This document shows positions 1 through 64,000 of a stretch of DNA of 64,000 nt, in pieces; the stretch's first letter is position 1; each line of letters begins with the position of its first letter. The notes under the pieces were generated by a model. The model searched no databases. It had not been told where the DNA came from and saw only the letters and a list, made by a program, of their open reading frames with translations. Position numbers and translations under genes: made by a program. The stretch comes from an uncultured Gammaproteobacteria bacterium (lineage in GTDB: Bacteria; Patescibacteriota; Microgenomatia; UBA1406; HO2-37-13b). The stretch covers positions 72,389 through 136,388 of the forward strand of contig CAYPSA010000001.1 in NCBI GenBank assembly GCA_964413645.1, given 5' to 3'.

Positions 1-1
1 T

Positions 2-955
2 GGTAATTCTTTCAATATTCCTGCGGTTAAAATGCTTGGAATTAACGGAACCGATGAATTTATCGCCTCAGCATCAGCATTTACAATTTCTACATTCACC
101 GATCCGAGTCGGTATGGTTTGTCGCTCACGCTCGGGGGTGGGGAAGTGCGTATGACCGAAATGGCGAGTGCTTTTTCTGCATTTGCTAACGAAGGAATTC
201 CAAAAAAATTATCACCAATATTGAAGATTACCGATAAGAATAATAAAACCTTATATAAAAATGAAGATCCAAATATTGTGTCCGATGTTACTAAGCCATT
301 GCAATATCCTGACTTTTTATCAATAAACGGGAATAGGGCAATAAGTAAAGAAACGGCATTTTTAATTTCACATATTCTTGCCGACAATGGAGCGCGATCT
401 CAGTCGTTTGGCTCATCGAGCTTATTGGTAGTTCCAAAACATTCTGTATCAGTCAAAACTGGTACAACCAACGATATTCGCGATAACTGGACCATTGGAT
501 ATACACCTAATTTTTTAGTTGCTGTGTGGGTAGGGAATAATGATAATACTCCCCTGTCGCCAGGACTTACATCAGGAGTAACGGGTGCAGCGCCAATTTG
601 GAATCGAATAATGCGAAACATTTTAGCAAAGCAACCGAGTCTGCCTGCTCGAAAACCCGATGGCGTATATGGAAGGAATGTATGCTCTACGTATGTTGGT
701 TCTACCGATACTGCAAATCCGGAATGTCGACCGTACTTTGAGTATTTTATAAAAGGTACCGAGGCGCTAAAACCGCTTTTTACTATTGGAAAAGATCAAG
801 TACGCGTTTCTAAAGACACTGATATGGAAACAACGGAACAAGATCCTGCCGGAGAAATGCGTGAAAAAACGGTCATTAAAGACGCATTCTCTAAATATTG
901 TCTTGACTGTGCGCATCCGGAACTTGCTTCGCCTACACCGACACCGAATCCGTAG
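2..955 (+). CDS. Class A penicillin-binding protein, C-terminal transpeptidase part (5' end outside window)
   Basis: Frame open from window edge; SxN (NSFNIPAV) and KTGTTNDIRDNWTIGYTP motifs of PBP transpeptidase domain. Confidence 0.85.
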   Translation, partial: GNSFNIPAVKMLGINGTDEFIASASAFTISTFTDPSRYGLSLTLGGGEVRMTEMASAFSAFANEGIPKKLSPILKITDKNNKTLYKNEDPNIVSDVTKPLQYPDFLSINGNRAISKETAFLISHILADNGARSQSFGSSSLLVVPKHSVSVKTGTTNDIRDNWTIGYTPNFLVAVWVGNNDNTPLSPGLTSGVTGAAPIWNRIMRNILAKQPSLPARKPDGVYGRNVCSTYVGSTDTANPECRPYFEYFIKGTEALKPLFTIGKDQVRVSKDTDMETTEQDPAGEMREKTVIKDAFSKYCLDCAHPELASPTPTPNP

Positions 956-2144
956 GCTTGGAGTGAATTAAGGCTTCTATACCGGGTAATGTACCCTTTT
1001 CAATAAATTCCATCATAGCACCACCACCAGTTGATATATGAGTAATTTTGTCAGCATACTCTAATTTTGAAATAGCGGCAATGGTGTCACCCCCGCCGAC
1101 CAGTGAGATTACATCTTTATTTTGCGCAATTGCATAATATACATATTCTGTCCCGCGGGCAAATCGTGCATCTTCCACTTTTCCTACTGGTCCATTCCAG
1201 AGTATGGTTTTGGCTCCCATAAGATATTCTCCAAAAGCCGCTTCTGTTTGAGGGCCAATATCTACTATCGAATCATATTCACCAACCTCGGTAATTGAAA
1301 CCACTCTATCGACGCCATTTTCACCAATAACCACAGCATCGAGGGGAATTATGATTTTCTTGTTTTTTTCTTGGGCATAGGCAAGGATGCTCCGCACTTG
1401 ATCAGGTGCAGGCTCATATAAGCTCAAACCTACCTGATTCTCACTAGCAGCTAAAAATGTATTCGCCAGTCCCCCTCCAATAAGTAGCGTATCGACTTTA
1501 TCAAGCAAAGAGCGCAGGAATGCAATTTTCGTAGAAATTTTACTGCCGCCAACCAGCGCTACAAACGGAGATTTTGGATGATTTACTACATGATTAATAG
1601 TATTTATTTCATGAGCCATTAAAAGTCCTGCCAGCGAAGGAAGGAGCGTGGGAAGCTGCACAACAGAAGCATGTTCTCGGTGACTTACTCCAAACGCGTC
1701 ATTTACGAAATAGTCTGCGACTTGTGCAAGTGACTGTGCGAATTCTACATCATTCTCTTTTTCCCCGTTATTAAAGCGTAAATTTTCAAACATCACAATT
1801 TCTCCTGCTGCCTGTTGTTCCAAAAATATTTTGCTTTTTACACTCGTAAAATCTTCTAAAAGATTAATTATCACCCCGGGTAAGTGCGCGCGTAGGTTTG
1901 CAATAATGGGTACCAAAGAGAGCGTTTCGTCATGTCCTTTTGGATCGCCTAAATGCGTAATTAAAATGACTCGATTATTTTGCTTCAAAAGTTTTTTAAT
2001 TGTTGGAATGCTTTGTTTTATGCGCATGTCGTTGGCAATTTTGTGTTGCGCATTCATGGTTACGTTATAATCGACCCGTACCAAAACACGGCTATTTTCA
2101 ATTACAACATCCTCAAGTGTTTGAATATTAAATTTATCTATCAT
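933..2144 (-). CDS. pgk: Phosphoglycerate kinase
   Basis: 403 aa; VLVRVDYNV, FENLRFN, GGGLANTF, STGGGAMMEF signatures; 3' end overlaps the PBP gene 3' end by 23 nt (convergent). Confidence 0.95.
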   Translation of the reverse strand: MIDKFNIQTLEDVVIENSRVLVRVDYNVTMNAQHKIANDMRIKQSIPTIKKLLKQNNRVILITHLGDPKGHDETLSLVPIIANLRAHLPGVIINLLEDFTSVKSKIFLEQQAAGEIVMFENLRFNNGEKENDVEFAQSLAQVADYFVNDAFGVSHREHASVVQLPTLLPSLAGLLMAHEINTINHVVNHPKSPFVALVGGSKISTKIAFLRSLLDKVDTLLIGGGLANTFLAASENQVGLSLYEPAPDQVRSILAYAQEKNKKIIIPLDAVVIGENGVDRVVSITEVGEYDSIVDIGPQTEAAFGEYLMGAKTILWNGPVGKVEDARFARGTEYVYYAIAQNKDVISLVGGGDTIAAISKLEYADKITHISTGGGAMMEFIEKGTLPGIEALIHSKPTDSVSV

Positions 2145-2153
2145 ATTTTCTTT

Positions 2154-2200
2154 GTCAACCTCTTAGGTTGACAGTGCGGCGGCAACCTCTTAGGTTGACA
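2154..2200. repeat. Twin 15-nt palindrome repeat (family B), copy 1
   Basis: gtCAACCTCTTAGGTTGaCAGTGCggcggCAACCTCTTAGGTTGaca; palindromes at 2156-2170 and 2183-2197 (27-bp phasing). Confidence 0.9.
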
Positions 2201-3131
2201 TTTTTTTGGCAAATTCTAAAAACGCTCCTTGTCCAGTTTGTACATTCTCTTCTTTTCCTCTCCATGCTGCAAGCATTGGTTCTTCAAATACCCTTTCGAA
2301 TGAAAAGGTAACGGGGAATTCCAAACGTCCTGCTAAAGAGTGAATCGCAGCCAAATTTTCATTTGCCTGCTGCCCACTTTGCCCTCCCGATAAAAATACC
2401 ACACCTCCGATTGTTTTTGGAACTATTTCTTGTAATAAATCTACGGTAGCTCTCCCTATCTCTTCAGGAGAGCTGGAAGTGTGACTCGAGCCGGGCATAA
2501 TCATATTCGTTTTCAAAATAATTTTCCCTACATCAATCCCCTGTTCTTCCAACTTTTCAAATAGGGAAGTGAACACTTTTTTTGTTGCCTGTGCACAATC
2601 CTCCATCGAATGACTTCCTTCCATTAACACTTCCGGTTCAACAATAGGCACAATATCGTGGCTAAGAGAGATTCGAGCGTATTCTACTAATAATCGCACG
2701 TTTTCATCAATCGCCTCATCACTCGGGGTGTCCGCAGAGATAGGAAACGCTGCTCGCCATTTTACAAAACTCGTCCCCATGCTCTTATGTGCAGCTAATC
2801 GGGAATCCAACGTATCAATTCCCTTTGTTGTAAACTCGCCATTAGTTTCAAAAGGCAATAAGCCTTCATCAACTTTCACACCAATTTCTATACCGGCTGT
2901 AGAGAGTAGAGAAGCCAATGCAATTCCTTCTTCATTTAGAATAACACCGCTAATATATTCACGAGCCCCCGGAGCGCTGTAAAATATTCTCCTAAACTCG
3001 TTTCTATTCTCTTCACTAGCCTCAATTCCATACTTCTCAAATCGCTTTGTTAACGTTGCCACACTTGCATCATTAGCAAAAATGCCTTTCTTATGAGTAA
3101 AAAGTTTACGTAGTGTTTCCTTGCAATCCAT
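2190..3131 (-). CDS. fba: Fructose-bisphosphate aldolase, class I (Schiff-base type)
   Basis: 313 aa; KGIFANDAS..TLTKRF, ILKTNMIMPG, VFLSGGQS motifs; last codons and stop lie in the twin-palindrome repeat. Confidence 0.85.
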   Translation of the reverse strand: MDCKETLRKLFTHKKGIFANDASVATLTKRFEKYGIEASEENRNEFRRIFYSAPGAREYISGVILNEEGIALASLLSTAGIEIGVKVDEGLLPFETNGEFTTKGIDTLDSRLAAHKSMGTSFVKWRAAFPISADTPSDEAIDENVRLLVEYARISLSHDIVPIVEPEVLMEGSHSMEDCAQATKKVFTSLFEKLEEQGIDVGKIILKTNMIMPGSSHTSSSPEEIGRATVDLLQEIVPKTIGGVVFLSGGQSGQQANENLAAIHSLAGRLEFPVTFSFERVFEEPMLAAWRGKEENVQTGQGAFLEFAKKMST

Positions 3132-3137
3132 GGGCTC

Positions 3138-3166
3138 ATTATATAGATTCGAAAGAGATTTCTCAA
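3138..3166 (-). promoter_or_regulatory. fba promoter, leaderless geometry
   Basis: Minus strand TTGAGA-17 nt-TATAAT-6 nt-ATG(3131). Confidence 0.65.
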
Positions 3167-3208
3167 ATGCATGAAATAGTCACTTGGCTATCTATTATAG
3201 GCTACATA

Positions 3209-3217
3209 TGATATAAT
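3209..3217 (+). promoter_or_regulatory. Extended -10 box for the 635-aa orphan
   Basis: TGaTATAAT, 10 nt before ATG 3228. Confidence 0.6.
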
Positions 3218-3227
3218 TTAAACCCAT

Positions 3228-5135
3228 ATGCATGAAAATATGGGCTCTGTTTATGCTATTCCAACAGGTAAATCAGACCAAAATCCTACAATACGTGGTG
3301 ATTATGATGGCGCCTTAGTAATGACTACAGGTAGTTATATTGATGGTAGTGTGCATAGGTGTCATGATCCCCTCGACATCGCCTTAACAACTGCATTTAC
3401 TTCTTTGAGAGACTATCTCAATTTTCCAGTTCAACCAACCAAAGAGATTGCTGTGTTCGGAAAAGAAGTTAGAAATCGTCCAAGAAAACCAATAGCCATA
3501 CTTCGATCTTCGGGTGAAGCTACATTAAATTCTCGCAGCTTTTATAGAAATGCCGATCCAATTTCCTTCGCGCCAGAAAGTCCTATAAAATTTGGAAGTG
3601 GCATACGACTTGAAGCTATCGTTGATTCGTTGGCTCCACAAGTTGCGGCACTAGAAATGACAGATATGCAGCGAGAACTTCTTCCAGGACACGCAATTAT
3701 TTTTGCTGAACAGACTCGTTTAAGTCCAAGTTCTCATCAGATTAAACAAGTCCGTCGTGTAAGTGCTGATGGATTATCTGTTCGAACACAAAAATATATA
3801 GCAGAGCACGAAATAAGCGATGATGAACTTAACGGACTTGCAGCTAGCCTGCTTCATGACGGCGCGATTTCATTAATCATTAATGGATCAAGTCAAAGAT
3901 ATAATCTTGACAATGTGTATTCGCTCATTAAAGGAAGTTCGAAAAAGAAGCGAGACTCGTTCCCGCAGCTTCATTTCTTTCATGCTCTTTACACCAAGTT
4001 TCTTGATATTGTCGCGGCACGTGTTACGCAGGAACCCACATCAGCGCAAGACATTATTCTTCGTTTGCATGAACAACCTGAACTTGGAATAGAAATTCCG
4101 CGCGAACCATATGATGCGCTTGCTCAAGAAACGTTGGTGGATCATCTCGGGACAACCTTACCTATCGAGGTAATGGCTCGTAAGTTAAAGAATGTTCCGC
4201 CTGCTATTATCGCAATGTCACCCACACTTCAATTATATGAAGTCCTTGTTGCTTCAGCCGGATACACACTTTTTTCACATGAAGAATCTCCCATAGCTGT
4301 TCAGGGTCATGAAGGTGAATTGGCAGGGGATTATATCGCAACAGCTTCAGCTTGGCCTGATTTAGTTGTAGGAGCAGTTAATAAAAGTAGCGAAACGTGG
4401 AGCACGATGATGACATTGGAGCGCGAGTTTTTATTACGAAGAAATCCGCATGTTCAAGACTCACAGGTTGCCGATCATTTAGAGAAAAGGCTAAAAAAAC
4501 TTTTTAGTGGTCATTTGTTAAATTTCCGAGCGATGAAGAATATTGACGCGCACGTATTGCATGCGTTTTTGTCGGGCCTTGCTACTGAAACGCCTGAATC
4601 ACAATTAATTTTATATGAGCGAAAAGCAAAATTGATGGTCGATGAGCAGAATAGTGCTCTTGCTCCTTTTGAGCTTTTTGATGAAAAAACGTCTGGAATA
4701 ATTCCATCAGTAGAGAGAAAATTTAAAGATGGCGCTTCAATTGATATAAAAAATAATGTTCAGCCAGGTATCCGAGACAGTGTTTTTGCAGTAACTCAAA
4801 TTATTCAGCTTTATCATAATTTACGCCAACTTTCATCGTTGAGTACTCAACCGCATCCACGACTTAACTGGAGAAAAGCAATAGCATTGCGTGGTTCAAT
4901 TATTCATATTCCTCTTTTTGAGCAGGCGTCAAAAAATGCTTTTAGGTATGTCCCAGGGAATAAATACGGTATTGAAATGGTCGATTACGCTTCAGGTATT
5001 ACAGATCATGACTTAAGACATGTGAGAGCGCTAGTGGGACAGACAATTGCAGAAAGAACTCAAACACAAGTAAAAGCAATAAGAAAATCTGCTCGTGTGC
5101 GAAGAAATGCGACACCATTGCGAAAAGTAGCATAA
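3228..5135 (+). CDS. Hypothetical protein, 635 aa, no motif recognised, basic C-terminal tail
   Basis: Long uninterrupted ORF with its own extended -10 box (3209-3217); no TM or signal peptide, no P-loop or metal motifs seen. Confidence 0.6.
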   Translation: MHENMGSVYAIPTGKSDQNPTIRGDYDGALVMTTGSYIDGSVHRCHDPLDIALTTAFTSLRDYLNFPVQPTKEIAVFGKEVRNRPRKPIAILRSSGEATLNSRSFYRNADPISFAPESPIKFGSGIRLEAIVDSLAPQVAALEMTDMQRELLPGHAIIFAEQTRLSPSSHQIKQVRRVSADGLSVRTQKYIAEHEISDDELNGLAASLLHDGAISLIINGSSQRYNLDNVYSLIKGSSKKKRDSFPQLHFFHALYTKFLDIVAARVTQEPTSAQDIILRLHEQPELGIEIPREPYDALAQETLVDHLGTTLPIEVMARKLKNVPPAIIAMSPTLQLYEVLVASAGYTLFSHEESPIAVQGHEGELAGDYIATASAWPDLVVGAVNKSSETWSTMMTLEREFLLRRNPHVQDSQVADHLEKRLKKLFSGHLLNFRAMKNIDAHVLHAFLSGLATETPESQLILYERKAKLMVDEQNSALAPFELFDEKTSGIIPSVERKFKDGASIDIKNNVQPGIRDSVFAVTQIIQLYHNLRQLSSLSTQPHPRLNWRKAIALRGSIIHIPLFEQASKNAFRYVPGNKYGIEMVDYASGITDHDLRHVRALVGQTIAERTQTQVKAIRKSARVRRNATPLRKVA

Positions 5136-5152
5136 GGATCTTCGTGAGCTGG

Positions 5153-5158
5153 TATAAT
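5153..5158 (+). promoter_or_regulatory. -10 box for sufC
   Basis: TATAAT 9 nt before ATG 5168; lies in the 15-mer GGTATAATACTCCTA shared with the lysK promoter. Confidence 0.6.
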
Positions 5159-5167
5159 ACTCCTACC

Positions 5168-5881
5168 ATGCTCACACTCAAAAACCTGTCTGTTTCCATT
5201 GAATCAAAAAAGATTCTCAAAAACATAAACTACACGTTTGAACCGGGGAAAGTGTATGCAATTATGGGTCCTAATGGATCGGGGAAATCTACATTGGCTT
5301 CTTCGGTTATGGGGCATCCTATTTATTCTGTTGGCAAGAGCTCGAAAATAGTTTTTGAAGGAGAAAATATTACTGAAATGGAGCCGAATGATCGTTCAAA
5401 TAAGGGAATATTTCTCTCATTTCAAACGCCTATGGCTCTTACCGGGGTGACTATCTATCAATTTATGCGCTATGCGCTAACGGGTAAAATGGATGCGCTA
5501 AAAATTCGACAGGGTGTGCAAAAGTTTGCAAAAAAATTACATATTTCAGAAGACCTCTTATCGCGTTCCTTAAACGATGGCTTTTCAGGAGGAGAAAAGA
5601 AAAAAATGGAAGTTTTGCAAGCCGCTCTTTTGGATCCTAAATTAGCATTTTTTGATGAAATTGATACAGGAGTAGACGTAGACGCGTTGCGATCGATTGC
5701 GAAATTTATTCAAGCTATGCGCACCCCTCAAAAAACTTTTGTAATAATTACTCACTACAATAGAATTCTCAAATATTTAAAACCCGATAAAATTATTGTT
5801 CTCAAAAACGGACAAATTGTAAAAGAAGGCACGGCAAAACTTGCTCAAGAGATTGAAAAAAAAGGCTACGATGCTTTTTAA
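5168..5881 (+). CDS. sufC: Fe-S cluster assembly ATPase SufC
   Basis: GPNGSGKST Walker A, FSGGEKKK signature, FFDEIDTG Walker B; start moved from ORF-track 5144 to ATG 5168 because 5153-5158 is a TATAAT box. Confidence 0.95.
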   Translation: MLTLKNLSVSIESKKILKNINYTFEPGKVYAIMGPNGSGKSTLASSVMGHPIYSVGKSSKIVFEGENITEMEPNDRSNKGIFLSFQTPMALTGVTIYQFMRYALTGKMDALKIRQGVQKFAKKLHISEDLLSRSLNDGFSGGEKKKMEVLQAALLDPKLAFFDEIDTGVDVDALRSIAKFIQAMRTPQKTFVIITHYNRILKYLKPDKIIVLKNGQIVKEGTAKLAQEIEKKGYDAF

Positions 5882-5902
5882 TTGTCGCGCAGACTATACA
5901 CT

Positions 5903-6000
5903 GTCATCCTGAGAGAGCACTGTCATTCTGAGCGCAGCGAAGAATCTAGGTGTGAATAGATCGGAGATTCTTCATCCCACTTTGCGGGATTCAGAATGAC
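5903..6000. repeat. Family A hairpin repeats: truncated 5' arm, one plus-strand unit and one inverted unit
   Basis: gtcatcctgagagagca / gtcATTCTGAgcgcagcGAAGAATctaggtgtg / inverted agattcttcatcccactttgcgggattcagaatgac. Confidence 0.9.
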
Positions 6001-6027
6001 AAAAGACGATCAAAATGACATTCATAT

Positions 6028-7434
6028 ATGAAAAAAACCACCCAAAAAGACGACATCGATTTCGACTACAAATATGGCTTTTCAATGCCCGACACGTCTG
6101 TTTTTCAAACAAAACGAGGCATTTCCCCCGAGGTTGTTTTTCAAATTTCTAAAATAAAAAATGAACCTGATTGGATGGCAAAAAAACGCTTAAAAGCCTA
6201 CGAAATTTTTCTTGAAAAAAAAATGCCGCCGTGGGGTGCCGATCTTTCCAAAATAGATTTTGATGATATTGTCTATTTTATTCGAGCTACCGATAAACAA
6301 AAAACTTCATGGGAAGATCTGCCTGCCGAAATTAAAGACACCTATGATCGTATTGGAGTTCCTGAAGCGGAAAAAAAGTTTTTAGCTGGCGTTTCTGCGC
6401 AGTACGAGTCGGAGGTAGTATATGAGAGTGTTAATAAGGAGCTTACTAAACAAGGCGTACTTTTCTGCGACATGGATACTGCTGTTGTAAAGTATCCTGA
6501 AATTGTTAAAGAGTATTTTGGAACATTAATTCCTGCTCGTGATAATAAATTTTCCGCACTCAATACTGCCGTGTGGTCCGGAGGATCATTTGTATATGTT
6601 CCAAAAGGTGTTCATGTAAAATTACCACTTCAAGCTTATTTTCGAATTAATGCAGAACGTTTTGGTCAATTTGAACGAACGCTTATTATCGCGGATGAAG
6701 GTTCAAGCGTTCATTACATCGAAGGTTGTACTGCTCCTATTTACACAACCGACTCCCTTCATTCAGCGGTCGTAGAAATTTTCGTTAAAAAAAATGCACG
6801 AGTTCGCTACACTACCGTTCAAAATTGGAGCAACAATGTTTACAACTTGGTTACCAAACGAGCGTCGGCTGATGAAAATGCAATTATGGAATGGATTGAT
6901 TGTAATATTGGATCAAAAGTTACCATGAAATATCCGTCGGTGTATTTAAAAGGGGAAGGCGCGCGTGGAGAAGTTCTTTCAATTGCCTATGCAGGAGCCG
7001 GCCAACATCAAGATGCGGGGGCCAAAATGTTTCATTTTGCACCAAACACATCAAGTCGAATTGTTTCAAAATCAATTTCAAAAAATGGAGGACGAACTTC
7101 ATATCGAGGTTTAGTTCAAATACAACCAAATGCTACGAATTCATCAGTTTACGTTTCGTGTGATGCGTTACTGCTCGATGAAGATTCCCGTTCCGATACC
7201 TATCCTACGATGAGAATTATGGAAAATGATGTCCAAGTTCAACACGAAGCAACCGTTGAAAAATTAGGTGAAGAAAAATTATTTTACTTAACCAGTCGGG
7301 GTATTACTAAAAATGATGCAGAAGGAATTTTAGTTAATGGATTTATTGAACCCGTAACCCGCGAAATTCCATTGGAATATTCAATTGAATTAAATCGACT
7401 AATGCAGTTAGAAATGAGTGGAAGTGTAGGATAA
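6028..7434 (+). CDS. sufB: Fe-S cluster assembly protein SufB
   Basis: 468 aa; FVYVPKGVHV, ERTLIIADEGSSVHYIEGCTAP typical of SufB. Confidence 0.95.
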   Translation: MKKTTQKDDIDFDYKYGFSMPDTSVFQTKRGISPEVVFQISKIKNEPDWMAKKRLKAYEIFLEKKMPPWGADLSKIDFDDIVYFIRATDKQKTSWEDLPAEIKDTYDRIGVPEAEKKFLAGVSAQYESEVVYESVNKELTKQGVLFCDMDTAVVKYPEIVKEYFGTLIPARDNKFSALNTAVWSGGSFVYVPKGVHVKLPLQAYFRINAERFGQFERTLIIADEGSSVHYIEGCTAPIYTTDSLHSAVVEIFVKKNARVRYTTVQNWSNNVYNLVTKRASADENAIMEWIDCNIGSKVTMKYPSVYLKGEGARGEVLSIAYAGAGQHQDAGAKMFHFAPNTSSRIVSKSISKNGGRTSYRGLVQIQPNATNSSVYVSCDALLLDEDSRSDTYPTMRIMENDVQVQHEATVEKLGEEKLFYLTSRGITKNDAEGILVNGFIEPVTREIPLEYSIELNRLMQLEMSGSVG

Positions 7435-7436
7435 CT

Positions 7437-8033
7437 ATGAAATTCACATACATCACTGAAGGAGAAAAAGGCAAATACTCTGTTACCCAACCAGGGGAGT
7501 CGATTTTTTTTATTTATAATTATTCTGGAGCAGTTGAAATTTCTATTAAATCTCCGAATGCGAAAGTTTACATTTACGGCGTGTATATTGGTAAAAAGAA
7601 CGACAATTTTACCCTTAATACTATTCAACATCACAAAGTTGGCGAGAGTGTTTCGGATTTACTTATTAAGGGAATTTTTTTCGATGAATCTAAATTTCAT
7701 TATGAAGGGTTAATTCGAATCGACAAAAAAGCACAAAAGTCGAATGCGTATCAAAAAAATCAGAACTTAGTAATGTCGAAAGAAGTCTTTGTCGATTCTC
7801 GACCTTACTTGGAGATTTTGGCAAATGATGTTCGGTGCACTCACGGTTCCACAACAGGACAGTTGGACAAAGAGCAATTGTATTTTGCAAAAACTCGGGG
7901 ATTATCAGAAAAGGAGGCTCAAAAAATGCTTCTTGAAGGATTCATTGGCGACATATTCAATAAAATGGAAGAAGTAGGGTTAGAAAAGTCCGTCATCCTG
8001 AGCGTAGCGAAGGATCTAGGTGTGGAGAATTGA
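7437..8033 (+). CDS. sufD: SufD-like Fe-S assembly protein (short, 198 aa)
   Basis: SufB/SufD-family core (VRCTHGSTTGQLDKEQLYFAKTRG); follows sufB by 2 nt; last 13 codons (VILSVAKDLGVEN) are repeat-derived. Confidence 0.8.
   Translation: MKFTYITEGEKGKYSVTQPGESIFFIYNYSGAVEISIKSPNAKVYIYGVYIGKKNDNFTLNTIQHHKVGESVSDLLIKGIFFDESKFHYEGLIRIDKKAQKSNAYQKNQNLVMSKEVFVDSRPYLEILANDVRCTHGSTTGQLDKEQLYFAKTRGLSEKEAQKMLLEGFIGDIFNKMEEVGLEKSVILSVAKDLGVEN
7992..8025 (+). repeat. Family A unit inside the sufD 3' end
   Basis: gtcATCCTGAgcgtagcGAAGGATctaggtgtgg; translated VILSVAKDLGV. Confidence 0.9.
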
Positions 8034-8034
8034 T

Positions 8035-9243
8035 ATGTTCAATACACAACAAACAAAAAAGGATTTCCCAATTTTCACTAAAAACCCTGATCTGGTCTAT
8101 TTAGATTCTACTGCAACTTCACTTAAACCCCGAGTGGTTCTTGATAAACTGAATGAGTACTACACGCAATACTCTTCCAATATTCATCGTGGAATTTACG
8201 ACATTGCCGAAAAAGCCACGGCAGAATATGAATTGGCCCGGCAAAAAGTTGCAGGTTTTATTCACGCTTCACCAGAAGAAGTGATTTTTACATCCGGAAC
8301 TACTGATTCCATCAATCTTCTTGCGTCGAGTTTGGGAGAGGAAGTCGGGGCCGGTGATGAAATTTGTGTAACGATTGCTGATCATCATTCAAATTTTGTT
8401 CCGTGGCAACAACTGGCGCTTAAAAAAGGAGCAACGTTTAAAGCTCTGCCTGTCGAAGACGTCATTCTGAGCGTAGCGAAGAATCTAGGTGTTAGGACCA
8501 AAATTCTGGCCCTTCCCCTCATTTCCAACACCCTCGGTACCATTTTCCCAATTAAAGAAATTGCTCTTCAAGCTCGAAAAATAAATCCTGACATATGTGT
8601 AATTGTAGACGCTGCGCAAAGCGTTCCTCATAGAGCAATCAACGTTCAGAGTCTGGGAGCTGACTTTGTTGCTTTTTCAGGGCATAAAATGGTAGGTCCA
8701 ACAGGTATTGGAGTATTGTGGGGTCGACGGGATATTTTGGATCGTATGCCACCCTATAAATTCGGTGGGGAAATGATCGAATCTGTTTCGGTAGAAAAAA
8801 CAACTTTTAACTCGCTTCCTCATAAGTTTGAAGCAGGGACTCCACCGATAGCTCAGGCCATAGGACTCGGGGCAGCGGTCGACTATTTGCAGAGTGTAGG
8901 GATGGAGAAAATTGAGAAACATGAAAAAGCTCTCACTTCATTTGCTCGACAGGAGCTGGAGAGAGAGTTTGGCGAGAAAATTACCATCTACGGTCCAAGT
9001 GCAGGCGAAGACAGAGGGGGATTGCTTTCATTTACATTCGGAAATTATCATGCACATGATGTTGCTCAAATTCTTTCTGAGGATAATGTCGCTGTTCGAG
9101 CGGGTAACCATTGTACTATGCCATTACATACGGCTCTTGGTGTTGTAGCAACAGTCCGTGCAAGTTTTTATATGTATAATGACGAATCCGACGTTAAAAA
9201 ACTTGTTACCAGTTTACATAAAGTTACCAACCTCTTAGGTTGA
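8035..9243 (+). CDS. sufS: Cysteine desulfurase SufS (class V aminotransferase)
   Basis: FSGHKMVGPTGIG (PLP Lys), RAGNHCTMPLH (catalytic Cys); ATG 8035 preferred to GTG 8020 (after sufD stop, GGAG 7 nt upstream); repeat unit in frame at 8461-8493. Confidence 0.93.
   Translation: MFNTQQTKKDFPIFTKNPDLVYLDSTATSLKPRVVLDKLNEYYTQYSSNIHRGIYDIAEKATAEYELARQKVAGFIHASPEEVIFTSGTTDSINLLASSLGEEVGAGDEICVTIADHHSNFVPWQQLALKKGATFKALPVEDVILSVAKNLGVRTKILALPLISNTLGTIFPIKEIALQARKINPDICVIVDAAQSVPHRAINVQSLGADFVAFSGHKMVGPTGIGVLWGRRDILDRMPPYKFGGEMIESVSVEKTTFNSLPHKFEAGTPPIAQAIGLGAAVDYLQSVGMEKIEKHEKALTSFARQELEREFGEKITIYGPSAGEDRGGLLSFTFGNYHAHDVAQILSEDNVAVRAGNHCTMPLHTALGVVATVRASFYMYNDESDVKKLVTSLHKVTNLLG
8461..8493 (+). 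repeat. Family A unit in frame inside sufS
   Basis: gtcATTCTGAgcgtagcGAAGAATctaggtgtt; translated VILSVAKNLGV. Confidence 0.9.
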
Positions 9244-9271
9244 CAGTGCCTGTTCAACCTCTTAGGTTGCC
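9227..9271. repeat. Twin 15-nt palindrome repeat (family B), copy 2
   Basis: Palindromes CAACCTCTTAGGTTG at 9228-9242 and 9255-9269 with CAGTGC linker; the first supplies the sufS C-terminus NLLG and TGA. Confidence 0.9.
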
Positions 9272-9330
9272 ACCTTTGTCATTCTGAGCGGTACCTTTGT
9301 CATTCTGAGCGGAGCGAAGAATCTCCGTAT
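9272..9330 (+). repeat. Family A: 21-bp tandem duplication of the left end followed by a complete unit
   Basis: acctttgtcattctgagcggt / acctttgtcATTCTGAgcggagcGAAGAATctccgtat. Confidence 0.9.
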
Positions 9331-9340
9331 AACAAAAAAT

Positions 9341-9700
9341 ATGTCATCAATTTACCAAGAAATCATTCTCGATCACTACAAATCCCCGCATAATTACGGT
9401 GATCTTCCCGACGCTTCGTGTGCAATTCACATCGATAACCCTAGTTGTGGTGATAAAATTCACTTAAGCGGCACCATAAAAAACGGCACGCTTACCGATG
9501 TTGCATTTACTGGACAAGGCTGTGCAATTTCAATCGCCTCTTCATCTTTGCTCACCGATTACATAAAAGGTAAAAAAGTTTCCGATTTGAAAAAACTTGA
9601 TACATCAATTATCTTAGAGTTGTTGGGAATCGAACTTTCTCCAAATCGTCTTAAATGTGCGCTGCTTCCCCTTGAAGCACTCTCAAAATTGATCAAGTAG
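9341..9700 (+). CDS. sufU: SufU/IscU-type Fe-S scaffold or sulfur acceptor
   Basis: 119 aa; NPSCGD, GQGCAIS, LKCALLP conserved Cys ligands. Confidence 0.85.
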   Translation: MSSIYQEIILDHYKSPHNYGDLPDASCAIHIDNPSCGDKIHLSGTIKNGTLTDVAFTGQGCAISIASSSLLTDYIKGKKVSDLKKLDTSIILELLGIELSPNRLKCALLPLEALSKLIK

Positions 9701-9803
9701 ATTATTCACATCTTCTACGTAGCATATAATAATTGCCTCAGTTATAAGTAAGAACAATTTCCTCCTCCTTGATCTCACCTCTCAAAAACAGTACAAATAA
9801 TAC

Positions 9804-11570
9804 ATGTCTCATTTTCTGTGGAAAATTGGGGGTCAGGCAGGGTTTGGTGTCATGACGACTGGATTGTCATTTTCCAAAATTGCCACAAAAGTTGGCTACC
9901 ATATTTTCGATTGTTTTGAATATCCTTCGCTCATTCGAGGCGGGCATAATACGTATGATGTCATTCTCTCGCCGGAACCTGTGCACGCAATACAGCACGA
10001 CATTAATGTTCTTGTTTGTTTGAATAAAGAAACTTTTGAGCTCCACAAACACCGTCTCACTAAGGATTCAATTGTCATTTACGACGAGAATAGCTTCACG
10101 CCTTCCGAGAGTGGCTATAAGATAATTCATCTTCCTTTTAAAACAATGCTATTTGAAAATAAGGCATCTATGGTTATGGAAAATAATATTGCACTTGGAT
10201 GCTCTTTAGCAGTCCTAGACTGGCCGTATCAGATCCTCGATGATATGATCGAGCAAACATTCGCCGATAAAGGAGCTTCGGTTGTTTCTTTAAATAAAAA
10301 AATCTCTAAACTCGCATATGATTACGTCATAAAAAATCACGGCGATTTCATTATCCACGACTTTCCTGTTCTTAAAAAAACTGAACCAAAAATTGTCCTT
10401 ACTGGAAATGACGCATTTGCATATGGCGCTATTGCTGCCGATTGTCGACTATACGCTGCCTACCCCATGACTCCTTCCTCAACCGTTCTTACCACGCTTG
10501 CAGCGCATGCTCAAAAAACGGGCATGGTTGTGCGTCATGCTGAAGATGAAATATCAGTTATTAATACTGCGCTAGGAGCGAGTACTGCCGGTGTTCGCGC
10601 GGCTTGTGGAACATCGGGCGGAGGATTTGCGCTTATGGTTGAATCAATTTCATTTGCAGGAATTGCAGAAATCCCACTGGTTATTTTTATGAGTCAGCGT
10701 CCGGGACCAGCTACCGGACTGCCCAGTTGGACAGAACAAGGGGATTTGCTGTTTACCGTTCATGCAGGGCACGGGGAATTTCCAAAAATTGTACTAGCTC
10801 CCGGGGACCCATACGAAATGTACGCATTAACATTAAAAGCATTTGATTTAGCCGACTATTATCAAACGCCAGTTATTGTGCTGTCAGATAAACATCTTTC
10901 AGAAAGTAATATGAGTATTAATCACCTCGACCTTAAGCTCCTTAACAGAGCATATTCGCCTGATTCTGGAAAGCTCATTTGGAAAGCTAATCACTATCAA
11001 CGCTATGCCGATGTTCCCGATGGAATTTCCCCCCGCCTGGTTCCTGGATACCCCGGACAGTTTTATCAAGTGAATTCGTATGAGCATACAGCAGATAGCC
11101 ATACTACTGAAGATGCTCAAGAGAGAGTTATCCAAGTTAACAAGAGAAACAGAAAAACACAAACATATTTAGCAAAACATTTTGCTATGCCCGAAATTTT
11201 TGGTGATATAAATAAATCTGAAATTGTTTTTGTTTCATGGGGCAGTAATAAGGGGGCGATTTTGGAAGCACAGCGCATTTTAGCGGGCAAAGGAGAGAAA
11301 ACTGCGTTTATTCATTTCACCCACGTGTTTCCACTTGATGAGAGCAGGGTTGCCGCGCTCTTTATATTAAAGAAGAGATTCATTTTGATTGAAAATAATA
11401 GTCAGGGTCAGTTCGCCAAGCTCCTACGTGAGCAAACGGGTGTACATCTGAAAGAAAAAATTCTCAAGTACAACGGCCGCCAAATCCATGTTGAAGAAAT
11501 TGTTGATTACATTATTCCGGACTCCTCTGTCACTCTGAGCAGAGCGAAGAGTCTAGGTGTTAAACCATGA
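9804..11570 (+). CDS. 2-oxoacid:ferredoxin oxidoreductase, alpha (gamma-alpha fused) subunit
   Basis: 588 aa; GGQAGFGVMT N-terminus, YPMTPSS motif; 4-nt overlap with beta subunit gene; C-terminal 13 aa repeat-derived. Confidence 0.85.
   Translation: MSHFLWKIGGQAGFGVMTTGLSFSKIATKVGYHIFDCFEYPSLIRGGHNTYDVILSPEPVHAIQHDINVLVCLNKETFELHKHRLTKDSIVIYDENSFTPSESGYKIIHLPFKTMLFENKASMVMENNIALGCSLAVLDWPYQILDDMIEQTFADKGASVVSLNKKISKLAYDYVIKNHGDFIIHDFPVLKKTEPKIVLTGNDAFAYGAIAADCRLYAAYPMTPSSTVLTTLAAHAQKTGMVVRHAEDEISVINTALGASTAGVRAACGTSGGGFALMVESISFAGIAEIPLVIFMSQRPGPATGLPSWTEQGDLLFTVHAGHGEFPKIVLAPGDPYEMYALTLKAFDLADYYQTPVIVLSDKHLSESNMSINHLDLKLLNRAYSPDSGKLIWKANHYQRYADVPDGISPRLVPGYPGQFYQVNSYEHTADSHTTEDAQERVIQVNKRNRKTQTYLAKHFAMPEIFGDINKSEIVFVSWGSNKGAILEAQRILAGKGEKTAFIHFTHVFPLDESRVAALFILKKRFILIENNSQGQFAKLLREQTGVHLKEKILKYNGRQIHVEEIVDYIIPDSSVTLSRAKSLGVKP
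11529..11561 (+). repeat. Family A unit inside the 3' end of the oxidoreductase alpha gene
   Basis: gtcACTCTGAgcagagcGAAGAGTctaggtgtt; translated VTLSRAKSLGV. Confidence 0.9.
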
Positions 11571-12430
11571 AAACCATTCCATCAAAATACGAACAATTCA
11601 CGGGGTATTCACCCACCTGGTGCCCGGGGTGTGGAAACTGGGCCATTGGCGCCGTCATAAAGAGAGCATTGACTGATATTGGACTAAATCCTTCCAGTAT
11701 TTTCGTTTCATTCGGAATCGGTTGTTCAGGAAATATGAATGATTTTTTGAATGCCTATGCAATCCACGGACTTCATGGTCGCGCAATTCCTACGGCGATT
11801 GGTTTTAAACTTGCCAATCACAAAATGCCCGTTTTGGTAATTGCTGGGGACGGCGACTGTTTTGGTGAAGGAGGCAATCATTTTCTGCATGCAGCTCGGG
11901 GAAATCATGATATCACTATCATTACGCACGATAATAGTGTGTATGGGCTCACTACGGGCCAAGCTGCTCCAACTGCTAATAAAGGGTATGTTTCCAAGTC
12001 GACACCTTTTGGGCTTATTGAAACACCCTTAAATCCGCTTGCACTGGCAATTAGTCAGGGAGCTACATTTGCAGCACAGGGATACGCGTCAAAAGTTTCC
12101 GAGCTCCGGGGGCTCGTAAAGAAAGCCATGCAGCACAAAGGTTTTTCCATCGTCAATATTCTGCAACCGTGCGTTACTTTTAATCATTACAACACCTATG
12201 ATTATTACGATTCTAAAACGTACCTTTTAAGCAAAAAACACGATCCAAAAAACCAAACTTTGGCTCTCAAACGAGCAATGGAAGCCACTATGATTGAACG
12301 TTTTCCGTTGGGAATTTTGTACAACGTAAAACGCCCAGCATTTCATGAACAGCTTCCACAATTGGCTCAAGAAACGCTGTTGAAAAGGGAGAGATTTACT
12401 GGAATCGACGAAATACTCTTTTCCTCTTGA
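11567..12430 (+). CDS. 2-oxoacid:ferredoxin oxidoreductase, beta (TPP-binding) subunit
   Basis: TWCPGCGNW and GDGDCFGEGGNHF TPP/Fe-S motifs. Confidence 0.85.
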   Translation: MKTIPSKYEQFTGYSPTWCPGCGNWAIGAVIKRALTDIGLNPSSIFVSFGIGCSGNMNDFLNAYAIHGLHGRAIPTAIGFKLANHKMPVLVIAGDGDCFGEGGNHFLHAARGNHDITIITHDNSVYGLTTGQAAPTANKGYVSKSTPFGLIETPLNPLALAISQGATFAAQGYASKVSELRGLVKKAMQHKGFSIVNILQPCVTFNHYNTYDYYDSKTYLLSKKHDPKNQTLALKRAMEATMIERFPLGILYNVKRPAFHEQLPQLAQETLLKRERFTGIDEILFSS

Positions 12431-12455
12431 CTTTTAGCAAACCCATTGCTATACT
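12427..12455 (+). promoter_or_regulatory. lon promoter
   Basis: TTGACT-17 nt-TATACT, 11 nt before ATG 12467. Confidence 0.7.
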
Positions 12456-12466
12456 GCTAACTACCT

Positions 12467-14896
12467 ATGAAAATTCCTGGTATTTCTGGCGAAAAAATGT
12501 ACCCCATTGTGCCTGTTCGTGATGGAATTGTGTTTCCGGGTGCCGAACAAGTTCTCCTGTTTGGACGATCAAAAAGTATCCTTGCAATCGATGAAGCGTT
12601 AAAGCGTGATAAGAAAATTATCTTGTTAATGCAAAAGAACCCCGATGTTAACGATCCGAAACCAGAAGATCTGCATCAAATCGGTGTTTTGGCTACTATT
12701 GAAAAAATGCTCAAAGGCGAACGTGGTGAAGTCAGTGCATTGGTTCGTGGAGAAACGCGAATTAAAGTTGAAACGTTTCATGTACACGGCGACTTGTTCG
12801 AGGCTGAGCTCAAATACTTACCTGAAGCAATTCTTGAACCCGCAACGACCAGTCAAGTTGAGGCACTCGTTAAACACATTACCAGTGAACTTAAAAAAGC
12901 TGTTAATTTAGGAAAAGGTATTGAGTTCGTCTTCTTAATGAACATCATGAGTGGCGTATCGCCGCAAGAATTTTCAAATCATGTAGCGATGATTTTAGAT
13001 ATCAAGACTCCGGCTCGACAAAGACTCCTTGAAGAAGAAGACTTGTTAGTAAGACTTCAAAAAGAAGCAGAACTTATTACGAATGAAGTTAAAGTATTAG
13101 AAATTGAACATAGTATTTCCGTAAAAACCCAAAAGAAATTTGAAAAGGGAATGAAGGATGCAGTGCTTCGCGAGAAACTCAAGACAATCGAACAAGAACT
13201 TGGTGATGAAACTCCAGAAAACCGCGATATAAATGAGCTTCGAGCGAAACTCAAAAAAGCAAAAATGAACAAAGATGCCGAAGAAAAGGCATTCAAAGAG
13301 CTTGAACGACTTGCGCAAATGTCCCCATTTAACCCAGAGGCTTCATATATCCGTACCTATCTAGAGGTTATTGCCGATCTTCCATGGAGCGAAGCATCAA
13401 AAGGTGACGTTGATATTAAGAAAGCTGAAAAAGTACTTAATGCCGATCACTATGGTTTGAAAAAAGTAAAAGAACGTATCTTGGAATATCTCGCGGTCAT
13501 GAAGTTGAAAGAAATGTCTGAAAAATCCAAAGATTCAGCTGCAAAACAGCCTACGATTTTATGTTTTGTTGGACCTCCCGGCGTAGGTAAAACCTCTCTT
13601 GGACGTTCAATTGCCAAAGCGTTAGGTCGCAAATTTGTAAAAATGTCACTTGGAGGAATTCGTGATGAAGCAGAAATTCGTGGTCATCGCCGAACATATG
13701 TTGGTGCCATGCCCGGACGCATGATTCAGGGAATTCGACAAGCAAAAGTAAATAATCCAGTATTCATGCTCGATGAAATCGACAAAATCGGTGGTGATTA
13801 TCGTGGCGATCCATCTGCCGCTCTTTTAGAAGCACTTGATCCTGAACAAAATTTTGCATTTTCCGATCATTACCTAGAAGTTCCATTCGACCTTTCCGAT
13901 GTAATGTTTATTACTACTGCAAATATGCTTGATACCATTCCAGGACCGCTTCGCGATCGATTGGAAATCATTAATTTCTCAGGATATACTGCTGATGAAA
14001 AGTTCCATATTGCAAAAAATTACTTAACTAAAAAACAAACAGAAGCTCATGGACTTATCGATCATAAAGTTTCCATTGTTGATACCGCGCTTAAATCTAT
14101 TGCAAACGACTATACCCGCGAAGCCGGGGTTCGTGAACTTGAACGTCAAATTGCTACTATTATGCGAAAAGTAGCTCGCGACGTTCTTGAAAAAGGCAAA
14201 AAAACATATTCAATTAAACCCGCAGATCTTCATGGTTATTTGGGTCCTAAAAAATATTCTTCACAAGTTATTGAAGAAAAGGATGCGATTGGAATTGTTA
14301 ATGGTCTTGCGTGGACTCCCGTTGGGGGAGAGATCTTATTGATTGAAATCGCAATCATGCCAGGCAAAGGAAACTTGATTCTTACCGGTCACTTAGGTGA
14401 TGTTATGAAAGAATCTGCCCAAGCCGCATTAAGTTATATTCGTTCACGATTTGAAGTATTTGGTCTAAATGGTGATTTTTATAATTCTATCGATATTCAT
14501 ATTCACGTTCCCGAAGGAGCTGTTCCAAAAGATGGACCTTCGGCTGGTGTTGCAATTACAACCGCTATGATTTCAGCGCTTACAAAACTTCCGGTAAATC
14601 GTCAGGTTGCTATGACGGGCGAAATTACACTACGTGGACGAGTTCTGGAAATTGGAGGAGTAAAAGAGAAGGTTATTGCAGCTCATCGAGCGGGAATTAA
14701 AACGGTCTTGCTTCCTGCTGATAATAAAAAGGATCTTGAAGATTTACCAACGTTCGTAAAAGATGATGTAGCGTTTATATTTGTTTCTCATCTTGATGAT
14801 GCGCTTAAAAAAGCCCTCATTTTCCCCGGTGGTAAATTTAATTTTAGAAAACTTGAAAAAGTAGCAGTTTCAGCAGAAACTCCCGTTCTTAATTAA
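12467..14896 (+). CDS. lon: ATP-dependent Lon protease
   Basis: 809 aa; GPPGVGKTSLGRSIA Walker A, KDGPSAGVAITTAM catalytic Ser. Confidence 0.95.
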   Translation: MKIPGISGEKMYPIVPVRDGIVFPGAEQVLLFGRSKSILAIDEALKRDKKIILLMQKNPDVNDPKPEDLHQIGVLATIEKMLKGERGEVSALVRGETRIKVETFHVHGDLFEAELKYLPEAILEPATTSQVEALVKHITSELKKAVNLGKGIEFVFLMNIMSGVSPQEFSNHVAMILDIKTPARQRLLEEEDLLVRLQKEAELITNEVKVLEIEHSISVKTQKKFEKGMKDAVLREKLKTIEQELGDETPENRDINELRAKLKKAKMNKDAEEKAFKELERLAQMSPFNPEASYIRTYLEVIADLPWSEASKGDVDIKKAEKVLNADHYGLKKVKERILEYLAVMKLKEMSEKSKDSAAKQPTILCFVGPPGVGKTSLGRSIAKALGRKFVKMSLGGIRDEAEIRGHRRTYVGAMPGRMIQGIRQAKVNNPVFMLDEIDKIGGDYRGDPSAALLEALDPEQNFAFSDHYLEVPFDLSDVMFITTANMLDTIPGPLRDRLEIINFSGYTADEKFHIAKNYLTKKQTEAHGLIDHKVSIVDTALKSIANDYTREAGVRELERQIATIMRKVARDVLEKGKKTYSIKPADLHGYLGPKKYSSQVIEEKDAIGIVNGLAWTPVGGEILLIEIAIMPGKGNLILTGHLGDVMKESAQAALSYIRSRFEVFGLNGDFYNSIDIHIHVPEGAVPKDGPSAGVAITTAMISALTKLPVNRQVAMTGEITLRGRVLEIGGVKEKVIAAHRAGIKTVLLPADNKKDLEDLPTFVKDDVAFIFVSHLDDALKKALIFPGGKFNFRKLEKVAVSAETPVLN

Positions 14897-14899
14897 TTA

Positions 14900-14941
14900 G
14901 CCTAAGAGGTTGGATGTGCCTAGCCAAGCCCGCAGGTTGTC
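14900..14941 (+). repeat. Half family-B palindrome and 27-nt family-C motif
   Basis: gcctaagaggttgg and tgtgcctagccaagcccgcaggttgtc; the latter matches 48251-48277 at 23 of 27 positions. Confidence 0.7.
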
Positions 14942-14972
14942 AAAATAACTGGGTTTGATACCCTTTTTACCA

Positions 14973-15001
14973 TTGACTTCTTTATGCCTATTGTCTAAAA
15001 T
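14973..15001 (+). promoter_or_regulatory. Promoter of the DsbA-like gene
   Basis: TTGACT-17 nt-TAAAAT, 9 nt before ATG 15011. Confidence 0.7.
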
Positions 15002-15010
15002 GAACGTATT

Positions 15011-15805
15011 ATGGCACAAAAAAATGTAACGATTCCGCTTAACCAGAACACTATTCTCGTCGTCGCGTTAATCATTATGGCTTTCTTCGCAGGATACCTA
15101 TTCAATAAGAATAAGGCATTAGAAGAGAAAGCAAAAGTAGCAGTTGCTCCTGAAGCTCAAGAACAAAAGGCCGCTCCAATTTCAGCAGAAAAAGTAAATA
15201 AACTATTTGAAAAGGGATTTATTACTTTAGGAGATAAGAATGCAAAGATAAAATTTGTAGAAGTTTCTGATCCAAGCTGTCCTTACTGCCACGTAGCAGC
15301 TGGAAAAAATCCAGAACTTGCAGGTTCGGTTGGGCCACAATTTAAGTATGAATCTGAAGGTGGCACATACGTTCCTCCAGTTACCGAAATGCGAAAACTT
15401 GTAGAAGAAGGTAAAGCAGCATTTACCACCATTTATGCAAATGGACATGGAGCGGGAGAATTAGCAATGCAGGCGCTATATTGTGCTCATGATGATGGAA
15501 ATTTTTGGGAAGCACATGACATGCTTATGACAAACGCTGGTTACGAACTTATCAACAATGTCGTCAAAAACGATGTTGCAAATACAGGTAAGTTAGTCGA
15601 ATTCCTCGGTAACAAAATTAATGCTGCAAATGTAACCAAGTGTTTAACCGATAAAAAATATGTAGCACGTCTTACAACAGAACAACAACTTGCCATGGAC
15701 TTGGGTTTCCAAGGAACCCCATATTTCATCGTAAACACAACACCATTTGCGGGTGCATATAGCTACACCGACATCAAACCTACGGTTGATGGATTGTTGA
15801 AGTGA
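15011..15805 (+). CDS. Membrane-anchored DsbA-like thiol:disulfide oxidoreductase
   Basis: N-terminal TM helix and thioredoxin-fold CPYC motif; stop codon overlaps first unit of the repeat hotspot. Confidence 0.75.
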   Translation: MAQKNVTIPLNQNTILVVALIIMAFFAGYLFNKNKALEEKAKVAVAPEAQEQKAAPISAEKVNKLFEKGFITLGDKNAKIKFVEVSDPSCPYCHVAAGKNPELAGSVGPQFKYESEGGTYVPPVTEMRKLVEEGKAAFTTIYANGHGAGELAMQALYCAHDDGNFWEAHDMLMTNAGYELINNVVKNDVANTGKLVEFLGNKINAANVTKCLTDKKYVARLTTEQQLAMDLGFQGTPYFIVNTTPFAGAYSYTDIKPTVDGLLK

Positions 15806-16010
15806 CCCTGAGCTTGTCGAAGGGTCATCCTGAGCGACCCAGAGCATACGCGAGGGGAGTCGAAGGATCCCCGCTATCTGTCATTCTGAGCGCTTTGCCT
15901 GCCGCAGGTAGGTAGCGAAGAATCCCAATTGTGTCGTCGTACTTACGGCGCGAGATATCTGATCCGCCAGCTGGCGGAGAGACCATTTGACCTGCCTGCC
16001 GGCAGGCAGG
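15804..16010 (+). repeat. Repeat hotspot: three family A units with free-standing inner palindromes
   Basis: Units at 15804-15826, 15824-15870 and 15880-15925; hairpin gaTCCGCCagctGGCGGAgaga at 15961-15982; palindrome CCTGCCTGCCGGCAGGCAGG at 15991-16010. Confidence 0.9.
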
Positions 16011-16076
16011 GACTGCTACGCGGGCTCACTATGGTTGAGAATCACGATATCGAGCGGAGTATAAATCTTGAGGAGC

Positions 16077-17057
16077 TTATAATGACACTTTCTCAACCTT
16101 CATATCTACCATCGTTCTCTTCAATACATTTCCTTTTATTAGTGCCCAGAACAACCATACGGTAAACACCGATTCAACGAATCCAAAGAGAATAAATACT
16201 GGTTGAATAAATAGTACAACTAGGAACGCAACTAACACCGGCACGATATAACTATATTGCTCAAGAAGTATTAATAGTTGCGTTTGAATCTGCGGATGCA
16301 TTGCAGCAATAATGGGTTCAATATCTACATCGCCATTATCGTACACATACACATTTTCATACGGAATTGTGTTTGGATCGATTCCATACAGCTTTCCCGT
16401 TTGCTGATTTACCATATTTTTTCCAACTTCGCGTAATATACCACCAGCGGCTTCTTTTTTTTGCTGATATCCGAGTCCATCATATTGTGGGCCTAATTTT
16501 CGAATAACTTGGGAATTAATTTGTTTATTAATTATTGGAAGTAACGGCTTGCTTGCAAACATAATAAGTGTATCGTTTACCAGAGTATTTGAGGCGATTC
16601 GATCACGCGTTTGCACAAAACTAATAAGCGAGAAAAAAATCATCAAATATACAAACGATGTTCGCAATGCCGGCATAAAAATTTCTGACGGAATAAATTT
16701 TACAAATAGCGCAGCTCGTGAAGTACTTGAAGTATACATATACTGCTGCATCCACCAGAAAACGAGGGAGCTTAGCACCGATCCAACAATCGAATGACTA
16801 ACTGCAAAGAAAGTAAATCCAAATGTAAGCGTCGATACAAAATACAACTTGCCCATTCTATTATCATGAGCTAATCCGAACAAAAATAGACATAGGGAAT
16901 CTAAATAAACAAGAAATATTGAAACGAAGAATAGAATAATATTCACCCGCACCGCCCCACTGATTAATGCATACAAATTAATGCCACCTAAGGTAAATCC
17001 AAGAGCGATAGAAAGTAGTACAAGAAACCCAGCAAGAATGTTTTTAGTTGAAGGCAT
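16077..17057 (-). CDS. Hypothetical polytopic membrane protein
   Basis: 326 aa; multiple hydrophobic segments flanking a ~110-aa hydrophilic loop; TGcTATAAA box 6 nt upstream of ATG; no motif recognised. Confidence 0.55.
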   Translation of the reverse strand: MPSTKNILAGFLVLLSIALGFTLGGINLYALISGAVRVNIILFFVSIFLVYLDSLCLFLFGLAHDNRMGKLYFVSTLTFGFTFFAVSHSIVGSVLSSLVFWWMQQYMYTSSTSRAALFVKFIPSEIFMPALRTSFVYLMIFFSLISFVQTRDRIASNTLVNDTLIMFASKPLLPIINKQINSQVIRKLGPQYDGLGYQQKKEAAGGILREVGKNMVNQQTGKLYGIDPNTIPYENVYVYDNGDVDIEPIIAAMHPQIQTQLLILLEQYSYIVPVLVAFLVVLFIQPVFILFGFVESVFTVWLFWALIKGNVLKRTMVDMKVEKVSL

Positions 17058-17063
17058 ATGCTA

Positions 17064-17072
17064 TTTATAGCA
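17064..17072 (-). promoter_or_regulatory. Extended -10 box for the membrane protein gene
   Basis: Minus strand TGcTATAAA, 6 nt before ATG 17057. Confidence 0.55.
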
Positions 17073-17088
17073 TGCTTTGATTCCTTAA

Positions 17089-17736
17089 TCAATTGTGTAA
17101 GGGAGTTTTTTTGCTTATGCCAGAAGTATGTTTAACTTTCATCAAATCTCCATCAACTTCCAGTACAAAATACCCGGCATTCTCAACTGATCCATAGGGA
17201 AGTTCATTGTATTGACCCCACTCGATTAGAACAAGAAATTTTCTCATGATAGATGCATGTGCAACAATCACAACGGTTTGCCCTTGGTGTTTTTTTGCAA
17301 GTTCAAGGACAACGTTCTTTACTCGAGTTGCCGATTCCATTGCACTTTCACCATCATCTGAGAATCGATGATTCAATTTGCTCATGTCATCTTCGAATTC
17401 TCGTACAGCAGCGCGAAGTGCTTTTCTTTCAGCTTTCGGAAGTGAAAAATACGTTGTTCCATAGAAATGTTCGTGTAATTCTTTTCGTTCTGAAACAGGT
17501 AATGTGTGTTTTTTTGCAATAATCTTTGCTGTTTGTTTGGAGCGCGTTAATGCTGAAGAGTATATGGCGTCAAATGGCTTATCTTTAAGAAGTTCTGCGA
17601 TCTTTTGTGCTTGTTTTACTCCTTCAGTTGATAATCGACTACCCCATTTCATCAAATGTTTTTGAGGTTTGCTTTTACGTTTGCTAACATTCGCATGAGA
17701 CTGACCATGACGAATAATATAAAAAGTAGTTTTCAT
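17089..17736 (-). CDS. Histidine phosphatase family protein (PGAM-like)
   Basis: YIIRHGQSHAN (RHG motif) and VIVAHASIMR second catalytic His. Confidence 0.8.
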   Translation of the reverse strand: MKTTFYIIRHGQSHANVSKRKSKPQKHLMKWGSRLSTEGVKQAQKIAELLKDKPFDAIYSSALTRSKQTAKIIAKKHTLPVSERKELHEHFYGTTYFSLPKAERKALRAAVREFEDDMSKLNHRFSDDGESAMESATRVKNVVLELAKKHQGQTVVIVAHASIMRKFLVLIEWGQYNELPYGSVENAGYFVLEVDGDLMKVKHTSGISKKTPLHN

Positions 17737-17774
17737 AGTGGTAATTCATGAGAAAAGCTTAGTATGGTTTGTAT

Positions 17775-17780
17775 TATACT
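17775..17780 (+). promoter_or_regulatory. -10 box for the histidine phosphatase gene
   Basis: TATACT 6 nt before ATG 17787. Confidence 0.5.
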
Positions 17781-17786
17781 ACATAT

Positions 17787-18395
17787 ATGAAAATCTACTT
17801 TGTTCGCCATGGGGAATCACAGCAAACCGATCGTGTTTTTCAGTTGCCCAGTACTCCGCTTAGTGATAAAGGAGTTTTGCATTCGCAGGCGGTAGTTAAA
17901 TCGCTTTCTGCTACTTCATTTGATTTACTTGTTTCAAGCCCCTACGAAAGAGCGCTGCAAACAGCTCAAATTATCGAGAAATCTATTCACATTCCTGTCA
18001 TACAAAATCCTCTATTTACTGAACGCAAAATGCCCACTTCTTTTGAGGGAAAGCCCGTGAATCAGGAAGCTATTTCACTAACCCATCAGCAAATACGACA
18101 GAATTTTTTTAATAAAGACTGGCATCATGAAGATGAGGAAAATTTCTTTGATTTACAAACGCGGGTTCGAGCCGCTCGTGATTGGCTAATTTCGCAAAAT
18201 AAGCAAACTGTGCTAGTTACGACTCACGGATATTTTTTAACCATCATGGTCTTTGACATACTTTTTGGAAATACCGATAGTCACCATCTATTCAAATCAT
18301 TCAAAACGCATACAGAATTTTCAAATGGGGGAATAACTGCCATAGAGTTTCAAAGTGGTATGTGGAGAATAATCTCAATGAATATGATCCCGTAA
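17787..18395 (+). CDS. Histidine phosphatase family protein (PGAM-like)
   Basis: YFVRHGESQQ and VLVTTHGYFL; start moved from 17769 to ATG 17787 (TATACT box at 17775-17780). Confidence 0.8.
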   Translation: MKIYFVRHGESQQTDRVFQLPSTPLSDKGVLHSQAVVKSLSATSFDLLVSSPYERALQTAQIIEKSIHIPVIQNPLFTERKMPTSFEGKPVNQEAISLTHQQIRQNFFNKDWHHEDEENFFDLQTRVRAARDWLISQNKQTVLVTTHGYFLTIMVFDILFGNTDSHHLFKSFKTHTEFSNGGITAIEFQSGMWRIISMNMIP

Positions 18396-18403
18396 GGCTT
18401 AAG

Positions 18404-18475
18404 TGACGCTACGGGGAATCGAACCCCGATTATCAGGATGAGAACCTGACGTCCTAACCGTTAGACGATAGCGCC
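18404..18475 (-). tRNA. tRNA-Glu (anticodon CUC)
   Basis: Reverse complement GGCGCTA-TC-GTCT-AACGGTTA-GGAC-G-TCAGG-TTCTCAT-CCTGA-TAAT-CGGGG-TTCGATT-CCCCG-TAGCGTC-A folds as a cloverleaf by hand; CCA not encoded. Confidence 0.9.
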
Positions 18476-18483
18476 GTTAGTGA

Positions 18484-18512
18484 TTGACTTTTTACTTTTT
18501 GTGTAGTATATT
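18484..18512 (+). promoter_or_regulatory. greA promoter (leadered; the exception)
   Basis: TTGACT-17 nt-TATATT; about 47-nt leader with GGAGG at 18551-18555. Confidence 0.7.
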
Positions 18513-18565
18513 CTATCAAACCTGACCTCAAAATATATTAGAACTTGACGGGAGGGTGTTTTTTT

Positions 18566-19027
18566 ATGGCTGATTCAAATGTAATATCACAAAAAGGATA
18601 CAATAAAGTACTTGCGGAAATTGATGAGCTTAAGAAAAAGAAGCGTCCAATTGCTGTTGCACGGCTTAAAAAAGCACGTGAAATGGGTGACTTGTCGGAA
18701 AATAGCGAATATGTAGCTGCTAAAGAAGATTTATCATTCTTAGATGGCCGCGTTCAAGAATTGGAATATTTACTTCGACAAGCAAAAGTCATTCCCGATT
18801 CATCAGATAATTCTGTTGTTGAAGTAGGAAGCGTCATTGACGTTCTGGTAAATGGCAACAAAGATACAATCTCCATCGTCGGTGAGCTAGAAGCTAATAT
18901 TGCTGAAAAGAAATTATCTAACAATTCTCCAATTGGCAGCGCGCTGTTGGGGAAGAAAAAAGGCGATGTAGTTAGGGTAACTGTTCCTGCTGGTGAAATT
19001 GAGTATACGATCGTAGCCATCAAATAA
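18566..19027 (+). CDS. greA: Transcription elongation factor GreA
   Basis: GDLSENSEY signature; GGAGG at 18551-18555, 10 nt before ATG 18566 (ORF-track TTG 18545 rejected). Confidence 0.92.
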   Translation: MADSNVISQKGYNKVLAEIDELKKKKRPIAVARLKKAREMGDLSENSEYVAAKEDLSFLDGRVQELEYLLRQAKVIPDSSDNSVVEVGSVIDVLVNGNKDTISIVGELEANIAEKKLSNNSPIGSALLGKKKGDVVRVTVPAGEIEYTIVAIK

Positions 19028-19041
19028 CCTTTTTCTTGCGG

Positions 19042-19047
19042 TATAAT
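19042..19047 (+). promoter_or_regulatory. -10 box for lysK
   Basis: TATAAT 6 nt before ATG 19054; within the shared 15-mer GGTATAATACTCCTA. Confidence 0.6.
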
Positions 19048-19053
19048 ACTCCT

Positions 19054-20640
19054 ATGTTCTGGGCTGATCAATTAATACAAAACCTTGATAAAAAGTCTCA
19101 TCATCGTGTTGATGACATGAAAACTCCTTCAGGGCATGCTCATGCTGGGTCGTTACGCGCCATTGCAACACATGGCATTGTGTATGAAGCTATGAAAAAA
19201 GCAGGCTATGACGTTGATTTTACGTATGTAGTAAACGACATGGATCCAATGGATGGACTTCCCGTATATTTAGCTGAAGAAGAATACTCTCAACATATGG
19301 GAAAACCGCTTTTTACCATTCCTGCTCCCGATAAAAAATCTGAAAGTTTTGCTCATCAGTTTGCACACGAATATATAGGCGCATTTAATCACATTGGATT
19401 TACGCCAGAAATCTTGTGGTCTCACGAGTTGTATCAAAGTGGAGTCATGGATACGTATATTCGTCAGGCGCTTGATGGTGTTAAAAAAATCCGAGAAATT
19501 TATAAAAAAGTTGCTGATCAAAATAAACCAGAAGGTTGGTATCCGTTCCAGGTAATTTGTCCGCAATGCGGCAAAGTTGGGTCAAGTTTGGTAACTGATT
19601 GGGATGGAACCCTGGTAACATACGAGTGCAAACCTAATTTGGTAAAGTGGGCAATTGGTTGCGGTGCTGCTGGAACTATTTCTCCGTTTGGAGGAACCGG
19701 TAAACTCATGTGGAAAGTAGACTGGGCTGCGCATTGGGCTCACATTGGTGTAACTGTCGAAGGCGCAGGAAAAGATCATTTTAGCGCAGGAGGAAGTCGA
19801 TATGTTTCGGCTGCAGTGATGCAAGAGGTATTTGAAAAGGAACCTCCTTTTGGTTTTTTGCATGAATTTTTATTAATAGGCGGAGCTAAAATGTCATCTT
19901 CAAAAGGAAATGCAGTAACAGCTGCGGAATTGGTAACACTGCTCCCACCAGCCATCGGGAAATTCTTATTTGTTCGTACAGCGTATCAGCGGGCAATAAA
20001 TTTCGACCCAACGCTTTCCTCAACAATCCCTGATTTGTTCGATGAATATGATCGCTGTGCAAAAGCATTTTTTGAATCCGGAACAGAAACTGATATGGGA
20101 AGAATGTATGAAGCTGCTCAAATCGGGGAGCCCCCGTCCGCCAGCGGGCGGATCGGAAAAATGCACCTTCCTCGCTTCCGACAAATTGCCACGCTCATTC
20201 AAATGCCTTCGGTTGATGTAATTAAGTTCTTTGAAGCGGAAAAGGGGAGTGCACTTACTCAATCTGAACAGGATTTATTGCAAGAACGAACTCACTTTGC
20301 AAGAATTTGGTTGGAAAAGTATGCCGATGAAAAAGATACGTTTGCAATTTCTAAAACGCTTCCTTCGCGCGCGTCTGAATTAGACACCGATCAAAAGCAG
20401 TTCCTTAGCAGAGTGGCGACTGATCTGCTAAGCGAGCACTATTCCGACGGCGAAGCCTTGCAACAAGCAATATTTGAGCTTTCAAAGACTGTTGGACTGC
20501 CCCCAAAAAAGGCATTTCAGGCAATCTATTTGGTTCTCATAAACAAAGATCACGGACCAAAAGCTGGATGGCTATTATACGACGAAATGCAGAGCAATAA
20601 AGACTTCTTAATAGAACGATTTACGAGTGATATCGCCTAA
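19054..20640 (+). CDS. lysK: Lysyl-tRNA synthetase, class I
   Basis: FWADQL N-terminus, HIGH-like PSGHAHAGSLR, KMSSSKG (KMSKS); start moved from 19036 to ATG 19054 (TATAAT at 19042-19047). Confidence 0.88.
   Translation: MFWADQLIQNLDKKSHHRVDDMKTPSGHAHAGSLRAIATHGIVYEAMKKAGYDVDFTYVVNDMDPMDGLPVYLAEEEYSQHMGKPLFTIPAPDKKSESFAHQFAHEYIGAFNHIGFTPEILWSHELYQSGVMDTYIRQALDGVKKIREIYKKVADQNKPEGWYPFQVICPQCGKVGSSLVTDWDGTLVTYECKPNLVKWAIGCGAAGTISPFGGTGKLMWKVDWAAHWAHIGVTVEGAGKDHFSAGGSRYVSAAVMQEVFEKEPPFGFLHEFLLIGGAKMSSSKGNAVTAAELVTLLPPAIGKFLFVRTAYQRAINFDPTLSSTIPDLFDEYDRCAKAFFESGTETDMGRMYEAAQIGEPPSASGRIGKMHLPRFRQIATLIQMPSVDVIKFFEAEKGSALTQSEQDLLQERTHFARIWLEKYADEKDTFAISKTLPSRASELDTDQKQFLSRVATDLLSEHYSDGEALQQAIFELSKTVGLPPKKAFQAIYLVLINKDHGPKAGWLLYDEMQSNKDFLIERFTSDIA
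20123..20155 (+). repeat. GC-rich palindromic patch inside lysK (free-standing inner-hairpin type)
   Basis: cggggagcccccgTCCGCCagcgGGCGGAtcgg; same CCGCC/GGCGG hairpin as 15961, 48231 and 50344. Confidence 0.6.
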
Positions 20641-20649
20641 GAGGTGGTG

Positions 20650-20655
20650 TATAAT
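20650..20655 (+). promoter_or_regulatory. -10 box for serS
   Basis: GGTGTATAAT; 6 nt before ATG 20662. Confidence 0.6.
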
Positions 20656-20661
20656 TACCTC

Positions 20662-21939
20662 ATGCTTTCTATTGATTTTATCCGCGCCAACAAACAGAAA
20701 GTCGAACTTTGTTCGAAGAATAAAAACCGCCCGGTTGATGTAGATGCATTACTAGCTCTTGATGACACCCGCCGAGAACTTATTGGGAAAGTTCAAAAAC
20801 TCCGTGAAGAAAGAAATTCCCTTGCAAGTGCAGGGTCCGACGAGAGCGCACGGGAGCGCGGTCGAGTAATTAAGGATGAACTTAAGGTATTTGAAACAAA
20901 GCTTACCGATGTCGAAACAAAACTTAATGACCTCCTCTTAACCGTTCCAAATATATACCTTGATGAGGTTCCGGTAGGTACCGACGAATCGGGAAACCAA
21001 GAAATTTCAAAATGGGGAACTATTCCAGAATTTGACTTTACTCCCCTGTCGCATATTGAACTAGGAGAGAAGTTGGATCTAATTGATCTTAAACGAGGAA
21101 CGAAAGTATCGGGTTTTCGTGGCTATTTTCTAAAAAACCAAGCTGCTCAATTGCAAATGGCGCTCACGTTGTATGTTCTGAACAAACTCGTTAACAAAGG
21201 ATATACCCCGCTTCTTGCCCCCGCAGTTGTAAAAAGCTTTACAATGTTTGGAAATGGACAATTTCCGTGGGGAAAAGATGAAGTGTATGCGTTAAATGAT
21301 GACGATGCGTATTTGGCTGGTACTGCAGAAGTTCCAGTAACTGCGTATTTTGCTAATGAAACATTTTCGGAAAGTGACTTGCCCAAGAAGTTCGTCGCAT
21401 TTTCATCGTGCTTTCGCAGGGAAGCTGGCTCATATGGAAAAGATACAAAAGGCTTATACCGAGTTCATGAATTTTTCAAAATTGAACAGGTCATTATTGC
21501 AAAAGCGGATATAGAAGAAGCTAAAAAAATGCATGAAGAACTCCAACGAAATTGTGAAGAAATTCTACAAGAATTAAACCTCCCTTACCATATTTTACTT
21601 ATGTGCACCGGCGACATGGGAGAACCTCAAATGAAAAAGTATGATACTGAAGTCTGGATGCCATCTCGAAACGGGTACGGTGAAACAATGTCAAATTCCA
21701 TAATGGGCGATTTCCAAACACGACGTCTCAATATTAAATATAAAGATGCCCAAGGCAATATGCATTTCACCTATTCTCTAAACAATACTGCAATTGCATT
21801 TCCACGAATTCTGATTCCATTATTAGAAAATAACCAACAAAAAGACGGTTCAATTAAAGTTCCAGAAGTCCTTGTAAAATATACCGGCTTTGAAGTTATA
21901 TCTCCCCGTCATGCTGAGCGAAGCGAAGCATCTCAGTAA
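20662..21939 (+). CDS. serS: Seryl-tRNA synthetase
   Basis: Coiled-coil N-terminus, CFRREAGSYGKDTKGLYRVHEFFKIEQ motif 2; start moved from 20644 to ATG 20662; C-terminal RHAERSEASQ is repeat-derived. Confidence 0.93.
   Translation: MLSIDFIRANKQKVELCSKNKNRPVDVDALLALDDTRRELIGKVQKLREERNSLASAGSDESARERGRVIKDELKVFETKLTDVETKLNDLLLTVPNIYLDEVPVGTDESGNQEISKWGTIPEFDFTPLSHIELGEKLDLIDLKRGTKVSGFRGYFLKNQAAQLQMALTLYVLNKLVNKGYTPLLAPAVVKSFTMFGNGQFPWGKDEVYALNDDDAYLAGTAEVPVTAYFANETFSESDLPKKFVAFSSCFRREAGSYGKDTKGLYRVHEFFKIEQVIIAKADIEEAKKMHEELQRNCEEILQELNLPYHILLMCTGDMGEPQMKKYDTEVWMPSRNGYGETMSNSIMGDFQTRRLNIKYKDAQGNMHFTYSLNNTAIAFPRILIPLLENNQQKDGSIKVPEVLVKYTGFEVISPRHAERSEASQ
21908..21935 (+). repeat. Family A unit forming the serS 3' end
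   Basis: gtcATGCTGAgcgaagcGAAGCATctc; read in the alternative open frame as RHAERSEASQ-stop. Confidence 0.85.
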
Positions 21940-21943
21940 TATT

Positions 21944-24796
21944 ATGTTTAATCCATTCAAATCATTTTTCGACTTTAACAAAAAAGAAATTGATCGACTT
22001 GCAAAGCGAGTCGACGAGATTAATAAACTCGAAGATTCAGTGCGATCTTTAAAAGACGCTGATTTTGCAAAGGAAACAGTAAGGCTTCAAGAACAAATCA
22101 AATCAGGAACATCACTTGATGAGATTTTGCCATACTCTTTTGCACTCGTTCGCGAAGCCGCCAGAAGAGTGCTGGGAACACGCCACTATGATGTGCAACT
22201 TATGGCTGGAATTGCTCTTCATGAAGGTACCGTTGCCGAGCAAAAAACAGGAGAGGGAAAAACGTTATCTGCTACTTCGCCGCTCTATTTAAATGCTTTA
22301 ACTGGAAAAGGAGTTCATTTGGTTACTGTAAACGATTATTTGGCACGGCGTGATGCCGGATGGATGGGGCAGTTGTTTAGTTTCTTAGGTCTTTCTGTTT
22401 CTGCAATTATTTCTGAGCAGTCATTTTTATATGATTCTTCTTTTATCGATTCCCAAGCAACCGATCATCGACTAATTCATTTGCGACCCGTTTCGCGAAA
22501 AGAAGCATATGATGCTGACATAACCTACGGTATTAATTCAGAATTTGGATTCGACTATTTGCGCGACAACATGGCAAACGAAATGACAGGATTGGTACAA
22601 CGAGGATTTCATTACGCAATTATCGACGAGGTTGATTCTGTTTTAATTGACGAAGCTCGAACACCGCATATTATTTCCGCAGCGTATGATAAAGATGTTT
22701 CAAAGTATTATGATTACGCAACCATTGTTTCCAAATTAAAACCGAGCGATTTTACCATCGATGAAAAACAGCGAACCGCTCATTTAACAGAAGCAGGAAT
22801 TGCGACCATCGAAGGAATTTTGAAAGTCGAAAATGTGTACGAGAAAGATTTTGACACAGTATTTCATGTAGAAGCAGCACTTAAAGCCCGAACACTATTT
22901 ACGAAAGATAAAGATTACATCGTAAAAGATGGCGAAGTTATTATAGTCGATGAATTTACTGGTCGACTTTTGTATGGTCGCCGATTTTCTGAAGGATTAC
23001 ATCAGGCAATTGAAGCAAAGGAGCGGGTAGATATTAAACAAGAATCTCGAACGCTTGCCACCGTTTCATTACAAAACTATTTTAGAATGTATGAAAAACT
23101 CGGGGGCATGACTGGAACTGCAGCAACAGAAGCAGAAGAATTTTCAAAGATTTATAAACTTAATGTTATTATTTTCCCAACACATAATAAGGCGCAAAGA
23201 ATAGATCATGCAGATTTGATTTATAAAACCGAACTTGGAAAATTTAACGCAGTTGTTGCGGATGTTGCCGCGCAACACAAAACAGGTCGCCCAGTTTTAA
23301 TTGGAACCACTTCAATCCAAAAGAATGAGCTACTTTCTCAATTACTTAAAAAGAATGGTGTTCCACATACTCTATTGAATGCTAAAAACCATTTAAAAGA
23401 AGCGCAAATTATCTCATCCGCAGGTGAGCGAGGAGCAGTAACTGTTGCAACCAACATGGCTGGTCGAGGAGTCGATATTGTTCTGGGTGGAGAAGCTCCG
23501 AATAAGTATGAACGTCCAGTTGATAACGACGGTGTCATCCTGAGCTCCGCCGCGGGCGGAAGTGAGGGATCCTCGTCATCAAAAAAACAAGTTAAAGAAT
23601 CCGAAAAATACGAAAAGAAGATGAATGAATGGAGAAAGAAACATGATGAAGTTCTTGCACTTGGAGGTTTGTATGTTATCGGAACCGAACGACACGAATC
23701 TCGACGTATCGATAACCAGCTCCGAGGACGATCAGGTCGACAAGGTGACGCCGGAGAAACGCGTTTCTTTGTTTCACTCGAAGACGATTTGATGAGAATA
23801 TTTGGTGGTGAGCAAGTTGCAAAACTCATGAACTTTTTCAATATTCCTGAAGATCAACCATTAGAACATAAAATGGTATCACGAGCGCTCGAACAATCGC
23901 AGGTAAAAGTAGAAGGATTTAACTTTGACATGCGAAAACACTTGGTTGAATACGATGATGTCCTGAATAAACAACGAGAAGTTATTTATAGACTCCGTAA
24001 TCAAATCTTACGATCTGAAAATAAAGAAATTGACAATATCGCGACAAGTCTCTTTGAAGAAGAGATTCAAACGCTGACTAATATGTATGTCTTCCTCGAG
24101 GAAGATGTGATTGAATTTGAAAAACTAGCGCTTGAATTTTCACAAATAATTGGTGGCGATCCAAAGAAATTACAGAGCGAACTTGAGAAATTAGATAAAC
24201 CAGAAATTGCGCAGTTGCTTTCCAAGAAATTGCAAACAAGTTATAAAAAAAAGGAAAAAGACTTGGGAACCGACGTATGGAAGCAGGCAGTTCAAATTGT
24301 GTACCTGTCAACTATTGATAAATATTGGACTGAACATCTAACAGCAATCGACGACTTGCGCGATGGTATTCGTTTCCGCGGATACGCGCAACTTGATCCG
24401 TTAGTAGAGTATAAGAATGAAGCGTACACCATGTTTGAAAAATTACTTTCTGATATTAATTACGATGTATCTCGTCGATTACTTCATATTGAAGTAACGC
24501 AAAATATTCCACAGGTCCAAACACTTGATGAAAGCAAAATAAAATTGTCATCGGCTTCAGCAATCGATCCATTCGCAGCTCAAACCGATCCTCATGCCGG
24601 ACATAATCATGACGATCATGATCATGTCCACGATCATTCAGGTCATGATCATAGCCATGCAGGTCATACCCATACACATACCGTGAGTGCTTCTGCGCAA
24701 TCTACCAAAATCGGTCGTAATGATCCTTGCCCATGTGGAAGTGGATTGAAATACAAGAAGTGCGGCCTCATTAATGCTCCAGAACACAAGAACTAA
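21944..24796 (+). CDS. secA: Preprotein translocase ATPase SecA
   Basis: KTGEGKT, IIDEVDSVLIDEARTP, TNMAGRGVDI, GTERHESRRIDNQLRGRSGRQGD, C-terminal CPCGSGLKYKKC zinc motif; ATG 21944 (MFNPFKSF) preferred to ORF-track 21890, which overlaps serS. Confidence 0.95.
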   Translation: MFNPFKSFFDFNKKEIDRLAKRVDEINKLEDSVRSLKDADFAKETVRLQEQIKSGTSLDEILPYSFALVREAARRVLGTRHYDVQLMAGIALHEGTVAEQKTGEGKTLSATSPLYLNALTGKGVHLVTVNDYLARRDAGWMGQLFSFLGLSVSAIISEQSFLYDSSFIDSQATDHRLIHLRPVSRKEAYDADITYGINSEFGFDYLRDNMANEMTGLVQRGFHYAIIDEVDSVLIDEARTPHIISAAYDKDVSKYYDYATIVSKLKPSDFTIDEKQRTAHLTEAGIATIEGILKVENVYEKDFDTVFHVEAALKARTLFTKDKDYIVKDGEVIIVDEFTGRLLYGRRFSEGLHQAIEAKERVDIKQESRTLATVSLQNYFRMYEKLGGMTGTAATEAEEFSKIYKLNVIIFPTHNKAQRIDHADLIYKTELGKFNAVVADVAAQHKTGRPVLIGTTSIQKNELLSQLLKKNGVPHTLLNAKNHLKEAQIISSAGERGAVTVATNMAGRGVDIVLGGEAPNKYERPVDNDGVILSSAAGGSEGSSSSKKQVKESEKYEKKMNEWRKKHDEVLALGGLYVIGTERHESRRIDNQLRGRSGRQGDAGETRFFVSLEDDLMRIFGGEQVAKLMNFFNIPEDQPLEHKMVSRALEQSQVKVEGFNFDMRKHLVEYDDVLNKQREVIYRLRNQILRSENKEIDNIATSLFEEEIQTLTNMYVFLEEDVIEFEKLALEFSQIIGGDPKKLQSELEKLDKPEIAQLLSKKLQTSYKKKEKDLGTDVWKQAVQIVYLSTIDKYWTEHLTAIDDLRDGIRFRGYAQLDPLVEYKNEAYTMFEKLLSDINYDVSRRLLHIEVTQNIPQVQTLDESKIKLSSASAIDPFAAQTDPHAGHNHDDHDHVHDHSGHDHSHAGHTHTHTVSASAQSTKIGRNDPCPCGSGLKYKKCGLINAPEHKN
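23534..23572 (+). repeat. Family A unit with inner CCGCC/GGCGG hairpin, in frame inside secA
   Basis: gtcATCCTGAgcTCCGCCgcgGGCGGAagtGAGGGATcc; translated VILSSAAGGSEGS. Confidence 0.85.
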
Positions 24797-25581
24797 TTAT
24801 TCACACTCGAATACGATCGTAGCGCATATTGCCAAAACTTACGAGCGGCATAGTAAAGTACTATGGTAAATACAGTAAACCATGCTATTGCAGCAACGGA
24901 TGCTTTTCCAATAAATGCTTGAGTTGGTATAGCAATTGCAAATAGTAGCGGCGTAATTAAAAATACAAATGAGCTCCCGAATTGATTCATAATCTCAGGA
25001 GGATATCGCATTATTCCCGCTGTTGTATATAGGAGCCCTACTACATTATCCAATCGCGGTTGCCACATAACTATCGTTGAAACCATAAACCAAAATGAAT
25101 AAGATGAAATAATTGCGAGTATCATTAATGCGATATATAGCATTGTGCTCGTGATTGTGACAGAAATATTATAAGTAACTACAGTGTAGATAACAAATGC
25201 TATTCCCATAATAACTCTCGCAAGTTCATCATAAGAAACTTGCCAAATACTCATAAGAAATTGGGAATCAATTGGTTTAAGCAATAATGTATCTAAGCGG
25301 CCGCTTAGAATAGTACGAGAAAACTCATGAAAATTTTTTACAAATAAAAAGCGAAACATTCCCCACATTATTCCAAATGTTCCTGTAAGTAAAAATAAAT
25401 CTGGCTTTGACCACCCAAATACGGATTGAATTCTATATGTTAAGATAAAAATTGAAAAGTAATGAAAAATTCCCCAAACAAAGGAGCCGACTAAATGACT
25501 CAAAAAGCCAGCCCTATACGCCATAATATTTGAGAGACCAATTAAGGAAAATTGTCTATATATGTGTAAATAACGTTTCAT
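24793..25581 (-). CDS. ABC-2-type transporter permease (uncharacterised family)
   Basis: 262 aa polytopic membrane protein, third gene of an ATPase-permease-permease operon. Confidence 0.7.
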   Translation of the reverse strand: MKRYLHIYRQFSLIGLSNIMAYRAGFLSHLVGSFVWGIFHYFSIFILTYRIQSVFGWSKPDLFLLTGTFGIMWGMFRFLFVKNFHEFSRTILSGRLDTLLLKPIDSQFLMSIWQVSYDELARVIMGIAFVIYTVVTYNISVTITSTMLYIALMILAIISSYSFWFMVSTIVMWQPRLDNVVGLLYTTAGIMRYPPEIMNQFGSSFVFLITPLLFAIAIPTQAFIGKASVAAIAWFTVFTIVLYYAARKFWQYALRSYSSVNN

Positions 25582-25582
25582 A

Positions 25583-26362
25583 CTATTGTCCTACGCCGCT
25601 AAATTTTTTAATTCCAAAATGCCAAAAAATTTTATATATCAAACTAAAAATCACAATCCACATAATTTGCATTACAATTATCCATATTTGGGTATCAACG
25701 TTTGTGTTCCCAAGTATTGTAATAACAGGGAAATAAATATAATATGCAAAAGGCAAAACAAACGCTACCGAACTCAGCCAGTCAGGCAAAAAAGTAAGGG
25801 GTATTAACATGCCGGACAATATCATGCGCATTACTTCCCAAATATTCAATATACCATTTAAATCAATAATCCAGAAAGCAATGAGGGAAATTGCGGCCTG
25901 AATTATAAAACATAATACATATGCTAAAACTACAATGATTATTGAATTGAATGAAAGTGCAACCGGAGGAATGGAAATAAAATACGATAAAAATATATAT
26001 GCAATACCTCCATATATTCCTTGTATTATCCGATGGGGTAACTCTTCAAAGAAACTCATTAGTAAGTATGAAAATGGACGTGTTAGATATCGTACCAAGC
26101 CTCCTTCTCGGATATCATTTTTTGCAATTTTTTCTTCAATATGAGAAATAACAGTGGTATTAATAATTAAAAGTAACATGTAGTATAAATTCATCAGTGA
26201 ATGATTATATCCTGCAATATGTGTTTGTTTAGCAAATGCGCCTTGCCAAAACAAAATAAGCATTAATGGATTTATTATATTCAATATAAAATATATCAGG
26301 GCTCGAGATCGAACTTGTAACACGTCTTCAAAATGAAGTATAAGGATTCTAATAAATCTCAT
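25583..26362 (-). CDS. ABC-2-type transporter permease (uncharacterised family)
   Basis: 259 aa polytopic membrane protein directly after the ATPase gene. Confidence 0.7.
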   Translation of the reverse strand: MRFIRILILHFEDVLQVRSRALIYFILNIINPLMLILFWQGAFAKQTHIAGYNHSLMNLYYMLLLIINTTVISHIEEKIAKNDIREGGLVRYLTRPFSYLLMSFFEELPHRIIQGIYGGIAYIFLSYFISIPPVALSFNSIIIVVLAYVLCFIIQAAISLIAFWIIDLNGILNIWEVMRMILSGMLIPLTFLPDWLSSVAFVLPFAYYIYFPVITILGNTNVDTQIWIIVMQIMWIVIFSLIYKIFWHFGIKKFSGVGQ

Positions 26363-26364
26363 AA

Positions 26365-27342
26365 TTATGCAGAAGTAGTAAAGAATTCACGAACAACATC
26401 TTCAATGCTGGGTTCTTCAACAGTAAATTCATCCACATCAAATTTGTCAAGAATATGCGCGCTTACATGATTTGTTTTTTCACGAGCAACAGTTAATACA
26501 ATTTTTGAATTTCCAATTTTTTTTACATCGCCAAATTTTGTAAAGAGTTCTTCTTGTACGGGAGTATTAAACGTGAACGTTAGTATTTTATGTGGGGAAT
26601 ATTTTTGCACTAAGGTTGCAAGTTTTCCGTCGTACATTATTTTTCCTTGATCAATAAATATAATTCTTTTGCATAGTTTTTTTACATCTTCCATATAGTG
26701 GCTGGTGAGTAGAATGGTGGATTCGAATTTTGTATTATAATCTTTAATAAAGTCTCTTAAATTTTGTTGCATAACAACGTCAAGGCCAATTGTTGGTTCG
26801 TCTAAAAATAATATTTCTGGCGAGTGAATGAGCTGGTTAATTAACTCACATTTCATACGTTGTCCGAGTGATAATTTACGAACTTGCACATGTAAAATAT
26901 CTGACACATCTAAAAGTTCGGTGAGCTCTTTTATAATTACATCAAATTGCGGAGTTTCGACTTCGTATATTTCTTTATTGAGTAAAAAAGATTCGTATGC
27001 AGGTAAGTCCATCCATAGTTGATTTTTTTGACCCATCACCAGTGATATCTTCTTCAAGAATTCATTTTTTCTGTCAAATGGCTTGTAACCAGCAACCGAT
27101 ACTTTTCCAGAAGTTGGATATACAAGACCCGACAAGCATTTAAGCGTTGTTGTTTTTCCTGCTCCGTTTGGACCAATAAATCCAATTAATTCTCCCTTTT
27201 CTATTGAAAATGAAACATCGTTTACAGCGTATTTTGTTGTGTACTCCCGATTAAAAAGCGATTTAAAAGATCCGGCAATTCCTGGAGCTTTTTTATATGA
27301 AGAAAATGTTTTAGTTAAGTGTTCTACTGATATAAGTGACAT
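26365..27342 (-). CDS. ABC transporter ATP-binding protein
   Basis: GPNGAGKTT, LSLGQRMK, LFLDEPT motifs; extra C-terminal domain. Confidence 0.9.
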   Translation of the reverse strand: MSLISVEHLTKTFSSYKKAPGIAGSFKSLFNREYTTKYAVNDVSFSIEKGELIGFIGPNGAGKTTTLKCLSGLVYPTSGKVSVAGYKPFDRKNEFLKKISLVMGQKNQLWMDLPAYESFLLNKEIYEVETPQFDVIIKELTELLDVSDILHVQVRKLSLGQRMKCELINQLIHSPEILFLDEPTIGLDVVMQQNLRDFIKDYNTKFESTILLTSHYMEDVKKLCKRIIFIDQGKIMYDGKLATLVQKYSPHKILTFTFNTPVQEELFTKFGDVKKIGNSKIVLTVAREKTNHVSAHILDKFDVDEFTVEEPSIEDVVREFFTTSA

Positions 27343-27367
27343 GTTCTGATTGTATCACAAAACGCGG

Positions 27368-28606
27368 CTACTGCTCCATTTGCTCAATCTCAATCAGTCT
27401 ATTATATTTTGCAAGTCTCTCTGATCGACTCATACTTCCGGCTTTTAAATAGTCTGCATCACATGCGTAAGATAGATCCGCTATAAATGAGTCTTCGGTT
27501 TCGCCTGAACGATGAGAAATTACCACTTTCATATCCGCTCTTTTTGCAAGCATTATTGCATCAACGGTTTCTTTCAGCGTGCCGATTTGGTTAGGTTTTA
27601 TAAGAACGGCATTCGTTGCTTTCTGGGCGATTCCTTTTTGAATACGCTGCGGATCAGTAGTATATAAATCATCTCCCACAATAAGTCCAGTATCTCCGAA
27701 ATTTTTTGTAAACGTGGAAAAGTTACTCCAATCATCTTCTGCAAAAGGATCTTCAAATGAATAGATGCCATATTTGGTTTGAAGTGAGTGGTAGTAGGCA
27801 GAAAGTTCTGTGGCAGATAAACTTTTATTTTGCTTTTTGAAAAAATACGTTCCGTCTTTAAATAATTCAGAAGCAGCAACATCGACTGCATATTTTATTT
27901 CATGCTCGTGGTTAGAAAGTTTGACGGCTTTTTGAATAATTTCAAATACTTCTTCATTTGACGAAAGGTCGGGCGAGTAACCCCCCTCATCTCCTTTCAG
28001 CGTTGTAAAGTTTTCCTTTTTAAGCAGTTCTCCTAATGTCTGAAAAACTTCTTGTGCAATCTTTGTGGCTTTACTTGGTGAATCGGTCTGCGGGATAATC
28101 ATGAACTCTTGTATATCAAAATTCCAATTTGCATGAGCGCCGCCATTTACAATATTCACCATTAATTTCAAAAATTGAGGTTTTGTTTTTGGGAAGTAAT
28201 ACTCATTAAGTGTTTTCCAAAGAGGTTCTTTTTTGTAGTTTGCAAGAGCTCGGGCTGCGGCAAGTGAGACCGCTAATGTAGCATTGGCTCCTAATCGAGA
28301 TTTATTATCGGTCCCATCAAGGTGAATCATTTTCTCATCGATCTCTCGCAGGGAGTTGATGTCGTGTCCTTTTAAGAGAGTGTTAATTTCAGAATTTATA
28401 TTTTTATCTGCTTTCCGTACGCCTTTTCCTGCAAATGCATCTGTATCGCCGTCTCGGAGTTCTACTTTTTCATGAGAACCAGTGGATGCTCCACTGGGAA
28501 CTGATGCTTTTCCAACAATGCCATTGTGCAATTCTACGTAAGCTTCTACAGTCGGGTTACCTCGCGAGTCGAGAATTTGAATAGCGTGTATTGAGTGGAT
28601 TTTCAT
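27368..28606 (-). CDS. eno: Enolase
   Basis: ILDSRGNPTVE, LIKPNQIGT, SHRSGETED motifs. Confidence 0.95.
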   Translation of the reverse strand: MKIHSIHAIQILDSRGNPTVEAYVELHNGIVGKASVPSGASTGSHEKVELRDGDTDAFAGKGVRKADKNINSEINTLLKGHDINSLREIDEKMIHLDGTDNKSRLGANATLAVSLAAARALANYKKEPLWKTLNEYYFPKTKPQFLKLMVNIVNGGAHANWNFDIQEFMIIPQTDSPSKATKIAQEVFQTLGELLKKENFTTLKGDEGGYSPDLSSNEEVFEIIQKAVKLSNHEHEIKYAVDVAASELFKDGTYFFKKQNKSLSATELSAYYHSLQTKYGIYSFEDPFAEDDWSNFSTFTKNFGDTGLIVGDDLYTTDPQRIQKGIAQKATNAVLIKPNQIGTLKETVDAIMLAKRADMKVVISHRSGETEDSFIADLSYACDADYLKAGSMSRSERLAKYNRLIEIEQMEQ

Positions 28607-28612
28607 ATTATT

Positions 28613-28699
28613 GTCATTCTGAGAGAGCGTAGCGATCGAAGAATCTCGGTGTGGATAACACCTAGATCCTTCATCCCGCTTTGCGGGATTCAGGATGAC
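28613..28699. repeat. Family A full-size element (two inverted units) between eno and the exonuclease gene
   Basis: gtcATTCTGAgagagcgtagcgatcGAAGAATctcggtgtgg...gatccttcatcccgctttgcgggattcaggatgac. Confidence 0.9.
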
Positions 28700-28706
28700 T
28701 CTTGGT

Positions 28707-29645
28707 TTAAAACAAATCTAACTGATCAGTCTTCTCTTTCTCTTCTATTTTTTCAACTTTCTCAAGTCTTGCAGTTGGCTGCTTACTATCAAAGCATCTT
28801 CTTAACAAAGTATTAAATTCCAACTTCTCAAAAAATACTCTTAGACTTTGATTGTACGGTGTTCGTATGCACTTATCAATCGAAAAGTCCAATTCAAGAT
28901 CGCGCAAAATAGTAGCAAGTCGTTGTGACATAAGCGCACTTTCTTTTCCTTTTTCCAATAGCTCACGAGTCTTGGGCGAAACAACTTCACTTAAGTGATC
29001 ATATATTCTTTCGACTGTATTAAATTGAGTAATGAGCGTTGCGGCTGTTTTAGGTCCAATCCCAGCTACTCCTTTGTAATTGTCCGACGGATCTCCCATA
29101 AGTCCTTTTAGTTCCGGAATTAAGTGTGGAGGAATACCAAATTTTTCTAATGCACTTTCTTCGGTATACAGCATAATATCTGAAATTCCTTTTTTTGGGG
29201 CAATCACAAACGTAGTTTTATCAACCAGCTGAACAATGTCTTTGTCTCCCGTAAGAATATATGTCTTATATCCTTCTTCCCCTGCAATTCTTGAAATTGT
29301 TCCAATAACATCATCCGCTTCAAATCCCGCCTTTTCAATGTGAACAATACCAGCACTTTCTAAAAACTCTTTTACATATGGAAATTGAGCCGAAAGCTCA
29401 TTCTCCATTTCAGGGCGGTGACTCTGGTATTCTGCATATAATTCCTTACGAAAAGTCTTAACCGGAGTATCAAAACACACGCAAACATGGGTAGGAGCAA
29501 AATCATCAATTGTCTTAAGGAGCATTGAAGCAAAACCATATACCGCATTAGTAAGAACTCCATTGTGCGTTTTAAACCCGGGAAGTGCGTGGTACGCTCG
29601 GTGAATGAGCGCATTTCCATCAATTACTAGGAAGATTTTATTCAT
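28707..29645 (-). CDS. Stand-alone 5'-3' exonuclease (FEN/Pol I N-terminal-like)
   Basis: VIDGNALIHRAYHA, ILTGDKD, GVAGIGPKTA (H3TH); 312 aa, no polymerase domain. Confidence 0.88.
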   Translation of the reverse strand: MNKIFLVIDGNALIHRAYHALPGFKTHNGVLTNAVYGFASMLLKTIDDFAPTHVCVCFDTPVKTFRKELYAEYQSHRPEMENELSAQFPYVKEFLESAGIVHIEKAGFEADDVIGTISRIAGEEGYKTYILTGDKDIVQLVDKTTFVIAPKKGISDIMLYTEESALEKFGIPPHLIPELKGLMGDPSDNYKGVAGIGPKTAATLITQFNTVERIYDHLSEVVSPKTRELLEKGKESALMSQRLATILRDLELDFSIDKCIRTPYNQSLRVFFEKLEFNTLLRRCFDSKQPTARLEKVEKIEEKEKTDQLDLF

Positions 29646-31486
29646 TTTTTTCCTACCAAACGAAGGAACTCTTCATCATCGAGGCTCTCTTTTTTTACCA
29701 GTTCTTCTGCTACTTTGTCAAGTACCTTGCGATTTTTTTTCAATATATCACATGCTTTTTTGTAGCAATCTTCTAATATACTCTTTACTTCTGCGTCTAT
29801 TTGTCCCATCACATTTTCAGATATGCTATTTTGTTCCCATGATTGACGTCCCCATTGAGTAACATCAAAGCTTGGTCCATAATTTACTGGACCCAATTTG
29901 CTCATGCCGTATTCAATTACCATCGCTCGAGCAATCTTTGTTGCCTGGTCAAAATCATTTGAAGCTCCGGTGGTGATTTCGCCAAATACTGTCTCTTCTG
30001 CTGCCCGTCCACCCATCATAGAAACAATCATTTGAAGTAAATGGGTTTTGGTTTCATGTAATCGATCTGCTTTTGGTGGAATAAGGGTAAACCCAAGCGC
30101 CATTCCTCGGGAAACAATTGAAATTCGATGAATTGGATCGGTATTAGGTTGGAAATACGTAACAATCGCATGTCCGGCCTCATGGTAAGCGGTAATATTG
30201 CGATCTGCATCAGTTTGTAATCGTTTTTTTTCAGGGCCTAGTTTTACTTTTGTTGCTGCTTCTTCTAGGTCGGCCATGAAAATACTTGTATGATCTTGCC
30301 GTGCAGCAGCAATTGCGGCCTCATTCAACATGTTTTCAATATCTGCACCTGAAAATCCAACAGTTCGTTTTGCAATTTTGTCCCATGAAACTGCCTTGTC
30401 GAATGGCTTTCCTTTTGCGTGAATTTTCAAAATAGCTTCTCGTCCTTCAACGTCAGGATAGTCCAAGATAATACGTCGATCAAATCGACCCGGTCGAAGT
30501 AGGGCAGGGTCAAGTAAGTCTCCTCGGTTTGTAGCTGCAATAACAATCACCTTGTCATTTGGACTAAATCCATCCATTTCTACCAATATTTGGTTTAGTG
30601 TTTGTTCACGTTCATCGTGAGCTGGCATTGCGCCTTGGGACCGTGTTCGGCCAATAGCGTCAACCTCATCAATAAAAATAATTGCAGGTCCATCTTTTTT
30701 TGCCGTTGCAAACAAATCTCGTACACGAGCAGCGCCAATTCCAACAAGCATTTCCATAAATTCAGAGCCGGCAATTGAGAAGAATGGAACATTGCTTTCT
30801 CCGGCAACTGCTTTTGCTAAAAGCGTTTTACCCGTTCCTGCAGGACCGAAAAGTAATACTCCTTTTGGAGAACGAGCCCCGAGTTTTTGATATTTTTTTG
30901 GGTTTTTCAAAAAGTCGACAATTTCTTCAAGTTCTTTCTTTGCCTCATTGACCCCAGCAACGTCTGCAAAAGTTATTCGAGACATTTCTTTGGAGTATTT
31001 TTTGCTCTTTGCCTGACCGAATGAGAATACTGAATCTTGCGCTCCGCGGGCCTGGCGGAATATAAAAATAAAAAAGGCGATCATCAGTAAGGTAGGGAGT
31101 AGATTTGTAAGAAAGCCGGTCATTGCCGAATTGGATTCTGAGTCTTTTACTGAAATATTCACCGCCGAAGCATCAATATTTGCCTCTTGGAGGAGTGTTA
31201 GGAAACTGCTGTTTGTTTCTTTGTTTGACTGTACTGTAGAACCGTTTTTATATGTCGTCGTAATTTTATTGGAATCTATAACGATATCTTTAACTTTCTT
31301 TTCTTTAATATCCTGCATTATTTGAGTAACTGGTTTTTCTGGATATTTATTTCCCGATGACAAAAAAGACGAGAAAAGCGTTACCATGAAAAAAAAAGCT
31401 AGCAGCACTAAGAAGAGTGTTTTAATGTTCAATTTGAACTGGAATTGGGTTACTTTTTGTTTTGATTTTTTAGTAGTTTCGGGCAT
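29642..31486 (-). CDS. ftsH: ATP-dependent zinc metalloprotease FtsH
   Basis: TM segments, [34 protein letters not shown]. Confidence 0.95.
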
Positions 31487-31495
31487 TGTGTGGCT

Positions 31496-31504
31496 ATTTT
31501 AGCA
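31496..31504 (-). promoter_or_regulatory. Extended -10 box for ftsH
   Basis: Minus strand TGcTAAAAT, 9 nt before ATG 31486. Confidence 0.6.
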
Positions 31505-31544
31505 GGTTTTTGGTAAAATTGCTACCAGTATATTCCAAACTTTT

Positions 31545-31594
31545 GTCATTCTGAGTGAAGTCGAGGAGTCATTCTGAGCGGAGCGAAGAATCTC
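31545..31594 (+). repeat. Two tandem family A units upstream of tsaC-tsaE
   Basis: gtcattctgagtgaagtcgaggagtc (degenerate, G.T pairs) and gtcATTCTGAgcggagcGAAGAATctc. Confidence 0.85.
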
Positions 31595-31602
31595 AATTAC
31601 TT

Positions 31603-32667
31603 ATGAAAATAATTTCAAAAAAAGATGGATCGCAAAAGGAGTTGATCGAAGAAATAAAAGCGGTCATTCTGGCCGGTGGACTTGTCGTATTACCATCGGA
31701 TACCGTGTATGGTTTATGCGTTGATGCGCGATCAAAATCTGCGGTAGAAAAGCTAATCTCATTTAAACGACGACCTGCCGGAAAGCCGATTTCAGTATTT
31801 GTCGGGAGCGTAGATCGAGCTCATAAGTATATTGCTCTCAATAAGAGTCAAAACGCTCTCTTAGATCAACTGGCTCCCGGACCATATACATTCGTTTTAC
31901 CCTCAAAAGGAGCGTTGCGCCCGGAACTTGAATCTGAACAAGGAAACTTAGGTATTCGTATTCCTGATAATGCATTTATTAATGAGCTCATTGATTCTCT
32001 CGATTTTCCCATAACCGCAACATCTGCAAACCTTGCCGGTGCGCATCCTCATTACTCTGTCGAGTCACTTTTGCAGAGTCTTTCAGATAAAAAGAAGCAA
32101 GAAATTGACCTCATTGTCGATGCAGGTAAACTTCCATATAACAAGCCCTCTACTGTTCTTGACCTAAGTCAAGAAACCGTTGCGGTTTTACGTGCTGGTG
32201 ATGATCAAATAACAGAGACACACACCTCTACATCCGCTACACAGACTGCTGCAATTGGGAAAAATATTCTCACTCAATTAAAGGAAAAAGCTTTCGACAA
32301 GCCTGCCATTATTATTCTCCAAGGAGAGCTTGGGGCAGGTAAAACGACACTCATTAAGGCAATCGGAGAAGAACTCGGAATAACCAACATTGTCTCTCCT
32401 ACCTATGTCGTGTGTTACGAGTATCCTACGACTGATGAGCATTTCAAGCTCTTTCATCACTGTGATTTTTACAATATAAAAGAAGGCGATGAGCTTAATT
32501 TTCTAGGAATTGACCAAATGCTCAAACCCAACACGCTCGTTGCAATAGAATGGGGCGAAAAAAGCGGACCAATTTTTGACATGCTAACACAAAAAGCACA
32601 AGTCGTTGTTGTCTCGATGAGTTATGTAACGCAAGATTGCCGAAAAATCGACATTAATTACCTATAA
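31603..32667 (+). CDS. Fusion of TsaC/YrdC (threonylcarbamoyl-AMP synthase) and TsaE (t6A ATPase)
   Basis: N-terminal LPSDTVYGLCVDA, KRRPAGKPISVFV, TSANLAG; C-terminal LQGELGAGKTTLIK, SPTYVV, HCDFYNI; ATG 31603 preferred to 31555, which reads through repeat units. Confidence 0.8.
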   Translation: MKIISKKDGSQKELIEEIKAVILAGGLVVLPSDTVYGLCVDARSKSAVEKLISFKRRPAGKPISVFVGSVDRAHKYIALNKSQNALLDQLAPGPYTFVLPSKGALRPELESEQGNLGIRIPDNAFINELIDSLDFPITATSANLAGAHPHYSVESLLQSLSDKKKQEIDLIVDAGKLPYNKPSTVLDLSQETVAVLRAGDDQITETHTSTSATQTAAIGKNILTQLKEKAFDKPAIIILQGELGAGKTTLIKAIGEELGITNIVSPTYVVCYEYPTTDEHFKLFHHCDFYNIKEGDELNFLGIDQMLKPNTLVAIEWGEKSGPIFDMLTQKAQVVVVSMSYVTQDCRKIDINYL

Positions 32668-32668
32668 T

Positions 32669-32741
32669 GTCATTCTGAACGAAGTGAAGAATCTGGGTGC
32701 TAGGTTCTAGTATCGAGATCCTTCGTTTCACTCAGGATGAC
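32669..32741. repeat. Family A full-size element (two inverted units) between tsaC-tsaE and tsaD
   Basis: gtcATTCTGAacgaagtGAAGAATctgggtgc...gatccttcgtttcactcaggatgac. Confidence 0.9.
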
Positions 32742-32748
32742 CAAAAAT

Positions 32749-33771
32749 ATGAAAATCCTATCAATCGATACTTCCTGCGACGAAACTTCTGTAGCCGTAA
32801 CAGAAGGCCAGAAGATTCTCGCAAATAAGATTTATTCGCAAGTTTTAATACATAAGAAATGGGGAGGAGTGGTCCCAGATCTGGCCAAACGCGCACATGA
32901 GGAGCATATCGATATTGTCGTAAATGAAGTGTTCAAAAAAGTTGAACAATCCAAAATTGATGCATTTGCCGTCACATATGGACCGGGTCTTGCTATAGCG
33001 CTTGAGGTAGGAATTTTGAAAGCAAAAGAACTATCTACACTATATAAGAAGCCACTTATTGCAGTTAATCATATGGAGGGGCATATTTATTCATGTTTTG
33101 CTCAAAATAGTGCAGGCAATCCTAAAAGCGAGTTTAAATTCCCATATATTGCGTTACTTATCTCGGGCGGGCACACCGAACTTGTTTTGTTTAAAGATCA
33201 TGGTATCTATGAAATCCTTGGTCAAACGGTCGATGATGCTGCGGGGGAAGCATTAGATAAAGCCGCAAAGCTTATTGGCTTAGGATATCCTGGCGGTGCG
33301 GTAATTGAAACGCTTGCTTTAAAAGGTAATAAAACATTCTTAAAATTTCCACGTCCTATGAAAGGATCAAAAGATCTTAACTTTTCATTTTCAGGACTTA
33401 AGACATCGTTTTATTACTACTATCGAGAATTGTCTGATAAAGACAAAACCTCGCAGCTGTATGATTTAGCCGCATCATACCAAGAAGCAGTTTTCGACAG
33501 TATCCTTCATAAACTTCAAAAAGCAATTGTTCAAACAGGAGTATCATCACTTGTTGTCGGTGGGGGAGTTGGAGCTAATAAATATCTGCGTGATCGAATT
33601 CGGGAACTTGCTAAAAAACATTCAGGAAGTGTGCGGTTTCCTGCGTATAAATATCTGTATGGCGATAATGCGGCCATGATTGGTATAGCTGCTCACTTTA
33701 AAGCTCTAAAAGGAGATTATGTGAATGATTTGACGAGTCTTCATAGAGTGCCCCGACTATCGTTGTCTTAG
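32749..33771 (+). CDS. tsaD: tRNA N6-adenosine threonylcarbamoyltransferase TsaD
   Basis: ILSIDTSCDETS, AVNHMEGHI, LLISGGHTEL, GGGVGANKYLR; alternative start 32737 lies inside a repeat arm. Confidence 0.92.
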   Translation: MKILSIDTSCDETSVAVTEGQKILANKIYSQVLIHKKWGGVVPDLAKRAHEEHIDIVVNEVFKKVEQSKIDAFAVTYGPGLAIALEVGILKAKELSTLYKKPLIAVNHMEGHIYSCFAQNSAGNPKSEFKFPYIALLISGGHTELVLFKDHGIYEILGQTVDDAAGEALDKAAKLIGLGYPGGAVIETLALKGNKTFLKFPRPMKGSKDLNFSFSGLKTSFYYYYRELSDKDKTSQLYDLAASYQEAVFDSILHKLQKAIVQTGVSSLVVGGGVGANKYLRDRIRELAKKHSGSVRFPAYKYLYGDNAAMIGIAAHFKALKGDYVNDLTSLHRVPRLSLS

Positions 33772-33846
33772 ACCCTGAGCGCAGTCGAAGGGTCATCCTG
33801 AGGGAGAGATCCGCCCGCTGGTGGAGACCGAAGGATCTAGGTGTTA
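33771..33846 (+). repeat. Two tandem family A units downstream of tsaD
   Basis: gACCCTGAgcgcagtcGAAGGGTc and gtcATCCTGAgggagagatccgcccgctggtggagaccGAAGGATctaggtgtt; same pairing of unit types as at 15804-15870. Confidence 0.9.
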
Positions 33847-33854
33847 CGAATCAT

Positions 33855-34499
33855 TTACTTCGCTGCAAGTTCCGCATCAATCAATTTACTAAACGCGTCG
33901 AGCGAGCCTGGATTGCTTAATTTAACTCCATTCAAAAAGAAGGTTGGAGTTGAATTTACTCCTAAGGCGACACCACTCAGTCTATCTGCCTCAATTTTCT
34001 TATCATGCATATCGGTATTATCTTTTTTGAATTGCTCCATGTTCAATTTCAATTTTGAAGCATATGATTCAAACTTCTTTTGCGGATCCTTCTCTTTTTC
34101 CCATTCTTTTTGATTGGTAAAAAGCAAGTCTCCCATTTCAAAGAATTTTCCTTGTTTGCCAGCGGCTTCTGCTGCTCGAGCTGCTACGATTGCATTTTCA
34201 TGTTGCTGTAATGGAAAGTGACGCATAACAAGTCCAATTTGATCTTTGTATTTTTCAAGCACTTGTTTTATAAGTGGATGATATTGTCCGCAGGCGGGGC
34301 ATTGATAATCGCTGTATTCAACAAGCATGACTTTCGCCTTCTTATTTCCAGCGATATAGTCATTTTCACGAACTGGAATATCTTGCTTTACAACTGTCTG
34401 AGGTTTGGAGGTCATATACCAAGCTCCAAATAAAATTCCGAGTGTTAATAAGCTTCCCGCAACGACGAGAGCGATTTTTTTAGGGGTAATATCTTCCAT
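33855..34499 (-). CDS. Membrane-anchored DsbA-like thiol:disulfide oxidoreductase
   Basis: N-terminal TM helix and CPAC thioredoxin motif; TGaTATAAT box 8 nt upstream of ATG. Confidence 0.75.
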   Translation of the reverse strand: MEDITPKKIALVVAGSLLTLGILFGAWYMTSKPQTVVKQDIPVRENDYIAGNKKAKVMLVEYSDYQCPACGQYHPLIKQVLEKYKDQIGLVMRHFPLQQHENAIVAARAAEAAGKQGKFFEMGDLLFTNQKEWEKEKDPQKKFESYASKLKLNMEQFKKDNTDMHDKKIEADRLSGVALGVNSTPTFFLNGVKLSNPGSLDAFSKLIDAELAAK

Positions 34500-34507
34500 A
34501 GTTAGGT

Positions 34508-34516
34508 ATTATATCA
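34508..34516 (-). promoter_or_regulatory. Extended -10 box for the second DsbA-like gene
   Basis: Minus strand TGaTATAAT, 8 nt before ATG 34499. Confidence 0.6.
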
Positions 34517-34519
34517 CAC

Positions 34520-34594
34520 TGGTGGCTGAGGAGAGAATTGAACTCTCGACCTAACGCTTATGAAACGTGTGCTCTACCACTGAGCTACTCAGCC
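34520..34594 (-). tRNA. tRNA-Met (anticodon CAU; elongator-type, could be tRNA-Ile2 if lysidine-modified)
   Basis: Reverse complement GGCTGAG-TA-GCTC-AGTGGTA-GAGC-A-CACGT-TTCATAA-GCGTT-AGGTC-GAGAG-TTCAATT-CTCTC-CTCAGCC-A-CCA; G1-C72 pair and no GGG/CCC anticodon stem argue against an initiator; CCA encoded. Confidence 0.88.
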
Positions 34595-34641
34595 AAACGT
34601 GTATATATTATACAATAGAGCAGTCAAAAGCGTCATCTGAA

Positions 34642-35223
34642 CTAACGTTCAGGAATAACTCTTCTTCTTATTAGCAACAGCATTACAAATCCCCAGTTGG
34701 AAAATATAAGTGTTGCCGGATAAACGGTGGTTGTAATTGAGTATGTATTGAGGGCAAGGATTGCAAAAACAAATTTTAGACCACTAAGTGCATAGCTGAT
34801 AAGCGTTTCCTGATAGGGTTTGGAGTATGATTTTCGTATAGTTGGAATAAGAGCTAACACATCTGAAATACTAATTAAAATAGCTGACCAAACGGGAGTT
34901 TTTGTTAAATACCATAACAAAAGAGCCAGAAGTGCGCCAGTGAGTGCAATCCAATCTGCCAAAACGATTTCCCTCGTACCTTTTTTAATAGAAAGTAAAA
35001 AAATTCCCAAGCACGCAATCGAAGTAAATCCGGTAACCCATGCACCAGCTCCTGCGCCTCCTACTATTTGACCAAAGAAGCCAATCGCTGTCATTAAAAA
35101 CCATACAAACCATGAAAACATGTGGGGCTTTGTTTTTCCTGCGAAGATGTCTCTGTAATAGGGTACGTACCCAATGAAAGCAATAAGCGTTGCAATACTT
35201 CCGAGTATAATTTGGGAATTCAT
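34642..35223 (-). CDS. Hypothetical 7-TM membrane protein with internal 3-TM duplication (PQ-loop/SWEET-like topology, tentative)
   Basis: 193 aa; seven hydrophobic segments (3+1+3); repeated VPYYRDIFAGKTKP / IPTIRKSYSKP motif after TM1 and TM5. Confidence 0.55.
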   Translation of the reverse strand: MNSQIILGSIATLIAFIGYVPYYRDIFAGKTKPHMFSWFVWFLMTAIGFFGQIVGGAGAGAWVTGFTSIACLGIFLLSIKKGTREIVLADWIALTGALLALLLWYLTKTPVWSAILISISDVLALIPTIRKSYSKPYQETLISYALSGLKFVFAILALNTYSITTTVYPATLIFSNWGFVMLLLIRRRVIPER

Positions 35224-35231
35224 GTAGTTTG

Positions 35232-35240
35232 TCTATATCA
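35232..35240 (-). promoter_or_regulatory. Extended -10 box for the 7-TM protein gene
   Basis: Minus strand TGaTATAGA, 8 nt before ATG 35223. Confidence 0.5.
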
Positions 35241-35263
35241 AAAAGTCATAGCTTTTCCAAATG

Positions 35264-35334
35264 TCGGGGTGGGGAGAGTCGAACTCCCGCCTCACGGTCC
35301 CAAACCGCGAATTCTACCGCTATACTACACCCCG
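35264..35334 (-). tRNA. tRNA-Pro (anticodon UGG)
   Basis: Reverse complement CGGGGTG-TA-GTAT-AGCGGTA-GAAT-T-CGCGG-TTTGGGA-CCGTG-AGGC-GGGAG-TTCGACT-CTCCC-CACCCCG-A; good acceptor, anticodon and T arms, weak D stem; CCA not encoded. Confidence 0.8.
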
Positions 35335-35377
35335 TATGTTTCAATTATACTTGATCTTTTCCCATATTTCCTGGTAT

Positions 35378-35388
35378 TGTTATACAAT
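35378..35388 (+). promoter_or_regulatory. Extended -10 region for the sugar transferase operon
   Basis: TGtTATACAAT; 6-8 nt before ATG 35395. Confidence 0.55.
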
Positions 35389-35394
35389 AGGCAT

Positions 35395-36054
35395 ATGAAT
35401 ATATTCTCTGGGGAAACGTATAAGAACACGCTAAAGCGATTTGTTGACGTGATAGGAGCACTCGTGCTGATCGTATTTTTTTCCCCGGTATGCCTGCTAG
35501 CCGCAATTTTAATTAAATTAGGTTCAAAAGGACCTATTCTGGCTGATGTTCCACAACGAGTAGGGTTAAACGGGAAACTTTTCACCATGCATAAATTTCG
35601 TTCCATGATCCTTAATGCGCATAACATGTTGCGTAATGATGTAGAGTTCAAACAGCTGTATGAAGAATATAAGCAAAGTAGTTTTAAGCTAAAAAAAGAT
35701 CCGCGAATTACTACGGTAGGAAAATTTTTACGTAAACATTCGATTGATGAAATTCCACAATTTATAAATGTATTGTCGGGCGATATGAGTTTGGTCGGTC
35801 CCCGTGCATATTATCAAGATGAGCTTGAAGATCAACAAGCAAAGTACCCACACACGCGACCGCTCGTTGCTAAAGTGCTTTCAGTTCGGCCGGGAATTAC
35901 AGGGTTATGGCAAGTCTCTGGTCGCTCCGAAATTAATTTCGATAAACGCATCGCTATTGACGCAGACTATGTCGATAATGTATCATTAATGACAGATTTA
36001 AAGATTATGCTCAAAACCCCGCTTGAAATGATTCAGGGGAAAGGCGCCGTATGA
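35395..36054 (+). CDS. Priming phosphoglycosyl transferase (bacterial sugar transferase family)
   Basis: MHKFRSM, DEIPQFINVLSGDMSLVGPRA, RPGITGLWQVSGRS; ORF-track start 35122 runs through tRNA-Pro, so ATG 35395 used. Confidence 0.88.
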   Translation: MNIFSGETYKNTLKRFVDVIGALVLIVFFSPVCLLAAILIKLGSKGPILADVPQRVGLNGKLFTMHKFRSMILNAHNMLRNDVEFKQLYEEYKQSSFKLKKDPRITTVGKFLRKHSIDEIPQFINVLSGDMSLVGPRAYYQDELEDQQAKYPHTRPLVAKVLSVRPGITGLWQVSGRSEINFDKRIAIDADYVDNVSLMTDLKIMLKTPLEMIQGKGAV

Positions 36055-37919
36055 TTTTACGTAAAAAGAAATTTCATCATTCCGGAAAAAAACGCACACG
36101 TGCACGAATTTTTTGGTCATTGGTTCTTTTGGCTATCTTCCTAACGTTCTTTGCAGTACTACCACTAAAAAATATTAACACTAAAGGTCGAGCAGTTGTG
36201 GCAAGTGCTCGTGTTATGAAAGATTCACTAAAAGGCGATGACATGGCTAAAGTTCAGGCAGATATGAAAGATGTGCAAACAAAATTCGAATCATTCCAAA
36301 AAGACGCCCGAAAAATATATTGGATGCGATATATTCCCGTTGCCGGATGGTACGTTTCCGACTTTAAGCATGGCGTAGAAGCAGGCGAGAGTCTTATTAA
36401 CGCTGGTCAAAAGGGTATTACTGCCATAGCGCCGTATGCCGATTTAATTGGATTTAAAAAAGGAGGAGCAGGTTTTGCCGATCGATCAGCCGATGATCGT
36501 ATTCAAACAGCGGTATTGACACTCGATAAAATTGTTCCACAAGTCGATGCCATTGCGGTCGATATTGATGCTGCCCAAAAAGAAATAGATAAAATTGATC
36601 CTAGTAAATACCCTGGAAAATACTCAGGTAAAATAGCCAGCTATCAAGAACAATTTGATAGCGTCGCTTCTTTATTTGTTGATGCTAAGCCATTCATAAA
36701 GAAAGTTCCCAATCTTCTAGGTGCTCACGGCGAACGAACATATATTGTCGTTTTCCAAAATGATAAAGAGCTTCGACCAACCGGAGGATTTTTAACTGCA
36801 TATGCTATTTTCAAAATGAAGAATGGAAAAATGTCTGCACAACGTTCGGAAGACATTTATAATCTCGATGCTTCTATTTCAAGCCATCCAAAAGCACCCG
36901 CACCAATCTTGGCCTATCATAAAGGCGTGTTTCAATTAAACATTCGAGACAGTAATTTGAGTCCAGATTATTATGTATCTATGCAGGAATTTGAAAAACT
37001 GTACGCAAAGAGTAGTCAGAAAGTCGCATACGATGGAATCATTGCAGTCGACACAAAGGTGTTGGTCGACATGTTGCGGGTTTTGGGCGATACAGAAGCC
37101 GGGGGTCACACGTTCTCAGCTAAACAAGATGATCGATGTGATTGCCCACAAGTAATTTACGAATTATTGAATGACATTGATCGTCCGGTGAATTACATTA
37201 AAAACGATCGAAAAGGAATTCTTGGGCAACTACTCTATGCAATCATGCAAAAAGCACTCGGGTCATCGCCTTCACAGTACTGGGGTCAGCTTACTCAAGA
37301 TGGAATTGCGAATCTTGAAGAAAAACATATTCTTATGTATCTTAAAGATGAAGAAGAGCAAAAAGCCGTTGAAGCAATTAATTTTGCCGGTCGCATGCAA
37401 CAGGCAAAAGGAGACTTTTTACACATAAATGACACCAACTTTGCTGGTGCAAAATCTAATTTATTCGTAAAGCACAACGTTACCTCCGACACTACTATCG
37501 ATTCCAATGGAACCGTTACTCGAAAGCTTACAATACGTTATAAAAACCCACATCGTGCATCAGATTGTAATCTGGAACGTGGTGGACTCTGCTTGAACGC
37601 GCCGCTACGAAATTGGCTTCGTATTTACGTTCCACAGGGGAGTAAGTTGGTTAACTTTAAAGGATCTCAGACAAAAACACAGACATATGATGAGCTTGGA
37701 AAAACTGTTTTTGAAGGCTTTATGACAGTTAATCCAATGGGATCCGCTCTTGTAACACTTGAGTATGAGCTTCCCAATAAAGTGAAAAATCAAAAAGAAT
37801 ACACGCTATATATTCAAAAACAGCCCGGTACCGTTGGGCATGAATACACCGTTAATGTAAACAATAAACTGCGTTCTAACACTCCTCTTGTCAAAGACTT
37901 CGAACTTACGTTACAATAA
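36051..37919 (+). CDS. DUF4012-like membrane-anchored extracytoplasmic protein
   Basis: N-terminal TM helix; FQNDKELRPTGGFLTAYAIFKMKNGKM resembles the DUF4012 core as I recall it; 4-nt overlap with the sugar transferase gene. Confidence 0.7.
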   Translation: MILRKKKFHHSGKKRTRARIFWSLVLLAIFLTFFAVLPLKNINTKGRAVVASARVMKDSLKGDDMAKVQADMKDVQTKFESFQKDARKIYWMRYIPVAGWYVSDFKHGVEAGESLINAGQKGITAIAPYADLIGFKKGGAGFADRSADDRIQTAVLTLDKIVPQVDAIAVDIDAAQKEIDKIDPSKYPGKYSGKIASYQEQFDSVASLFVDAKPFIKKVPNLLGAHGERTYIVVFQNDKELRPTGGFLTAYAIFKMKNGKMSAQRSEDIYNLDASISSHPKAPAPILAYHKGVFQLNIRDSNLSPDYYVSMQEFEKLYAKSSQKVAYDGIIAVDTKVLVDMLRVLGDTEAGGHTFSAKQDDRCDCPQVIYELLNDIDRPVNYIKNDRKGILGQLLYAIMQKALGSSPSQYWGQLTQDGIANLEEKHILMYLKDEEEQKAVEAINFAGRMQQAKGDFLHINDTNFAGAKSNLFVKHNVTSDTTIDSNGTVTRKLTIRYKNPHRASDCNLERGGLCLNAPLRNWLRIYVPQGSKLVNFKGSQTKTQTYDELGKTVFEGFMTVNPMGSALVTLEYELPNKVKNQKEYTLYIQKQPGTVGHEYTVNVNNKLRSNTPLVKDFELTLQ

Positions 37920-37923
37920 TTGC

Positions 37924-38454
37924 ATGCGATATAGTAGTGACTTTGGAATTATTCTAAAAAAGAACCAATTGTTAGGTGACAATATCCTTGTTACTCTTTT
38001 TTCGTTAAGTAAGGGCAAAATTGTCCTAAAGGCTTACGGAGTCAAAAAGCTTAATAGTAAGCGTATGGCACATTTGGAAACAGGGAACTACATTTCGTTT
38101 TTAAGCTATCAAAAAGGAACTCATACGACTCTTACTGAAACGGAGCTGGTATATGGCTATTCTAAGATACGTAAATCCAGCGACAAGCTGGCGTATCTTT
38201 TTACCTACCTATTTGTGCTTAATAGAGTGTTGCCTGAAGAACAGCCCGATACAATATTATTTCAAAATGTAAAGAATTTCTTGAAGGAACTTAATAATAG
38301 CCCAGAATTTACCACCAAAGATCTTGCACGTCACTTTGATCAGCTTTTGCTTACTGCTGGATTTTTGTCGCCCGAAAAACAATCATCGCAAGGCTACGAT
38401 ACCATGCTTTTTATCGAAGAAGTAATCGGAAGAAAAGTGAACGTGATGTTTTAA
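37924..38454 (+). CDS. recO: RecO-like DNA repair protein (short)
   Basis: 176 aa; N-terminal OB-fold-like pattern GIILKKNQLLGDNILVTLFSLSKGKIVLKAYGVKK; weak, motif-level only. Confidence 0.6.
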   Translation: MRYSSDFGIILKKNQLLGDNILVTLFSLSKGKIVLKAYGVKKLNSKRMAHLETGNYISFLSYQKGTHTTLTETELVYGYSKIRKSSDKLAYLFTYLFVLNRVLPEEQPDTILFQNVKNFLKELNNSPEFTTKDLARHFDQLLLTAGFLSPEKQSSQGYDTMLFIEEVIGRKVNVMF

Positions 38455-39536
38455 GTGAGTTTTTCGTATTCGGTATCTTTGAGTGATTTTACGAGTGCAG
38501 AAAGCTTGGGTACCGATGATTTCTTGGTTACCAGAAGAACGTCCTCCGTGTTAACAATTACAAAGTCTTCCAAATCCATAGTAACAATAAGCTTATTCGC
38601 GTCATAATTATAGATTATTGAATTCACAGTATCTTTTGGAAGAACCTGACCATGTGTTACATTTGCTTCTGGAGACTCTTCTAGCGCCTCTTTAAGAGCT
38701 TCCCAAGCTCCAATATCGGACCATCCAACATCAAGAGTCAAAACGTACGATTCATTTCCATCGAGTTTTTCATAAATTGCATTATCTACATGCACGGTTG
38801 GAATTTGTGGATACTCAGTGTCAAGAACATCTTGGAACGATGGGGTGCCATACGCTTGGGCAATTGCATGAGTATGGACATATACGTCTGGTGCATGCAT
38901 TTGGAATAAATGATTCATAAATGCGGGGGTCGTCATAAAATATCCAAGATTCCATGCATGGTGGCCGCTTGCAAAGAATCGTGCAGCAGTTTCACTATCA
39001 GGCTTATACTTAAAGCTTTTAAAGCGATGAATACTCGCATTAACGCTAAGATCTATCTTATCGCCATATTCGATCCAGCCTAAATTTTCACTTGCGAATC
39101 GAGGCACATGGCCGATGAAGATAATTTTTTTTGGATCACGGGCAATAATTTCCTGACTCGACATAATTGCTTCCATGAACTCTACCGGTTTCTTAATGAA
39201 ATGATCACTCCACATAATTAACACGGGTTCATCGGGGAATTTTGTGGCCAGAATGCCGAATATAAAAGCAACTGCAGCACCCACATCGCGACGACATGGT
39301 TCGCCAATAATATTGTCAGCAGGAACTTGAGGAAGTTGTTTACGAATAATATTCACATATTCGGACCCAGTGGAAATGTAAATGTCTTCCGGAGCGTATT
39401 TTTGACTTATTACATCAACTTGAAGTTGTATAGTGGACTTTCCGTTTACTAATGGTTCAAACTGCTTTGGGCTGTTTTTGCGCGACAGAGGCCACATTCG
39501 TGTGCCAGCTCCTCCTGCAAAAATGACTGCTTTCAT
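38451..39536 (-). CDS. Mannose-1-phosphate guanylyltransferase-like nucleotidyltransferase
   Basis: AVIFAGGAGTRMWPLSR N-terminal NTP-transferase motif; 361 aa. Confidence 0.85.
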   Translation of the reverse strand: MKAVIFAGGAGTRMWPLSRKNSPKQFEPLVNGKSTIQLQVDVISQKYAPEDIYISTGSEYVNIIRKQLPQVPADNIIGEPCRRDVGAAVAFIFGILATKFPDEPVLIMWSDHFIKKPVEFMEAIMSSQEIIARDPKKIIFIGHVPRFASENLGWIEYGDKIDLSVNASIHRFKSFKYKPDSETAARFFASGHHAWNLGYFMTTPAFMNHLFQMHAPDVYVHTHAIAQAYGTPSFQDVLDTEYPQIPTVHVDNAIYEKLDGNESYVLTLDVGWSDIGAWEALKEALEESPEANVTHGQVLPKDTVNSIIYNYDANKLIVTMDLEDFVIVNTEDVLLVTKKSSVPKLSALVKSLKDTEYEKLT

Positions 39537-40654
39537 GATAAATTGCTTTCGATGTACTGTGTAAACTTTTTAATAAATTTGTCTTTACTAAACTTCATTG
39601 CCTGTTTTGAACCTTCCAATTTTGTTGAACTAGCTAGAGTGTAGTACATTGATTCAAACTTTTCAAGCGCTTCTGTAAGCGACGTTTCTGTTTGTTCAAG
39701 GAATAAAATACCCGTAATGTTGGGAATAATTGTCTCAACTACTCCGCTATTGCTATATGAAATTACAGGACAACCAAAAAACTGCGCTTCTATGGCTGTA
39801 TATCCAAATTCTTCTTTTTGAGGCATAATAAGCGCTTTTGCGTGGGTATAGTACTCTGCAAGTTCTTCGTCGGTAGCTTTTTGAACAAATGTTATATTTT
39901 TCCCAGCTAAAGACGTAAGTTTTTGCAGCTGTGTGCCCGAACCAATAACAATGAGGTTTTTTTTGAGCGTATTACATGTTTTTATAACCAGGTCGACTCT
40001 CTTGTATTGCTCTAATCGTGACACCACCAAGTAATACTCTCCACGCGATCTCAGGGTGCTTGGAGTAGAAGTTTTGAATTCTTTCCAGTAATTTACATCA
40101 AAAGGGGGGTATATAACCTTGTTGTCTCTTTGATAATACTTTTTAATATTTGCTGAAACTATATTGGAAATTCCAATAATCTTGTCTGGTCGTTGAGCAG
40201 CGATACGATCCCAGTATTTAAGATATTTAACGTAGAACGTAGGTCTTGTGAAGCGTTCCAATGACGTCCTATATGCTTCTGGCTGATCCCATAAAAATCG
40301 TGTAGGTGAGAGCATGTAGCTTACGTGTAGTGTATCTGGACGAGTTACAATGCTCTTGGCAAACGACGAAGTAACCGATATGACGATATCGTATGAAGAA
40401 AGGTTCAGGCTTTCAAATGCAAATGGGTATAAAGGAACACAAAACGTGCGGTTCGCTCTTACGAGCTCCGGGAGCTCGGAAATGAATGTTGTTCGAAAAT
40501 GCATGTCTTTTGCCCATGGAGCTTTTTGTGCATCATAATATGAAGTATAAAAGTCGGCTTTAGGATACATTTGTGCAAACGTTAAAAGTACTCGTTCAGC
40601 CCCTCCCCATTTGTCTACCCAATCGTATACAATCGCAATTTTTTGAGTTTTCAT
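39533..40654 (-). CDS. Glycosyltransferase family 4
   Basis: C-terminal EEFGYTAIEAQFFGCPVISYSNSGVVE (E-x7-E) motif. Confidence 0.8.
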   Translation of the reverse strand: MKTQKIAIVYDWVDKWGGAERVLLTFAQMYPKADFYTSYYDAQKAPWAKDMHFRTTFISELPELVRANRTFCVPLYPFAFESLNLSSYDIVISVTSSFAKSIVTRPDTLHVSYMLSPTRFLWDQPEAYRTSLERFTRPTFYVKYLKYWDRIAAQRPDKIIGISNIVSANIKKYYQRDNKVIYPPFDVNYWKEFKTSTPSTLRSRGEYYLVVSRLEQYKRVDLVIKTCNTLKKNLIVIGSGTQLQKLTSLAGKNITFVQKATDEELAEYYTHAKALIMPQKEEFGYTAIEAQFFGCPVISYSNSGVVETIIPNITGILFLEQTETSLTEALEKFESMYYTLASSTKLEGSKQAMKFSKDKFIKKFTQYIESNLS

Positions 40655-40660
40655 AGTATT

Positions 40661-40758
40661 GTCATTCTGAGCGCCCTGCCTGCCGGCAGGCAGGTAGCGA
40701 AGAATCTCGGTGTGATTAACACCCAGATTCTTCAGTCGCTTTGCTCCTTAAGAGTGAC
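40661..40758. repeat. Family A full-size element with a 20-nt palindrome plugged into the core
   Basis: gtcATTCTGAgcgcCCTGCCTGCCGGCAGGCAGGtagcGAAGAATctcggtgtg...agattcttcagtcgctttgctccttaagagtgac. Confidence 0.9.
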
Positions 40759-41853
40759 ATTATGTAAGTAAATCTGCTGTGTTTTTTTTGTCATATTTTC
40801 AAATGAAAATCTCTGGGTATCCAACTTAGGTCTGGTAAGTTTTTCACGAGCGGCTTGTGTAAGCGTTTTCTGAATAGATTCCTGACTGTATGGATCAAAT
40901 CGAAGAGTACGTTCATGTAAAATCTCATCGAACACAGAAATTTTTGAAGCAACTACCGGACATCCAAAATATTGTGATTCTACAATGGGTAAGCCAAAGC
41001 CTTCGGTAAGCGAAGGTTGCACTAATGCATGCGCATTTTTAAAGAGTGCAATTTTTTTCTGCTGAGAAATATTGAATAGTTGCAAAACCCTTTCAGTAAG
41101 ATTAAGTTGCTCTATAAGTTTGGTAATCGAATTCGAGAAAAAGTCTTTAGGACCGACTAAAATCAATTTCATAGAAATATCGGTCTTTGCAAAAGCTCGA
41201 AGTAGTTTTTCTACGTTTTTATGAGGGTATGAATTACCGATATATAAGAAATATGGAGATTTGTTCAAAAACTTATGTATCGTTGTCAGTATTGAGTCAT
41301 CGGACTTCATTTTTTGAAGTTCAAAGTCTATGCCTTCGTTAGTGACAATGACTTTATCTTTATATTGTTTCCCGAAATAGTGCAATATCGAACTCCGAAC
41401 TGCCTCAGATGGAACAATTACTTGTTTGCTTTTTTTTATACCTCGCTCTAAAACATGCTGATACACCGTGTGCTTTACATGAAATAATGGTGTTGGAAGT
41501 GTCGTTGCTTGACCTGTCTTGAAAAGTAATGGTGTAAGATCGTGAATGGTAATAACAAATGGTCTTAAATATAAGTAAGGAAAACTAAAATAGGTAAAAT
41601 GCATTAAGTCTAGTTTGTCGGCATATAGTACTCGTAAAAAATGGGTCTGTTCAGATGCTGAGTGCCATCTAAAAGGCGCAGGTCGTTTAACCAAATGAGC
41701 CTTGTTCGGGATTCTATCAAAATCTTGCGGATATGCATAAACAATATACTCAATATCATTCGATGCTGTATCCAAATAATGCAACAAGTTACGAATATAT
41801 ACTCCAACCCCTGTTTGATTAATAAGACGCGCATCTATTCCTATTCTTTTCAT
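40732..41853 (-). CDS. Glycosyltransferase family 4
   Basis: EGFGLPIVESQYFGCPVVAS motif; C-terminal VTLKEQSD and stop encoded by a repeat arm. Confidence 0.85.
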   Translation of the reverse strand: MKRIGIDARLINQTGVGVYIRNLLHYLDTASNDIEYIVYAYPQDFDRIPNKAHLVKRPAPFRWHSASEQTHFLRVLYADKLDLMHFTYFSFPYLYLRPFVITIHDLTPLLFKTGQATTLPTPLFHVKHTVYQHVLERGIKKSKQVIVPSEAVRSSILHYFGKQYKDKVIVTNEGIDFELQKMKSDDSILTTIHKFLNKSPYFLYIGNSYPHKNVEKLLRAFAKTDISMKLILVGPKDFFSNSITKLIEQLNLTERVLQLFNISQQKKIALFKNAHALVQPSLTEGFGLPIVESQYFGCPVVASKISVFDEILHERTLRFDPYSQESIQKTLTQAAREKLTRPKLDTQRFSFENMTKKTQQIYLHNVTLKEQSD

Positions 41854-42761
41854 CGTGGTAGTTTTGATTTTAAATTAATGAGCTTATGAACTATTTTGTT
41901 TTGGAGTGGAGAGTTTTTTTTGGCAAAGTGCTTGTTATAAAAAATTCCCATTGCTTCAAAAAAATGATTGCCAGTTTTCTTTTGAATGCGTATTTTGTCT
42001 GTCTGTAAACCACTGCGATGTTTTAAATGTATGACGGTAAATAACGGATAATAGACAATCGAATATCCCAATTCCTTAATGCGAAAAGATAGATCTATAT
42101 CCTCACCGTACATGAAATAATCTTCATCAAAACCGTGTATTTTTTTTAATATGTCTAACCGCGACAAATAAAAAGCACCAGTTGGGGAATCAATTTCATG
42201 AATGTTCTTAAGGTCTAAATGTGTTAAATGATAGCCTCCAAAAAATCTATTTAATATAGGAATAGGAGTAAAGAATTTTTCTAATTTTGAAAAATAAGTA
42301 AAGGCGTTCCATAAACTTGGAAAGCCTCGGTGGCTTGCAGGGTCAATATTTCCATCTGGAAGTTCAACACGCACGGTCAATACTCCAATCTTTTCGTGCT
42401 CATCCATGTAGTGAATAAGATCAGCAAAATTCACATCCTGTACGTACACATCGGAGTTTAAATAGAGCACATACTTTCCGGCGGCATGTTCAAGACCCCT
42501 GTTATTCCCTTTTGAAAATCCTACGTTTTCATGTAAAAATAGATACTTAACGTCGATGTTTTTATTTTCCGATCGACATTCTTTGATCATTTCTACAGAT
42601 CCATCAGTAGAGTTGTTATCGACCAAAATGATTTCTGTCGAAATCGATGGAGATTGTTGTAACGAATTTTCTAGATACACAAAACACTGGCGTGTTACAT
42701 CGAGGGTATTATACGAGACTATAATGATTGACAAATCTTTCATAACATTTATCGAAACCAC
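41850..42761 (-). CDS. Glycosyltransferase family 2
   Basis: IIIVSYNT, VDNNSTDGS, LYLNSD motifs. Confidence 0.85.
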   Translation of the reverse strand: MVSINVMKDLSIIIVSYNTLDVTRQCFVYLENSLQQSPSISTEIILVDNNSTDGSVEMIKECRSENKNIDVKYLFLHENVGFSKGNNRGLEHAAGKYVLYLNSDVYVQDVNFADLIHYMDEHEKIGVLTVRVELPDGNIDPASHRGFPSLWNAFTYFSKLEKFFTPIPILNRFFGGYHLTHLDLKNIHEIDSPTGAFYLSRLDILKKIHGFDEDYFMYGEDIDLSFRIKELGYSIVYYPLFTVIHLKHRSGLQTDKIRIQKKTGNHFFEAMGIFYNKHFAKKNSPLQNKIVHKLINLKSKLPR

Positions 42762-43354
42762 GCGGCACGGCCTAGTTTGTAGTGGAGATTTTTTTCTTCT
42801 CGTTGTCCAATTTCTTTTGCAGGAACTCCTCCAACAATTGCATATGGAGGCACATCTTTCGTAACTACAGCACCTGCTCCTACAATTGCTCCAGTTCCAA
42901 TGGTAACTCCAGGGAGGATAATTGCACGGGGCCCAATAAATACGTAGTCTTGGATTGTCACGGGTGCAAGCACTATTCCTTCAGCTGCAGCAAAATGCTC
43001 ACTATTAATATTATGTTCGCTGTTGTAAATCATTACTTCGGAAGCAATATCGACATGATCTCCAATGGTTAGTTTCGCTCGACCATCAAGAACTGCGCTT
43101 TCACCAATAATCGTATCTTTACCGATTTTGATTTGGGTTGGATCATAAAAGCGGGTATGCATATGAATGCTTGATCCTTTGCCAATTGACACGCCTAGAA
43201 AGCGATACACTAAGCGTCTGAAATGATGAAGGGGAACACATCCTGCCATATGTGCAAAAAAGACTATAATTTCCAGCAGAATTGTCCGAACGCGTAATAC
43301 AGCTTTCATAGCAATTTCATCTGCTGTTAATGTTCGACCTGTTTTATCTTTCAT
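42749..43354 (-). CDS. Hexapeptide-repeat O-acetyltransferase (WcaF/LacA-like)
   Basis: Left-handed beta-helix repeats IGKDTIIGESAVLDG, IGDHVDIAS, IGPRAIILPGVTIGTGAIVGAGAVV. Confidence 0.8.
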   Translation of the reverse strand: MKDKTGRTLTADEIAMKAVLRVRTILLEIIVFFAHMAGCVPLHHFRRLVYRFLGVSIGKGSSIHMHTRFYDPTQIKIGKDTIIGESAVLDGRAKLTIGDHVDIASEVMIYNSEHNINSEHFAAAEGIVLAPVTIQDYVFIGPRAIILPGVTIGTGAIVGAGAVVTKDVPPYAIVGGVPAKEIGQREEKNLHYKLGRAAWFR

Positions 43355-43360
43355 ATTTTT

Positions 43361-43406
43361 GTCAACCTCTTAGGTTGCCAGTGCGTAGTCAACCTCTTAG
43401 GTTGCC
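43361..43406. repeat. Twin 15-nt palindrome repeat (family B), copy 3
   Basis: Palindromes CAACCTCTTAGGTTG at 43363-43377 and 43390-43404, CAGTGC linker, 27-bp phasing. Confidence 0.9.
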
Positions 43407-44489
43407 CACTTCCTTTAAAACGTTCAAGGTCTCATCCGCACATTTTTTCCAGCTGAATTCCTTGACTCTCTGTAATCCTTTGGCCTTCAAGGAAGCACGT
43501 AACTCATTGTTTGAGAGTACTTCATCAATTTTCTTTGCCATATCAATTGTATCATTTGGATCAAAATATACACAAGCATCACCGCAAACTTCAGGCAGGC
43601 TTGAATTGTTAGAAACAATTGCGGGGCAACCCGCACTCATTGCTTCCAGAGGAGGATTACCGAAGCCTTCGTACAGCGAAGGGAGAACATATGCTTGGGC
43701 ATGCTTGTACAGCGCGTTTTTTTCACCGTCAGTAACATATCCAGTAAACACTACGTCATCTTGGAGATTTAACTGCGTAACTCGCACATAAATTTCATCA
43801 TACAACCAGCCTTTTTTCCCAACTAGATAAAGCTTTAGGTCCGCATGTTCCTTTTTAAGGCTACTAAAGGCTTCTATGAGTTTTACCACATTTTTTCGAG
43901 GTTGCAGAGTTCCTACGTATAACAGGTATGGAGAGGTTGGCAACTTAACCTCTTCAGGAGTTTCAACTGAGCTTGTTATGTTAAACCCATTATGAATAAC
44001 TTCAATTTTTTGCTCAGGAGTTTCATAGAATTTAATAATATCCTTTTTCGTGTTTTCAGATACCGCAATAACTTTTGAAGAGCGATTTAGAGCATAACTC
44101 GTCCAGTTTTTAAGCTTATACAAATCTTTTTTTAAAAACTCTTCGGGATAATAAAAATAAGCCACGTCATGGATAGTTACAACCGTCTTAACAGAGCTAA
44201 ATCGAGGTATATAATGCGCAGGGCAAAACAAAACATCGGGTTTTTTATGCGTTGCTAAATATGCCGGAAAAAACACCTGACTCCAGGCAACTGAACCGGG
44301 AATTACTATGTATTTAAAATATTCATTTTGACTAGGAAGGTCAGAAAGAGGGGATTTTCGTAGGTAAATTACAAATTGTATTTTCTCACCCGCGCTCTTA
44401 TAAAACTCTCTTAGCAAATTTAGAGTATACAACGATACTCCCACTCGCTCGTTTACATTTGCTTCATTTCCATCTATTCCAATAATCAT
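43389..44489 (-). CDS. Glycosyltransferase family 4
   Basis: EGFGNPPLEAMSAGCPAIVSN motif; C-terminal NLRG and stop encoded by the twin palindrome. Confidence 0.85.
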   Translation of the reverse strand: MIIGIDGNEANVNERVGVSLYTLNLLREFYKSAGEKIQFVIYLRKSPLSDLPSQNEYFKYIVIPGSVAWSQVFFPAYLATHKKPDVLFCPAHYIPRFSSVKTVVTIHDVAYFYYPEEFLKKDLYKLKNWTSYALNRSSKVIAVSENTKKDIIKFYETPEQKIEVIHNGFNITSSVETPEEVKLPTSPYLLYVGTLQPRKNVVKLIEAFSSLKKEHADLKLYLVGKKGWLYDEIYVRVTQLNLQDDVVFTGYVTDGEKNALYKHAQAYVLPSLYEGFGNPPLEAMSAGCPAIVSNNSSLPEVCGDACVYFDPNDTIDMAKKIDEVLSNNELRASLKAKGLQRVKEFSWKKCADETLNVLKEVGNLRG

Positions 44490-45556
44490 TTTGTTATTGA
44501 AGTTATAAAGTTTTTAAAATAATTTTGTCTGTTAAACTCTAAAGCTCGTTCTTTTCCAGCCTTGCTTAATTGCTTGCGAGTCGTTTCATCTCTCACGAGT
44601 TTGGAAAGCGCCTTTTGAATATCGTCTTCACTGGTAGGATCAAAATGTACCGCTGCATTTTGACTAATTTCATGTAGTGACGATGTATTGGACGTTGCTA
44701 CCGGGCACCCAAGTACCATAGCTTCAACAACCGGATATCCAAAACCTTCGTATAACGATGGATATACGAAACACAATGCATTCTTATACAGTTTATACAA
44801 ATCTGCATCTGGAACAAATCCCAAAAATTTTACTTTCTCTGAATGCTGTGCTTTCTGATCGCCCCAACCTGCCGCTCCTACAATAAGTAAATCAACATCT
44901 TTTAGATTAGCCTTCTCAAAAGCCTCAATAAGTCGCGGAATATTCTTACGAGGTTCCAACTTACCTACAGATAAAATATACTTTTTTGAAGGAATAACAA
45001 AGTCGGATTTAGGCAACGTGCTTGGAATAGTAACTGCCGGATAGAGCACCTCAATCTTACTCTCAGGTATGTGTAAGAGCTTTATAAGATCATCCTTTGT
45101 CGCCTGAGAATCGGCAAGAATCATATCTATTTCTTTTTTCACGTATGCAAGTCGTCTTTTTTGAACGGCAAGAATTTTTTTATGCACTGTTTCCGGATAT
45201 CTCATAAACACTAAATCATGAACCACTGTAACTTTTTTTGCAGCACTTGGGGCTTGAGTCCAATCGGACGAGATAAAGATGTCTTGTTTCCCAATAAATT
45301 TCTCAATCGGATACACGTGGGCTTGGTTCCAGAGTAAGTCAAGTGCAGTAGGAGGCAGCTTTGATGTAATAAGAGCGTGTTTTTCTTTTATCCTTGTTTC
45401 AAGATCTTTAGATAGAGACCTTCGCAACGACGAAAAGAAAATAGTGTATTCATTTTCCAAATCAAATTCAAGAATCGAATCAATCATGCTCCGCACGTAT
45501 CGAGCCACCCCTGTACCTTCGTATGCGATTTGTGAAATATCTATACCAATTTTCAT
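44486..45556 (-). CDS. Glycosyltransferase family 4
   Basis: EGFGYPVVEAMVLGCPVATSN motif. Confidence 0.85.
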   Translation of the reverse strand: MKIGIDISQIAYEGTGVARYVRSMIDSILEFDLENEYTIFFSSLRRSLSKDLETRIKEKHALITSKLPPTALDLLWNQAHVYPIEKFIGKQDIFISSDWTQAPSAAKKVTVVHDLVFMRYPETVHKKILAVQKRRLAYVKKEIDMILADSQATKDDLIKLLHIPESKIEVLYPAVTIPSTLPKSDFVIPSKKYILSVGKLEPRKNIPRLIEAFEKANLKDVDLLIVGAAGWGDQKAQHSEKVKFLGFVPDADLYKLYKNALCFVYPSLYEGFGYPVVEAMVLGCPVATSNTSSLHEISQNAAVHFDPTSEDDIQKALSKLVRDETTRKQLSKAGKERALEFNRQNYFKNFITSITK

Positions 45557-46755
45557 GTGTGTTTTATTTGCTGATACACGCGTTCCAGTTTAGCGGCAAT
45601 TTTTGGATAAGCATATTGTTCCTCAACAAGCTTGCGTGCTTTACTTCGTATCGAAGAAAATAATTCGGGATCTTTCAGTATTTGTTTTGACTTTTGTGCA
45701 AATTCAGTCGGGTTCTTGGCTATTAGTACATTCACACCATCTTCCACGTCAAGCCCAGCCACACCGGTCTTAGATGAAATGACTGGCAATCCCGAAGCCA
45801 TTGCTCCCAGAATTTTCAAACGCGTCCCTCCGGGTCCTTCCAAAGGAGCAATAAAAATAAGTCCTTTTCCGTACGCTTCTTTTACTGCGGCAATACTGGT
45901 TTTGGGTAAATCCAAGATCTCTATCCGCTCTCCTTCTAAATGTGAAATTTTTTCTTTAGCATATTGTCCGGCAATTAAGCATTTGGCTTCAGGAATTTCT
46001 TCAAGGATTTTTGGAAATACTTTTTTAGCCAAAATGTCGGCGCCTTCAACATTTTGCAACCATGAAAAATTCGCTACATACAAGAAAGTAATATCGGTTT
46101 TGTTTATTTTCTTTGAATACAATTCCATTAAATCTTCACCCGCAGCATTAGGAATGATTTCTACTGGAAGCGAGGGAATGAGTTTATGCATCTCGACCTT
46201 ATCTTCTGCAGAAACCGCACCTACAATTGAAGCTTTTTGCCAATATGTTTTTTCCCAATATTTAAGCTTCATAATATCTATTTTTAGAAGTGTAGGGAGT
46301 AACGGAATAGGTAGGTTATCAATATAGTGTTGATATACGCGATATTCAATTGTTTGCTCCACTAAAAGAATGGGAACTTTTGTTTTTGGAATATGGGGCA
46401 TTACATAAAATGTTTCTGCATGGATCAAATCAATCTGTTCTCTTTTAAGCAGTTTCTCAACAACTACCCGTGCCTCTTCTGAATAATTTCTTACGACCAC
46501 AAAGGGCAACAGTCCAAAAACGCTTTTGAATATGTTCTTAAAGGTCCAAGGGGTCTTTGAACGTGAACATGCATGTATTTCTTTGCAATATTTTTTTAAG
46601 TGAGCAATGTGCTCTTTTTCAGTATCTTGCTTAATGAGTCCAATGAGATATATGTCATGATGCTTGCTTAGTTCCTTAATCAAATTGTATGATCGAATCT
46701 GACCACCTGAAGAAGGAGGGTACGGCAAGTACGGTGTTAGCATCAATATTTTCAT
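45553..46755 (-). CDS. Glycosyltransferase family 4-like
   Basis: GT-B fold pattern, GGTRLKILGAMASGLPVISS C-terminal motif. Confidence 0.8.
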   Translation of the reverse strand: MKILMLTPYLPYPPSSGGQIRSYNLIKELSKHHDIYLIGLIKQDTEKEHIAHLKKYCKEIHACSRSKTPWTFKNIFKSVFGLLPFVVVRNYSEEARVVVEKLLKREQIDLIHAETFYVMPHIPKTKVPILLVEQTIEYRVYQHYIDNLPIPLLPTLLKIDIMKLKYWEKTYWQKASIVGAVSAEDKVEMHKLIPSLPVEIIPNAAGEDLMELYSKKINKTDITFLYVANFSWLQNVEGADILAKKVFPKILEEIPEAKCLIAGQYAKEKISHLEGERIEILDLPKTSIAAVKEAYGKGLIFIAPLEGPGGTRLKILGAMASGLPVISSKTGVAGLDVEDGVNVLIAKNPTEFAQKSKQILKDPELFSSIRSKARKLVEEQYAYPKIAAKLERVYQQIKHT

Positions 46756-48212
46756 AGCTTGAAGATCGTGGCTTTATTACTTTCAAACACAACCGAAAAA
46801 TCAGGTACTTTTTTGACTTCGACAATAACGTCGGGTTTATCGGTTACAAAATAATCAGCTCCTCGTTTGCGCAAGTCATGCAAATCTTCTGTGACTGCCG
46901 GATATCCTTTTCTATTTGAAACATATAGCAAAGTAGTGTCGCCTACAGTATCGGTTACAATAACCGCATCCTCTTCTGTTATTAAATTAATCGCCTGAGC
47001 GGTACTTACTAAACTATCCGAGATGTTGTAGTAATCTTTAACTCGTTCATATGAAAACATCCAGGATCCAGCAAAAATGATGATAATCGATGCCAGGAGC
47101 ATCGTTTGATTCGCTACTTTTTTACCCATTTGTACAAAAAGTGCAACTCCCAAGCCTACAAAAATCGCTACGGCCGGTAAAATTACGACTTGGTAATAAT
47201 CATGTTGCACATTTCCTCCTTGAAAAGTGAATAGATATAGCAGAGCACTTAATCCAATCGAGTAAAACAAAGCGCTTTTGAGTGGTTTCTTAATGATTCC
47301 CGCCATAAAGAACACAACGGTATATCCACCCAAGAGGAGTATTAAGATTCTTTCAAAGAAAATCCATCTGAAAAATGCCGGTCTAAAAAATACATTTTGC
47401 AATCCTCCTGCGGTGTTAACACCAAAAAATAGCCAATCACTTGCGGGAATTCCTTGTGGAAATTGGGTAATAAATAATCTCCACGCTATAAGTGGCGCAA
47501 CTGCTCCAAGAAAATATACATACATTGGAATATGTGAAACTACGCTATATCCATATCTCTTAAATAGTATAAACACGATTGGCAACAGGTAAAAAATAAC
47601 GGTAGGCTTTGTTAATAGTCCGCATATCACGAATAACATCGAGAGCGCAAGGAGGGCGCCTGCGTTTACTTTTGATTTTGTTGTGTGTTTTGCATATTGA
47701 TATGCAAAAAATATTCCCATGAACATAAATGAAACCGCTGCAGTATCGGGCAGCACAACTCGTGAGTAGTAAACGAAAAAGGGGAATACAGCAAATGTGA
47801 ATGCTGCAGCAATTGCTGCCACCTGACTTTCTTCGTAATACAGTAAGTAATATAGTATGCTTATGGTGATTAGTGAGAATAGAATTGTCACTAGACGACC
47901 ATATTGTTCTACGGGCATTATGGGAAGCACCGAGTGCAGAGTAGCAATAATACTCTGGTAAATTGGGAATTCAACATATCGTAACCCCTCTGGATTGTAT
48001 TGCCCCGTTTGTACATTTGATAAATCATCGTATCGGGGCTTAAGCAAGTCTATTCCATTTCTTGAGTAGTTACGGGCAACGGCAGCGGTGTCAGCTTGTC
48101 GCCATGAATGCCAGTCAGCCAAAGGAGATGTAAATTTATATAGTCGCAATACGAGTGCAAGCAGTAGTATCGCTCCTAATATAAGCGTATTTTTTTTTGA
48201 AAGAAAGTTCAT
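46752..48212 (-). CDS. GT-C fold membrane glycosyltransferase (PMT/ArnT-like, GT39/83-type)
   Basis: About 12 hydrophobic segments; first-loop motif WHSWRQADTAAVARNY; soluble C-terminal domain; ATG 48212 preferred to TTG 48239, which lies in a repeat. Confidence 0.7.
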   Translation of the reverse strand: MNFLSKKNTLILGAILLLALVLRLYKFTSPLADWHSWRQADTAAVARNYSRNGIDLLKPRYDDLSNVQTGQYNPEGLRYVEFPIYQSIIATLHSVLPIMPVEQYGRLVTILFSLITISILYYLLYYEESQVAAIAAAFTFAVFPFFVYYSRVVLPDTAAVSFMFMGIFFAYQYAKHTTKSKVNAGALLALSMLFVICGLLTKPTVIFYLLPIVFILFKRYGYSVVSHIPMYVYFLGAVAPLIAWRLFITQFPQGIPASDWLFFGVNTAGGLQNVFFRPAFFRWIFFERILILLLGGYTVVFFMAGIIKKPLKSALFYSIGLSALLYLFTFQGGNVQHDYYQVVILPAVAIFVGLGVALFVQMGKKVANQTMLLASIIIIFAGSWMFSYERVKDYYNISDSLVSTAQAINLITEEDAVIVTDTVGDTTLLYVSNRKGYPAVTEDLHDLRKRGADYFVTDKPDVIVEVKKVPDFSVVFESNKATIFKL

Positions 48213-48220
48213 AATAAATT

Positions 48221-48277
48221 CAACCTCTTTGTCCGCCAACTGGCGGAGACTGTGCCTACTTAAGCCCGCTGGTTGTC
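48221..48277 (+). repeat. Composite: half family-B palindrome, CCGCC/GGCGG hairpin and family-C motif
   Basis: caacctcttt-gTCCGCCaactGGCGGAgac-tgtgcctacttaagcccgctggttgtc. Confidence 0.75.
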
Positions 48278-49747
48278 CAGTCGGCCAATAAAGATCCCCA
48301 TGGTATACCAGAATATATACGCAACTTTGGAAGCTTCAAACACATCGATGTACCCCGCATTAATGAGCAAACCTCCTATCCCAAACAGGAGCGCTTTAAA
48401 TATATATTGTTCATTTTTTTCAAGTTTAGTAAGGCCAAGACGCACGTAATTTCCCATTGAATAAATAAGGTATAAGAATAATCCAAATCCAAGTAATCCA
48501 AATTCACCGAGCCATCGTAGGTAATCGTTATCGGTTGATTCTGTAATCGACGACGGTCCGGTGCCTAATAGTGGGTTTTTAAGTAACGCATTAATTGCTC
48601 GAGGCCATTCGACTTGTAGGCGAGTTGCAAAAGATATATCGGTCGCTACTGCAGACACTTCCTTGTAGTTGGCCGAATTAGTTGCACCAGGCACATTTCC
48701 AAGTCCACTTTTAGTCGCTTCTTTTATTGCTTCATTTATTGATTGAGCCTTAATCGCAGCAGCGTCAGCCGATTGCTTTGCTTGTGGTTTTATTTGGATA
48801 TATGATGTTCCAGCAGGTAATTCCTTACTACTAATTCGCTGCGATACAACGACTTGGCCTGTTTGTTCATTAACTAAAATTTGTTTAATCTGAAATGTTT
48901 TAAGTAGTCGTTGTGTTAAGTCTTTTTGCGAATATGCGAGTATTAATGAAAGAGTCAGTACAAAAGCAAAATGTCGATATCTTCTTACATACAACAAAAA
49001 TAATGGGGTTGTAAATAAATAGGCCAAAAAAGATGATCTTGAAGCTGTAAGCATTAAAATAAATACACCAAGCATAAATATGACATAGAGCGAAACGTGC
49101 AAATATTTTTTCCCTTTTGTTGCCAAAAAAGTACCAAATATAATTGGGAGCGTAAGGACTAAGTATGCAGCCAAGTCATAGTGTCCGCCGAATGTTGAAG
49201 AAATTCGAGCTTCAGGAGTAAGAAATAAAATATGCCCTTTTGCAAATTCAGGGTTCATAGTAGAGACAGCGGGTAAATTAAAAAACCGTTGTCCTATTCC
49301 GTAGAAACCAACTAACGCAAAAGAAACAATCAAGCTGCCCAGAAGCCAATTAAAATGCTTTCGTGATCGTATTGCATTTGCAGCAATAAAAAACACGATC
49401 ATATATTCTACACGTCGCGCAGCGTGTAGAAGGGCCAAATTATGATACGGCAGTGTTTTTGTAATAAAAATTCCACTCGCTACAGCTAAAAATACAGCTC
49501 CCCAGAATAATACAATTGGTTTTGTAAATACTGGGTGCAAGCTCGCCTTCTTTCGAAGTAATTGAATTACAAAGACCGCAGCGATAAATGCAACATAAAA
49601 ATCTTCTAAGCGAATAGCGATGTATGTATACGTTACGAAATGAAAGGGGATTTTTGGGTATAGAGGAATAATAAAGACAAACGCAGTTAAGAGAATCGTG
49701 AGAATATTGTCGTCAATTGTTTTTAGTAATGCCGTAAGCTTGCGCAT
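48260..49747 (-). CDS. O-antigen ligase/polymerase-like (Wzy_C domain) membrane protein
   Basis: Polytopic; large loop; DNDYLRWLGEFGLLGFGLFLYLIY resembles the Wzy_C family motif; C-terminal DNQRA and stop are repeat-derived. Confidence 0.65.
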   Translation of the reverse strand: MRKLTALLKTIDDNILTILLTAFVFIIPLYPKIPFHFVTYTYIAIRLEDFYVAFIAAVFVIQLLRKKASLHPVFTKPIVLFWGAVFLAVASGIFITKTLPYHNLALLHAARRVEYMIVFFIAANAIRSRKHFNWLLGSLIVSFALVGFYGIGQRFFNLPAVSTMNPEFAKGHILFLTPEARISSTFGGHYDLAAYLVLTLPIIFGTFLATKGKKYLHVSLYVIFMLGVFILMLTASRSSFLAYLFTTPLFLLYVRRYRHFAFVLTLSLILAYSQKDLTQRLLKTFQIKQILVNEQTGQVVVSQRISSKELPAGTSYIQIKPQAKQSADAAAIKAQSINEAIKEATKSGLGNVPGATNSANYKEVSAVATDISFATRLQVEWPRAINALLKNPLLGTGPSSITESTDNDYLRWLGEFGLLGFGLFLYLIYSMGNYVRLGLTKLEKNEQYIFKALLFGIGGLLINAGYIDVFEASKVAYIFWYTMGIFIGRLDNQRA

Positions 49748-50684
49748 AGGTTTTTGATAGATAGCTACTATTAATTATCTTTCCAATTGTAATACTAACA
49801 AGTGCCTTAAATTGTAGCATAATCCGTAACACATGTAATTGCAAGCGGCTATTATGTTTTTTGTAAAAATATAAAAAGCCTTTAAATACCTGAATTATCG
49901 GTTCACTGCGCCCATTGCTTGAAGCACTTCCCAAGTGAATTATACGTGAATTTGGATAAAATCCTGTCAGAAGATTATGTTTTTTTGCTCTGTATAGCAA
50001 GTCAATTTCTTCCATATACATAAATATGGCCTCATCAAATCCACCCAACATTTCAAAATCACTTTTTGCACACATAAAACAAGCTCCCGAAACCCAATCT
50101 ACTTGTTTGGTAAACCGTGGTGAAAAGCGGGTAAGACCATAATAATCACCTCGTAAAAATAGGGCAGCAAACACTACGGGTAGTGTATAAAAGTGTCCGG
50201 CCGAAGCTTGTGGCGTTTTCCCGTCTTTTTCTAAAAGCTTAGGACCGACGAAAGAGTATATATTTAAGTCGCTGGTAAAAAAGGAATACAAGGAGCTTAT
50301 ACTGTCAACCCCGTCAGTCTCAGCGATACCTTTGTCATTCCGATCCGCCATCTGGCGGAGAGGAATCTCAGCTCTGGCACCCAGGATCTCCGTATCCGAA
50401 TTCAAAAATAACAAATGTTTCCCCATTGCCTGTTTCACCGCCGCATTATTTCCCTTCCCAAATCCCAAGTTTTCTTTACTTTCTACTATCTTAATTGAGA
50501 GTGAAGAGTGCTGTTTTTTAAACTCGTGCAGCATAGCAATCGAATTATCAGTGGAGTCATTATCTAAGACAACAATTTCATATTTAAATGAAGCTTCCTC
50601 TAAGCCTAAAACAATCGTTTGCAGGCACTTTTTGGTGATTTGAGCAGTATTGTATGAAACTATGATGATCGATAGATCTACCAT
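49713..50684 (-). CDS. Glycosyltransferase family 2 (carries a 69-72 nt in-frame repeat insertion)
   Basis: MVDLSIIIVSYNT, VLDNDSTDNS, LFLNSD; ATG 50684 used (TGgTATACT box 6 nt upstream) instead of ORF-track 50885. Confidence 0.8.
   Translation of the reverse strand: MVDLSIIIVSYNTAQITKKCLQTIVLGLEEASFKYEIVVLDNDSTDNSIAMLHEFKKQHSSLSIKIVESKENLGFGKGNNAAVKQAMGKHLLFLNSDTEILGARAEIPLRQMADRNDKGIAETDGVDSISSLYSFFTSDLNIYSFVGPKLLEKDGKTPQASAGHFYTLPVVFAALFLRGDYYGLTRFSPRFTKQVDWVSGACFMCAKSDFEMLGGFDEAIFMYMEEIDLLYRAKKHNLLTGFYPNSRIIHLGSASSNGRSEPIIQVFKGFLYFYKKHNSRLQLHVLRIMLQFKALVSITIGKIINSSYLSKTYAQAYGITKNN
50326..50394 (+). repeat. Family A unit (antisense to the gene) inserted in frame in the GT2 gene
   Basis: acctttgtcATTCCGAtccgccatctggcggaGAGGAATctc...atctccgtat; same left and right ends as the intergenic copy at 9293-9330. 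Confidence 0.85.
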
Positions 50685-50690
50685 TACATT

Positions 50691-50699
50691 AGTATACCA
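50691..50699 (-). promoter_or_regulatory. Extended -10 box heading the 12-gene glycan operon
   Basis: Minus strand TGgTATACT, 6 nt before ATG 50684. Confidence 0.6.
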
Positions 50700-50715
50700 G
50701 GTGAAACATGCCAGT

Positions 50716-50745
50716 GTCATCTCGAGCGTGACGAAAGATCTCAGC
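50716..50745 (+). repeat. Degenerate family A unit
   Basis: gtcatctcgagcgtgacgaaagatctc. Confidence 0.6.
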
Positions 50746-50756
50746 CCCCAATCTCT

Positions 50757-50784
50757 TTGACAGCTCAAAAAAAAGGTGTATAAT
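50757..50784 (+). promoter_or_regulatory. Strong sigma70-type promoter for the small orphan gene
   Basis: TTGACA-16 nt-TATAAT (GGTGTATAAT as at serS). Confidence 0.7.
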
Positions 50785-50815
50785 CGTGCCATTACTTCGT
50801 TACAACAATACAAAT

Positions 50816-51232
50816 ATGACAAATAGATCTGAAGCATCACGTGCACATTCATGGGGAAGACATGTTCAAGCAATTCAAGCAACACGGGAGCGCTTGGATG
50901 AGCAATTAGCTAATGCAGATAACTTAGATCGGTATGAAGAATTGGCCGTAAGTCTTGATCCATTAGATGCCCGACGTAGAAATGTTGCGAAGCAATTATT
51001 TGATAGACTTGCAAGAAGATTTCCGGACAATGATATCGAGGTTTTCAGAAGTATATATGAGCAACCTACGGCTGGACAAAAAGACCAAGTATTTGAGAGT
51101 CCTTTTGATGCGTTGTGGAACGAATTTCACGCGCAGGATCCTCAAAAAGCGGCTGCTCTTATGGAGGAACGTATACTTCCATATTATTATGGAATATTAC
51201 AGCCTGATTCATCGTTTCCCGATAGGGAATAA
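50816..51232 (+). CDS. Hypothetical protein (139 aa from ATG 50816; GTG 50786 also possible)
   Basis: ORF downstream of a strong TTGACA-16-TATAAT promoter; soluble, charged, no motif recognised. Confidence 0.45.
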   Translation: MTNRSEASRAHSWGRHVQAIQATRERLDEQLANADNLDRYEELAVSLDPLDARRRNVAKQLFDRLARRFPDNDIEVFRSIYEQPTAGQKDQVFESPFDALWNEFHAQDPQKAAALMEERILPYYYGILQPDSSFPDRE

Positions 51233-51238
51233 TTTTCT

Positions 51239-51247
51239 GCTATAATT
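51239..51247 (+). promoter_or_regulatory. Extended -10 box for glyQS
   Basis: TGcTATAAT, 6 nt before ATG 51254. Confidence 0.65.
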
Positions 51248-51253
51248 TCCTCA

Positions 51254-52630
51254 ATGAACACGCAAGCTTCTTTGGACAAAGTTACTTCGCTCGCCAAGCG
51301 CCGGGGGTTTATTTATCCGTCTTCCGATATTTATGGTGGCATGGCCAATAGCTGGGATTTTGGCCACTACGGCACACTTCTAAAAAACAACATACGCGAC
51401 GCATGGTGGAAACACTACGTACTCGACAGATCTGATGTAAAAGGAATTGAAGCAAGTATTTTCTTGAATCCTGCAGTATGGCAAGCTTCCGGACATGTTT
51501 CAAACTTTACTGATGCCATGATAGATTGCAAAAATTGCAACAATCGAACTCGCGCAGATCACCTCATTGAAGGAGCACTCAAAGATACTAAGGTCGAAGG
51601 ACTTCCGGTACAAGAACTTACAGATCTTGTTAGGAAAAATGCTATAAAGTGTCCAAAGTGCGGTCTTTCTGATTGGACCGATGTTCGTCAGTTTAATTTG
51701 CTATTTGAAACAAAATTAGGCATTGTAGAAGATGCAAAGTCTCAAGTTTACCTGCGTGGTGAGCTTGCTCAGGGAATTTTTATTAACTTCAAAAACGTGC
51801 TCAATTCTATGCGGGTAAAACTTCCTTTTGGTATTGCGCAAGTTGGAAAAGCATTCCGTAATGAAATAACCATGGGTCAGTCAGTTCACCGAACTTTAGA
51901 GTTTGATTTAATGGAGTTTGAATATTTTGTAGATCCGAAAAATTGGGAAGACATATATAATATGTGGCACGATGATATGTGGCAGTTTGCACTCTCCTTG
52001 GGTTTAAAAGAGGAAAACCTGCGTTGGCGTGAACATGAAGAATTTGAGCGAGCGCATTATTCTAAAAAAACCGCTGATATTGAATACGAATATCCATTTG
52101 GATTCAAAGAAATGTTTGGCATTGCGTATCGCACCGATTTTGACTTAAAAAATCACATGGAGAAGTCGGGGGTAGATATGAATTACACCGATAAAGATGG
52201 AAATAAATTCGTTCCACATGTGGTTGAGCCTACATTCGGACTCTCTCGATTAGTGGGTATCGTATTAACCGATGCGTATTGTGAAGAAAGCGTGGGCGAG
52301 AATACTCGTACCGTACTCAAATTACATCCAACACTCGCTCCAATTAAAGCGGCAATATTTCCTCTTCAAAAAGATGAGAAATTGCAAACTCAAGCAAAGG
52401 AGATTTATGAAAAACTTAGTAAACAATTTGTGTGCGAATTTGACGATGCCGGAAATATTGGGAAAATGTACCGTCGTCAAGATGAAATCGGAACACCGCT
52501 CTGTATAACTATTGATTATGAAACTGAAGCTGATGGAAAAGTCACCGTGCGCGATCGTGACAGTATGCAGCAAGAAAGAGTTGAAATCGCAAATCTTTCT
52601 CAGTATATTGAAAAAAAGTTAACAAATTAA
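51254..52630 (+). CDS. glyQS: Glycyl-tRNA synthetase (alpha2 dimer type)
   Basis: RRGFIYPSSDIYGG N-terminus, GKAFRNE class II motif, C-terminal anticodon-binding domain. Confidence 0.93.
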   Translation: MNTQASLDKVTSLAKRRGFIYPSSDIYGGMANSWDFGHYGTLLKNNIRDAWWKHYVLDRSDVKGIEASIFLNPAVWQASGHVSNFTDAMIDCKNCNNRTRADHLIEGALKDTKVEGLPVQELTDLVRKNAIKCPKCGLSDWTDVRQFNLLFETKLGIVEDAKSQVYLRGELAQGIFINFKNVLNSMRVKLPFGIAQVGKAFRNEITMGQSVHRTLEFDLMEFEYFVDPKNWEDIYNMWHDDMWQFALSLGLKEENLRWREHEEFERAHYSKKTADIEYEYPFGFKEMFGIAYRTDFDLKNHMEKSGVDMNYTDKDGNKFVPHVVEPTFGLSRLVGIVLTDAYCEESVGENTRTVLKLHPTLAPIKAAIFPLQKDEKLQTQAKEIYEKLSKQFVCEFDDAGNIGKMYRRQDEIGTPLCITIDYETEADGKVTVRDRDSMQQERVEIANLSQYIEKKLTN

Positions 52631-52632
52631 CT

Positions 52633-53100
52633 ATGAAAAATAAAAACACTCAGGTTGCAGTTGGGATTTTGGTTGCGCTTTTAGTTATTGGTGGTTTGGT
52701 TATGTTTGGCATGAAAAAATCAGGTACTAAAGAGACGACCGACGATTCTAATTTACCCCAAGCTGAGGTTATTCCCATGGTTGACGCTTCTACAAAAGTA
52801 ATGCTTGAATCTGGAAAAGCCAAAGGGGAAGTTATGCTTTCTATTGAAGGTATGCCTACAGGTACAACCAGTTTTGAGTATGAATTAGCATATAACACCA
52901 AAGGCGATGTACAACAAGGAGCTATTGGAACAGTTATGGATGTAGATGGAGAATCTTCATACGAAAAAACAATTTGTTTATGTAGTGAATCTTCCGGCAC
53001 CCGACGATATCACGAACTAATTGATGACAAAATAACCGTGTCAATTAAATTCGACACTGCTTCTGGACCACGAAAATTCGAGAAAGAATTCGAACTCTAA
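52633..53100 (+). CDS. Hypothetical membrane-anchored/exported protein
   Basis: 155 aa; N-terminal TM (VAVGILVALLVIGGLVMFG) then a beta-rich-looking domain; no motif recognised. Confidence 0.5.
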   Translation: MKNKNTQVAVGILVALLVIGGLVMFGMKKSGTKETTDDSNLPQAEVIPMVDASTKVMLESGKAKGEVMLSIEGMPTGTTSFEYELAYNTKGDVQQGAIGTVMDVDGESSYEKTICLCSESSGTRRYHELIDDKITVSIKFDTASGPRKFEKEFEL

Positions 53101-53113
53101 GCGCTTTAGAATG

Positions 53114-53122
53114 TGCTATAAT
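53114..53122 (+). promoter_or_regulatory. Extended -10 box for the 93-aa ORF
   Basis: TGcTATAAT, 8 nt before ATG 53131. Confidence 0.55.
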
Positions 53123-53130
53123 GGCCGTCT

Positions 53131-53412
53131 ATGGCAGTTGAAATGAGCGTGTATAAAAAAGGGCGAATGCTTGGCTCGGCGGATATTGGGTCTACTGGCA
53201 GAGGGGAATTGTCACTCCCGAAAGGCGATATGACAGTTGGTGTACTGGTAACAAATGGAGATTCACAAGAAATATACGTTGGCTATTATGATCATAAACC
53301 TTTGGTGATGGAGCCCAAGGGAACTTATACGCACATTGCTATTCTAACCGGAACAGGTACGAACGTACTACCACTTCCAAAGAAACAATTCGTCGTTATT
53401 TCAAATTCATAA
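53131..53412 (+). CDS. Hypothetical small protein (93 aa)
   Basis: ORF with TGcTATAAT box 8 nt upstream; no motif recognised. Confidence 0.45.
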   Translation: MAVEMSVYKKGRMLGSADIGSTGRGELSLPKGDMTVGVLVTNGDSQEIYVGYYDHKPLVMEPKGTYTHIAILTGTGTNVLPLPKKQFVVISNS

Positions 53413-53507
53413 GATCAATCACTTCTCACTATCAATCCTTTAGTTTGAGTTATTTCAGAGTTTTTTTAGTTACTTCTTTTTAATTGTAAATTAGGGCTAT
53501 TTACCCC

Positions 53508-53536
53508 TTGACATCGCTCTAAATTGCGCCTAAAAT
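53508..53536 (+). promoter_or_regulatory. mraZ / dcw cluster promoter
   Basis: TTGACA-17 nt-TAAAAT, 8 nt before ATG 53545. Confidence 0.75.
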
Positions 53537-53544
53537 GGTTGTAA

Positions 53545-53943
53545 ATGGCATTTTTTGGTGAATATAAAGTATCAATTACGGCTGGGGGAAGAATAGTACT
53601 ACCGAAAAAGATACGAGAACAGGTAAAAGGAGAAGTTTTTATACTCACCAAGGGATTTGACGTTTGTTTAGGAGGCTACGATAAAGCCGATTGGGACAAG
53701 CGATCAGATGCACTTTTACAAGTCTCGCTACTTGACCGTGACGACATAGACCGTCGCCGATACATTTTTTCCGGTGCACAAGAAATTGGGCTTGATGAAC
53801 AAGGACGATTCGTAATTCCTAAAGCACTTGCCTCATTTGCAGGAGCGCAAGACGGAGAAGCAATTATTATTGGCGTTGGCGACCATTTTGAAATCTGGGA
53901 ACAAAAGCGATGGATTACTTATTCCAAAGCAACAAAACAATAA
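53545..53943 (+). CDS. mraZ: Transcriptional regulator MraZ
   Basis: Two SpoVT/AbrB-like halves (GRIVLPKKIRE, GRFVIPKALAS); first gene of the dcw cluster. Confidence 0.9.
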   Translation: MAFFGEYKVSITAGGRIVLPKKIREQVKGEVFILTKGFDVCLGGYDKADWDKRSDALLQVSLLDRDDIDRRRYIFSGAQEIGLDEQGRFVIPKALASFAGAQDGEAIIIGVGDHFEIWEQKRWITYSKATKQ

Positions 53944-53945
53944 AT

Positions 53946-54737
53946 ATGCATACACCAGTCTTATTAAACGAAGTTCTTGTAGGATTACGAGTACATCCAG
54001 CAGGTCGTTATGTCGATGGCACGTACGGCGAAGGAGGACACGCACAAACAATTGCCGCACAAGGTGGAAATGTTCTAGGGATCGATCTTGATGAGGGCCA
54101 AGTTACAAAGAGTAAAAGTGGATCAATCAAGGTTGTTCAAGGAAATTATGCCGATATTGCAACTATTGCACAAAAAGAAGGGTTTTCAGAAGTAGACGGC
54201 GTGCTTCTCGACTTTGGGTTGTCAATGGAACAGCTCAGTCACAGTAAGCGAGGATTTAGCTATAAACATGGCGAGGAGCCGTTGGACATGAGAATCGACG
54301 GTGTATCTGCTGACGTAAGCGCCGCAGATATCGTTAATAGCTATTCGCGACAAGAATTGACCGAAATGTTTAGTAGAAATGCTGAGCAATTAGGCGGCAA
54401 CACAATTGCAAATGCTTTAAAAAGTGGCGGAAAGGTAAAAACAGTCGCCGATGTTGTTGATCGGCTCGGATCAGAAAACGAAAGCACATTAAAACGAATA
54501 TTCCAAGCGTTACGAATAGAAGTAAATCATGAATTCGAGAATATTAAGGCAGGAATAGAAGGAGCGTACGAAATAACAAAAATCGGAGGAAGAATCGCAA
54601 TCATAAGTTTCCATTCAGTAGAAGATCGAATTGTAAAACAGTGGGCAAGGTCGAAAGGTTTGAAAGAAATTATGAAGCAAAAAGGTGGCGCACATGCTTT
54701 TGAACGAAGCGCCGTGTTAAGAATTTATCAAAAATAA
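53946..54737 (+). CDS. rsmH: 16S rRNA m4C1402 methyltransferase RsmH
   Basis: HTPVLLNEV, DGTYGEGGH motifs; ATG 53946 preferred to ORF-track 53910, which overlaps mraZ. Confidence 0.92.
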   Translation: MHTPVLLNEVLVGLRVHPAGRYVDGTYGEGGHAQTIAAQGGNVLGIDLDEGQVTKSKSGSIKVVQGNYADIATIAQKEGFSEVDGVLLDFGLSMEQLSHSKRGFSYKHGEEPLDMRIDGVSADVSAADIVNSYSRQELTEMFSRNAEQLGGNTIANALKSGGKVKTVADVVDRLGSENESTLKRIFQALRIEVNHEFENIKAGIEGAYEITKIGGRIAIISFHSVEDRIVKQWARSKGLKEIMKQKGGAHAFERSAVLRIYQK

Positions 54738-54738
54738 T

Positions 54739-54999
54739 ATGAAAATACTTTATGGACTATTGCTAACAGCTATGATCACGGCCAACATTTACTTATTTGC
54801 ACAAGGAATTGTTGTTTCAGACAATGTGCAAAAACTAGAACTTTCAACTCAAAAACTAAAAATAGAGAATAGTGAATTACAAGCAAAATTATATAAGGTA
54901 AATTCTTTGAGCAATTTAGAGCTCATTGCCCAGGATTTGGGATTCACTCAAAAATCACAACCACTCTTTCTTGATACACCCGCTTACGCATCGCGATAA
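54739..54999 (+). CDS. FtsL/DivIC-like cell division protein
   Basis: 86 aa; single N-terminal TM then coiled-coil; positioned between rsmH and ftsI. Confidence 0.55.
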   Translation: MKILYGLLLTAMITANIYLFAQGIVVSDNVQKLELSTQKLKIENSELQAKLYKVNSLSNLELIAQDLGFTQKSQPLFLDTPAYASR

Positions 55000-55014
55000 G
55001 GTATCATTACAAGT

Positions 55015-56679
55015 ATGAATAGATTGTTCAGTTTAGCTATTGTTTTCTCAGTATTTACATTGGCCATTATTATTCGTCTTTTTTATATCCAAATTCTTCG
55101 TCCCGATTCTTATTACTCTAATAATTACTTACATACCGATACCATTTCAGCAGATCGTGGTGAGATATTTGATCGCAATGGCGAAGCACTGGTTTTAAAT
55201 AGAACAACATATCAAGCCTTTGCTCTTCCAAAGAAGATTAAAGATAAACAGGAATTCATAAAGAAGATCGATGGAGTTCTAAAAATCGGAGAAGCTACTA
55301 TCGACGCAAAGCTCGACATGTCAAAGGAGTGGATTCCAATAAAATCGAAAGTGAGTCAAGATGATCGCAAAAAACTTACTGCTATGCAGCTTGAAGCCTT
55401 GGGTTTTGATGAACAATCTTCACGATTTTATCCTGAATCATCTTTAGCGGCTCAGCTTTTGGGCTTTGTCGGTAAAGACAATGAAGGCGATAATACTGGG
55501 TATTTTGGTATAGAAGGCTTTTATTCTCGAGATTTATCTGGTTTACCCGGCCTTTTTTTAACAGAACGCGACATGTTGGGAAAACCTATTTTTGTTGGAA
55601 CACAAGATATGGTAACCGGTGAAGATGGCAGAGATTTGTATCTAACTATCGATAAAGTAGTGCAGCATATTGCAAAATCCAAACTAAAATCAGGAATTGA
55701 GCGATTTGGTGCCAAGGAAGGGTGCGTTATTATTGCCGATCCTAAGACTATGGAAATACTGGCATTAAGCTGTCTTCCTGATTATGATCCTGATGAGTAT
55801 TTCAAATTTTCAGAGAGCTATTTTACGAATCCTACTATTACCAACCTGTTTGAGCCAGGATCCATTTTTAAGCCACTTATTATGGCTGCGGCACTTAATG
55901 AAAATGTCCTAAAACCCGATGATACGTTTAACGAAGACGGTCCAGCAGTGGTTTCAGGGTATCAAATTAAAACATGGGATGAAAAATATGCAGGAAACAT
56001 CACATTTACCCGTGCACTTGAAAAATCTTCAAATGTTGGCATGGTTCGCACCGGCGAGCGTTTAGGTGAAAAAAAACTGTATTCATACTTACAAAAGTTT
56101 GGAATTGGGGAGAGTACAAATATTGATTTGCAGGGGGAGGTTTCAGGATATTTTAAGCCACAAAAGGACTTTTACAAAATTGATTTTGCAACGGCCACAT
56201 TTGGTCAGGGTTTAGTTGTTACGCCAATGCAAATGATTCGCGCATTTGCAGCGCTACTGAATGGCGGCTATATTATGGAGCCTCATGTAGTTAAATCGCT
56301 TAAAACCGGAGAAGGACAAGTGAAAGATATTAATCCAAAAACCCTTCGAAGAATTTTTTCTGATAAAACATCTCTTCAAATCCGAAGCATGCTCCAACAA
56401 ACCGTCGAACACGCAGAAGCGAAATGGGATCGACCAGTAGGTTACAAAATTGGAGGAAAAACAGGTACGGCGCAAGTTGCTGTTGAAGGTAAGTATGATG
56501 CGTCCAAAACAGTCGCTTCTTTTATAGGATTTGCACCTGTCGATGATCCAAAATTTGTTGCACTCGTAATCTATAAAGAACCTAAAAGTTCACCTTGGGG
56601 AAGTGAAACGGCAGCACCTACCTTCTTTGAAATCGCAAAAGAATTGTTAGTTTATTATAATATAGCTCCAGATAAGTAA
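55015..56679 (+). CDS. ftsI: Class B penicillin-binding protein (FtsI/PBP2-type transpeptidase)
   Basis: N-terminal TM; GSIFKP (SxxK), KSSN, GGKTGTA motifs. Confidence 0.9.
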   Translation: MNRLFSLAIVFSVFTLAIIIRLFYIQILRPDSYYSNNYLHTDTISADRGEIFDRNGEALVLNRTTYQAFALPKKIKDKQEFIKKIDGVLKIGEATIDAKLDMSKEWIPIKSKVSQDDRKKLTAMQLEALGFDEQSSRFYPESSLAAQLLGFVGKDNEGDNTGYFGIEGFYSRDLSGLPGLFLTERDMLGKPIFVGTQDMVTGEDGRDLYLTIDKVVQHIAKSKLKSGIERFGAKEGCVIIADPKTMEILALSCLPDYDPDEYFKFSESYFTNPTITNLFEPGSIFKPLIMAAALNENVLKPDDTFNEDGPAVVSGYQIKTWDEKYAGNITFTRALEKSSNVGMVRTGERLGEKKLYSYLQKFGIGESTNIDLQGEVSGYFKPQKDFYKIDFATATFGQGLVVTPMQMIRAFAALLNGGYIMEPHVVKSLKTGEGQVKDINPKTLRRIFSDKTSLQIRSMLQQTVEHAEAKWDRPVGYKIGGKTGTAQVAVEGKYDASKTVASFIGFAPVDDPKFVALVIYKEPKSSPWGSETAAPTFFEIAKELLVYYNIAPDK

Positions 56680-56683
56680 TTTT

Positions 56684-57886
56684 ATGTTTAAAAAAATAGA
56701 TGATTTTGTAAGTAATCGAATATCTCATGTGCTAGAAGCCATTGTTGCTCGAGCTTTTTTTGGATCTCCCCAGAAAACAATTAAAGTTATTGGTATAACT
56801 GGCACCGATGGAAAAACAACTACCACGCATGCAATTTATCACATCTTAACAACATGCGGTAAAAAGGCTTCTATGATTTCCTCGGTTTACGCCAGTATTG
56901 CAGGTAAAACAACAGATACGGGTTTTCATGTTACTACGCCGCGAGGTTGGGCATTGTATAAATATTTAAGACAAGCAGTGAATGCGAAAAGTGAATTTTT
57001 TGTGCTCGAAACAACTTCGCATGCGCTTGCTCAAAATCGTGCATGGGGAATTCAATTTGCTGTCGGGGTATTAACTAATATTACTCAAGAACATAGTAAG
57101 GAGCATGCTAAATTTGAAGATTACGTTGCTGCAAAAGCGCGATTACTATTATCTGCAAAGAAAAGTATTGTAAATAAAGACGCCGAAATTTTTCCAACAA
57201 TAAGAGAAATACTTGAGAGTAATAATAAATCATTTAGTACGTATTCGATATTCGATAAGACTGCAGATACTGTATGGACTGATTCAATCAAAACGTCTCT
57301 GGTGGAAGATTTTAACAAGCAAAATATGCTTGCTGCAATTGCTGCTTGCATAAGTTTAGGTCTAAATGAGAAAGAGGTTTTGTCTGCCGTCTCGTCTTTT
57401 GTTCTTCCAAAAGGGCGTATGGATATTGTACACGAAGGAGATTTTACGGTAGTTATTGATTTTGCCCATACTCCAAATTCAATTTATAAAGTACTTGAAC
57501 AAATAAAGAAAAACTATTTGAAAAATTCCGGAAAAATTATTCATGTATTTGGATCGGCAAGTGAACGTGACGATGTAAAACGTCCACTAATGGGGCAGGC
57601 AAGTTCTCAGTTTTCCGATCATATTATTCTCACCGAAGAAGATTATCGGCATGAAGATGTTAACAAAATTTGCACAGAAATTGCTTCAGGATTTAGCACT
57701 CAAACACAATATGAAATCGAACCCGATCGTTCTAAGGCAATTCAAATAGCAATTTCTATGGCGAAAAAGAATGATATAGTTGTGTTAACGGGTAAAAGCC
57801 ATGAAAAGAGCTTGGCTCGAAATGGAAAAGAATACCCGTGGGACGAATACCAAACCGTTAAAGACGCTCTTAAAGCACGAGAATAA
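56684..57886 (+). CDS. murE: MurE-like Mur ligase lacking the usual N-terminal domain
   Basis: GITGTDGKTTTT, ETTSHAL, DFAHTPNS, FGSASERDDVKRPLMG; only 400 aa, with the P-loop at about residue 40. Confidence 0.75.
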   Translation: MFKKIDDFVSNRISHVLEAIVARAFFGSPQKTIKVIGITGTDGKTTTTHAIYHILTTCGKKASMISSVYASIAGKTTDTGFHVTTPRGWALYKYLRQAVNAKSEFFVLETTSHALAQNRAWGIQFAVGVLTNITQEHSKEHAKFEDYVAAKARLLLSAKKSIVNKDAEIFPTIREILESNNKSFSTYSIFDKTADTVWTDSIKTSLVEDFNKQNMLAAIAACISLGLNEKEVLSAVSSFVLPKGRMDIVHEGDFTVVIDFAHTPNSIYKVLEQIKKNYLKNSGKIIHVFGSASERDDVKRPLMGQASSQFSDHIILTEEDYRHEDVNKICTEIASGFSTQTQYEIEPDRSKAIQIAISMAKKNDIVVLTGKSHEKSLARNGKEYPWDEYQTVKDALKARE

Positions 57887-57887
57887 T

Positions 57888-59213
57888 ATGAACAATATTT
57901 ACATGGTTGGAATTAAAGGAGTTGGTATGACTGCATTGGCGGTATATTTAAAGGAGCGAGGTATGAACGTGTGGGGAAGCGATGTTGATGAAACGTTTCC
58001 AACAGATTCGGTATTGCGGGAACATGACATTGATGTTGCAAGTGGTTTTGATGTAGCTCATATCAACGAGACTATTGACATGGTAATCACCACCGGAGCG
58101 CATGGAGGACTCACAAATATTGAGGTCGGGGAAGCACAGAGAAAGAAAATACCAGTTTATACTCAGGCGTTTGAACTTGGGCACATAATGGAGTCTTACA
58201 AATACAAAATTGCGATCTGCGGAGCGCATGGAAAATCGACAACAAGTGCTATGGCTGCGTTCGTACTTCACGAGCTTGGTTACAAGAGTTCGCATTTGGT
58301 AGGAGCTTCACGATTTTCAGGATTGTATGGCGGACATTACGGAGGAGACGATTATTTAGTTGTTGAAGCGGATGAGTATGCCACATCACCGGGAGTGGAT
58401 AATACAGCGCGGTTCCTGTCTTTAGAACCAAATATCATTATTTGCACGAACATCGATTTTGATCACCCCGACGTATATGCGTCAATCGATGAGGTTAAAG
58501 CTGCTTATTTGAAACTTTTTCAGAAACTTGACCCGCAAACCGGAACGCTTATTTACAATGGGCACGATGAACACTGTAAGGAGCTCGTAGCGCAACTTTC
58601 TATTAAGAATCTGATTCCCTATTACGAAACTGACGTAGAGATCACTCTCTCAATTCCTGGTAGACATAATAAGCTAAATGCACAAGGAATAGTAAAATTG
58701 GCTGGTGTGCTCGGTATTGAGCAGGCGCTATGTTTGGGAGCGTTGCAAAAGTTTAAGGGGGTTAATCGACGTTTTGAAAAAGTTGCAGAAGGTCTTTATG
58801 ATGACTATGCTCATCACCCAGCAGAACTCTTAACAACTGTAGAATCCGCACGACAGCTTTTAAAGCAACAAAATAGTGGAAAGGTGATACTCATTTTTCA
58901 ACCGCATACTTTTTCTCGAACAAACGCATTGCTCTCAGAGTTTGCTCAGGCGCTTTCGGGAGCGGATACTGCAATAGTTCTCGATGTATTCGCCTCAGCT
59001 CGTGAGGGAGCTTCTGAAAACGGTACTTCGCAGCAAGTAGTGCAAGAAGCAACTCGTTTGGGGCATCAGAATGTTACGCATTCAAAACGAGAAGATTTAG
59101 TCGAAAATTTGAAGAAAATCTATCAAAAAGGCGATATTATCGTCACCGCAGGTGCTGGTAGCATTTATGAGGCCCATAGTGATATAATAAGGGGCTTACA
59201 ACTGATATCCTAA
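57888..59213 (+). CDS. murC: UDP-N-acetylmuramate--L-alanine ligase
   Basis: GIKGVGMTALA, GAHGKSTTSAM, DDYAHHPAEL; ATG 57888 preferred to ORF-track 57801, which overlaps murE. Confidence 0.88.
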   Translation: MNNIYMVGIKGVGMTALAVYLKERGMNVWGSDVDETFPTDSVLREHDIDVASGFDVAHINETIDMVITTGAHGGLTNIEVGEAQRKKIPVYTQAFELGHIMESYKYKIAICGAHGKSTTSAMAAFVLHELGYKSSHLVGASRFSGLYGGHYGGDDYLVVEADEYATSPGVDNTARFLSLEPNIIICTNIDFDHPDVYASIDEVKAAYLKLFQKLDPQTGTLIYNGHDEHCKELVAQLSIKNLIPYYETDVEITLSIPGRHNKLNAQGIVKLAGVLGIEQALCLGALQKFKGVNRRFEKVAEGLYDDYAHHPAELLTTVESARQLLKQQNSGKVILIFQPHTFSRTNALLSEFAQALSGADTAIVLDVFASAREGASENGTSQQVVQEATRLGHQNVTHSKREDLVENLKKIYQKGDIIVTAGAGSIYEAHSDIIRGLQLIS

Positions 59214-59250
59214 ACCAGCAGCAACTGGTGAAGGACTTGGGTGTTACCAT

Positions 59251-60165
59251 ATGAACACATTACAACAACTAGAAGAAAAACTCGGAAAAGATCGCGTACA
59301 AGAAAACTTTGTACTTGCTCCATTTACCACCTTTAAAATGGGTGGTCCTGCCCAATATTATTTTGAAGCAAAATCATTAGAAGATCTTATTAATGCGGTT
59401 AAGGCTTCAAAAGAGTTAGGGATTAGATTAACCATATTGGGTGGAGTATCGAATGTAGTTATTTCAGATGCGGGAATTACTGGACTCGTTGTTCGAAATA
59501 GATATTCACACCAGGAAGTTGTTTTTGAAGATGATTTTTCAATTTTACTTAAAGTCAGCTCGGGATATTCAATTAGCCTACTTGCTTCACAAACTGCAGC
59601 TCTTGGGTATGGAGGGCTTGAGCACCATGTGGGTCTTCCAGGATCAGTAGGAGGCGCAATTTACATGAATTCTAAATGGACTAATCCTCTGTCGTATGTG
59701 GGCGACGTGGTTGATTCAGTTTTACTTATCGACAATGATGGAAATACTCGCATAGAAAAGAAAGACTATTTTCAATTCAAATATGATTACAGTATTTTGC
59801 ACGAAACACATGAACTTGTGGGGTATGTAATTTTTAAGCTCATCAAGGCTGATCCGCAAGAACTTACACAGCACGGACTAAATGCTATGGAGTATCGAAA
59901 GAAAACTCAGCCGTACGGCGTTGCAAGCTCGGGTTGTTTCTTTCAAAATGTCGATGGTGAATCGGCGGGAAAGCTTATTGATGAACTTGGCTTTAAAGGG
60001 TTTAGGGTAGGAGATCTTGAAGTTTCAACAGTGCATGCAAATTTTATTATTAATCACGGAAGCGGAACTGTTGCAGACTTTAAAAAAATAGTAGAATCAA
60101 TTAAACAAAAAGCATTAGAAGAAAAAGGATTGACGTTACATGAAGAAATTAAATTTATTCAATAA
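59251..60165 (+). CDS. murB: UDP-N-acetylenolpyruvoylglucosamine reductase
   Basis: FTTFKMGGPA FAD-binding N-terminus; 304 aa. Confidence 0.9.
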   Translation: MNTLQQLEEKLGKDRVQENFVLAPFTTFKMGGPAQYYFEAKSLEDLINAVKASKELGIRLTILGGVSNVVISDAGITGLVVRNRYSHQEVVFEDDFSILLKVSSGYSISLLASQTAALGYGGLEHHVGLPGSVGGAIYMNSKWTNPLSYVGDVVDSVLLIDNDGNTRIEKKDYFQFKYDYSILHETHELVGYVIFKLIKADPQELTQHGLNAMEYRKKTQPYGVASSGCFFQNVDGESAGKLIDELGFKGFRVGDLEVSTVHANFIINHGSGTVADFKKIVESIKQKALEEKGLTLHEEIKFIQ

Positions 60166-60169
60166 ACAT

Positions 60170-61516
60170 ATGTCACCAGAAGATGCATTTATCGTAACCG
60201 GAGGGAAACCAATTAGTGGATCTATTACGGTGTCAGGTGCTAAAAATGTAGCTTTAAAAGTGGTCATTGCGGCACTCATGCTCCAAAAGCCCGTAACACT
60301 TAAAAATATTCCAAATATTAAAGATATTGAAGAGTTACTAACTCTCATTAGCGACCTTGGAGGAAAATGGGAATTTGTCTCAAAAAATACTCTTCAGGTA
60401 GACGGAACATCACTTGAAAAGAATAAAGTGGATTTATTGTACGGATCAAAAATTCGCGTTTCATTCATGATGTTTGCACCTCTTTTGTATCGTCTTGGCA
60501 CAGCATTAATTCCTAATCCCGGAGGATGTCGAATTGGCGCTCGTTCTATCGATCGAACAATTGACATGATGCAGCAATTTGGCGTGGAAGTTCAATATAA
60601 TTCAAAAAATGGGTATTATACAGCTACCCGATCAAGCGACACATTCACCGCGATTCATTATCGTTTTGACAAAAAAACACATACAGGTACTGAGCTTGCA
60701 CTTCTTTTTGCCGCAACGGCACATGGAACCACAATTCTAGACAACTGTGCACTTGAACCTGAGATTGACGATTTGATTGAATTCTTAAACATGAACGGTG
60801 CAAAAATTAAGCGGGCGCAAGATTCCATTGTTATTACTGGTGTAAAAGAGCTAAGCAATCGTAGTAGTAAAGGCGAATTCACGATTATGGGCGATCGAAA
60901 TGAAGCTGTTACGTATGCAGTTTTAGCGATGGCTACAAAAGGTGATATTACTGTTCATGGCGCAGATGCACGACATTTAGGACCATTTGTTGAAAAGGTT
61001 CGTGAAGCCGGAGGAGGAATCGAAGAAAATGAAGATTCAATCAGATTTTATTATAAAAAAGAGCTTCTACATACGTATGTAGTTACATTGCCCCATCCTG
61101 GATTCATGACCGATTGGCAAGCTCCATGGGCTGTTCTTATGACCCAAGCAGTGGGAAAGTCAATACTTCATGAAACCGTTTTTGAAAATCGTTTTGGCTA
61201 CGTAAAAGAACTTAAGAAAATGGGTGCTCATATTTCGTTCTTTCAACCGGAATTGGAAGATCCTCATCATACATACCAATTTAATGGAAGCAAGAATAAG
61301 GCGTTTAAGAATCAAGCGATTGAAATCGTCGGAAACACACCCCTTCATAATGCTGTACTTAAAGTAACCGACATGCGAGCTGGTGCAAGTTTGATTATTG
61401 CAGCTCTTATAGCTTCCGGAGAATCAGTTGTCGATGGAGCCACGATTATAGATCGTGGATATGAAGATATCGTAGAAAAATTATCAGGTCTTGGAGCTTC
61501 TATTAGACGGGTATAA
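60170..61516 (+). CDS. murA: UDP-N-acetylglucosamine 1-carboxyvinyltransferase
   Basis: GGKPISGSITVSGAKN, PGGCRIGARSID catalytic loop; alternative start 60140 overlaps murB. Confidence 0.92.
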   Translation: MSPEDAFIVTGGKPISGSITVSGAKNVALKVVIAALMLQKPVTLKNIPNIKDIEELLTLISDLGGKWEFVSKNTLQVDGTSLEKNKVDLLYGSKIRVSFMMFAPLLYRLGTALIPNPGGCRIGARSIDRTIDMMQQFGVEVQYNSKNGYYTATRSSDTFTAIHYRFDKKTHTGTELALLFAATAHGTTILDNCALEPEIDDLIEFLNMNGAKIKRAQDSIVITGVKELSNRSSKGEFTIMGDRNEAVTYAVLAMATKGDITVHGADARHLGPFVEKVREAGGGIEENEDSIRFYYKKELLHTYVVTLPHPGFMTDWQAPWAVLMTQAVGKSILHETVFENRFGYVKELKKMGAHISFFQPELEDPHHTYQFNGSKNKAFKNQAIEIVGNTPLHNAVLKVTDMRAGASLIIAALIASGESVVDGATIIDRGYEDIVEKLSGLGASIRRV

Positions 61517-61521
61517 CTACT

Positions 61522-62088
61522 ATGAAACTACTACTCATGGATTTAGATGACACGCTCATTGATACGGCCACTTTTAAGCAGGCCCTTTTCCAAAAACTTG
61601 CGAGTGTGTATGAACTTGATATTGAACAAGTTTTGCAAGTATACGCAGATTATCGCACGAAACTTGATATGGATGATTGGGTCTATGATTTCACCATGGC
61701 TTTTGATCAGGAAGTTTGGTTTTCAAGTAAGGATTTAGGACGCATGGGCCTTCCCATTGAATTAAATAAAGAAATGGTTGAATTTGTAAAGAAATTCAAT
61801 GGAACAAAAATCATTTTTTCGCTTGGTAACATCAAACTTCAAAAACAAAAAATAGAGCTTGCACAATTGAAGAATTTATTTAATAGTATAATGATCACCA
61901 ATAAATCTAAACTTGATGTACTAACAGCATGGGTGAAGGACGAAACACTTGAGATCGATGGGGTAGCGTACGATGAAGTTGTGTTAGTTGATGATAAGGA
62001 ATCTTTTCTACAGAATGTGCGTAAATTATTTCCTTGGATTATTACCCTTAATCCAAAACAGATGATTACTAAACCAATACAAAACTAA
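61522..62088 (+). CDS. HAD-superfamily hydrolase
   Basis: LMDLDDTLIDT (DxDxT) N-terminal motif. Confidence 0.6.
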   Translation: MKLLLMDLDDTLIDTATFKQALFQKLASVYELDIEQVLQVYADYRTKLDMDDWVYDFTMAFDQEVWFSSKDLGRMGLPIELNKEMVEFVKKFNGTKIIFSLGNIKLQKQKIELAQLKNLFNSIMITNKSKLDVLTAWVKDETLEIDGVAYDEVVLVDDKESFLQNVRKLFPWIITLNPKQMITKPIQN

Positions 62089-62089
62089 T

Positions 62090-63295
62090 ATGCAAAAAAT
62101 ACCATTAGTTATTCTTGCTGCAGGAAGTGGCACGCGTTTACGCCCGCTCACAACACATATTCCTAAGCCGCTTATTCAATTTTTGGGAAAGCCAGTTATG
62201 CAACATAGTATGGAAGCCGCACTTCCATACGTAAGTGAATTTATTTGTATTGTTGGCGTACATGAAGAAAAAATTCGAGCATACTTTGGAGATGCTTTCA
62301 GGGGTGTTCCAATAACATATATTGTACAAGATCAACAGTCTGGAACAGGACACGCTTTGCAATTAGCTGCAAATTCGATTACGAGTGATACATTTATGTC
62401 AATGTACGGGGACGATGTGTACCCAGATCATTTTTTCGAAAAATTTTCCCAGTATGAGGGCTATGCTATCGCGGGCCAGAAAAAAGAAAACTGGAAAAGT
62501 TTTGGAGTTTTACAAGCTGATGCACATGGGAATCTTATCAAGATAGTCGAAAAGCCTTCAACATTTGTCAGTGATCTCGTCAACCCTGGTCTTTATAAGC
62601 TTGGTAGTGACATTTTTTCTTTATACGATAAAATTTCACTTTCTAAACGAGGAGAGTATGAACTTACCGACGTTATCGCCCTGTTTATAAAAAATCACGC
62701 AGTAAAAGTTTTAGAATTTGAAAAAGGATGGTATCCGCTATCTTATCCATGGAGTTTGCTTGATGTAGTAGAACAGATGTCCCGCGAGATGACTGCAAAA
62801 AATAACGGAACGATTGAAGAAGGAGCAATTATTCGAGGGAATGTTTATATTGGCGAAGGAACAGTTATTAAATCAGGGGCCTATTTAGAGGGAAATTTTT
62901 ATATTGGAAAAAATTGCGTGATCGGACCGAATTGCTATTTAAAGGGTTTTGGCTCAATTGGTGATTCTTGTGTAATTGGAAATGCTGTAGAAATTTGCCG
63001 ATCTGTTATTGGAAATAATGTAAATGTTCGACATTTATCATATGTTGGCGATAGTGTAATAGGAAATTCAGTGAACTTAGCAGCAGGAACCATTCTTGCA
63101 AGTCTGCGACACGATGGAAAGACCGTTCGTGTTACAGTAAATGGAATTCGCGTAGATAGTGGACGTGCAAAATTGGGTGCAATCGTAGGTGACAATGTAA
63201 AAACTGGAATTCACACGAGTATTATGCCTGGTTGTAAGCTCGAAGCTGGTAGAGTTACATTACCCGCTGAAGTTGTTCGAGAAGACAAACCATGA
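62090..63295 (+). CDS. Bifunctional-type sugar-phosphate nucleotidyltransferase with C-terminal hexapeptide (acetyltransferase-like) domain, GlmU-like
   Basis: ILAAGSGTRLRPLT NTP-transferase motif and C-terminal left-handed beta-helix repeats. Confidence 0.8.
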   Translation: MQKIPLVILAAGSGTRLRPLTTHIPKPLIQFLGKPVMQHSMEAALPYVSEFICIVGVHEEKIRAYFGDAFRGVPITYIVQDQQSGTGHALQLAANSITSDTFMSMYGDDVYPDHFFEKFSQYEGYAIAGQKKENWKSFGVLQADAHGNLIKIVEKPSTFVSDLVNPGLYKLGSDIFSLYDKISLSKRGEYELTDVIALFIKNHAVKVLEFEKGWYPLSYPWSLLDVVEQMSREMTAKNNGTIEEGAIIRGNVYIGEGTVIKSGAYLEGNFYIGKNCVIGPNCYLKGFGSIGDSCVIGNAVEICRSVIGNNVNVRHLSYVGDSVIGNSVNLAAGTILASLRHDGKTVRVTVNGIRVDSGRAKLGAIVGDNVKTGIHTSIMPGCKLEAGRVTLPAEVVREDKP

Positions 63296-64000
63296 AAAAA
63301 ATTGTCGTTATCGGCGGCGGGGCGGGCACTTCTGTTGTATTACGCGGCTTACGTGATTATCCAGTTTCGCTTTCTGCAATTGTTAGTATGATGGATAGTG
63401 GAGGTAGTACGGGTCGTCTTCGTAAACAATATAGCGTTTTACCCCCTGGCGATATTCGTCAAAGTTTGGTCGCATTGTCAAATGCCCCTGCAGATATCCA
63501 AAGACTTTTTTTGTATCGATATTCTTCTGGCGATTTGAAAGGGCATAATGTTGGAAATATTATTCTTTCTACACTTGAACAAATAGCTCCTGACTATATG
63601 TCATCGATCAAGCTTGCTTCGACACTTTTACAGGTAGATGGAAACGTTGTTCCCGTTACGACAGACAAAGTACAATTATGTGCAGAATATGAAGATGGAG
63701 AAGTGATTTTAGATGAACACCTGATAGATAGCGCTAAGCACAAATCTTCACGAATCAAGAAGGCATATCTTGCTCCTGCTGCCCTTGCAGCACCTGAAGC
63801 GATGGCTGCAATTAATAATGCTGACTACATTATTGTAGGTCCAGGAGATTTATATACCAGCCTAATCCCAAATTTTTTGGTAAAGAATATTGCTTCAGAA
63901 ATAAAAAAGTCCAAAGCAAAATTAATTCTCGTAAGTAATCTTATGACAAAGCGAGGACAATCTACTCGATATACAGTTTCAGATCATATCGCCGATCTCG
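63292..64000 (+). CDS. YvcK/CofD-family protein (gluconeogenesis factor-like), 3' end outside window
   Basis: Not in the ORF track (runs off the edge); ATG overlaps the previous stop (ATGA); VVIGGGAGTSVVLRGL, DSGGSTGRLR, PPGDIRQSLVAL. Confidence 0.8.
   Translation, partial: MKKIVVIGGGAGTSVVLRGLRDYPVSLSAIVSMMDSGGSTGRLRKQYSVLPPGDIRQSLVALSNAPADIQRLFLYRYSSGDLKGHNVGNIILSTLEQIAPDYMSSIKLASTLLQVDGNVVPVTTDKVQLCAEYEDGEVILDEHLIDSAKHKSSRIKKAYLAPAALAAPEAMAAINNADYIIVGPGDLYTSLIPNFLVKNIASEIKKSKAKLILVSNLMTKRGQSTRYTVSDHIADL

Follow-up and report, generated by a model that had tools for sequence, protein, structure and literature searches.

The twin palindromes described here are probably the two-unit form of an interspersed, mosaic family of palindromic repeats that is lineage-restricted and resembles the REP, BIME and REPIN elements, in a CPR bacterium of the Microgenomates group. 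Across the roughly 77 kb of its genome that were covered (the window, i.e. the whole stretch of 64,000 nucleotides that was analysed, plus a 13 kb flank), the family occupies six gene junctions, named J1 to J6 below, and it also occurs in at least four related lineages, at the same and at other junctions. The elements would spread and be homogenised at the DNA level and survive at the extreme 3' ends of genes; any effect that they have on the mRNA would be secondary, and their SD-like GAGGU and stop codons appear to be incidental by-products with no translation switch.

Six exact copies of CAACCTCTTAGGTTG were found in the window (2156-2170, 2183-2197, 9228-9242, 9255-9269, 43363-43377 and 43390-43404), all six with the CTT loop on the plus strand, and they form three twins in which the start-to-start distance is 27 nt each time. 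When up to three mismatches were allowed, the number of matches rose to 14, compared with about 1.2 (1.22) expected and a maximum of 4 in 100 dinucleotide shuffles. The linker of a twin reads N-CAGTGC-N5, and N5 (ggcgg, ctgtt and gtagt) is wholly different among the three twins. The original prediction had described twin 15-nt palindromes with 27-bp phasing and a CAGTGC linker, overlapping the stop codon of the upstream gene, and we confirmed the arrangement in all three twins and the overlap for fba, sufS and GT4. Its count of three copies is right for exact twins but misses the diverged members J4 and J6 in the window and one more (J5) outside it. In the same way, the claim that the copies always lie on the plus strand and are always spaced by 27 bp describes the three twins and not the family, because J4 and J5 are reversed and one relative (L033) has spacings of 16 and 26 nt. 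In one frame, a palindrome with an AAG/CTT loop contains a TAA or TAG, and another frame has TGA if the next base is A; the idea that the repeat gives a TGA stop in either orientation is therefore not generally correct, since TGA needs an A after AGGTTG.

Table 1 Palindromic elements at the six junctions and the upstream genes of the three exact twins (P, palindrome; Q, half-unit; Q', Q of the reversed element)
Feature	Position	Strand or orientation	Structure and remarks
J1, fba-pgk	2156..2197	-	P(AAG) - ccgccGCACTGt - P(AAG), transcribed strand
fba, class I aldolase	2190-3131	-	C-terminus ...MST-TAA; TAA at 2192-2190 lies in the loop of the first P
J2, sufS-sufU	9228..9269	+	P(CTT) - aCAGTGCctgtt - P(CTT)
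sufS	8020-9243	+	C-terminus ...NLLG-TGA; TGA at 9241-9243 is the end of the first P plus A
J3, GT4-hexapeptide acetyltransferase	43363..43404	-	P(AAG) - actacGCACTGg - P(AAG)
GT4 glycosyltransferase	43389-44489	-	C-terminus ...NLRG-TGA; TGA at 43391-43389
J4, lon-DsbA-like	14898..14939	+	Diverged: P(TAGCCT-AAG-AGGTTG) - gatgtGCCTAGc - Q(caagCCCGCAGGTTG); nhmmer E = 5e-10
J5, sixth member	L001:13936-13977, just left of the window	Opposite orientation	Before a sortase gene
J6, Wzy-like-PMT_2	48221..48275	-	Degenerate, reversed: Q'(CAACCAGCGGG) - cttaaGTAGGCacagt - P remnant (CAAAGAGGTTG)

Further members were found by a mismatch-tolerant search and by a profile built from 13 units, and they showed a modular family. 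The first module is the palindrome P (CAACCT-N3-AGGTTG, 15 nt with a 6-bp stem), which is followed by a 12-nt linker with an invariant GC at its exact centre, the dyad centre, and then by a second module that is either another P or a half-unit, Q (nnnnCCCGSAGGTTG). When the elements were aligned on the transcribed strand, the invariant positions were both arms of the first P, the last AGGTTG and the central GC of the linker. The flanks of the linker GC fall into a few types (CAGT-GC or GC-ACTG; GT-GC-CTAR-C; ATAG-GC-ATGT), and both the linker and Q were found in both orientations relative to transcription. The loops in the window genome are AAG/CTT, while GGA, ACC, CCG and TCG loops were found in other lineages, and the phasing of units is usually 27 nt across the family.

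All six junctions lie between co-directional genes, and the upstream stop codon falls within the element or precedes it by no more than 5 nt, so the original tie to gene ends and operon junctions holds at every junction found. At J1, the ATG of pgk (2144) follows 11 nt past the element, with ACAAAGAAAAT as the tail, and at J3 the ATG of the hexapeptide acetyltransferase gene (43354) follows 8 nt past it, with ACAAAAAT as the tail. The J2 element is followed by repeats of another family, D1, up to the ATG of sufU at 9341, whose product is a NifU-type scaffold protein. The J4 element starts 1 nt past the lon stop codon TAA (14894-14896), and a promoter-like TTGACT-17-TAAAAT precedes the next ATG (15011). 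At J6 the nhmmer match is weak (E = 0.83). A 17-nt palindrome, CTCCGCCAGTTGGCGGA (48248-48232), is nested in this element and interrupts it, and the linker contains the wzy stop codon TAA (48262-48260). The source genome also holds other palindromic repeat families at gene ends, one of which (D1) is even found in frame inside sufS.

Judging from protein relatedness, the host is an uncultivated bacterium of the Microgenomates group of the CPR/Patescibacteria, and the named relatives of its PGK, SufS and GT4 proteins come solely from Microgenomates, Roizmanbacteria, Woesebacteria and Patescibacteria MAGs. Its genome is compact: many genes overlap by 4 nt, and empty gaps of 8 nt are frequent. The family is restricted to this CPR bacterium and a few close relatives. 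The full half-unit pattern gave no match in 185,579 species genomes (one genome per species) or in JGI metagenomes, and the relaxed core pattern gave 6 and 10 matches, which is about the number expected by chance, none of them with flanking palindromes. Viral contigs, plasmids and phages gave no match to the family pattern. The elements of the relatives were found solely via contigs that encode close homologues of the flanking proteins. An Rfam scan of the window and the related loci returned tRNAs only and no rRNA gene, and our literature search returned no paper connecting REP, RAYT, REPIN or MITE with Patescibacteria.

Alignment of orthologous junctions showed how the elements change at a given site, namely by gain or loss, steps of 27 nt, loop flips, linker swaps, interruption and trimming. 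At J1, the spacer is absent from two relatives at 74% PGK identity (L006 and L009), in which the stop codon overlaps the ATG, and unrelated palindromic repeats are found there in relatives at 90% and 81% PGK identity (L003 and L008). The twin of a relative at 92% PGK identity (L005/L026) is identical at 41/42 positions, with the single change in N5, and in L007 (88% PGK identity) the native fba end ...LCAVL* is followed by three GGA-loop units. The J2 element takes the form P-A-P followed by other repeats in the window, P-A-P-B-Q in L026 and P-B-Q in L030. At J3, L032 is identical to the window at 42/42 positions, L031 has three units with other loops and linkers and a clear 27-nt tandem duplication, and L033 has the native stop VASN*, then 13 nt, and then three units at spacings of 16 and 26 nt; across the lineages, the J3 elements have AAG, ACC, CCG or TCG loops and two or three units. 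The J4 elements of the window and L026 differ at 10/27 positions in P and linker, with the loop flipped, L026 having P(CTT) and the CAGTGC linker, and Q and the downstream spacer are nearly identical in the two. At J6, the reversed unit of L031 is intact, the 17-nt foreign palindrome nested in P is common to the window and L033, and L032 has no element and keeps the native C-terminus ...GRIDTARK*.

The relatives at J1 (L007) and J3 (L033) showed by alignment that the primary position of the element is just after the native stop codon, and that the embedded stops of the window at these two junctions arose later, when deletions (49 and 23 nt, respectively) joined the ORFs to P. SufS has likewise lost its native end at J2 (...VE[ST]IL* in other relatives, replaced by ...VTNLLG* in the window, P0121 and P0123), though no relative with the intermediate state was seen. 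Deletions of this kind are tolerated because a P with an AAG/CTT loop supplies a stop codon in one frame, and in a second one if A follows. Three other readings of the junctions were tried and rejected. A long target-site duplication at J1 (GCCAAAAAAATG versus ACAAAGAAAATATG) is out, because L007, L008 and L009 show the native fba end ...LCxxL* and the window has a deletion; lineage-specific loops evolving in concert are out, because L031 has AAG at J6 but ACC and CCG at J3; and a replication-polar motif, to which the three twins on the plus strand would conform, is out, because the reversed J4 element sits between two of them.

As RNA, the J1 twin was predicted to fold into one nested hairpin (-22.1 kcal/mol, z = -6.4), not into two small ones; this hairpin has two 6-bp stems, one outer and one inner, an internal loop (3x3), an apical loop of 12 nt and a total length of 42 nt. 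The z values for J2 and J3 were about -3.5, and the predicted folds thus support the stable hairpins that had been expected from the window alone. Folding prediction for single-stranded DNA gave both the nested and the two-hairpin conformations, and the two models fitted the aligned units equally well, with 89% of cells paired. The covariation test on 13 units found no compensatory change in any stem pair; therefore the sequence, not the structure alone, is conserved. The cores of the orthologous twins are identical at 125/126 positions between the window and L026/L032, compared with 71.6% at third codon positions (window versus the L026 lineage). The fixed arms and central GC, the free loops, the mixed orientation and the remodelling, as read from the alignments, point to recognition at the DNA level or copy-to-copy homogenisation and not to an RNA motif of one strand. 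The near-perfect conservation of the arms, the central GC and the orthologous cores may just as well be due to selection for a role in the cell.

For the preferred reading, that of a REP/BIME/REPIN-like repeat, we propose the following. The elements would be copied and homogenised as DNA, candidate mechanisms being DNA that is prone to form hairpins or cruciforms, slippage during replication, conversion between copies and a putative sequence-specific enzyme. In a compact genome, they would survive only where they are harmless, which is at the extreme 3' ends of genes. After transcription, a twin would form the single 42-nt nested hairpin, probably a 3' structural barrier or a decoupler of cistrons by analogy with REP hairpins, and we infer that such an effect on mRNA stability or coupling is not the reason for the existence of the element. 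No transposase, RAYT or recombinase was found among the 58 ORFs of the window (Y1_Tnp included) or in the gene tables of the related loci, and comparison of filled with empty sites at J1, J3 and J6 gave no target-site duplication. Mobility is suggested by presence or absence and by remodelling, no recent transposition event having been caught. At J4 and J5 the spacer is long, and the location of the element close to the stop codon may there be due to function instead of tolerance.

A more specific proposal, which we consider rather unlikely, is that the invariant arms and the central GC are the recognition code of a lineage-specific protein acting in trans. The family would then be a vertically inherited replicator like the REPIN-RAYT systems, of independent origin in an ultra-small CPR genome and possibly without an HUH transposase, and its copies would have been exapted as compact "cistron boundary" modules that combine a stop codon with a hairpin. 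The sole candidate for a recognition protein that we saw was an orphan ORF of 635 aa adjoining J1 (3228-5135), whose link to the element is weak. The orphan had no match in Pfam, NCBIfam, PHROG, PADLOC or PDB and gave only two 50% clusters among 1.84 billion proteins. Its AlphaFold model (pLDDT 45) was too poor for a structure search, and this lead to a co-varying protein was dropped.

It is unlikely that the family is a selected RNA element, i.e. a hairpin kept as a barrier to 3'-5' exonucleases for the upstream cistron or as a processing site (e.g. for RNase III), either of which would set the relative expression of neighbouring genes, although such a role would be compatible with a repeat origin through exaptation. 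The strong predicted hairpins (above all that of J1), the position directly past the stop codon of co-directional genes at six of six junctions, and the location of the J4 and J5 elements between the stop codon and the next promoter-like site, i.e. in the 3' UTR, are all as such a role would have it, and the cores are far more conserved than synonymous sites. Three stem transitions (two in U5 and one in L030) also keep G-U pairing on the transcribed strand, but three wobble-compatible transitions weigh little (p ~0.125). Against this role, the arms are invariant in sequence with no compensatory changes, neither the linker nor Q has a fixed orientation towards the mRNA, and housekeeping junctions of close relatives have no element or have unrelated repeats.

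The translational model of the original prediction was that of an intercistronic hairpin masking the SD. Extended to translational coupling, it would have the GAGGU of the last AGGTTG serve the downstream gene as its ribosome-binding site, which would open up once the outer stem is melted by a ribosome that terminates in the first palindrome. The nested fold does pair the first CAACCU, at the upstream stop codon, with the last AGGUUG, and the ATG follows 8-11 nt past the last AGGTTG at J1, J3, J2 (in L026 and L030) and J6 (in L031). In addition, GAGGTTGACAAAAATATG is invariant at J3 in four lineages despite their differing loops, and L026 carries GGAGGTTG before sufU. But SD 4-mers (-20..-4) were found at 9/58 window genes compared with 5.2 expected, two of the nine owing the 4-mer to the elements themselves, and GGAGG was found at none. 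The regions upstream of the genes are A-rich and G-poor, many starts look leaderless, and a TATAAT-like box precedes the ATG of several genes by 6-10 nt. At J2 (window), J4 and J5, 46-71 nt separate the end of the element from the next start codon, the CUU strand is presented at J2 and at J4 of L026, and L007 and L030 have GAAGGUUG and GCAGGUCG. The tails before the ATG look like native intercistronic spacer, because the J6 tail of L031 matches the empty site of L032, and native 8-nt gaps are common in this genome. With no SD enrichment in host genes, mixed orientation and the long distance at three junctions, the evidence goes against the SD/anti-SD reading, and we regard the model as very unlikely. 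A weak co-option of GAGGTTGACAAAAATATG at J3 may be conceived, because it is invariant there in the four lineages.

We consider it highly improbable that the palindromes are an array of operators, i.e. binding sites of a dimeric regulator or a nucleoid protein with the flanking genes as its regulon. The invariant half-sites CAACCT/AGGTTG and the central GC, together with variable palindrome centres and linker flanks, would make a pattern of protein contacts, orientation makes no difference to the conservation, and the suf operon contains one copy. Cyanobacterial SufR binds CAAC-N6-GTTG, but the spacing here is CAAC-N7-GTTG and the suf cluster of the window contains no regulator gene, so a SufR-type operator is out. 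The sites are at the 3' ends of genes and not at promoters, and the flanking genes are unrelated to each other (glycolysis, Fe-S assembly, Lon, sortase and polysaccharide synthesis). A distance of 27 bp corresponds to 2.6 helical turns, which would put the two sites on opposite faces, and both the number of units and the presence of the element vary among close relatives. The paired operator that had been offered as a candidate role is thus disfavoured.

Chance similarity or an assembly or chimera artefact can practically be dismissed, as 14 matches stand against 1.2 expected, identical elements were found in two independent SRA assemblies (the second from sample L002) and orthologous copies in ENA and Logan assemblies of related lineages, and we found no point in favour of it. 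Because the elements recur in the independent sample L002 and in related lineages, they are not an assembly artefact.

Several other roles were tried and rejected. An intrinsic terminator is out, because the terminator matches in the elements (2183-2197 on the plus strand and 9245-9225 on the minus strand) are antisense to the genes and J3 has none, and a promoter role (TTGACA-17-TAGGTT on the plus strand) is out, because the motif is not conserved across copies or orientations; terminator and promoter scans gave counts not above those of shuffles. TIGR arrays (TIGR-Tas), which are known from CPR, consist of 36-nt units in tandem, with two variable spacers of 8-10 nt and box C/D-like motifs, beside a Tas (Nop-domain) gene. 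Such an array is out, because the units here are 27 nt long, vary at no more than 6-10 positions and number two or three, and there are no RUGAUGA/CUGA motifs and no Nop-domain gene. Bacterial SECIS or recoding is out as well, because fba and lon end in TAA, a ribosome reading through the TGA of J3 would run into another in-frame TGA after 27 nt, and no selA or selB was seen in the window.

Few known genomes are as small and streamlined as those of CPR/Patescibacteria, which are usually called repeat-poor. In the genome studied here, several families of short palindromic repeats occupy the junctions, and also coding sequence, of housekeeping operons, and the twin family could be followed across close relatives through insertion, 27-nt expansion, loop inversion, nested insertion and ORF fusion. 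This makes it a tractable case of selfish or semi-domesticated repeats that coexist with extreme genome reduction and rewrite protein C-termini and stop codons. For the annotation of MAGs there is a practical side, in that such repeats lead to spurious tails at C-termini and to miscalled starts. Should there be a cognate recognition protein, systems of the REPIN-RAYT type would extend beyond the Proteobacteria, where they were defined.

The closest comparison is with the REP and BIME of enterobacteria such as E. coli, in which palindromic units and conserved linker motifs form mosaic clusters (PMC2817692, PMC3333891). As in these families, a short palindromic unit is repeated at dispersed sites, with few linker types, regular spacing, mosaic clusters and a variable number of units; the elements lie just past stop codons, inside operons or at their end, and form hairpins once transcribed; and the family is specific to a narrow lineage. 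However, the unit here is 15 nt with a 6-bp stem, and the GT(A/G)G head is not conserved, GTAG being found at two loci only (the 5 nt before P are ggcgg, ctgtt, gtagt, gtaga, aatag, etc.). The loops of adjacent P modules are direct and not alternating in all P-P pairs (AAG/AAG three times, GGA/GGA and CCG/CCG). REP and BIME have RAYT (TnpA-REP) transposases, none of which was seen in the 58 window ORFs or the related loci, and they usually number more than 100 copies per genome, whereas six loci in about 77 kb are a density and not a census. REP and BIME are also extragenic; the present elements lie past the native stop codon in L007, L033, J4 and J5 but, after deletions, overlap the last codons or the stop codon at J1-J3 and J6 of the window. 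In addition, the host is a CPR bacterium, in which elements are fused to ORF ends and supply the stop codon. Because the GT(A/G)G head and alternating orientation were not found, and no RAYT was seen, we describe the twin family as BIME-like and do not file it as a RAYT-dependent REP.

The REPINs of Pseudomonas are similar in that two palindromic units and a short spacer fold into one long hairpin, and in that doublets persist at orthologous sites over long periods, with conserved units and a variable spacer. In a REPIN, however, the doublet is inverted and relies on a RAYT present as a single copy, whereas the twin is a 27-nt tandem of a self-complementary unit with a 3x3 internal loop.

Correia/NEMIS elements of Neisseria and ERIC/IRU lie near gene ends and are co-transcribed, their processable hairpins alter mRNA stability, and they can supply expression signals by accident. 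The twins share with them the form of small MITE-like repeats near gene ends that are transcribed into hairpins, but those elements are 100-150 bp long with terminal inverted repeats and target-site duplications (TA for Correia), whereas the twins are 42 nt with no duplication. Measured against MITEs in general, which combine terminal inverted repeats with a target-site duplication, the elements have inverted ends (CAACCT...AGGTTG) but no duplicated flank at J1, J3 and J6. The palindromic elements of Rickettsia (RPE) differ in being about 100-150 bp long and in frame inside ORFs, whereas the twin family terminates ORFs and gives no read-through. With RPE, the twins share that palindromic repeats are tolerated in or at the ends of coding genes of a reduced genome and add or replace a few residues, here the tails ...MST, ...TNLLG and ...NLRG, and the neighbouring D1 family, with its in-frame insertion in sufS, resembles RPE in its own right.

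The CAACCT family, in which the palindrome CAACCT-N3-AGGTTG is followed by a 12-nt linker and a second palindrome or half-unit at gene ends, is not the commonest repeat of the window. A second palindromic family, with the consensus GTCAT[TC]CTGAGCG-N-AGCGAAG[AG]ATCT..., is commoner, and it occupies many of the gene junctions and makes up the 3' ends of several ORFs. A third small palindrome, TCCGCCAG(C)TGGCGGA, is also present in the window, and one of its copies is nested within the CAACCT-family element at the junction of the wzy-like and PMT_2 genes, where the same copy was found in the related lineage L033 and not in L031. Relatives without the CAACCT family carry different, lineage-specific palindromic repeats at the identical junctions, such as GAGATCTC.../CGAGATGAC and GTCATCCCGAA...TTCGGGAT in L008 and L003, so the gene junctions of this clade appear to act as sinks for small palindromic repeats in general.

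Coordinates of repeats, genes and ORFs (window positions unless a contig is named)
Feature	Location	Strand	Remark
Second-family repeats	5922-5953, 7992-8023, 8461-8492, 9299-9330, 11529-11560, 21908-21939, 31568-31599, 32669-32700, 40682-40713
Third-family palindrome	48232-48248		also inside 15806-16076 and 33772-33854
Lineage-specific repeats of relatives	L008:350-466; L003:4886-4970, 9940-10000
Genes with upstream TATAAT-like box	3228, 12467, 15011, 33855-34499 (-), 51254, 53131, 53545
Orphan 635-aa ORF	3228-5135	+	adjoins fba/pgk junction
Three-gene block	L026:3503-7128 / L005		TrpR-like; PEP-utilising enzyme (PPDK_N/PEP-utilizers domains); histidine phosphatase

Where genes abut repeats or a tRNA, the mechanical ORF starts are probably wrong. 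For sufS the start was called at a GTG at 8020, but its homologues begin MFNTQQ, which corresponds to an ATG near 8035; for the PMT_2 gene it was called at a TTG at 48239, and the true start is probably the ATG near 48212. ORF 35122-36054 overlaps, in its 5' part, a tRNA encoded on the opposite strand (35264-35334). Several genes have TATAAT-like boxes 6-10 nt 5' of the ATG, the sequence 5' of genes is rich in A and poor in G, and no SD enrichment was found upstream of the window genes, which together suggests that initiation in this organism is mostly leaderless or SD-independent.

The closest relative (L026/L005) has the three-gene block between the 635-aa ORF and sufC, and the window lacks it at 5136-5143, so the lineages differ here by an indel of some 3.6 kb. 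For the 635-aa protein itself, searches of Pfam, NCBIfam, PHROGs, PADLOC and PDB gave no hit, and only two 50% clusters among 1.84 billion representative proteins matched it; its AlphaFold model was unusable (pLDDT 45). It shares only 62% identity with its L026 orthologue, against 92% for PGK of the same pair. The ORF is missing at this locus in L003, L006 and L009, the same lineages in which the CAACCT family was not found.

Within sufS, the second-family copy at 8461-8492 is internal and in frame, where it encodes the peptide VILSVAKNLGV, and relatives have quite different peptides at this position. In this it resembles the Rickettsia palindromic elements.

Follow-up and report, generated by a model that had tools for sequence, protein, structure and literature searches.

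How are the genes of this 64,000-nucleotide stretch of DNA (the window) started, when so many of their ATG codons are preceded at a few nucleotides by a TATAAT-like hexamer? We assign the window, whose G+C content is about 40%, to a Microgenomates-type genome of the CPR/Patescibacteria, that is, of an ultrasmall bacterium; at the amino-acid level, LysK and Lon of the closest MAGs are 84-94% identical to ours, Lon alone 93-94%. We consider it likely that sigma-70 -10 boxes abut the starts of about a third of the genes (about 30-37%), and that the mRNAs of these genes begin at or near the AUG without a Shine-Dalgarno (SD) sequence.

Excess of the box immediately before ATG

A box was scored when TAnnnT with at least 5/6 of TATAAT ended 6-11 nt 5' of an ATG, and in the statistics the start was the first ATG of each ORF, independent of the choices of the first-pass annotation. 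The window set comprised 56 genes with 1000 dinucleotide shuffles as the null, the pooled set 369 genes from related CPR loci, and the control set 96 genes from Clostridia loci of similar G+C, processed by the same pipeline. The box was present at 17 of the 56 window genes compared with 2.21±1.4 in the shuffles, none of which reached 17 or more, and the other 6-nt offset bins held 1-4 boxed genes each. The longer element TGnTAnnnT was observed 8 times at this gap against 0.49 expected. When we started from the 55 exact TATAAT hexamers of the window, 10 had, 6-11 nt downstream, an ATG opening an ORF of 80 codons or more (1-3 in each of the other offset bins), and 2.4% of 209 internal in-frame ATGs carried a box. 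The gap histogram, run against shuffled controls on the window genes and extended to the pooled CPR genes, gave the excess at 6-11 nt, the pooled counts being 42, 23, 16, 13, 8 and 13 from gap 6 to gap 11 and about 3-4 at each remaining position, with a sharp mode at 6 nt; the histogram of the Clostridia controls showed no peak.

At the modal gap, a start site 7 nt past the -10 would coincide with the first base of the ATG. A similar distance, 6-8 nt between Pribnow box and leaderless start, is given for M. tuberculosis by GeneMarkS-2 (PMC6028130). The gap is 9-11 nt at 6 of 20 sites, for which leaders of 1-5 nt are expected, so that these mRNAs would not be strictly leaderless. Direct reading and scoring bore out, far above chance, the TATAAT-ATG geometry that had been proposed at 17 genes, 15 of which carry a box by our definition. 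The gaps given earlier mostly stand, except that 51254 has a gap of 7 rather than 6, and two sites can be read in two ways, as had partly been noted (17787, 6 or 9; 35395, 6 or 8). In the same genome beyond the window, independent public gene calls revealed further cases at AlaRS-like, sortase, MurL-like and ftsZ genes.

Individual sites and corrected gene starts

On the plus strand, TGaTATAAT (3209-3230; -10 at 3212-3217, gap 10) precedes ATG 3228 of a 635-aa hypothetical protein divergent from fba; this ATG is the earliest start possible in the ORF, and the public gene call is also 635 aa. At sufC, TGgTATAAT (5150-5170; -10 at 5153-5158) lies at gap 9 from ATG 5168, which has an upstream stop 32 nt away and agrees with a public gene call of 237 aa; the resulting N-terminus, MLTLKNLSVSI, resembles that of E. 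coli SufC. The lon gene (12427-12469) carries TTGACT-17-TGcTATACT at gap 11 from ATG 12467, and the entire promoter is kept in three related loci (L005, L006 and L013). The same promoter contains a CIRCE-like inverted repeat, TTAGCA-N15-TGCTAA, at 12434-12460. A thioredoxin/DsbA-like protein (14973-15013) has TTGACT-17-TAAAAT at gap 9 from ATG 15011, and its orthologues in L006 and L013 keep the -35 and the -10 around a diverged spacer. Overlapping TATTAT and TATACT (17772-17789, gaps 9 and 6) precede ATG 17787 of a histidine phosphatase divergent from the gene at 17736; orthologues of the phosphatase carry TGaTATACT or TATACT at gap 8.

The class I lysyl-tRNA synthetase gene lysK (19042-19056), 26 nt past the greA stop, shows TATAAT at gap 6 from ATG 19054; at least eight CPR loci have a -10 at gap 6-8, the N-terminus MFWAD/MYWAD is kept out to Clostridia, and the public gene call is 528 aa. 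In serS (20650-20664), 21 nt past the lysK stop, TATAAT stands at gap 6 from ATG 20662, a start identical to that of the public gene call; TATAAT or TACAAT recurs at gap 6-9 in nine orthologues from CPR genomes, while those of Clostridia show AGGA-type SD motifs instead. Further plus-strand sites precede a sugar transferase (35378-35397; TGtTATACA / TACAAT, -10 at 35383-35388, gap 6-8, ATG 35395), glycyl-tRNA synthetase (51238-51256; TGcTATAAT, -10 at 51241-51246, ATG 51254), a 93-aa hypothetical protein (53114-53133; TGcTATAAT, -10 at 53117-53122, gap 8, ATG 53131) and mraZ, the first gene of the dcw cluster (53508-53547; TTGACA-17-TAAAAT, gap 8, ATG 53545). The glycyl-tRNA synthetase start is 21 nt past the stop of a plus-strand gene at 50816-51232, which is real and was absent from the earlier gene list. 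In addition, recO (37888-37926) has TTGTCA-18-TACAAT at gap 6 from ATG 37924, within the 3' end of the preceding gene (stop 37919), and its RecO_N domain begins at residue 1; a possible site in the window sequence is TATCAT (55002-55017) at gap 7 from ATG 55015 of an FtsI-type PBP. The 15-mer GGTATAATACTCCTA is, as reported before, identical at 5151-5165 (sufC) and 19040-19054 (lysK). It stands in different registers to the ATG (gap 9 and gap 6, respectively), and it carries little weight, since we calculate that 128 kb of sequence, both strands counted, should contain a few such identical pairs by chance.

On the minus strand, class I fructose-bisphosphate aldolase (3129-3166) has TTGAGA-17-TATAAT, an 11/12 match, with the -10 at 3138-3143 and gap 6 from ATG 3131; the public gene call is 313 aa. 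A 326-aa hypothetical protein (17055-17072, ATG 17057) is preceded at gap 6 by TGcTATAAA, a 5/6 hexamer with A in place of the final T, and its orthologues, all at gap 6, have TGcTATAAA in L006 and L013 and TGcTACAAT in L005. The ftsH gene (31484-31504) has TGcTAAAAT at gap 9 from ATG 31486, and a DsbA-like protein (34497-34516) has TGaTATAAT at gap 8 from ATG 34499, this promoter adjoining the CCA end of tRNA-Met. The site at a membrane protein (35221-35240, gap 8, ATG 35223) is the weakest of the 17; it had been counted as a good -10, a description that does not hold for TGaTATAGA, which matches 4/6, lacks the final T and fails scoring. A GT2 glycosyltransferase (50682-50720) has ATGACA-18-TGgTATACT at gap 6 from ATG 50684. 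An additional site, TGaTACAAT at gap 6 from ATG 27342 of an ABC transporter ATPase (27340-27357), is kept as TGaTAGAAT at gap 7 in L006 and TGcTACAAT at gap 6 in L013.

Six ORF starts (5144, 17769, 19036, 20644, 35122 and 50885) had been judged over-extended, and the short starts at 5168, 17787, 19054, 20662, 35395 and 50684 are supported by several sequence comparisons. First, the short forms fit Pfam and NCBIfam domain boundaries, with domain onset at residue 3 of the histidine phosphatase (17787), residue 14 for Bac_transf (35395) and residue 5 for GT2 (50684). Second, an ORF begun at 35122 would run into tRNA-Pro, and extension of 50684 to 50885 would overlap the opposite-strand gene 50816-51232. 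Finally, conserved N-termini among orthologues back the corrected starts, and independent public gene calls agree with the short GreA, LysK, SerS and SufC.

Promoter-like features, spacers and Shine-Dalgarno use

The extended-10 TGn was found at 10 of the 17 listed sites and at 37 of 111 pooled CPR sites (33%), compared with an estimated 6% or so from base composition. A -35 with at least 5/6 of TTGACA stands at 17-18 nt at 12467, 15011, 53545, 3131 and 50684, and at 16-18 nt at 20 of the 111 pooled sites versus 1-3 in shifted controls. The pooled consensus is T-A-t-A-A-T, in which A2 and T6 are near-invariant by construction and A4/A5 are strong, and TATAAT also precedes tRNA-Met and tRNA-Pro, at 9-12 nt from the 5' ends of the mature tRNAs. 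Since the boxes are enriched both in TGn and in TTGACA at 16-18 nt, they resemble sigma-70 promoters rather than ribosome-binding sites, and they look like sigma-70-type promoters with transcription starting at the AUG or a few nucleotides away, a reading with which all the in-silico tests that we ran were consistent.

Based on these observations, we suggest that the (TGn)TAnnnT boxes would be housekeeping sigma-70-type -10 elements, often extended and with little or no -35, from which RNA polymerase would initiate at the A of ATG (gap 6-8) or 1-5 nt 5' of it (gap 9-11). Boxes so placed would leave no room for an SD on the mRNAs, which from this geometry are probably leaderless, and we infer, from what is known of other bacteria, that ribosome and initiator tRNA would bind their 5'-terminal AUG directly. 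Among the boxed genes are many that follow a co-directional neighbour at 6-40 nt, and each of these would carry its own promoter. Most other genes are translationally coupled (stop/start overlap or gap of at most 5 nt) or have an A-rich, SD-poor upstream region.

The boxed genes had been described as predominantly first cistrons, which is unproven for sites in 21-36-nt co-directional spacers. About half of the sites lie in such spacers, including six of the 17 (5168, 12467, 17057, 19054, 20662 and 53131); a generic terminator scan found none there. Because these spacers are too short for a terminator, transcripts that read through from upstream, and in which these genes would be internal and leadered, probably coexist, and the sites appear to be internal promoters serving single genes rather than proven heads of operons. 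The same facts favour the view that the boxes are real but secondary promoters, that closely spaced genes are mostly expressed from polycistronic leadered mRNA and that the proximity to ATG is a by-product of genome compaction. We regard this view, partly compatible with ours, as rather unlikely. Compaction alone leaves unexplained the sharp 6-nt mode and the conservation of the geometry across CPR lineages whose spacers differ in length, at lysK, serS, lon, 15011, 17057 and 27342, where spacers and flanks diverge and where Clostridia orthologues have SD motifs in place of the box. Moreover, the geometry is shared by divergently transcribed genes, upstream of which there is no operon (3131/3228, 31486, 35395 and 50684; in the pooled CPR set, 43% of such genes).

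SD use was examined on the assumption that the 16S rRNA of this genome ends in the canonical anti-SD; the mean pairing energy was then -1.4 kcal/mol for leaderless-class genes, and -2.32 kcal/mol for the other window genes compared with -2.37 kcal/mol in shuffles, showing no excess. In pooled close relatives, 17% versus 8% reached -6 kcal/mol or lower, a weak excess, and the proposal that operon-internal genes show SD-like motifs is supported weakly, if at all. The leadered contrast with greA (18484-18568, plus strand) does hold: TTGACT-17-TATATT is followed by a leader of about 47 nt and by GGAGG at 18551-18555, 10 nt before ATG 18566 (not TTG 18545), and its pairing of -10.8 kcal/mol is the only strong SD in the window; the public gene call is 153 aa. 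Together with greA, the genes at 17736 and 50816 need their own promoter and yet are leadered by about 25-47 nt. Start-proximal RNA structure did not differ between leaderless and other genes.

The scarcity of SDs, and the A-rich region at -2 to -8 of non-leaderless genes, would suit a hexamer acting as a translation signal on leadered mRNA, such as a non-SD ribosome-binding site or unstructured enhancer of the Bacteroidetes 'group B' type. An RBS-type signal should also appear at internal and coupled genes (PMC6028130), whereas among the CPR relatives the box marks 10% of the genes that are coupled at 5 nt or less and reaches its highest frequency, 58-67%, in 6-40-nt co-directional spacers. 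This explanation is very improbable, considering also that TGn at -15/-14 and TTGACA at 16-18 nt are RNA-polymerase contacts, that A4/A5 are strong in the consensus, and that two tRNA genes have the box. Finally, although the window has about 40% G+C, a loose two-hexamer promoter scan finds 52 sites versus 48.6 in shuffles, no excess, and 6 of the 17 starts had been chosen partly from boxes, chance or annotation artefact is effectively refuted by the first-ATG rule with dinucleotide shuffles, the neighbouring bins, the exact-TATAAT and internal-ATG tests, the peakless Clostridia loci and the independently confirmed starts.

Comparison with known systems

Leaderless expression is a familiar mechanism elsewhere among bacteria, and our literature search found no description of it for CPR/Patescibacteria. 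Extended -10 (TGnTATAAT) sigma-70 promoters share with our sites a TG one base 5' of a good -10 and an often poor -35. Such promoters of E. coli and Gram-positives function without a -35; the element described here is defined by sequence statistics only. Archaeal 'group D' genomes are similar in having leaderless first genes and little reliance on SD, but their promoter box is about 26 nt upstream, unlike the bacterial -10 at 6-11 nt here (PMC6028130). 'Group B' genomes share low SD use, and the A-rich upstream region of our non-leaderless genes is a further likeness; however, their motif stands before every gene, internal genes not excepted, and is ruled out as a promoter (PMC6028130), whereas the present one is sparse at tightly coupled genes and is accompanied by promoter-like features.

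The closest likeness is to GeneMarkS-2 'group C', which comprises Actinobacteria (Mycobacterium, Streptomyces, Corynebacterium) and Deinococcus-Thermus and has a Pribnow box about 6-8 nt (here 6-11) before an ATG start without SD, at 25-50% of genes compared with about 30-37% here (PMC6028130). The present case differs in its lineage (Microgenomates-like CPR/Patescibacteria, about 40% G+C), in the frequent extended-10 TGn (33-42%), and in the many predicted promoters within 6-40-nt co-directional spacers; in addition, SD-type RBSs are described at leadered and internal genes of group C, whereas the remaining genes here show little SD. Taken together, we suggest that the arrangement would be a known phenomenon in a new lineage, a leaderless-rich genome resembling group C.

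Promoter-like boxes at the start codons

The window has a G+C content of about 40% and a high coding density, and it carries the housekeeping genes fba, pgk, the suf cluster, lon, greA, class I lysS, serS and secA, together with eno, ftsH, glyS, an mraZ-dcw cluster, a large glycosyltransferase cluster and three tRNAs. The Rfam scan of the window returned these three tRNAs only, with no known leader RNAs that account for the upstream regions.

The first-pass annotation had described a -10 box ending 6-11 nt before the ATG at 17 genes. When the 60-nt upstream regions of the 17 starts were read and scored, 15 of the 17 sites had, at that distance, a T-A-n-n-n-T hexamer that agrees with TATAAT in at least 5/6 positions, and the recurrent geometry was thus borne out by direct reading and by scoring. 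The two deviating boxes are TGcTATAAA at 17057 (5/6, with the final T absent) and the weak TGaTATAGA at 35223. The extended -10 element (TGn) is present at 10 of the 17 sites, and a -35 hexamer of at least 5/6 lies at 17-18 nt at 12467, 15011, 53545, 3131 and 50684. The gap at 51254, given as 6 nt, measures 7 nt. The start codon is ATG at all sites and the first possible start of its ORF in 11 of 17, and it is ORF structure alone that sets the start at 3228, 35223 and 53131. Since the 6-11-nt gap leaves no space for it, there is no Shine-Dalgarno (SD) sequence between promoter and start codon, and the mean anti-SD duplex energy of this class, calculated with a canonical anti-SD, was -1.4 kcal/mol vs -6.95 kcal/mol in Clostridia control genes. 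The contrast drawn with greA is valid: this gene combines a TTGACT-17-TATATT promoter with a leader of about 47 nt, in which GGAGG lies 10 nt ahead of the ATG at 18566. The 15-mer reported as common to sufC and lysK is indeed identical, but its register differs between the two sites, and we rejected it as a meaningful element; it reflects merely two good promoters. Further examples occur in about 10 kb beyond each of the two window ends, where public gene calls of the same genome start, among others, at TGgTATAAT-6-ATG (an AlaRS-like gene), TGTATAAT-6-ATG (a sortase gene and a MurL-like gene) and TGaTATACT-10-ATG (ftsZ).

In order to avoid circularity, the excess over chance was calculated with the first ATG of each ORF applied mechanically as its start. 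A box at gap 6-11 was carried by 17 of 56 window genes vs 2.2±1.4 in dinucleotide shuffles (0/1000 reached 17), while the neighbouring 6-nt bins held 1-4 genes, and TGnTAnnnT was observed at 8 genes vs 0.49 expected. When the annotation was left aside, 10 of 55 exact TATAAT hexamers were followed 6-11 nt on by the ATG of an ORF of at least 80 codons, vs 1-3 at other offsets. Such a box precedes only 2.4% of the ATGs that lie in frame within ORFs. Two other measures were set aside. A generic two-hexamer promoter scan was too permissive to be informative (52 in total vs 48.6 in shuffles), its top matches including 3131, 12467, 15011 and greA, and RNA structure of the first 40 nt did not discriminate leaderless-type from other genes (-2.9 vs -3.1 kcal/mol, p=0.58).

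Similar boxes were noted outside this set. In the promoters of tRNA-Met (34595-34612) and tRNA-Pro (35335-35354), both on the minus strand, the mature 5' end comes 9-12 nt after TATAAT, and precursor 5' leaders would therefore be only a few nt long; gene 34499 has its promoter immediately next to the encoded CCA end of tRNA-Met. Of 15 tRNAs, five or six have a -10 box at 9-13 nt upstream, which is suggestive only. The 50-nt divergent spacer at 17737-17786, between two histidine-phosphatase paralogues, contains overlapping -10 boxes face to face (TATTATACT on the plus strand, which is AGTATAATA on the minus strand). The plus-strand gene is leaderless-type and the leader of the minus-strand gene would be about 26 nt, and the orthologue of the latter in L013, a locus of a relative, has TGaTATACT at gap 9.

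Six ORF-track starts had been considered over-extended through their own promoters, and Pfam boundaries, N-termini, overlaps and public gene calls supported all six corrections. Pfam domains start at residues 1-5 of the short forms (Bac_transf at 14), and the short SufC begins with MLTLKNLSVSI. The ORF from 35122 would run across tRNA-Pro, and that from 50885 would overlap a plus-strand gene at 50816-51232. The public calls are GreA of 153 aa, LysK of 528 aa, SerS starting at 20662, SufC of 237 aa, FBA of 313 aa and a 635-aa protein. Runs SRR8893623 and SRR8893624 contain these protein sequences. The ORF track is also too long for greA, which starts at 18566 and not 18545, and for secA, whose start at 21944 (MFNPFKSFFDF) lies 4 nt past the serS stop. 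The gene at 50816-51232, absent from the first-pass annotation, runs from ATG 50816 and encodes 138 aa (148 aa from GTG 50786 in the public call). It has no family match. Because its one homologue has 40% identity over 99% coverage, with a strongly conserved C-terminus LMEERILPYYYGILQPDSSFPD, we judge from sequence comparison that the gene is real. Since TGTATAAT occurs upstream at 50777-50784 (plus strand), its leader would be about 25 nt long and lack an SD. In CPR MAGs, starts set by the longest ORF read through their own promoters, in at least six cases in the window plus greA, secA and others, and correct N-termini in these MAGs need a leaderless gene model.

Conservation in relatives and the nature of the box

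Relatives were collected in a LysK scan with one genome per species, in which the close relatives were exclusively CPR/Patescibacteria MAGs: L013 (a MAG labelled Ca. Roizmanbacteria) with 84% identity, L006 with 71%, and Microgenomates and Dojkabacteria MAGs with 56-65%. Clostridia (26-27%) served as the outgroup; Lon identity to L006 and L013 was 93-94%. When the fetched loci were put through the window's pipeline, a box at gap 6-11 was found at 20-53% of genes in most CPR loci. In seven Clostridia loci with a comparable G+C content the share was 0-11%, and SD-like tetramers precede 27-89% of their genes instead. The histogram of box-to-start distance over the CPR loci showed an excess at 6-11 nt, with a mode of 6. 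In the pooled CPR loci, 111 of 369 genes carried the box, with 42, 23, 16, 13, 8 and 13 genes at gaps 6 to 11, respectively, and about 3-4 elsewhere. Transcription typically starts 7 nt after the -10 box (PMC12641261), and a mode at gap 6 is expected if this start site is the A of the ATG. The mode also agrees with the 6-8 nt reported between box and start in leaderless genes of M. tuberculosis (PMC6028130).

The box is retained at orthologous starts. The LysK N-terminus MFWAD/MYWAD is conserved from the window to Clostridia, and TATAAT, TAAAAT or TATACT lies at gap 6-8 upstream of lysK in L005, L006, L009, L011, L013, L015, L016 and L021, while the Clostridia orthologues have AGGAG-type SD motifs. 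In a further CPR locus, L010, lysK is preceded by TACAAT and then by a leader of 17 nt that contains AAGGAG. The pattern of serS in nine CPR loci is as for lysK. Both promoter hexamers (-35 and -10) of lon and of 15011 are kept in L005, L006 and L013 and the spacer or flanks diverge, and at 17057 and the additional site 27342, TGnTAnAAn is retained at gap 6-7. A GlyRS metagenome scan gave nine loci, none with useful synteny, and the orthologue comparison covers none of 3131, 3228, 5168, 31486, 34499, 35223, 51254, 53131 and 53545.

The lon promoter also contains a 27-nt inverted repeat, TTAGCA-N15-TGCTAA (12434-12460), which overlaps the -10 and the predicted start site and is conserved in L005, L006 and L013; L009 has CTAGCACTC...TGCTAG. 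The CIRCE/HrcA operator has the consensus TTAGCACTC-N9-GAGTGCTAA, which we take the repeat to match in its outer arms and total length. The gap of lon, at 11 nt the longest, may be a consequence of this repeat.

A box so close to the start codon could also be read as a translation signal, such as the non-SD, A-rich ribosome-binding site of GeneMarkS-2 group B genomes. First, when the sites are aligned on the hexamer, G stands out at -14 and T at -15, and TGn occurs in 33% of sites vs about 6% estimated from base composition in the pooled CPR loci. Second, a TTGACA-like hexamer of at least 5/6 lies at 16-18 nt in 20 of 111 sites vs 1-3 in shifted controls; by its motifs, a TATAAT-like -10 with conserved A2 and T6 accompanied by TGn and/or TTGACA at 16-18 nt, the box is of the sigma-70 promoter type. 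Third, the frequency of the box depends on the spacer: it is 67% in 6-14-nt and 58% in 15-40-nt co-directional spacers and 43% at divergent genes, and both the excess of TGn and the peak at 6 persist in the short-spacer subset. Where a gene lies within 5 nt of its upstream neighbour, the frequency is 10%. Unlike the group B motif, which precedes all genes including operon-internal ones, the box is rare at coupled genes (10% vs 58-67%). In its position and co-features, and in its presence before tRNA-Met and tRNA-Pro, the box behaves as a site recognized by RNA polymerase and not as one that binds ribosomes.

The remaining genes and repeated elements

The first-pass annotation had also seen SD-like motifs at operon-internal genes, which our analysis did not clearly uphold: the mean energy of the 37 non-leaderless window genes was -2.32 kcal/mol vs -2.37 kcal/mol in dinucleotide shuffles. 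Only greA among these 37 has a strong SD, with the anti-SD assumed canonical, which may not be the host's; rRNA sought in the extra 10 kb on either side of the window was not there. When the window was pooled with L005, L006 and L013, 17% of genes vs 8% reached -6 kcal/mol or lower (z=-2.7), a weak excess under the same canonical anti-SD. The Clostridia controls gave 64% vs 18% (z=-16), and the method therefore detects SD usage where it is present. About half of the non-leaderless genes are coupled, by a 4-nt ATGA-type overlap or a gap of at most 5 nt, and their upstream regions are A-rich and G-poor from -2 to -8. The designation of the 17 genes as first cistrons is unproven, since six of them sit 21-36 nt behind a co-directional gene. 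The promoter of recO (37924) lies inside the upstream gene, and 17736, 50816 and greA need their own promoters yet are leadered.

Repeated elements were observed as well. An interspersed, hairpin-like 23-nt repeat, CATTCTGAGCGGAGCGAAGAATC, has eight plus-strand copies with at most three mismatches vs 0 expected (5924-5946, 7994-8016, 8463-8485, 9301-9323, 11531-11553, 21910-21932, 31570-31592 and 32671-32693), several at gene 3' ends or immediately 5' of starts. The copy at 21910 encodes the final serS codons. Another lies at the 3' end of a short SufD-like ORF (7437-8033, plus strand, 198 aa), in which the SufBD core domain was matched in the C-terminal part only (profile positions 96-232). 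Copies also fill the region upstream of a plus-strand ORF at 31603-32667, which starts at GTG 31555 or ATG 31603, fuses Sua5/YciO/YrdC (TsaC) and TsaE domains and is adjoined by tsaD (32737-33771). Reverse-complement-like fragments (cagaatgaca) occur upstream of the starts 6028, 28606 and 40654. A second element of about 50 nt is made up of a pair of perfect hairpins (CAACCT-AAG-AGGTTG) 27 nt apart, with three minus-strand copies (2156-2197, 9228-9269 and 43363-43404). Two of these stop 9-12 nt short of a start codon, the ATG of pgk (2144) in one case and that of a hexapeptide transferase gene (43354) in the other, where they read ...AAGAGGTTGACAAA..ATG. Degenerate versions are present 5' of 48212 and 3' of lon. 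The element had no Rfam match in the window scan; candidate roles are those of an operator, of a REP-like element and of a structure that masks an SD.

Probable leaderless initiation, lineages and known systems

What the sequence analysis establishes is the geometry together with its excess over chance, the co-features typical of promoters, the conservation among relatives and the correct starts. Judging from the usual spacing between the -10 and the transcription start and from known leaderless mRNAs, transcription would start on or just before the AUG, and translation would initiate on the 5'-terminal AUG without SD pairing, by analogy with Actinobacteria and Deinococcus (PMC6028130). In tight co-directional spacers, leaderless transcripts probably coexist with read-through transcripts.

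The comparison among lineages covers only 7-21 genes per locus. In these small samples, leaderless-type starts make up 32-53% in loci labelled Microgenomates, WWE3 and Saccharibacteria, and CPR3 (L007) and Paceibacterota (L008) are SD users. The loci from Dojkabacteria (L001, L002 and L020) lack both signals, the -10 box at the ATG as well as the SD, and among 40 of their genes no non-leaderless gene reached -6 kcal/mol or lower. A broader reading, which we hold tentatively and find plausible rather than probable, is that the promoter replaces the ribosome-binding site in Microgenomates-type CPR, with SD nearly abandoned and nearly all uncoupled genes having their own AUG-abutting extended -10, and that the trait switches between CPR lineages and might follow the lineage-specific reductions of the ribosome known from CPR. 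Genes would then have their own extended -10 promoters even where the spacer is just 6-40 nt long or where the promoter has to lie in the final part of the preceding gene.

Actinobacteria, Deinococcus and Archaea make prominent use of leaderless initiation, a mode that frequently figures in discussions as an ancestral one. If it is a major mode in part of CPR, where ribosomes are reduced, a large lineage joins the debate on its ancestry, and the apparent differences among CPR lineages offer a natural comparison. Patescibacteria genetics is just emerging, and constructs for this clade should probably carry TGnTATAAT 6-7 nt from the ATG, not an SD.

In the literature we found, leaderless mRNAs are linked with CPR/Patescibacteria only by passing citations, and an earlier group C listing of CPR genomes in supplementary tables is possible. 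A study of CPR ribosomes reported anti-SD loss only in a Parcubacteria subgroup and did not discuss leaderless genes (PMC9297842), and transcription-start data of TM7x were used without analysis of leader length (PMC12641261). GeneMarkS-2 assigned 1028 of 4769 bacterial genomes to group C, mainly Actinobacteria and Deinococcus-Thermus (PMC6028130). The mechanism itself is already known, and this part of the CPR would be an added lineage: a considerable share of genes have a Pribnow box at a fixed short distance before the start codon, and this box-to-start pattern of the window matches the description of group C.

Follow-up and report, generated by a model that had tools for sequence, protein, structure and literature searches.

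Repeat units in the window

The window, the 64-kb stretch of DNA analyzed here, carries genes for SufB, SufC, SufD, SufS, NifU, a POR subunit, class I LysRS, SerRS, SecA, enolase, a 5'-3' exonuclease, FtsH, TsaC-TsaE, TsaD and a GT2 protein. A repeat with the consensus T/C-GTC-AYYCY-GA-core-GA-RGRRT-C-T is found between and within these genes. It folds on one strand only. An unpaired (T/C)GTC tag is followed by a 5-bp helix starting with A-T. Inside the helix are two sheared G.A pairs, then a d(GCGNAGC) mini-hairpin or another insert, and a C-T tail follows at the 3' end. The GA...GA inside the helix is present in every unit of the window, and the 5' tag and the 3' C-T are conserved among them. 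In nearest-neighbor DNA folding the short unit reaches only -1.9 to -2.7 kcal/mol (z about 0), which counts against a hairpin element. The nearest-neighbor DNA model is known to miss the GNA mini-hairpin motif.

The census comprises nine short-core and about 12 long-core copies, five left-arm half-units and four free palindromes. The short-core pattern GTCAYNCYGA-GCGNAGC-GARGNRTC, with at most two mismatches, matches nine times, compared to 0.00 expected from 100 shuffles of the window. These units start at 5922, 7992, 8461, 9299, 11529, 21908, 31568 and 32669 on the plus strand, and one occupies 32717-32741 on the minus strand. Long-core clamps start at 15824, 15880, 23534, 28613, 33792, 40661 and 50334 (plus), and two are at 5966-6000 and 28665-28699 (minus). 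ACCCT units start at 15805 and 33772, and left-arm half-units at 5903, 9278, 31545 and 50311, with another at 6000-6019 (minus). All 14 single units are on the plus strand, 13 of them sense to the local gene. A first-pass annotation had described one modular hairpin family with four inverted doublets. All its positions were confirmed and both descriptions hold, but it had overlooked seven ORF-internal elements, the half-units, and the conserved tag and 3' C-T. About a quarter of all elements are intragenic.

In the SufC-SufB spacer, the half-unit TGTCATCCTGAGAGAGCAC (5903-5921, plus) lies directly 5' of the short-core unit T-GTC-ATTCT-GA-GCGCAGC-GA-AGAAT-CTA (5921-5948, plus). The latter is the left half of a head-to-head doublet. 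Its inverted partner (5966-6000, minus) has an ATTCT/AGAAT clamp and the core ATCCCGCAAAGTGGGAT, and is accompanied by the half-unit at 6000-6019. Downstream, a short-core ATCCT/AGGAT unit (7991-8018, plus) codes for the final 14 codons of SufD, VILSVAKDLGVEN, with the stop codon. Another, within SufS (8460-8487, plus), is translated as VILSVAKNLGV, and alignment to B. subtilis SufS places this insert in a variable surface segment. The SufS-NifU spacer (9277-9325, plus) contains a half-unit (9278-9298) and then a short-core unit (9299-9323). The ACTCT/AGAGT unit with core GCAGAGC (11528-11555, plus) supplies the POR subunit with its C-terminus, VTLSRAKSLGVKP, and stop codon.

A cluster of three units (15802-15926, plus) follows. 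Its ACCCT unit (15805-15825) and long-core ATCCT unit (15824-15869) have one GTC in common, and in the triloop of its ATTCT unit (15880-15924) a 20-nt palindrome, CCTGCC..GCAGG, is nested. The free-standing palindromes TCCGCCAGCTGGCGGA and CCTGCCTGCCGGCAGGCAGG (15961-16010) are modules also found within unit loops. The palindrome TCCGCCAGCGGGCGGA (20134-20155) lies in frame within class I LysRS and reads PPSASGRIG. A short-core ATGCT/AGCAT unit (21907-21934, plus) provides the SerRS C-terminus, RHAERSEASQ and a stop codon, in the second open frame. The ATCCT/GGGAT unit (23533-23573, plus), which has one G.T pair and the core TCCGCC..GGCGGA, is in frame in SecA as VILSSAAGGSEGS, and is located in a hypervariable loop of the P-loop domain.

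Further along, a head-to-head doublet (28612-28700; 28613-28645 plus, 28665-28699 minus) separates enolase from the exonuclease gene. The divergent FtsH/TsaC-TsaE spacer (31544-31594, plus) holds a degenerate or half unit at 31545 and a short-core unit at 31568-31592. A head-to-head doublet with cores ACGAAGT and GTGAAAC (32668-32742) lies between TsaC-TsaE and TsaD. At 33769-33839 (plus), an ACCCT unit (33772-33793) and a long-core ATCCT unit (33792-33837) again have a common GTC. The doublet at 40660-40758 consists of a plus-strand unit (40661-40706) with CCTGCCTGCCGGCAGGCAGG nested in its loop and a degenerate inverted partner (40715-40758). The free-standing palindrome TCCGCCAACTGGCGGA (48231-48250) marks a gene junction. 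At 50311-50369 (plus), a degenerate half-unit (50311) precedes an ATTCC/GGAAT unit with core TCCGCC..GGCGGA (50334-50367). This unit is antisense within the minus-strand GT2 gene; the reading frame continues through it (EIPLRQMADRNDKGIAETDG), and the Pfam GT2 match ends at this insert.

Copies surviving in this gene-dense genome either preserve the frame or lie in spacers. In SufD, SufS, POR, SerRS, SecA, LysRS and GT2 they have therefore become tails at the C-terminus or insertions within loops.

Conservation and turnover of the units

When the helix or GA positions were left free, scans detected the unit in over 10 phyla as well as in IMG/VR contigs. Among its hosts are CPR (Candidate Phyla Radiation), Chloroflexota, Acidobacteriota, Nitrospirota, Bacteroidota and Cyanobacteria. 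In the genome-collection scan with four helix positions free, the helix is fully Watson-Crick in 142 of 167 matches, in at least 10 versions. All four free pairs vary on both sides (48 distinct sequences). There are 50 double-sided cells, compared to 14.8 +/- 3.4 after shuffling (0/500), and slid controls collapse. This covariation supports the earlier claim of selection on pairing. The accompanying "rather than sequence" needs a caveat: helix versions propagate as copies, so that the counts are not independent events, and N. meningitidis (Nm) SsnA is reported to require stem sequence in addition to shape. With the GA positions free, GA/GA is kept in 141 of 145 matches and the Y/R choices are complementary in 144, indicating that the tandem GA is conserved and not incidental, as had been proposed. 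The flanks have T or C at -1 (95%) and T at +26 (81%) and are otherwise unconserved. The clamp accepts cores of 5-70 nt, with 208 non-7-nt cores compared to 32 in the control. Head-to-head order is general, a partner being downstream in 127 of 280 cases and upstream in 16. Gene 3' ends are favored (22 convergent vs 9 divergent spacers).

Close relatives (88-94% SecA identity) differ in which units, half-units and nested palindromes they carry, including within SecA and the SerRS C-terminus. At 15880, relative L122 has plain GCGTAGC in place of the 20-nt palindrome, in agreement with the interchangeable core first proposed, and L124 lacks the whole unit. L122 also has the 28612-28700 doublet, which is replaced by unrelated sequence in L124, and carries one more 17-nt half-unit between the ACCCT and ATCCT units of 33769-33839. 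The 32668-32742 doublet is missing in L124, where TsaC-TsaE and TsaD overlap (ATGA). The LysRS palindrome site is 9 nt shorter in L124 and L125. The SerRS C-terminus of relatives has one or two additional 18-nt half-units and/or a long-core unit. The SecA unit has an altered form in P0001 and P0002 and is missing in P0003 and P0004. No clean target-site duplication was seen in these filled/empty comparisons, which counts against mobility.

Association with small GIY-YIG nucleases

In many phyla, CPR among them, units enclose genes for small single-domain GIY-YIG proteins homologous to SsnA of Neisseria, one of the Ssn family of single-strand DNA nucleases. In 80 metagenome loci chosen by the SsnA-like protein alone, a unit lies within 400 nt of the gene in 54 and on both sides in 39. 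Unit density near the gene is 2.7 and 3.5/kb, compared to 0.10/kb elsewhere. The associated proteins are 47% identical (E = 7e-17) to the N. gonorrhoeae protein whose gene is flanked by the Neisseria Transformation Sequence (NTS). GIY-YIG ORFs adjoin units in loci L040 and L043, and CPR loci with an SsnA-like gene beside units include L040, L327 and L329. In 6 of 25 homologues, an inverted unit supplies the ..DSSLRSE terminus and stop codon. No other recurrent neighbor protein family was found around units. Pfam and jackhmmer searches detected no Ssn/GIY-YIG gene, either in the window or across some 25 kb from syntenic relatives, which counts against the proposed Ssn link. As noted at first pass, they also found no transposase in the window; six of its ORFs have no Pfam match.

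SsnA of Neisseria, Wolbachia and others binds a folded single strand and cuts a few nt 5' of the tag. It recognizes neither dsDNA nor RNA nor the reverse strand, and it accepts any loop (PMC11893778). The 5-70 nt core tolerance of the clamp matches this loop tolerance. Seven helix versions coexist in the window, which, set against the stem-sequence requirement of Nm SsnA, counts against recognition by an Ssn protein.

We infer that Ssn proteins cleave the units here and that the units are mobile. An Ssn encoded elsewhere in the genome, or formerly present, would recognize the units in single-stranded DNA, which may arise during replication, transcription or DNA uptake. Units, head-to-head doublets and nested palindromes may then derive from an IS-like unit-ssn-unit cassette, spreading as its non-autonomous copies. 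How they would move is conjecture. SsnA is a nuclease, and we know of no Ssn protein shown to perform strand transfer or transposition, which counts against this scheme.

Relationship to known repeats and alternative explanations

The first-pass annotation could not assign the units to a named family, but they fit the CGTC/TGTC REP superfamily (PMC3733652) and Ssn-related motifs (SRM; PMC11893778). We propose, with a probability of about 0.7, that they belong to the CGTC/TGTC-tagged REP class, as hairpin elements that function as DNA, and that within it they form a tandem-G.A ("GA-clamp") variant of SRM/NTS. Like the SRM, which include NTS (CGTCATTCCCGCGMAVGCGGGAATCYRG), they are oriented hairpins that carry an HGTC-AY tag at the 5' end and a C immediately after the palindrome; the loop is dispensable, and a genome holds hundreds of copies. 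Both flank a single-domain GIY-YIG gene of about 95-105 aa on both sides, in 49-68% of cases here and in 42-71% in the paper; Chenal et al. 2025 found SRM around ssnA in 71% and 42% (PMC11893778). However, the SRM stem is continuous and GC-rich, whereas our units have tandem G.A and an AT-rich 5-bp helix. Their core consists either of a GNA-triloop mini-hairpin or of nested clamps or palindromes, their host range (CPR and the other phyla named above) also sets them apart, and their cleavage is predicted. The published SRM search string has no match in the window and does not accept the canonical unit. NTS are reportedly intragenic in only 2%, compared to about a quarter of the window elements. 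Both points count against the Ssn connection.

Neisseria dRS3 and the Rickettsia elements RPE-4 and RPE-6 belong to the CGTC-tagged superfamily (Di Nocera, De Gregorio, Rocco 2013, PMC3733652). Its members share with our units an unpaired CGTC/TGTC tag, a stem of about nine stacked positions beginning A-T, T-A, and a short 3' tail. Head-to-head dimers dominate, tail-to-tail ones are rare, copies occur in frame within genes, and there is no RAYT. In our units, however, G.A pairs take up two of nine stem positions, the 4-5 nt loop is replaced by 3 nt or by a long insert, and the tail reads C-T-C rather than CCA. The unit strings are not in the supplementary lists of that survey, which covers mainly alpha-proteobacteria.

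It is unlikely that the units are structured RNA elements (mRNA 3' stabilizers, processing sites or protein-binding hairpins) with DNA copies as by-products. Compensatory changes and non-Watson-Crick GA/GA are classic RNA signatures, and the sense bias of the single units and the preference for unidirectional and convergent spacers fit them. Yet Rfam yields no match even at E<=10, sense:antisense is 22:15 between co-directional genes and 12:11 within ORFs at 120 loci of other phyla, and C.A mismatches (10) are no rarer than T.G (6), so that the small-RNA angle taken at first pass is not sustained. Many copies are translated, in three different frames. The linked protein class binds ssDNA, not RNA (PMC11893778), and the GCGNAGC fold is markedly stabler as DNA, d(GCGAAGC) melting at 76.5 C (PMC13037366).

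We hold equally improbable an enzyme-independent turnover by slippage, template switching or gene conversion at ssDNA hairpins, with GIY-YIG genes merely a favored landing site; such turnover has been suggested for yeast mitochondrial GC clusters. Left-arm arrays do vary in copy number among 94%-identical genomes, as in slippage; insertions show microhomology (CAGGAA at the SecA site, GTAG at 15880) instead of clean duplications, and nested copies are located in loops. A near-identical 27-nt consensus in more than 10 phyla, with a tag and tail that stay unpaired and conserved, nevertheless needs a sequence-specific partner, and the 30-fold enrichment flanking one protein family is unexpected for passive landing.

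Mobilization in trans by a RAYT (HUH Y1 transposase), as for REP/REPIN of enterobacteria and pseudomonads, is less probable still. REP/BIME elements are likewise short, imperfect extragenic hairpins with a doublet as the likely replicative unit, ssDNA recognition and one trans-acting gene flanked by repeats. The head-to-head excess (127 vs 16) and gene 3'-end preference look the same, and a mechanism acting on single strands would be in keeping with the strong strand bias of the window. But the tag is (T/C)GTC, not GTAG/GTGG, no HUH signature was found in 0.9 Mb around 165 units, and GIY-YIG is the only recurrent neighbor family found. In the survey of Di Nocera et al., no RAYT had CGTC REPs on its flanks (PMC3733652). 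A RAYT or IS200-type mobilizer, suggested at first pass, gives way to the small GIY-YIG nuclease. Selection of VILSxAKxLGV as a peptide module, suggested by the common frame of the SufD, SufS, POR and SecA copies, is refuted: most copies lie between genes, the SerRS copy is read in another frame and the GT2 copy in the antisense frame, conservation is at the nucleotide-pairing level, and frame sharing is expected because just two frames of the sense strand are open.

REP and Rickettsia palindromic elements, named at first pass as the closest analogues, were the right neighborhood. Rickettsia palindromic elements are reportedly inserted in frame in protein genes (PMC3733652; original report Ogata et al. 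2000). There as here, the housekeeping proteins of a reduced genome accommodate palindromic repeats as additional peptide segments. RPE-1, however, is about 100-150 nt long and unrelated in sequence, whereas inserts here are 25-45 nt and often provide a C-terminus and stop codon. The commonest core is exactly the mini-hairpin DNA d(GCGNAGC)/d(GCGNNAGC), and 8-nt cores include GCGAGAGC; earlier examples of this motif come from phage and plasmid origins and from promoters rather than from the center of a clamp repeated throughout a genome (PMC13037366). Features new to this analysis are the conservation of the tandem G.A, a core formed by the GNA mini-hairpin, the nesting of elements, arrays of left arms, and copies lying in frame within housekeeping genes of CPR. 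This stretch of the tiny genome of a CPR bacterium is peppered with what is probably an uncatalogued variant of Ssn-type repeats, even in frame within essential genes.

The GA-clamp unit in the window and across phyla

The window has a G+C content of 39%. It carries housekeeping genes (Suf system, POR, Lon, class I LysRS, SerRS, SecA, enolase, FtsH, TsaC-TsaE and TsaD), envelope genes (glycosyltransferases and an mraZ-mur cluster) and three tRNAs. The proteins nearest to its SecA are named Candidatus Roizmanbacteria or Microgenomates, which places the window in the Candidate Phyla Radiation (CPR).

The first-pass annotation described a hairpin repeat in this region, and each of its unit coordinates was verified in the sequence. 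The short-core form GTCAYNCYGA-GCGNAGC-GARGNRTC occurs in 9 copies in the window with up to two mismatches, compared to 0.00 expected. Together with long-core and ACCCT units, minus-strand partners, five half-units (the left arm alone) and four free palindromes (core modules outside units), about 30 elements are found at 16 loci, and seven helix versions coexist. All 14 single units are located on the + strand. As a marker of the replication strand, GC skew (0.023) does not suffice to separate replication from transcription in the window, and it tracks gene strand at third codon positions.

Compensatory covariation had been proposed for the outer helix. A pattern with fixed core and GA dinucleotides but four free helix positions was run against one genome per species and recovered at least 120 loci. 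Hosts among the matches listed include Acidobacteriota, Chloroflexota, Bacteroidota, Planctomycetota, Nitrospirota, Gemmatimonadota, Firmicutes, Proteobacteria and several CPR groups. All four free positions are Watson-Crick paired in 142 of 167 hits among the matches listed, with at least 10 helix versions represented. In 48 distinct sequences all four pairs vary on both sides, in agreement with the proposal. Double-sided cells number 50, compared to 14.8 ± 3.4 after shuffling (0/500), and the count collapses in slid controls. The first helix pair is A-T in every sequence and the second is T-A in 39 of the 48. The stem has nine stacked positions, with G.A rather than base pairs at positions 6 and 7.

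A second scan, of IMG/VR contigs, left both GA dinucleotides free. Among the matches listed, 141 of 145 hits have GA/GA next to the helix, as had been noticed in the window, and 144 of 145 make complementary Y/R choices. The opposite strand turns GA/GA into TC/TC, so the unit is strand-specific. Its strand-specific single-stranded DNA (ssDNA) fold is kept by pairing. Beyond the 25-mer, only three flanking positions are conserved across phyla: -1 (T 83%, C 12%), +26 (T 81%) and +27 (C 55%). This makes (T/C)GTC-[helix-GA-core-GA-helix]-C-T the functional unit.

The core of the unit is freely replaceable. Clamp cores of 5-70 nt include 208 that are not 7 nt long, spread over all phyla, compared to 32 in a reverse-not-complement control, which upholds the earlier description of an interchangeable core. 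Among them are GGAGCGNAGCGAC, foreign palindromes, and clamps within clamps such as (CCCTGA)n...(GAAGGG)n. For the short unit, nearest-neighbour DNA folding was uninformative (z about 0). The d(GCGNAGC) sequence forms a DNA mini-hairpin of exceptional stability (Tm 76.5 °C), its RNA counterpart being less stable. Standard energy models miss it (PMC13037366), hence the weak energy calculated for the short unit.

A partner in inverted orientation, at most about 100 nt away, lies downstream of 127 of 280 units and upstream of only 16. Doublets are therefore head-to-head, with termini TGTCAT...ATGACA, and tail-to-tail pairs are the 16. Within a doublet, one unit's left arm, GA included, and the partner's outer arm show perfect complementarity. 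For the 89-nt doublet at 28612-28700, an extended four-way fold is predicted on either strand (-22 kcal/mol, z = -5.5). One to three left-arm half-units, each GTCAYYCYGAGC plus 5-10 nt, stand ahead of about 10% of units and recur every 17-23 nt. Seven tandem 105-nt repeats with one unit each (helix ATGTT/AACAT) are found in a Bacteroidaceae MAG (locus L019, 3563-4217).

Two doublets in the window, at 28600-28623 and 40648-40671, start 5 nt upstream of the minus-strand start codons of enolase and a GT4 gene. Their junctions are near-identical (TTTTCATATTATTGTCATTCTGAG and TTTTCATAGTATTGTCATTCTGAG), and the hairpin sits at the expected ribosome-binding site. A second, unrelated repeat is also present. 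The perfect palindrome CAACCTCTTAGGTTG occurs in 6 exact copies, compared to 0.13 expected, as doublets with copies 27 nt apart at 2156-2197, 9228-9269 and 43363-43404. Two of these doublets are directly upstream of minus-strand start codons (PGK and a hexapeptide transferase), and on the minus strand an AAGAGG Shine-Dalgarno-like box is half-buried in the stem.

Association with Ssn-type GIY-YIG genes

SsnA is a 94-aa single-domain GIY-YIG protein that binds and cuts the NTS (CGTCATTCCCGCGMAVGCGGGAATCYRG), the Neisseria version of the Ssn-related motifs (SRM) (PMC11893778). Binding and cutting are restricted to ssDNA and to the top strand. The three nucleotides 5′ of the NTS palindrome count for cleavage, the 3′ C is the key binding base, and the loop is dispensable. 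In many phyla, ssnA homologues have at least one SRM nearby in 71% of cases and SRM on both sides in 42% (PMC11893778). The tag and tail of the GA-clamp unit are conserved at exactly the positions critical for SsnA.

A jackhmmer search over the ORFs of 2 Mb of DNA revealed three GIY-YIG genes. Those at L040 (Gracilibacteria) and L043, two unit-bearing loci, each abut a unit, and the C-terminus of the L040 protein, DSSLRSE*, is an inverted unit. The third, at L057, is YhbQ-like and located about 900 nt from a unit. The L040 protein has at least about 8,000 homologues at 55-73% identity, with hosts among the matches listed in Patescibacteria, Dehalococcoidia, Nitrospirota, Clostridia, Ignavibacteriales, Planctomycetota and Proteobacteria; 6 of 25 sampled homologues share the ..SSLRSE* terminus. 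The associated proteins are 92-110 aa long, contain invariant Tyr, Gly, Arg, His, Glu and Asn columns, and match Pfam PF01541 with E = 4e-16 and 2e-10, the Ssn family itself being defined by CDD cd10448.

We then analyzed 80 metagenome loci chosen by the SsnA-like protein alone, with units strictly defined. A unit lies within 400 nt of the gene in 54 loci, and units are found on both sides in 39. Unit density is 2.7/kb upstream and 3.5/kb downstream of the gene, compared to 0.10/kb elsewhere in the same loci, a local enrichment of about 30-fold. The median gap is 31 nt before the start and 5 nt past the stop. The cassette around the SsnA homologue is arranged like an insertion sequence.

The SsnA-like family is 47% identical to the Neisseria gonorrhoeae gene (E = 7e-17), and the gonococcal homologue has a canonical NTS on both sides. 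GA-unit doublets flank a copy on a Planktothrix plasmid (69% identity), and left-arm arrays are placed symmetrically on their outside. This Planktothrix agardhii copy (NZ_LR882964.1, 18847-19131) and its unit arrays have an MmeI-type restriction-modification gene on one side and DISARM drmA on the other, within a defence island. In the CPR, ssn-like genes with units are found in Parcubacteria, inside a diversity-generating retroelement, and in other Patescibacteria, and the gene adjoins the palindrome CCTGCCTGCCGGCAGGCAGG, which is also present in the window. In the Parcubacteria loci (L326-L328, about 2500-4950, e.g. the 1.06-Mb contig JAXGYM010000001.1) the gene and its units lie between the bAvd and reverse-transcriptase genes, in the usual place of the template repeat. 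Thermodesulfovibrio yellowstonii, with a closed genome, is another carrier of the system. No Ssn gene is found in the 64-kb window or in about 25 kb of its syntenic relatives, and the best 120 homologues of the L040-type protein include no entry named Roizmanbacteria. Only 5 loci on IMG/VR contigs (L333-L337) contain an Ssn gene, so viruses are no obvious carrier of it. Units themselves are abundant on IMG/VR contigs (at least 120 loci, L126-L245).

The GA-clamp unit is filed as a probable variant of the SRM and of the CGTC/TGTC-tagged REP superfamily (CGTC-REP). Like SRM, it is a multi-copy imperfect inverted repeat of 20-50 nt able to form a hairpin. The oriented 5′ end HGTCWY is present in 10 of 12 window units and the 3′ end RNCYNB in 9 of 12, and the repeat family, although not the window, is linked to single-domain GIY-YIG genes. 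However, the published search string HGTCWYN(0-2)YYVSBRHN(0-5)WNVSBRGN(0-2)RNCYNB, which the NTS control passes, rejects canonical GA units and, searched on both strands, has 0 hits in the window. In CGTC-REPs the tag is unpaired (CGTC, TGTC or CCTC), the stem of 8-9 bp opens with A-T, T-A, and the tail is short; they form head-to-head dimers, have intragenic copies and are linked to no transposase (PMC3733652). Members include Neisseria dRS3 and Rickettsia RPE-4 and RPE-6 (PMC3733652). The GA-clamp unit shares the unpaired CGTC/TGTC tag, the head-to-head majority with rare tail-to-tail pairs, and the intragenic copies. It differs in the loop (GNA or 5-70 nt, compared to 4-5 nt) and the tail (C-T-(C), compared to CCA-like). 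The filing as a variant thus reflects the SRM hairpin, ends and ssn link and most CGTC-REP features, against the failed search string.

Copies inside genes and turnover among close relatives

Seven elements are located within ORFs of the window, and all keep the frame open. The copy in SufD is at the C-terminus, read as VILSVAKDLGVEN*. Alignment to B. subtilis SufS indicated that the internal copy in SufS takes the place of a variable surface segment. Copies form the C-termini of POR and, in a second open frame, of SerRS. SecA has a copy in a loop, LysRS contains an in-frame free palindrome, and a GT2 gene reads through an antisense copy. At the SecA C-terminus (24600-24790), a His-rich tail, HDHVHDHSGHDHSHAGHTHTHT, precedes the SEC-C zinc motif and varies in length among relatives.

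Gain and loss of units between close relatives is rapid. The syntenic relatives compared have SecA identities of 94% (L122), 90% (L125) and 88% (L124). The unit at 15880 has a 20-nt palindrome in its triloop; L122 has plain GCGTAGC, and L124 lacks the unit. An in-frame 24-nt CCTGCCTGCCGGCAGGCAGG insertion in the SecA N-terminal region is found in L122 and in none of the others. The SecA loop at 23534 has different forms of the unit, or none. The SerRS C-terminus has one unit, a half-unit plus a unit, or two half-units plus a long-core unit. A 70-nt doublet in the spacer between TsaC-TsaE and TsaD is missing in L124, where the genes overlap, and the TsaD/thioredoxin spacer of L122 has one extra 17-nt half-unit. 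No convincing target-site duplications were found when filled and empty sites were compared.

The doublet within 28607-28706 is also carried by L122. In L124 (17470-17570) it is replaced by about 95 nt of unrelated palindromic sequence of similar length, including CCCCATGGGG and TTGCTCGCAA. L122 has two extra genes between GreA and LysRS (4974-7057) that are absent in the window, one unknown and one of the histone-deacetylase family.

Possible mobility and its implications

Two other explanations were considered, an obligate function of the units as sense RNA and mobilization as REP/RAYT elements, the GTAG-tagged repeats with an HUH transposase. For the former, no Rfam covariance model matched the units at the gathering threshold in the whole window, where only the tRNAs pass, and a search of one doublet at E ≤ 10 gave nothing credible. 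In other phyla, single units are sense to flanking co-directional ORFs in 22 cases and antisense in 15, and occupy 22 convergent and 9 divergent spacers. C.A mismatches (10) are comparably frequent to T.G (6). For the latter, the window has no detectable transposase, as first noted, and the suggested RAYT or IS200-type mobiliser failed a regular-expression test, with 0 ORFs bearing an HUH motif in 0.9 Mb of unit loci plus the window. The tag is (T/C)GTC at the 5′ end of the hairpin rather than GTAG/GTGG. The lack of Rfam matches, HUH ORFs and a GTAG tag, the mixed orientation, and the similar C.A and T.G counts disfavor both explanations. Resemblances to the hammerhead, the k-turn, attC, oriT nic sites and primase sites were rejected on the core motifs: CUGANGA, a 3-nt bulge and GTTRRRY are absent, and the helix varies.

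All-against-all clustering of ORFs around 120 unit loci gave no recurrent family, since there are too few Ssn genes per unit for this approach to pick up. Full-text searches with unit strings and with the peptides they encode found no match, and the strings were not found in the supplementary material of PMC3733652.

The association with Ssn suggests how the units may work. Ssn would recognize them when the DNA is single-stranded, and doublets would be the form that moves or expands. In a CPR genome dense with genes, only copies that preserve the frame or lie in spacers would survive purifying selection. A bolder proposal, to which we give roughly one chance in four, is that the unit-ssn-unit cassette is an autonomous ssDNA transposon whose sole protein is the GIY-YIG nuclease of about 100 aa. 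Its MITE-like, non-autonomous offspring would be the hairpins, doublets and nested palindromes, which would still be actively colonizing genomes, and left-arm arrays and clamps nested in clamps would be traces left by cutting and rejoining at the GA/core junction. We know of no strand-transfer activity in Ssn. If the transposon proposal is true, the cassette would be a new kind of bacterial insertion sequence, whose colonization reaches essential CPR reading frames and phage-like contigs.

An orphan, very widespread repeat is now tied to a just-described enzyme family, and the published SRM pattern misses what may be among the largest branches of Ssn-linked repeats. As a module for ssDNA recognition, the GA clamp is compact and very stable, and its core can be swapped freely. 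This bears directly on the proposal to employ Ssn enzymes as programmable cutters of ssDNA. In the CPR, the repeat rewrites termini and surface loops of SecA, SufS, SufD and aminoacyl-tRNA synthetases. Since it differs among strains related at 88-94%, it is a source of protein length variation, spurious ORFs and assembly breaks, and should be masked in annotation. It also provides a tractable system for the spread of CGTC-type REPs and RPE-like in-frame palindromes.
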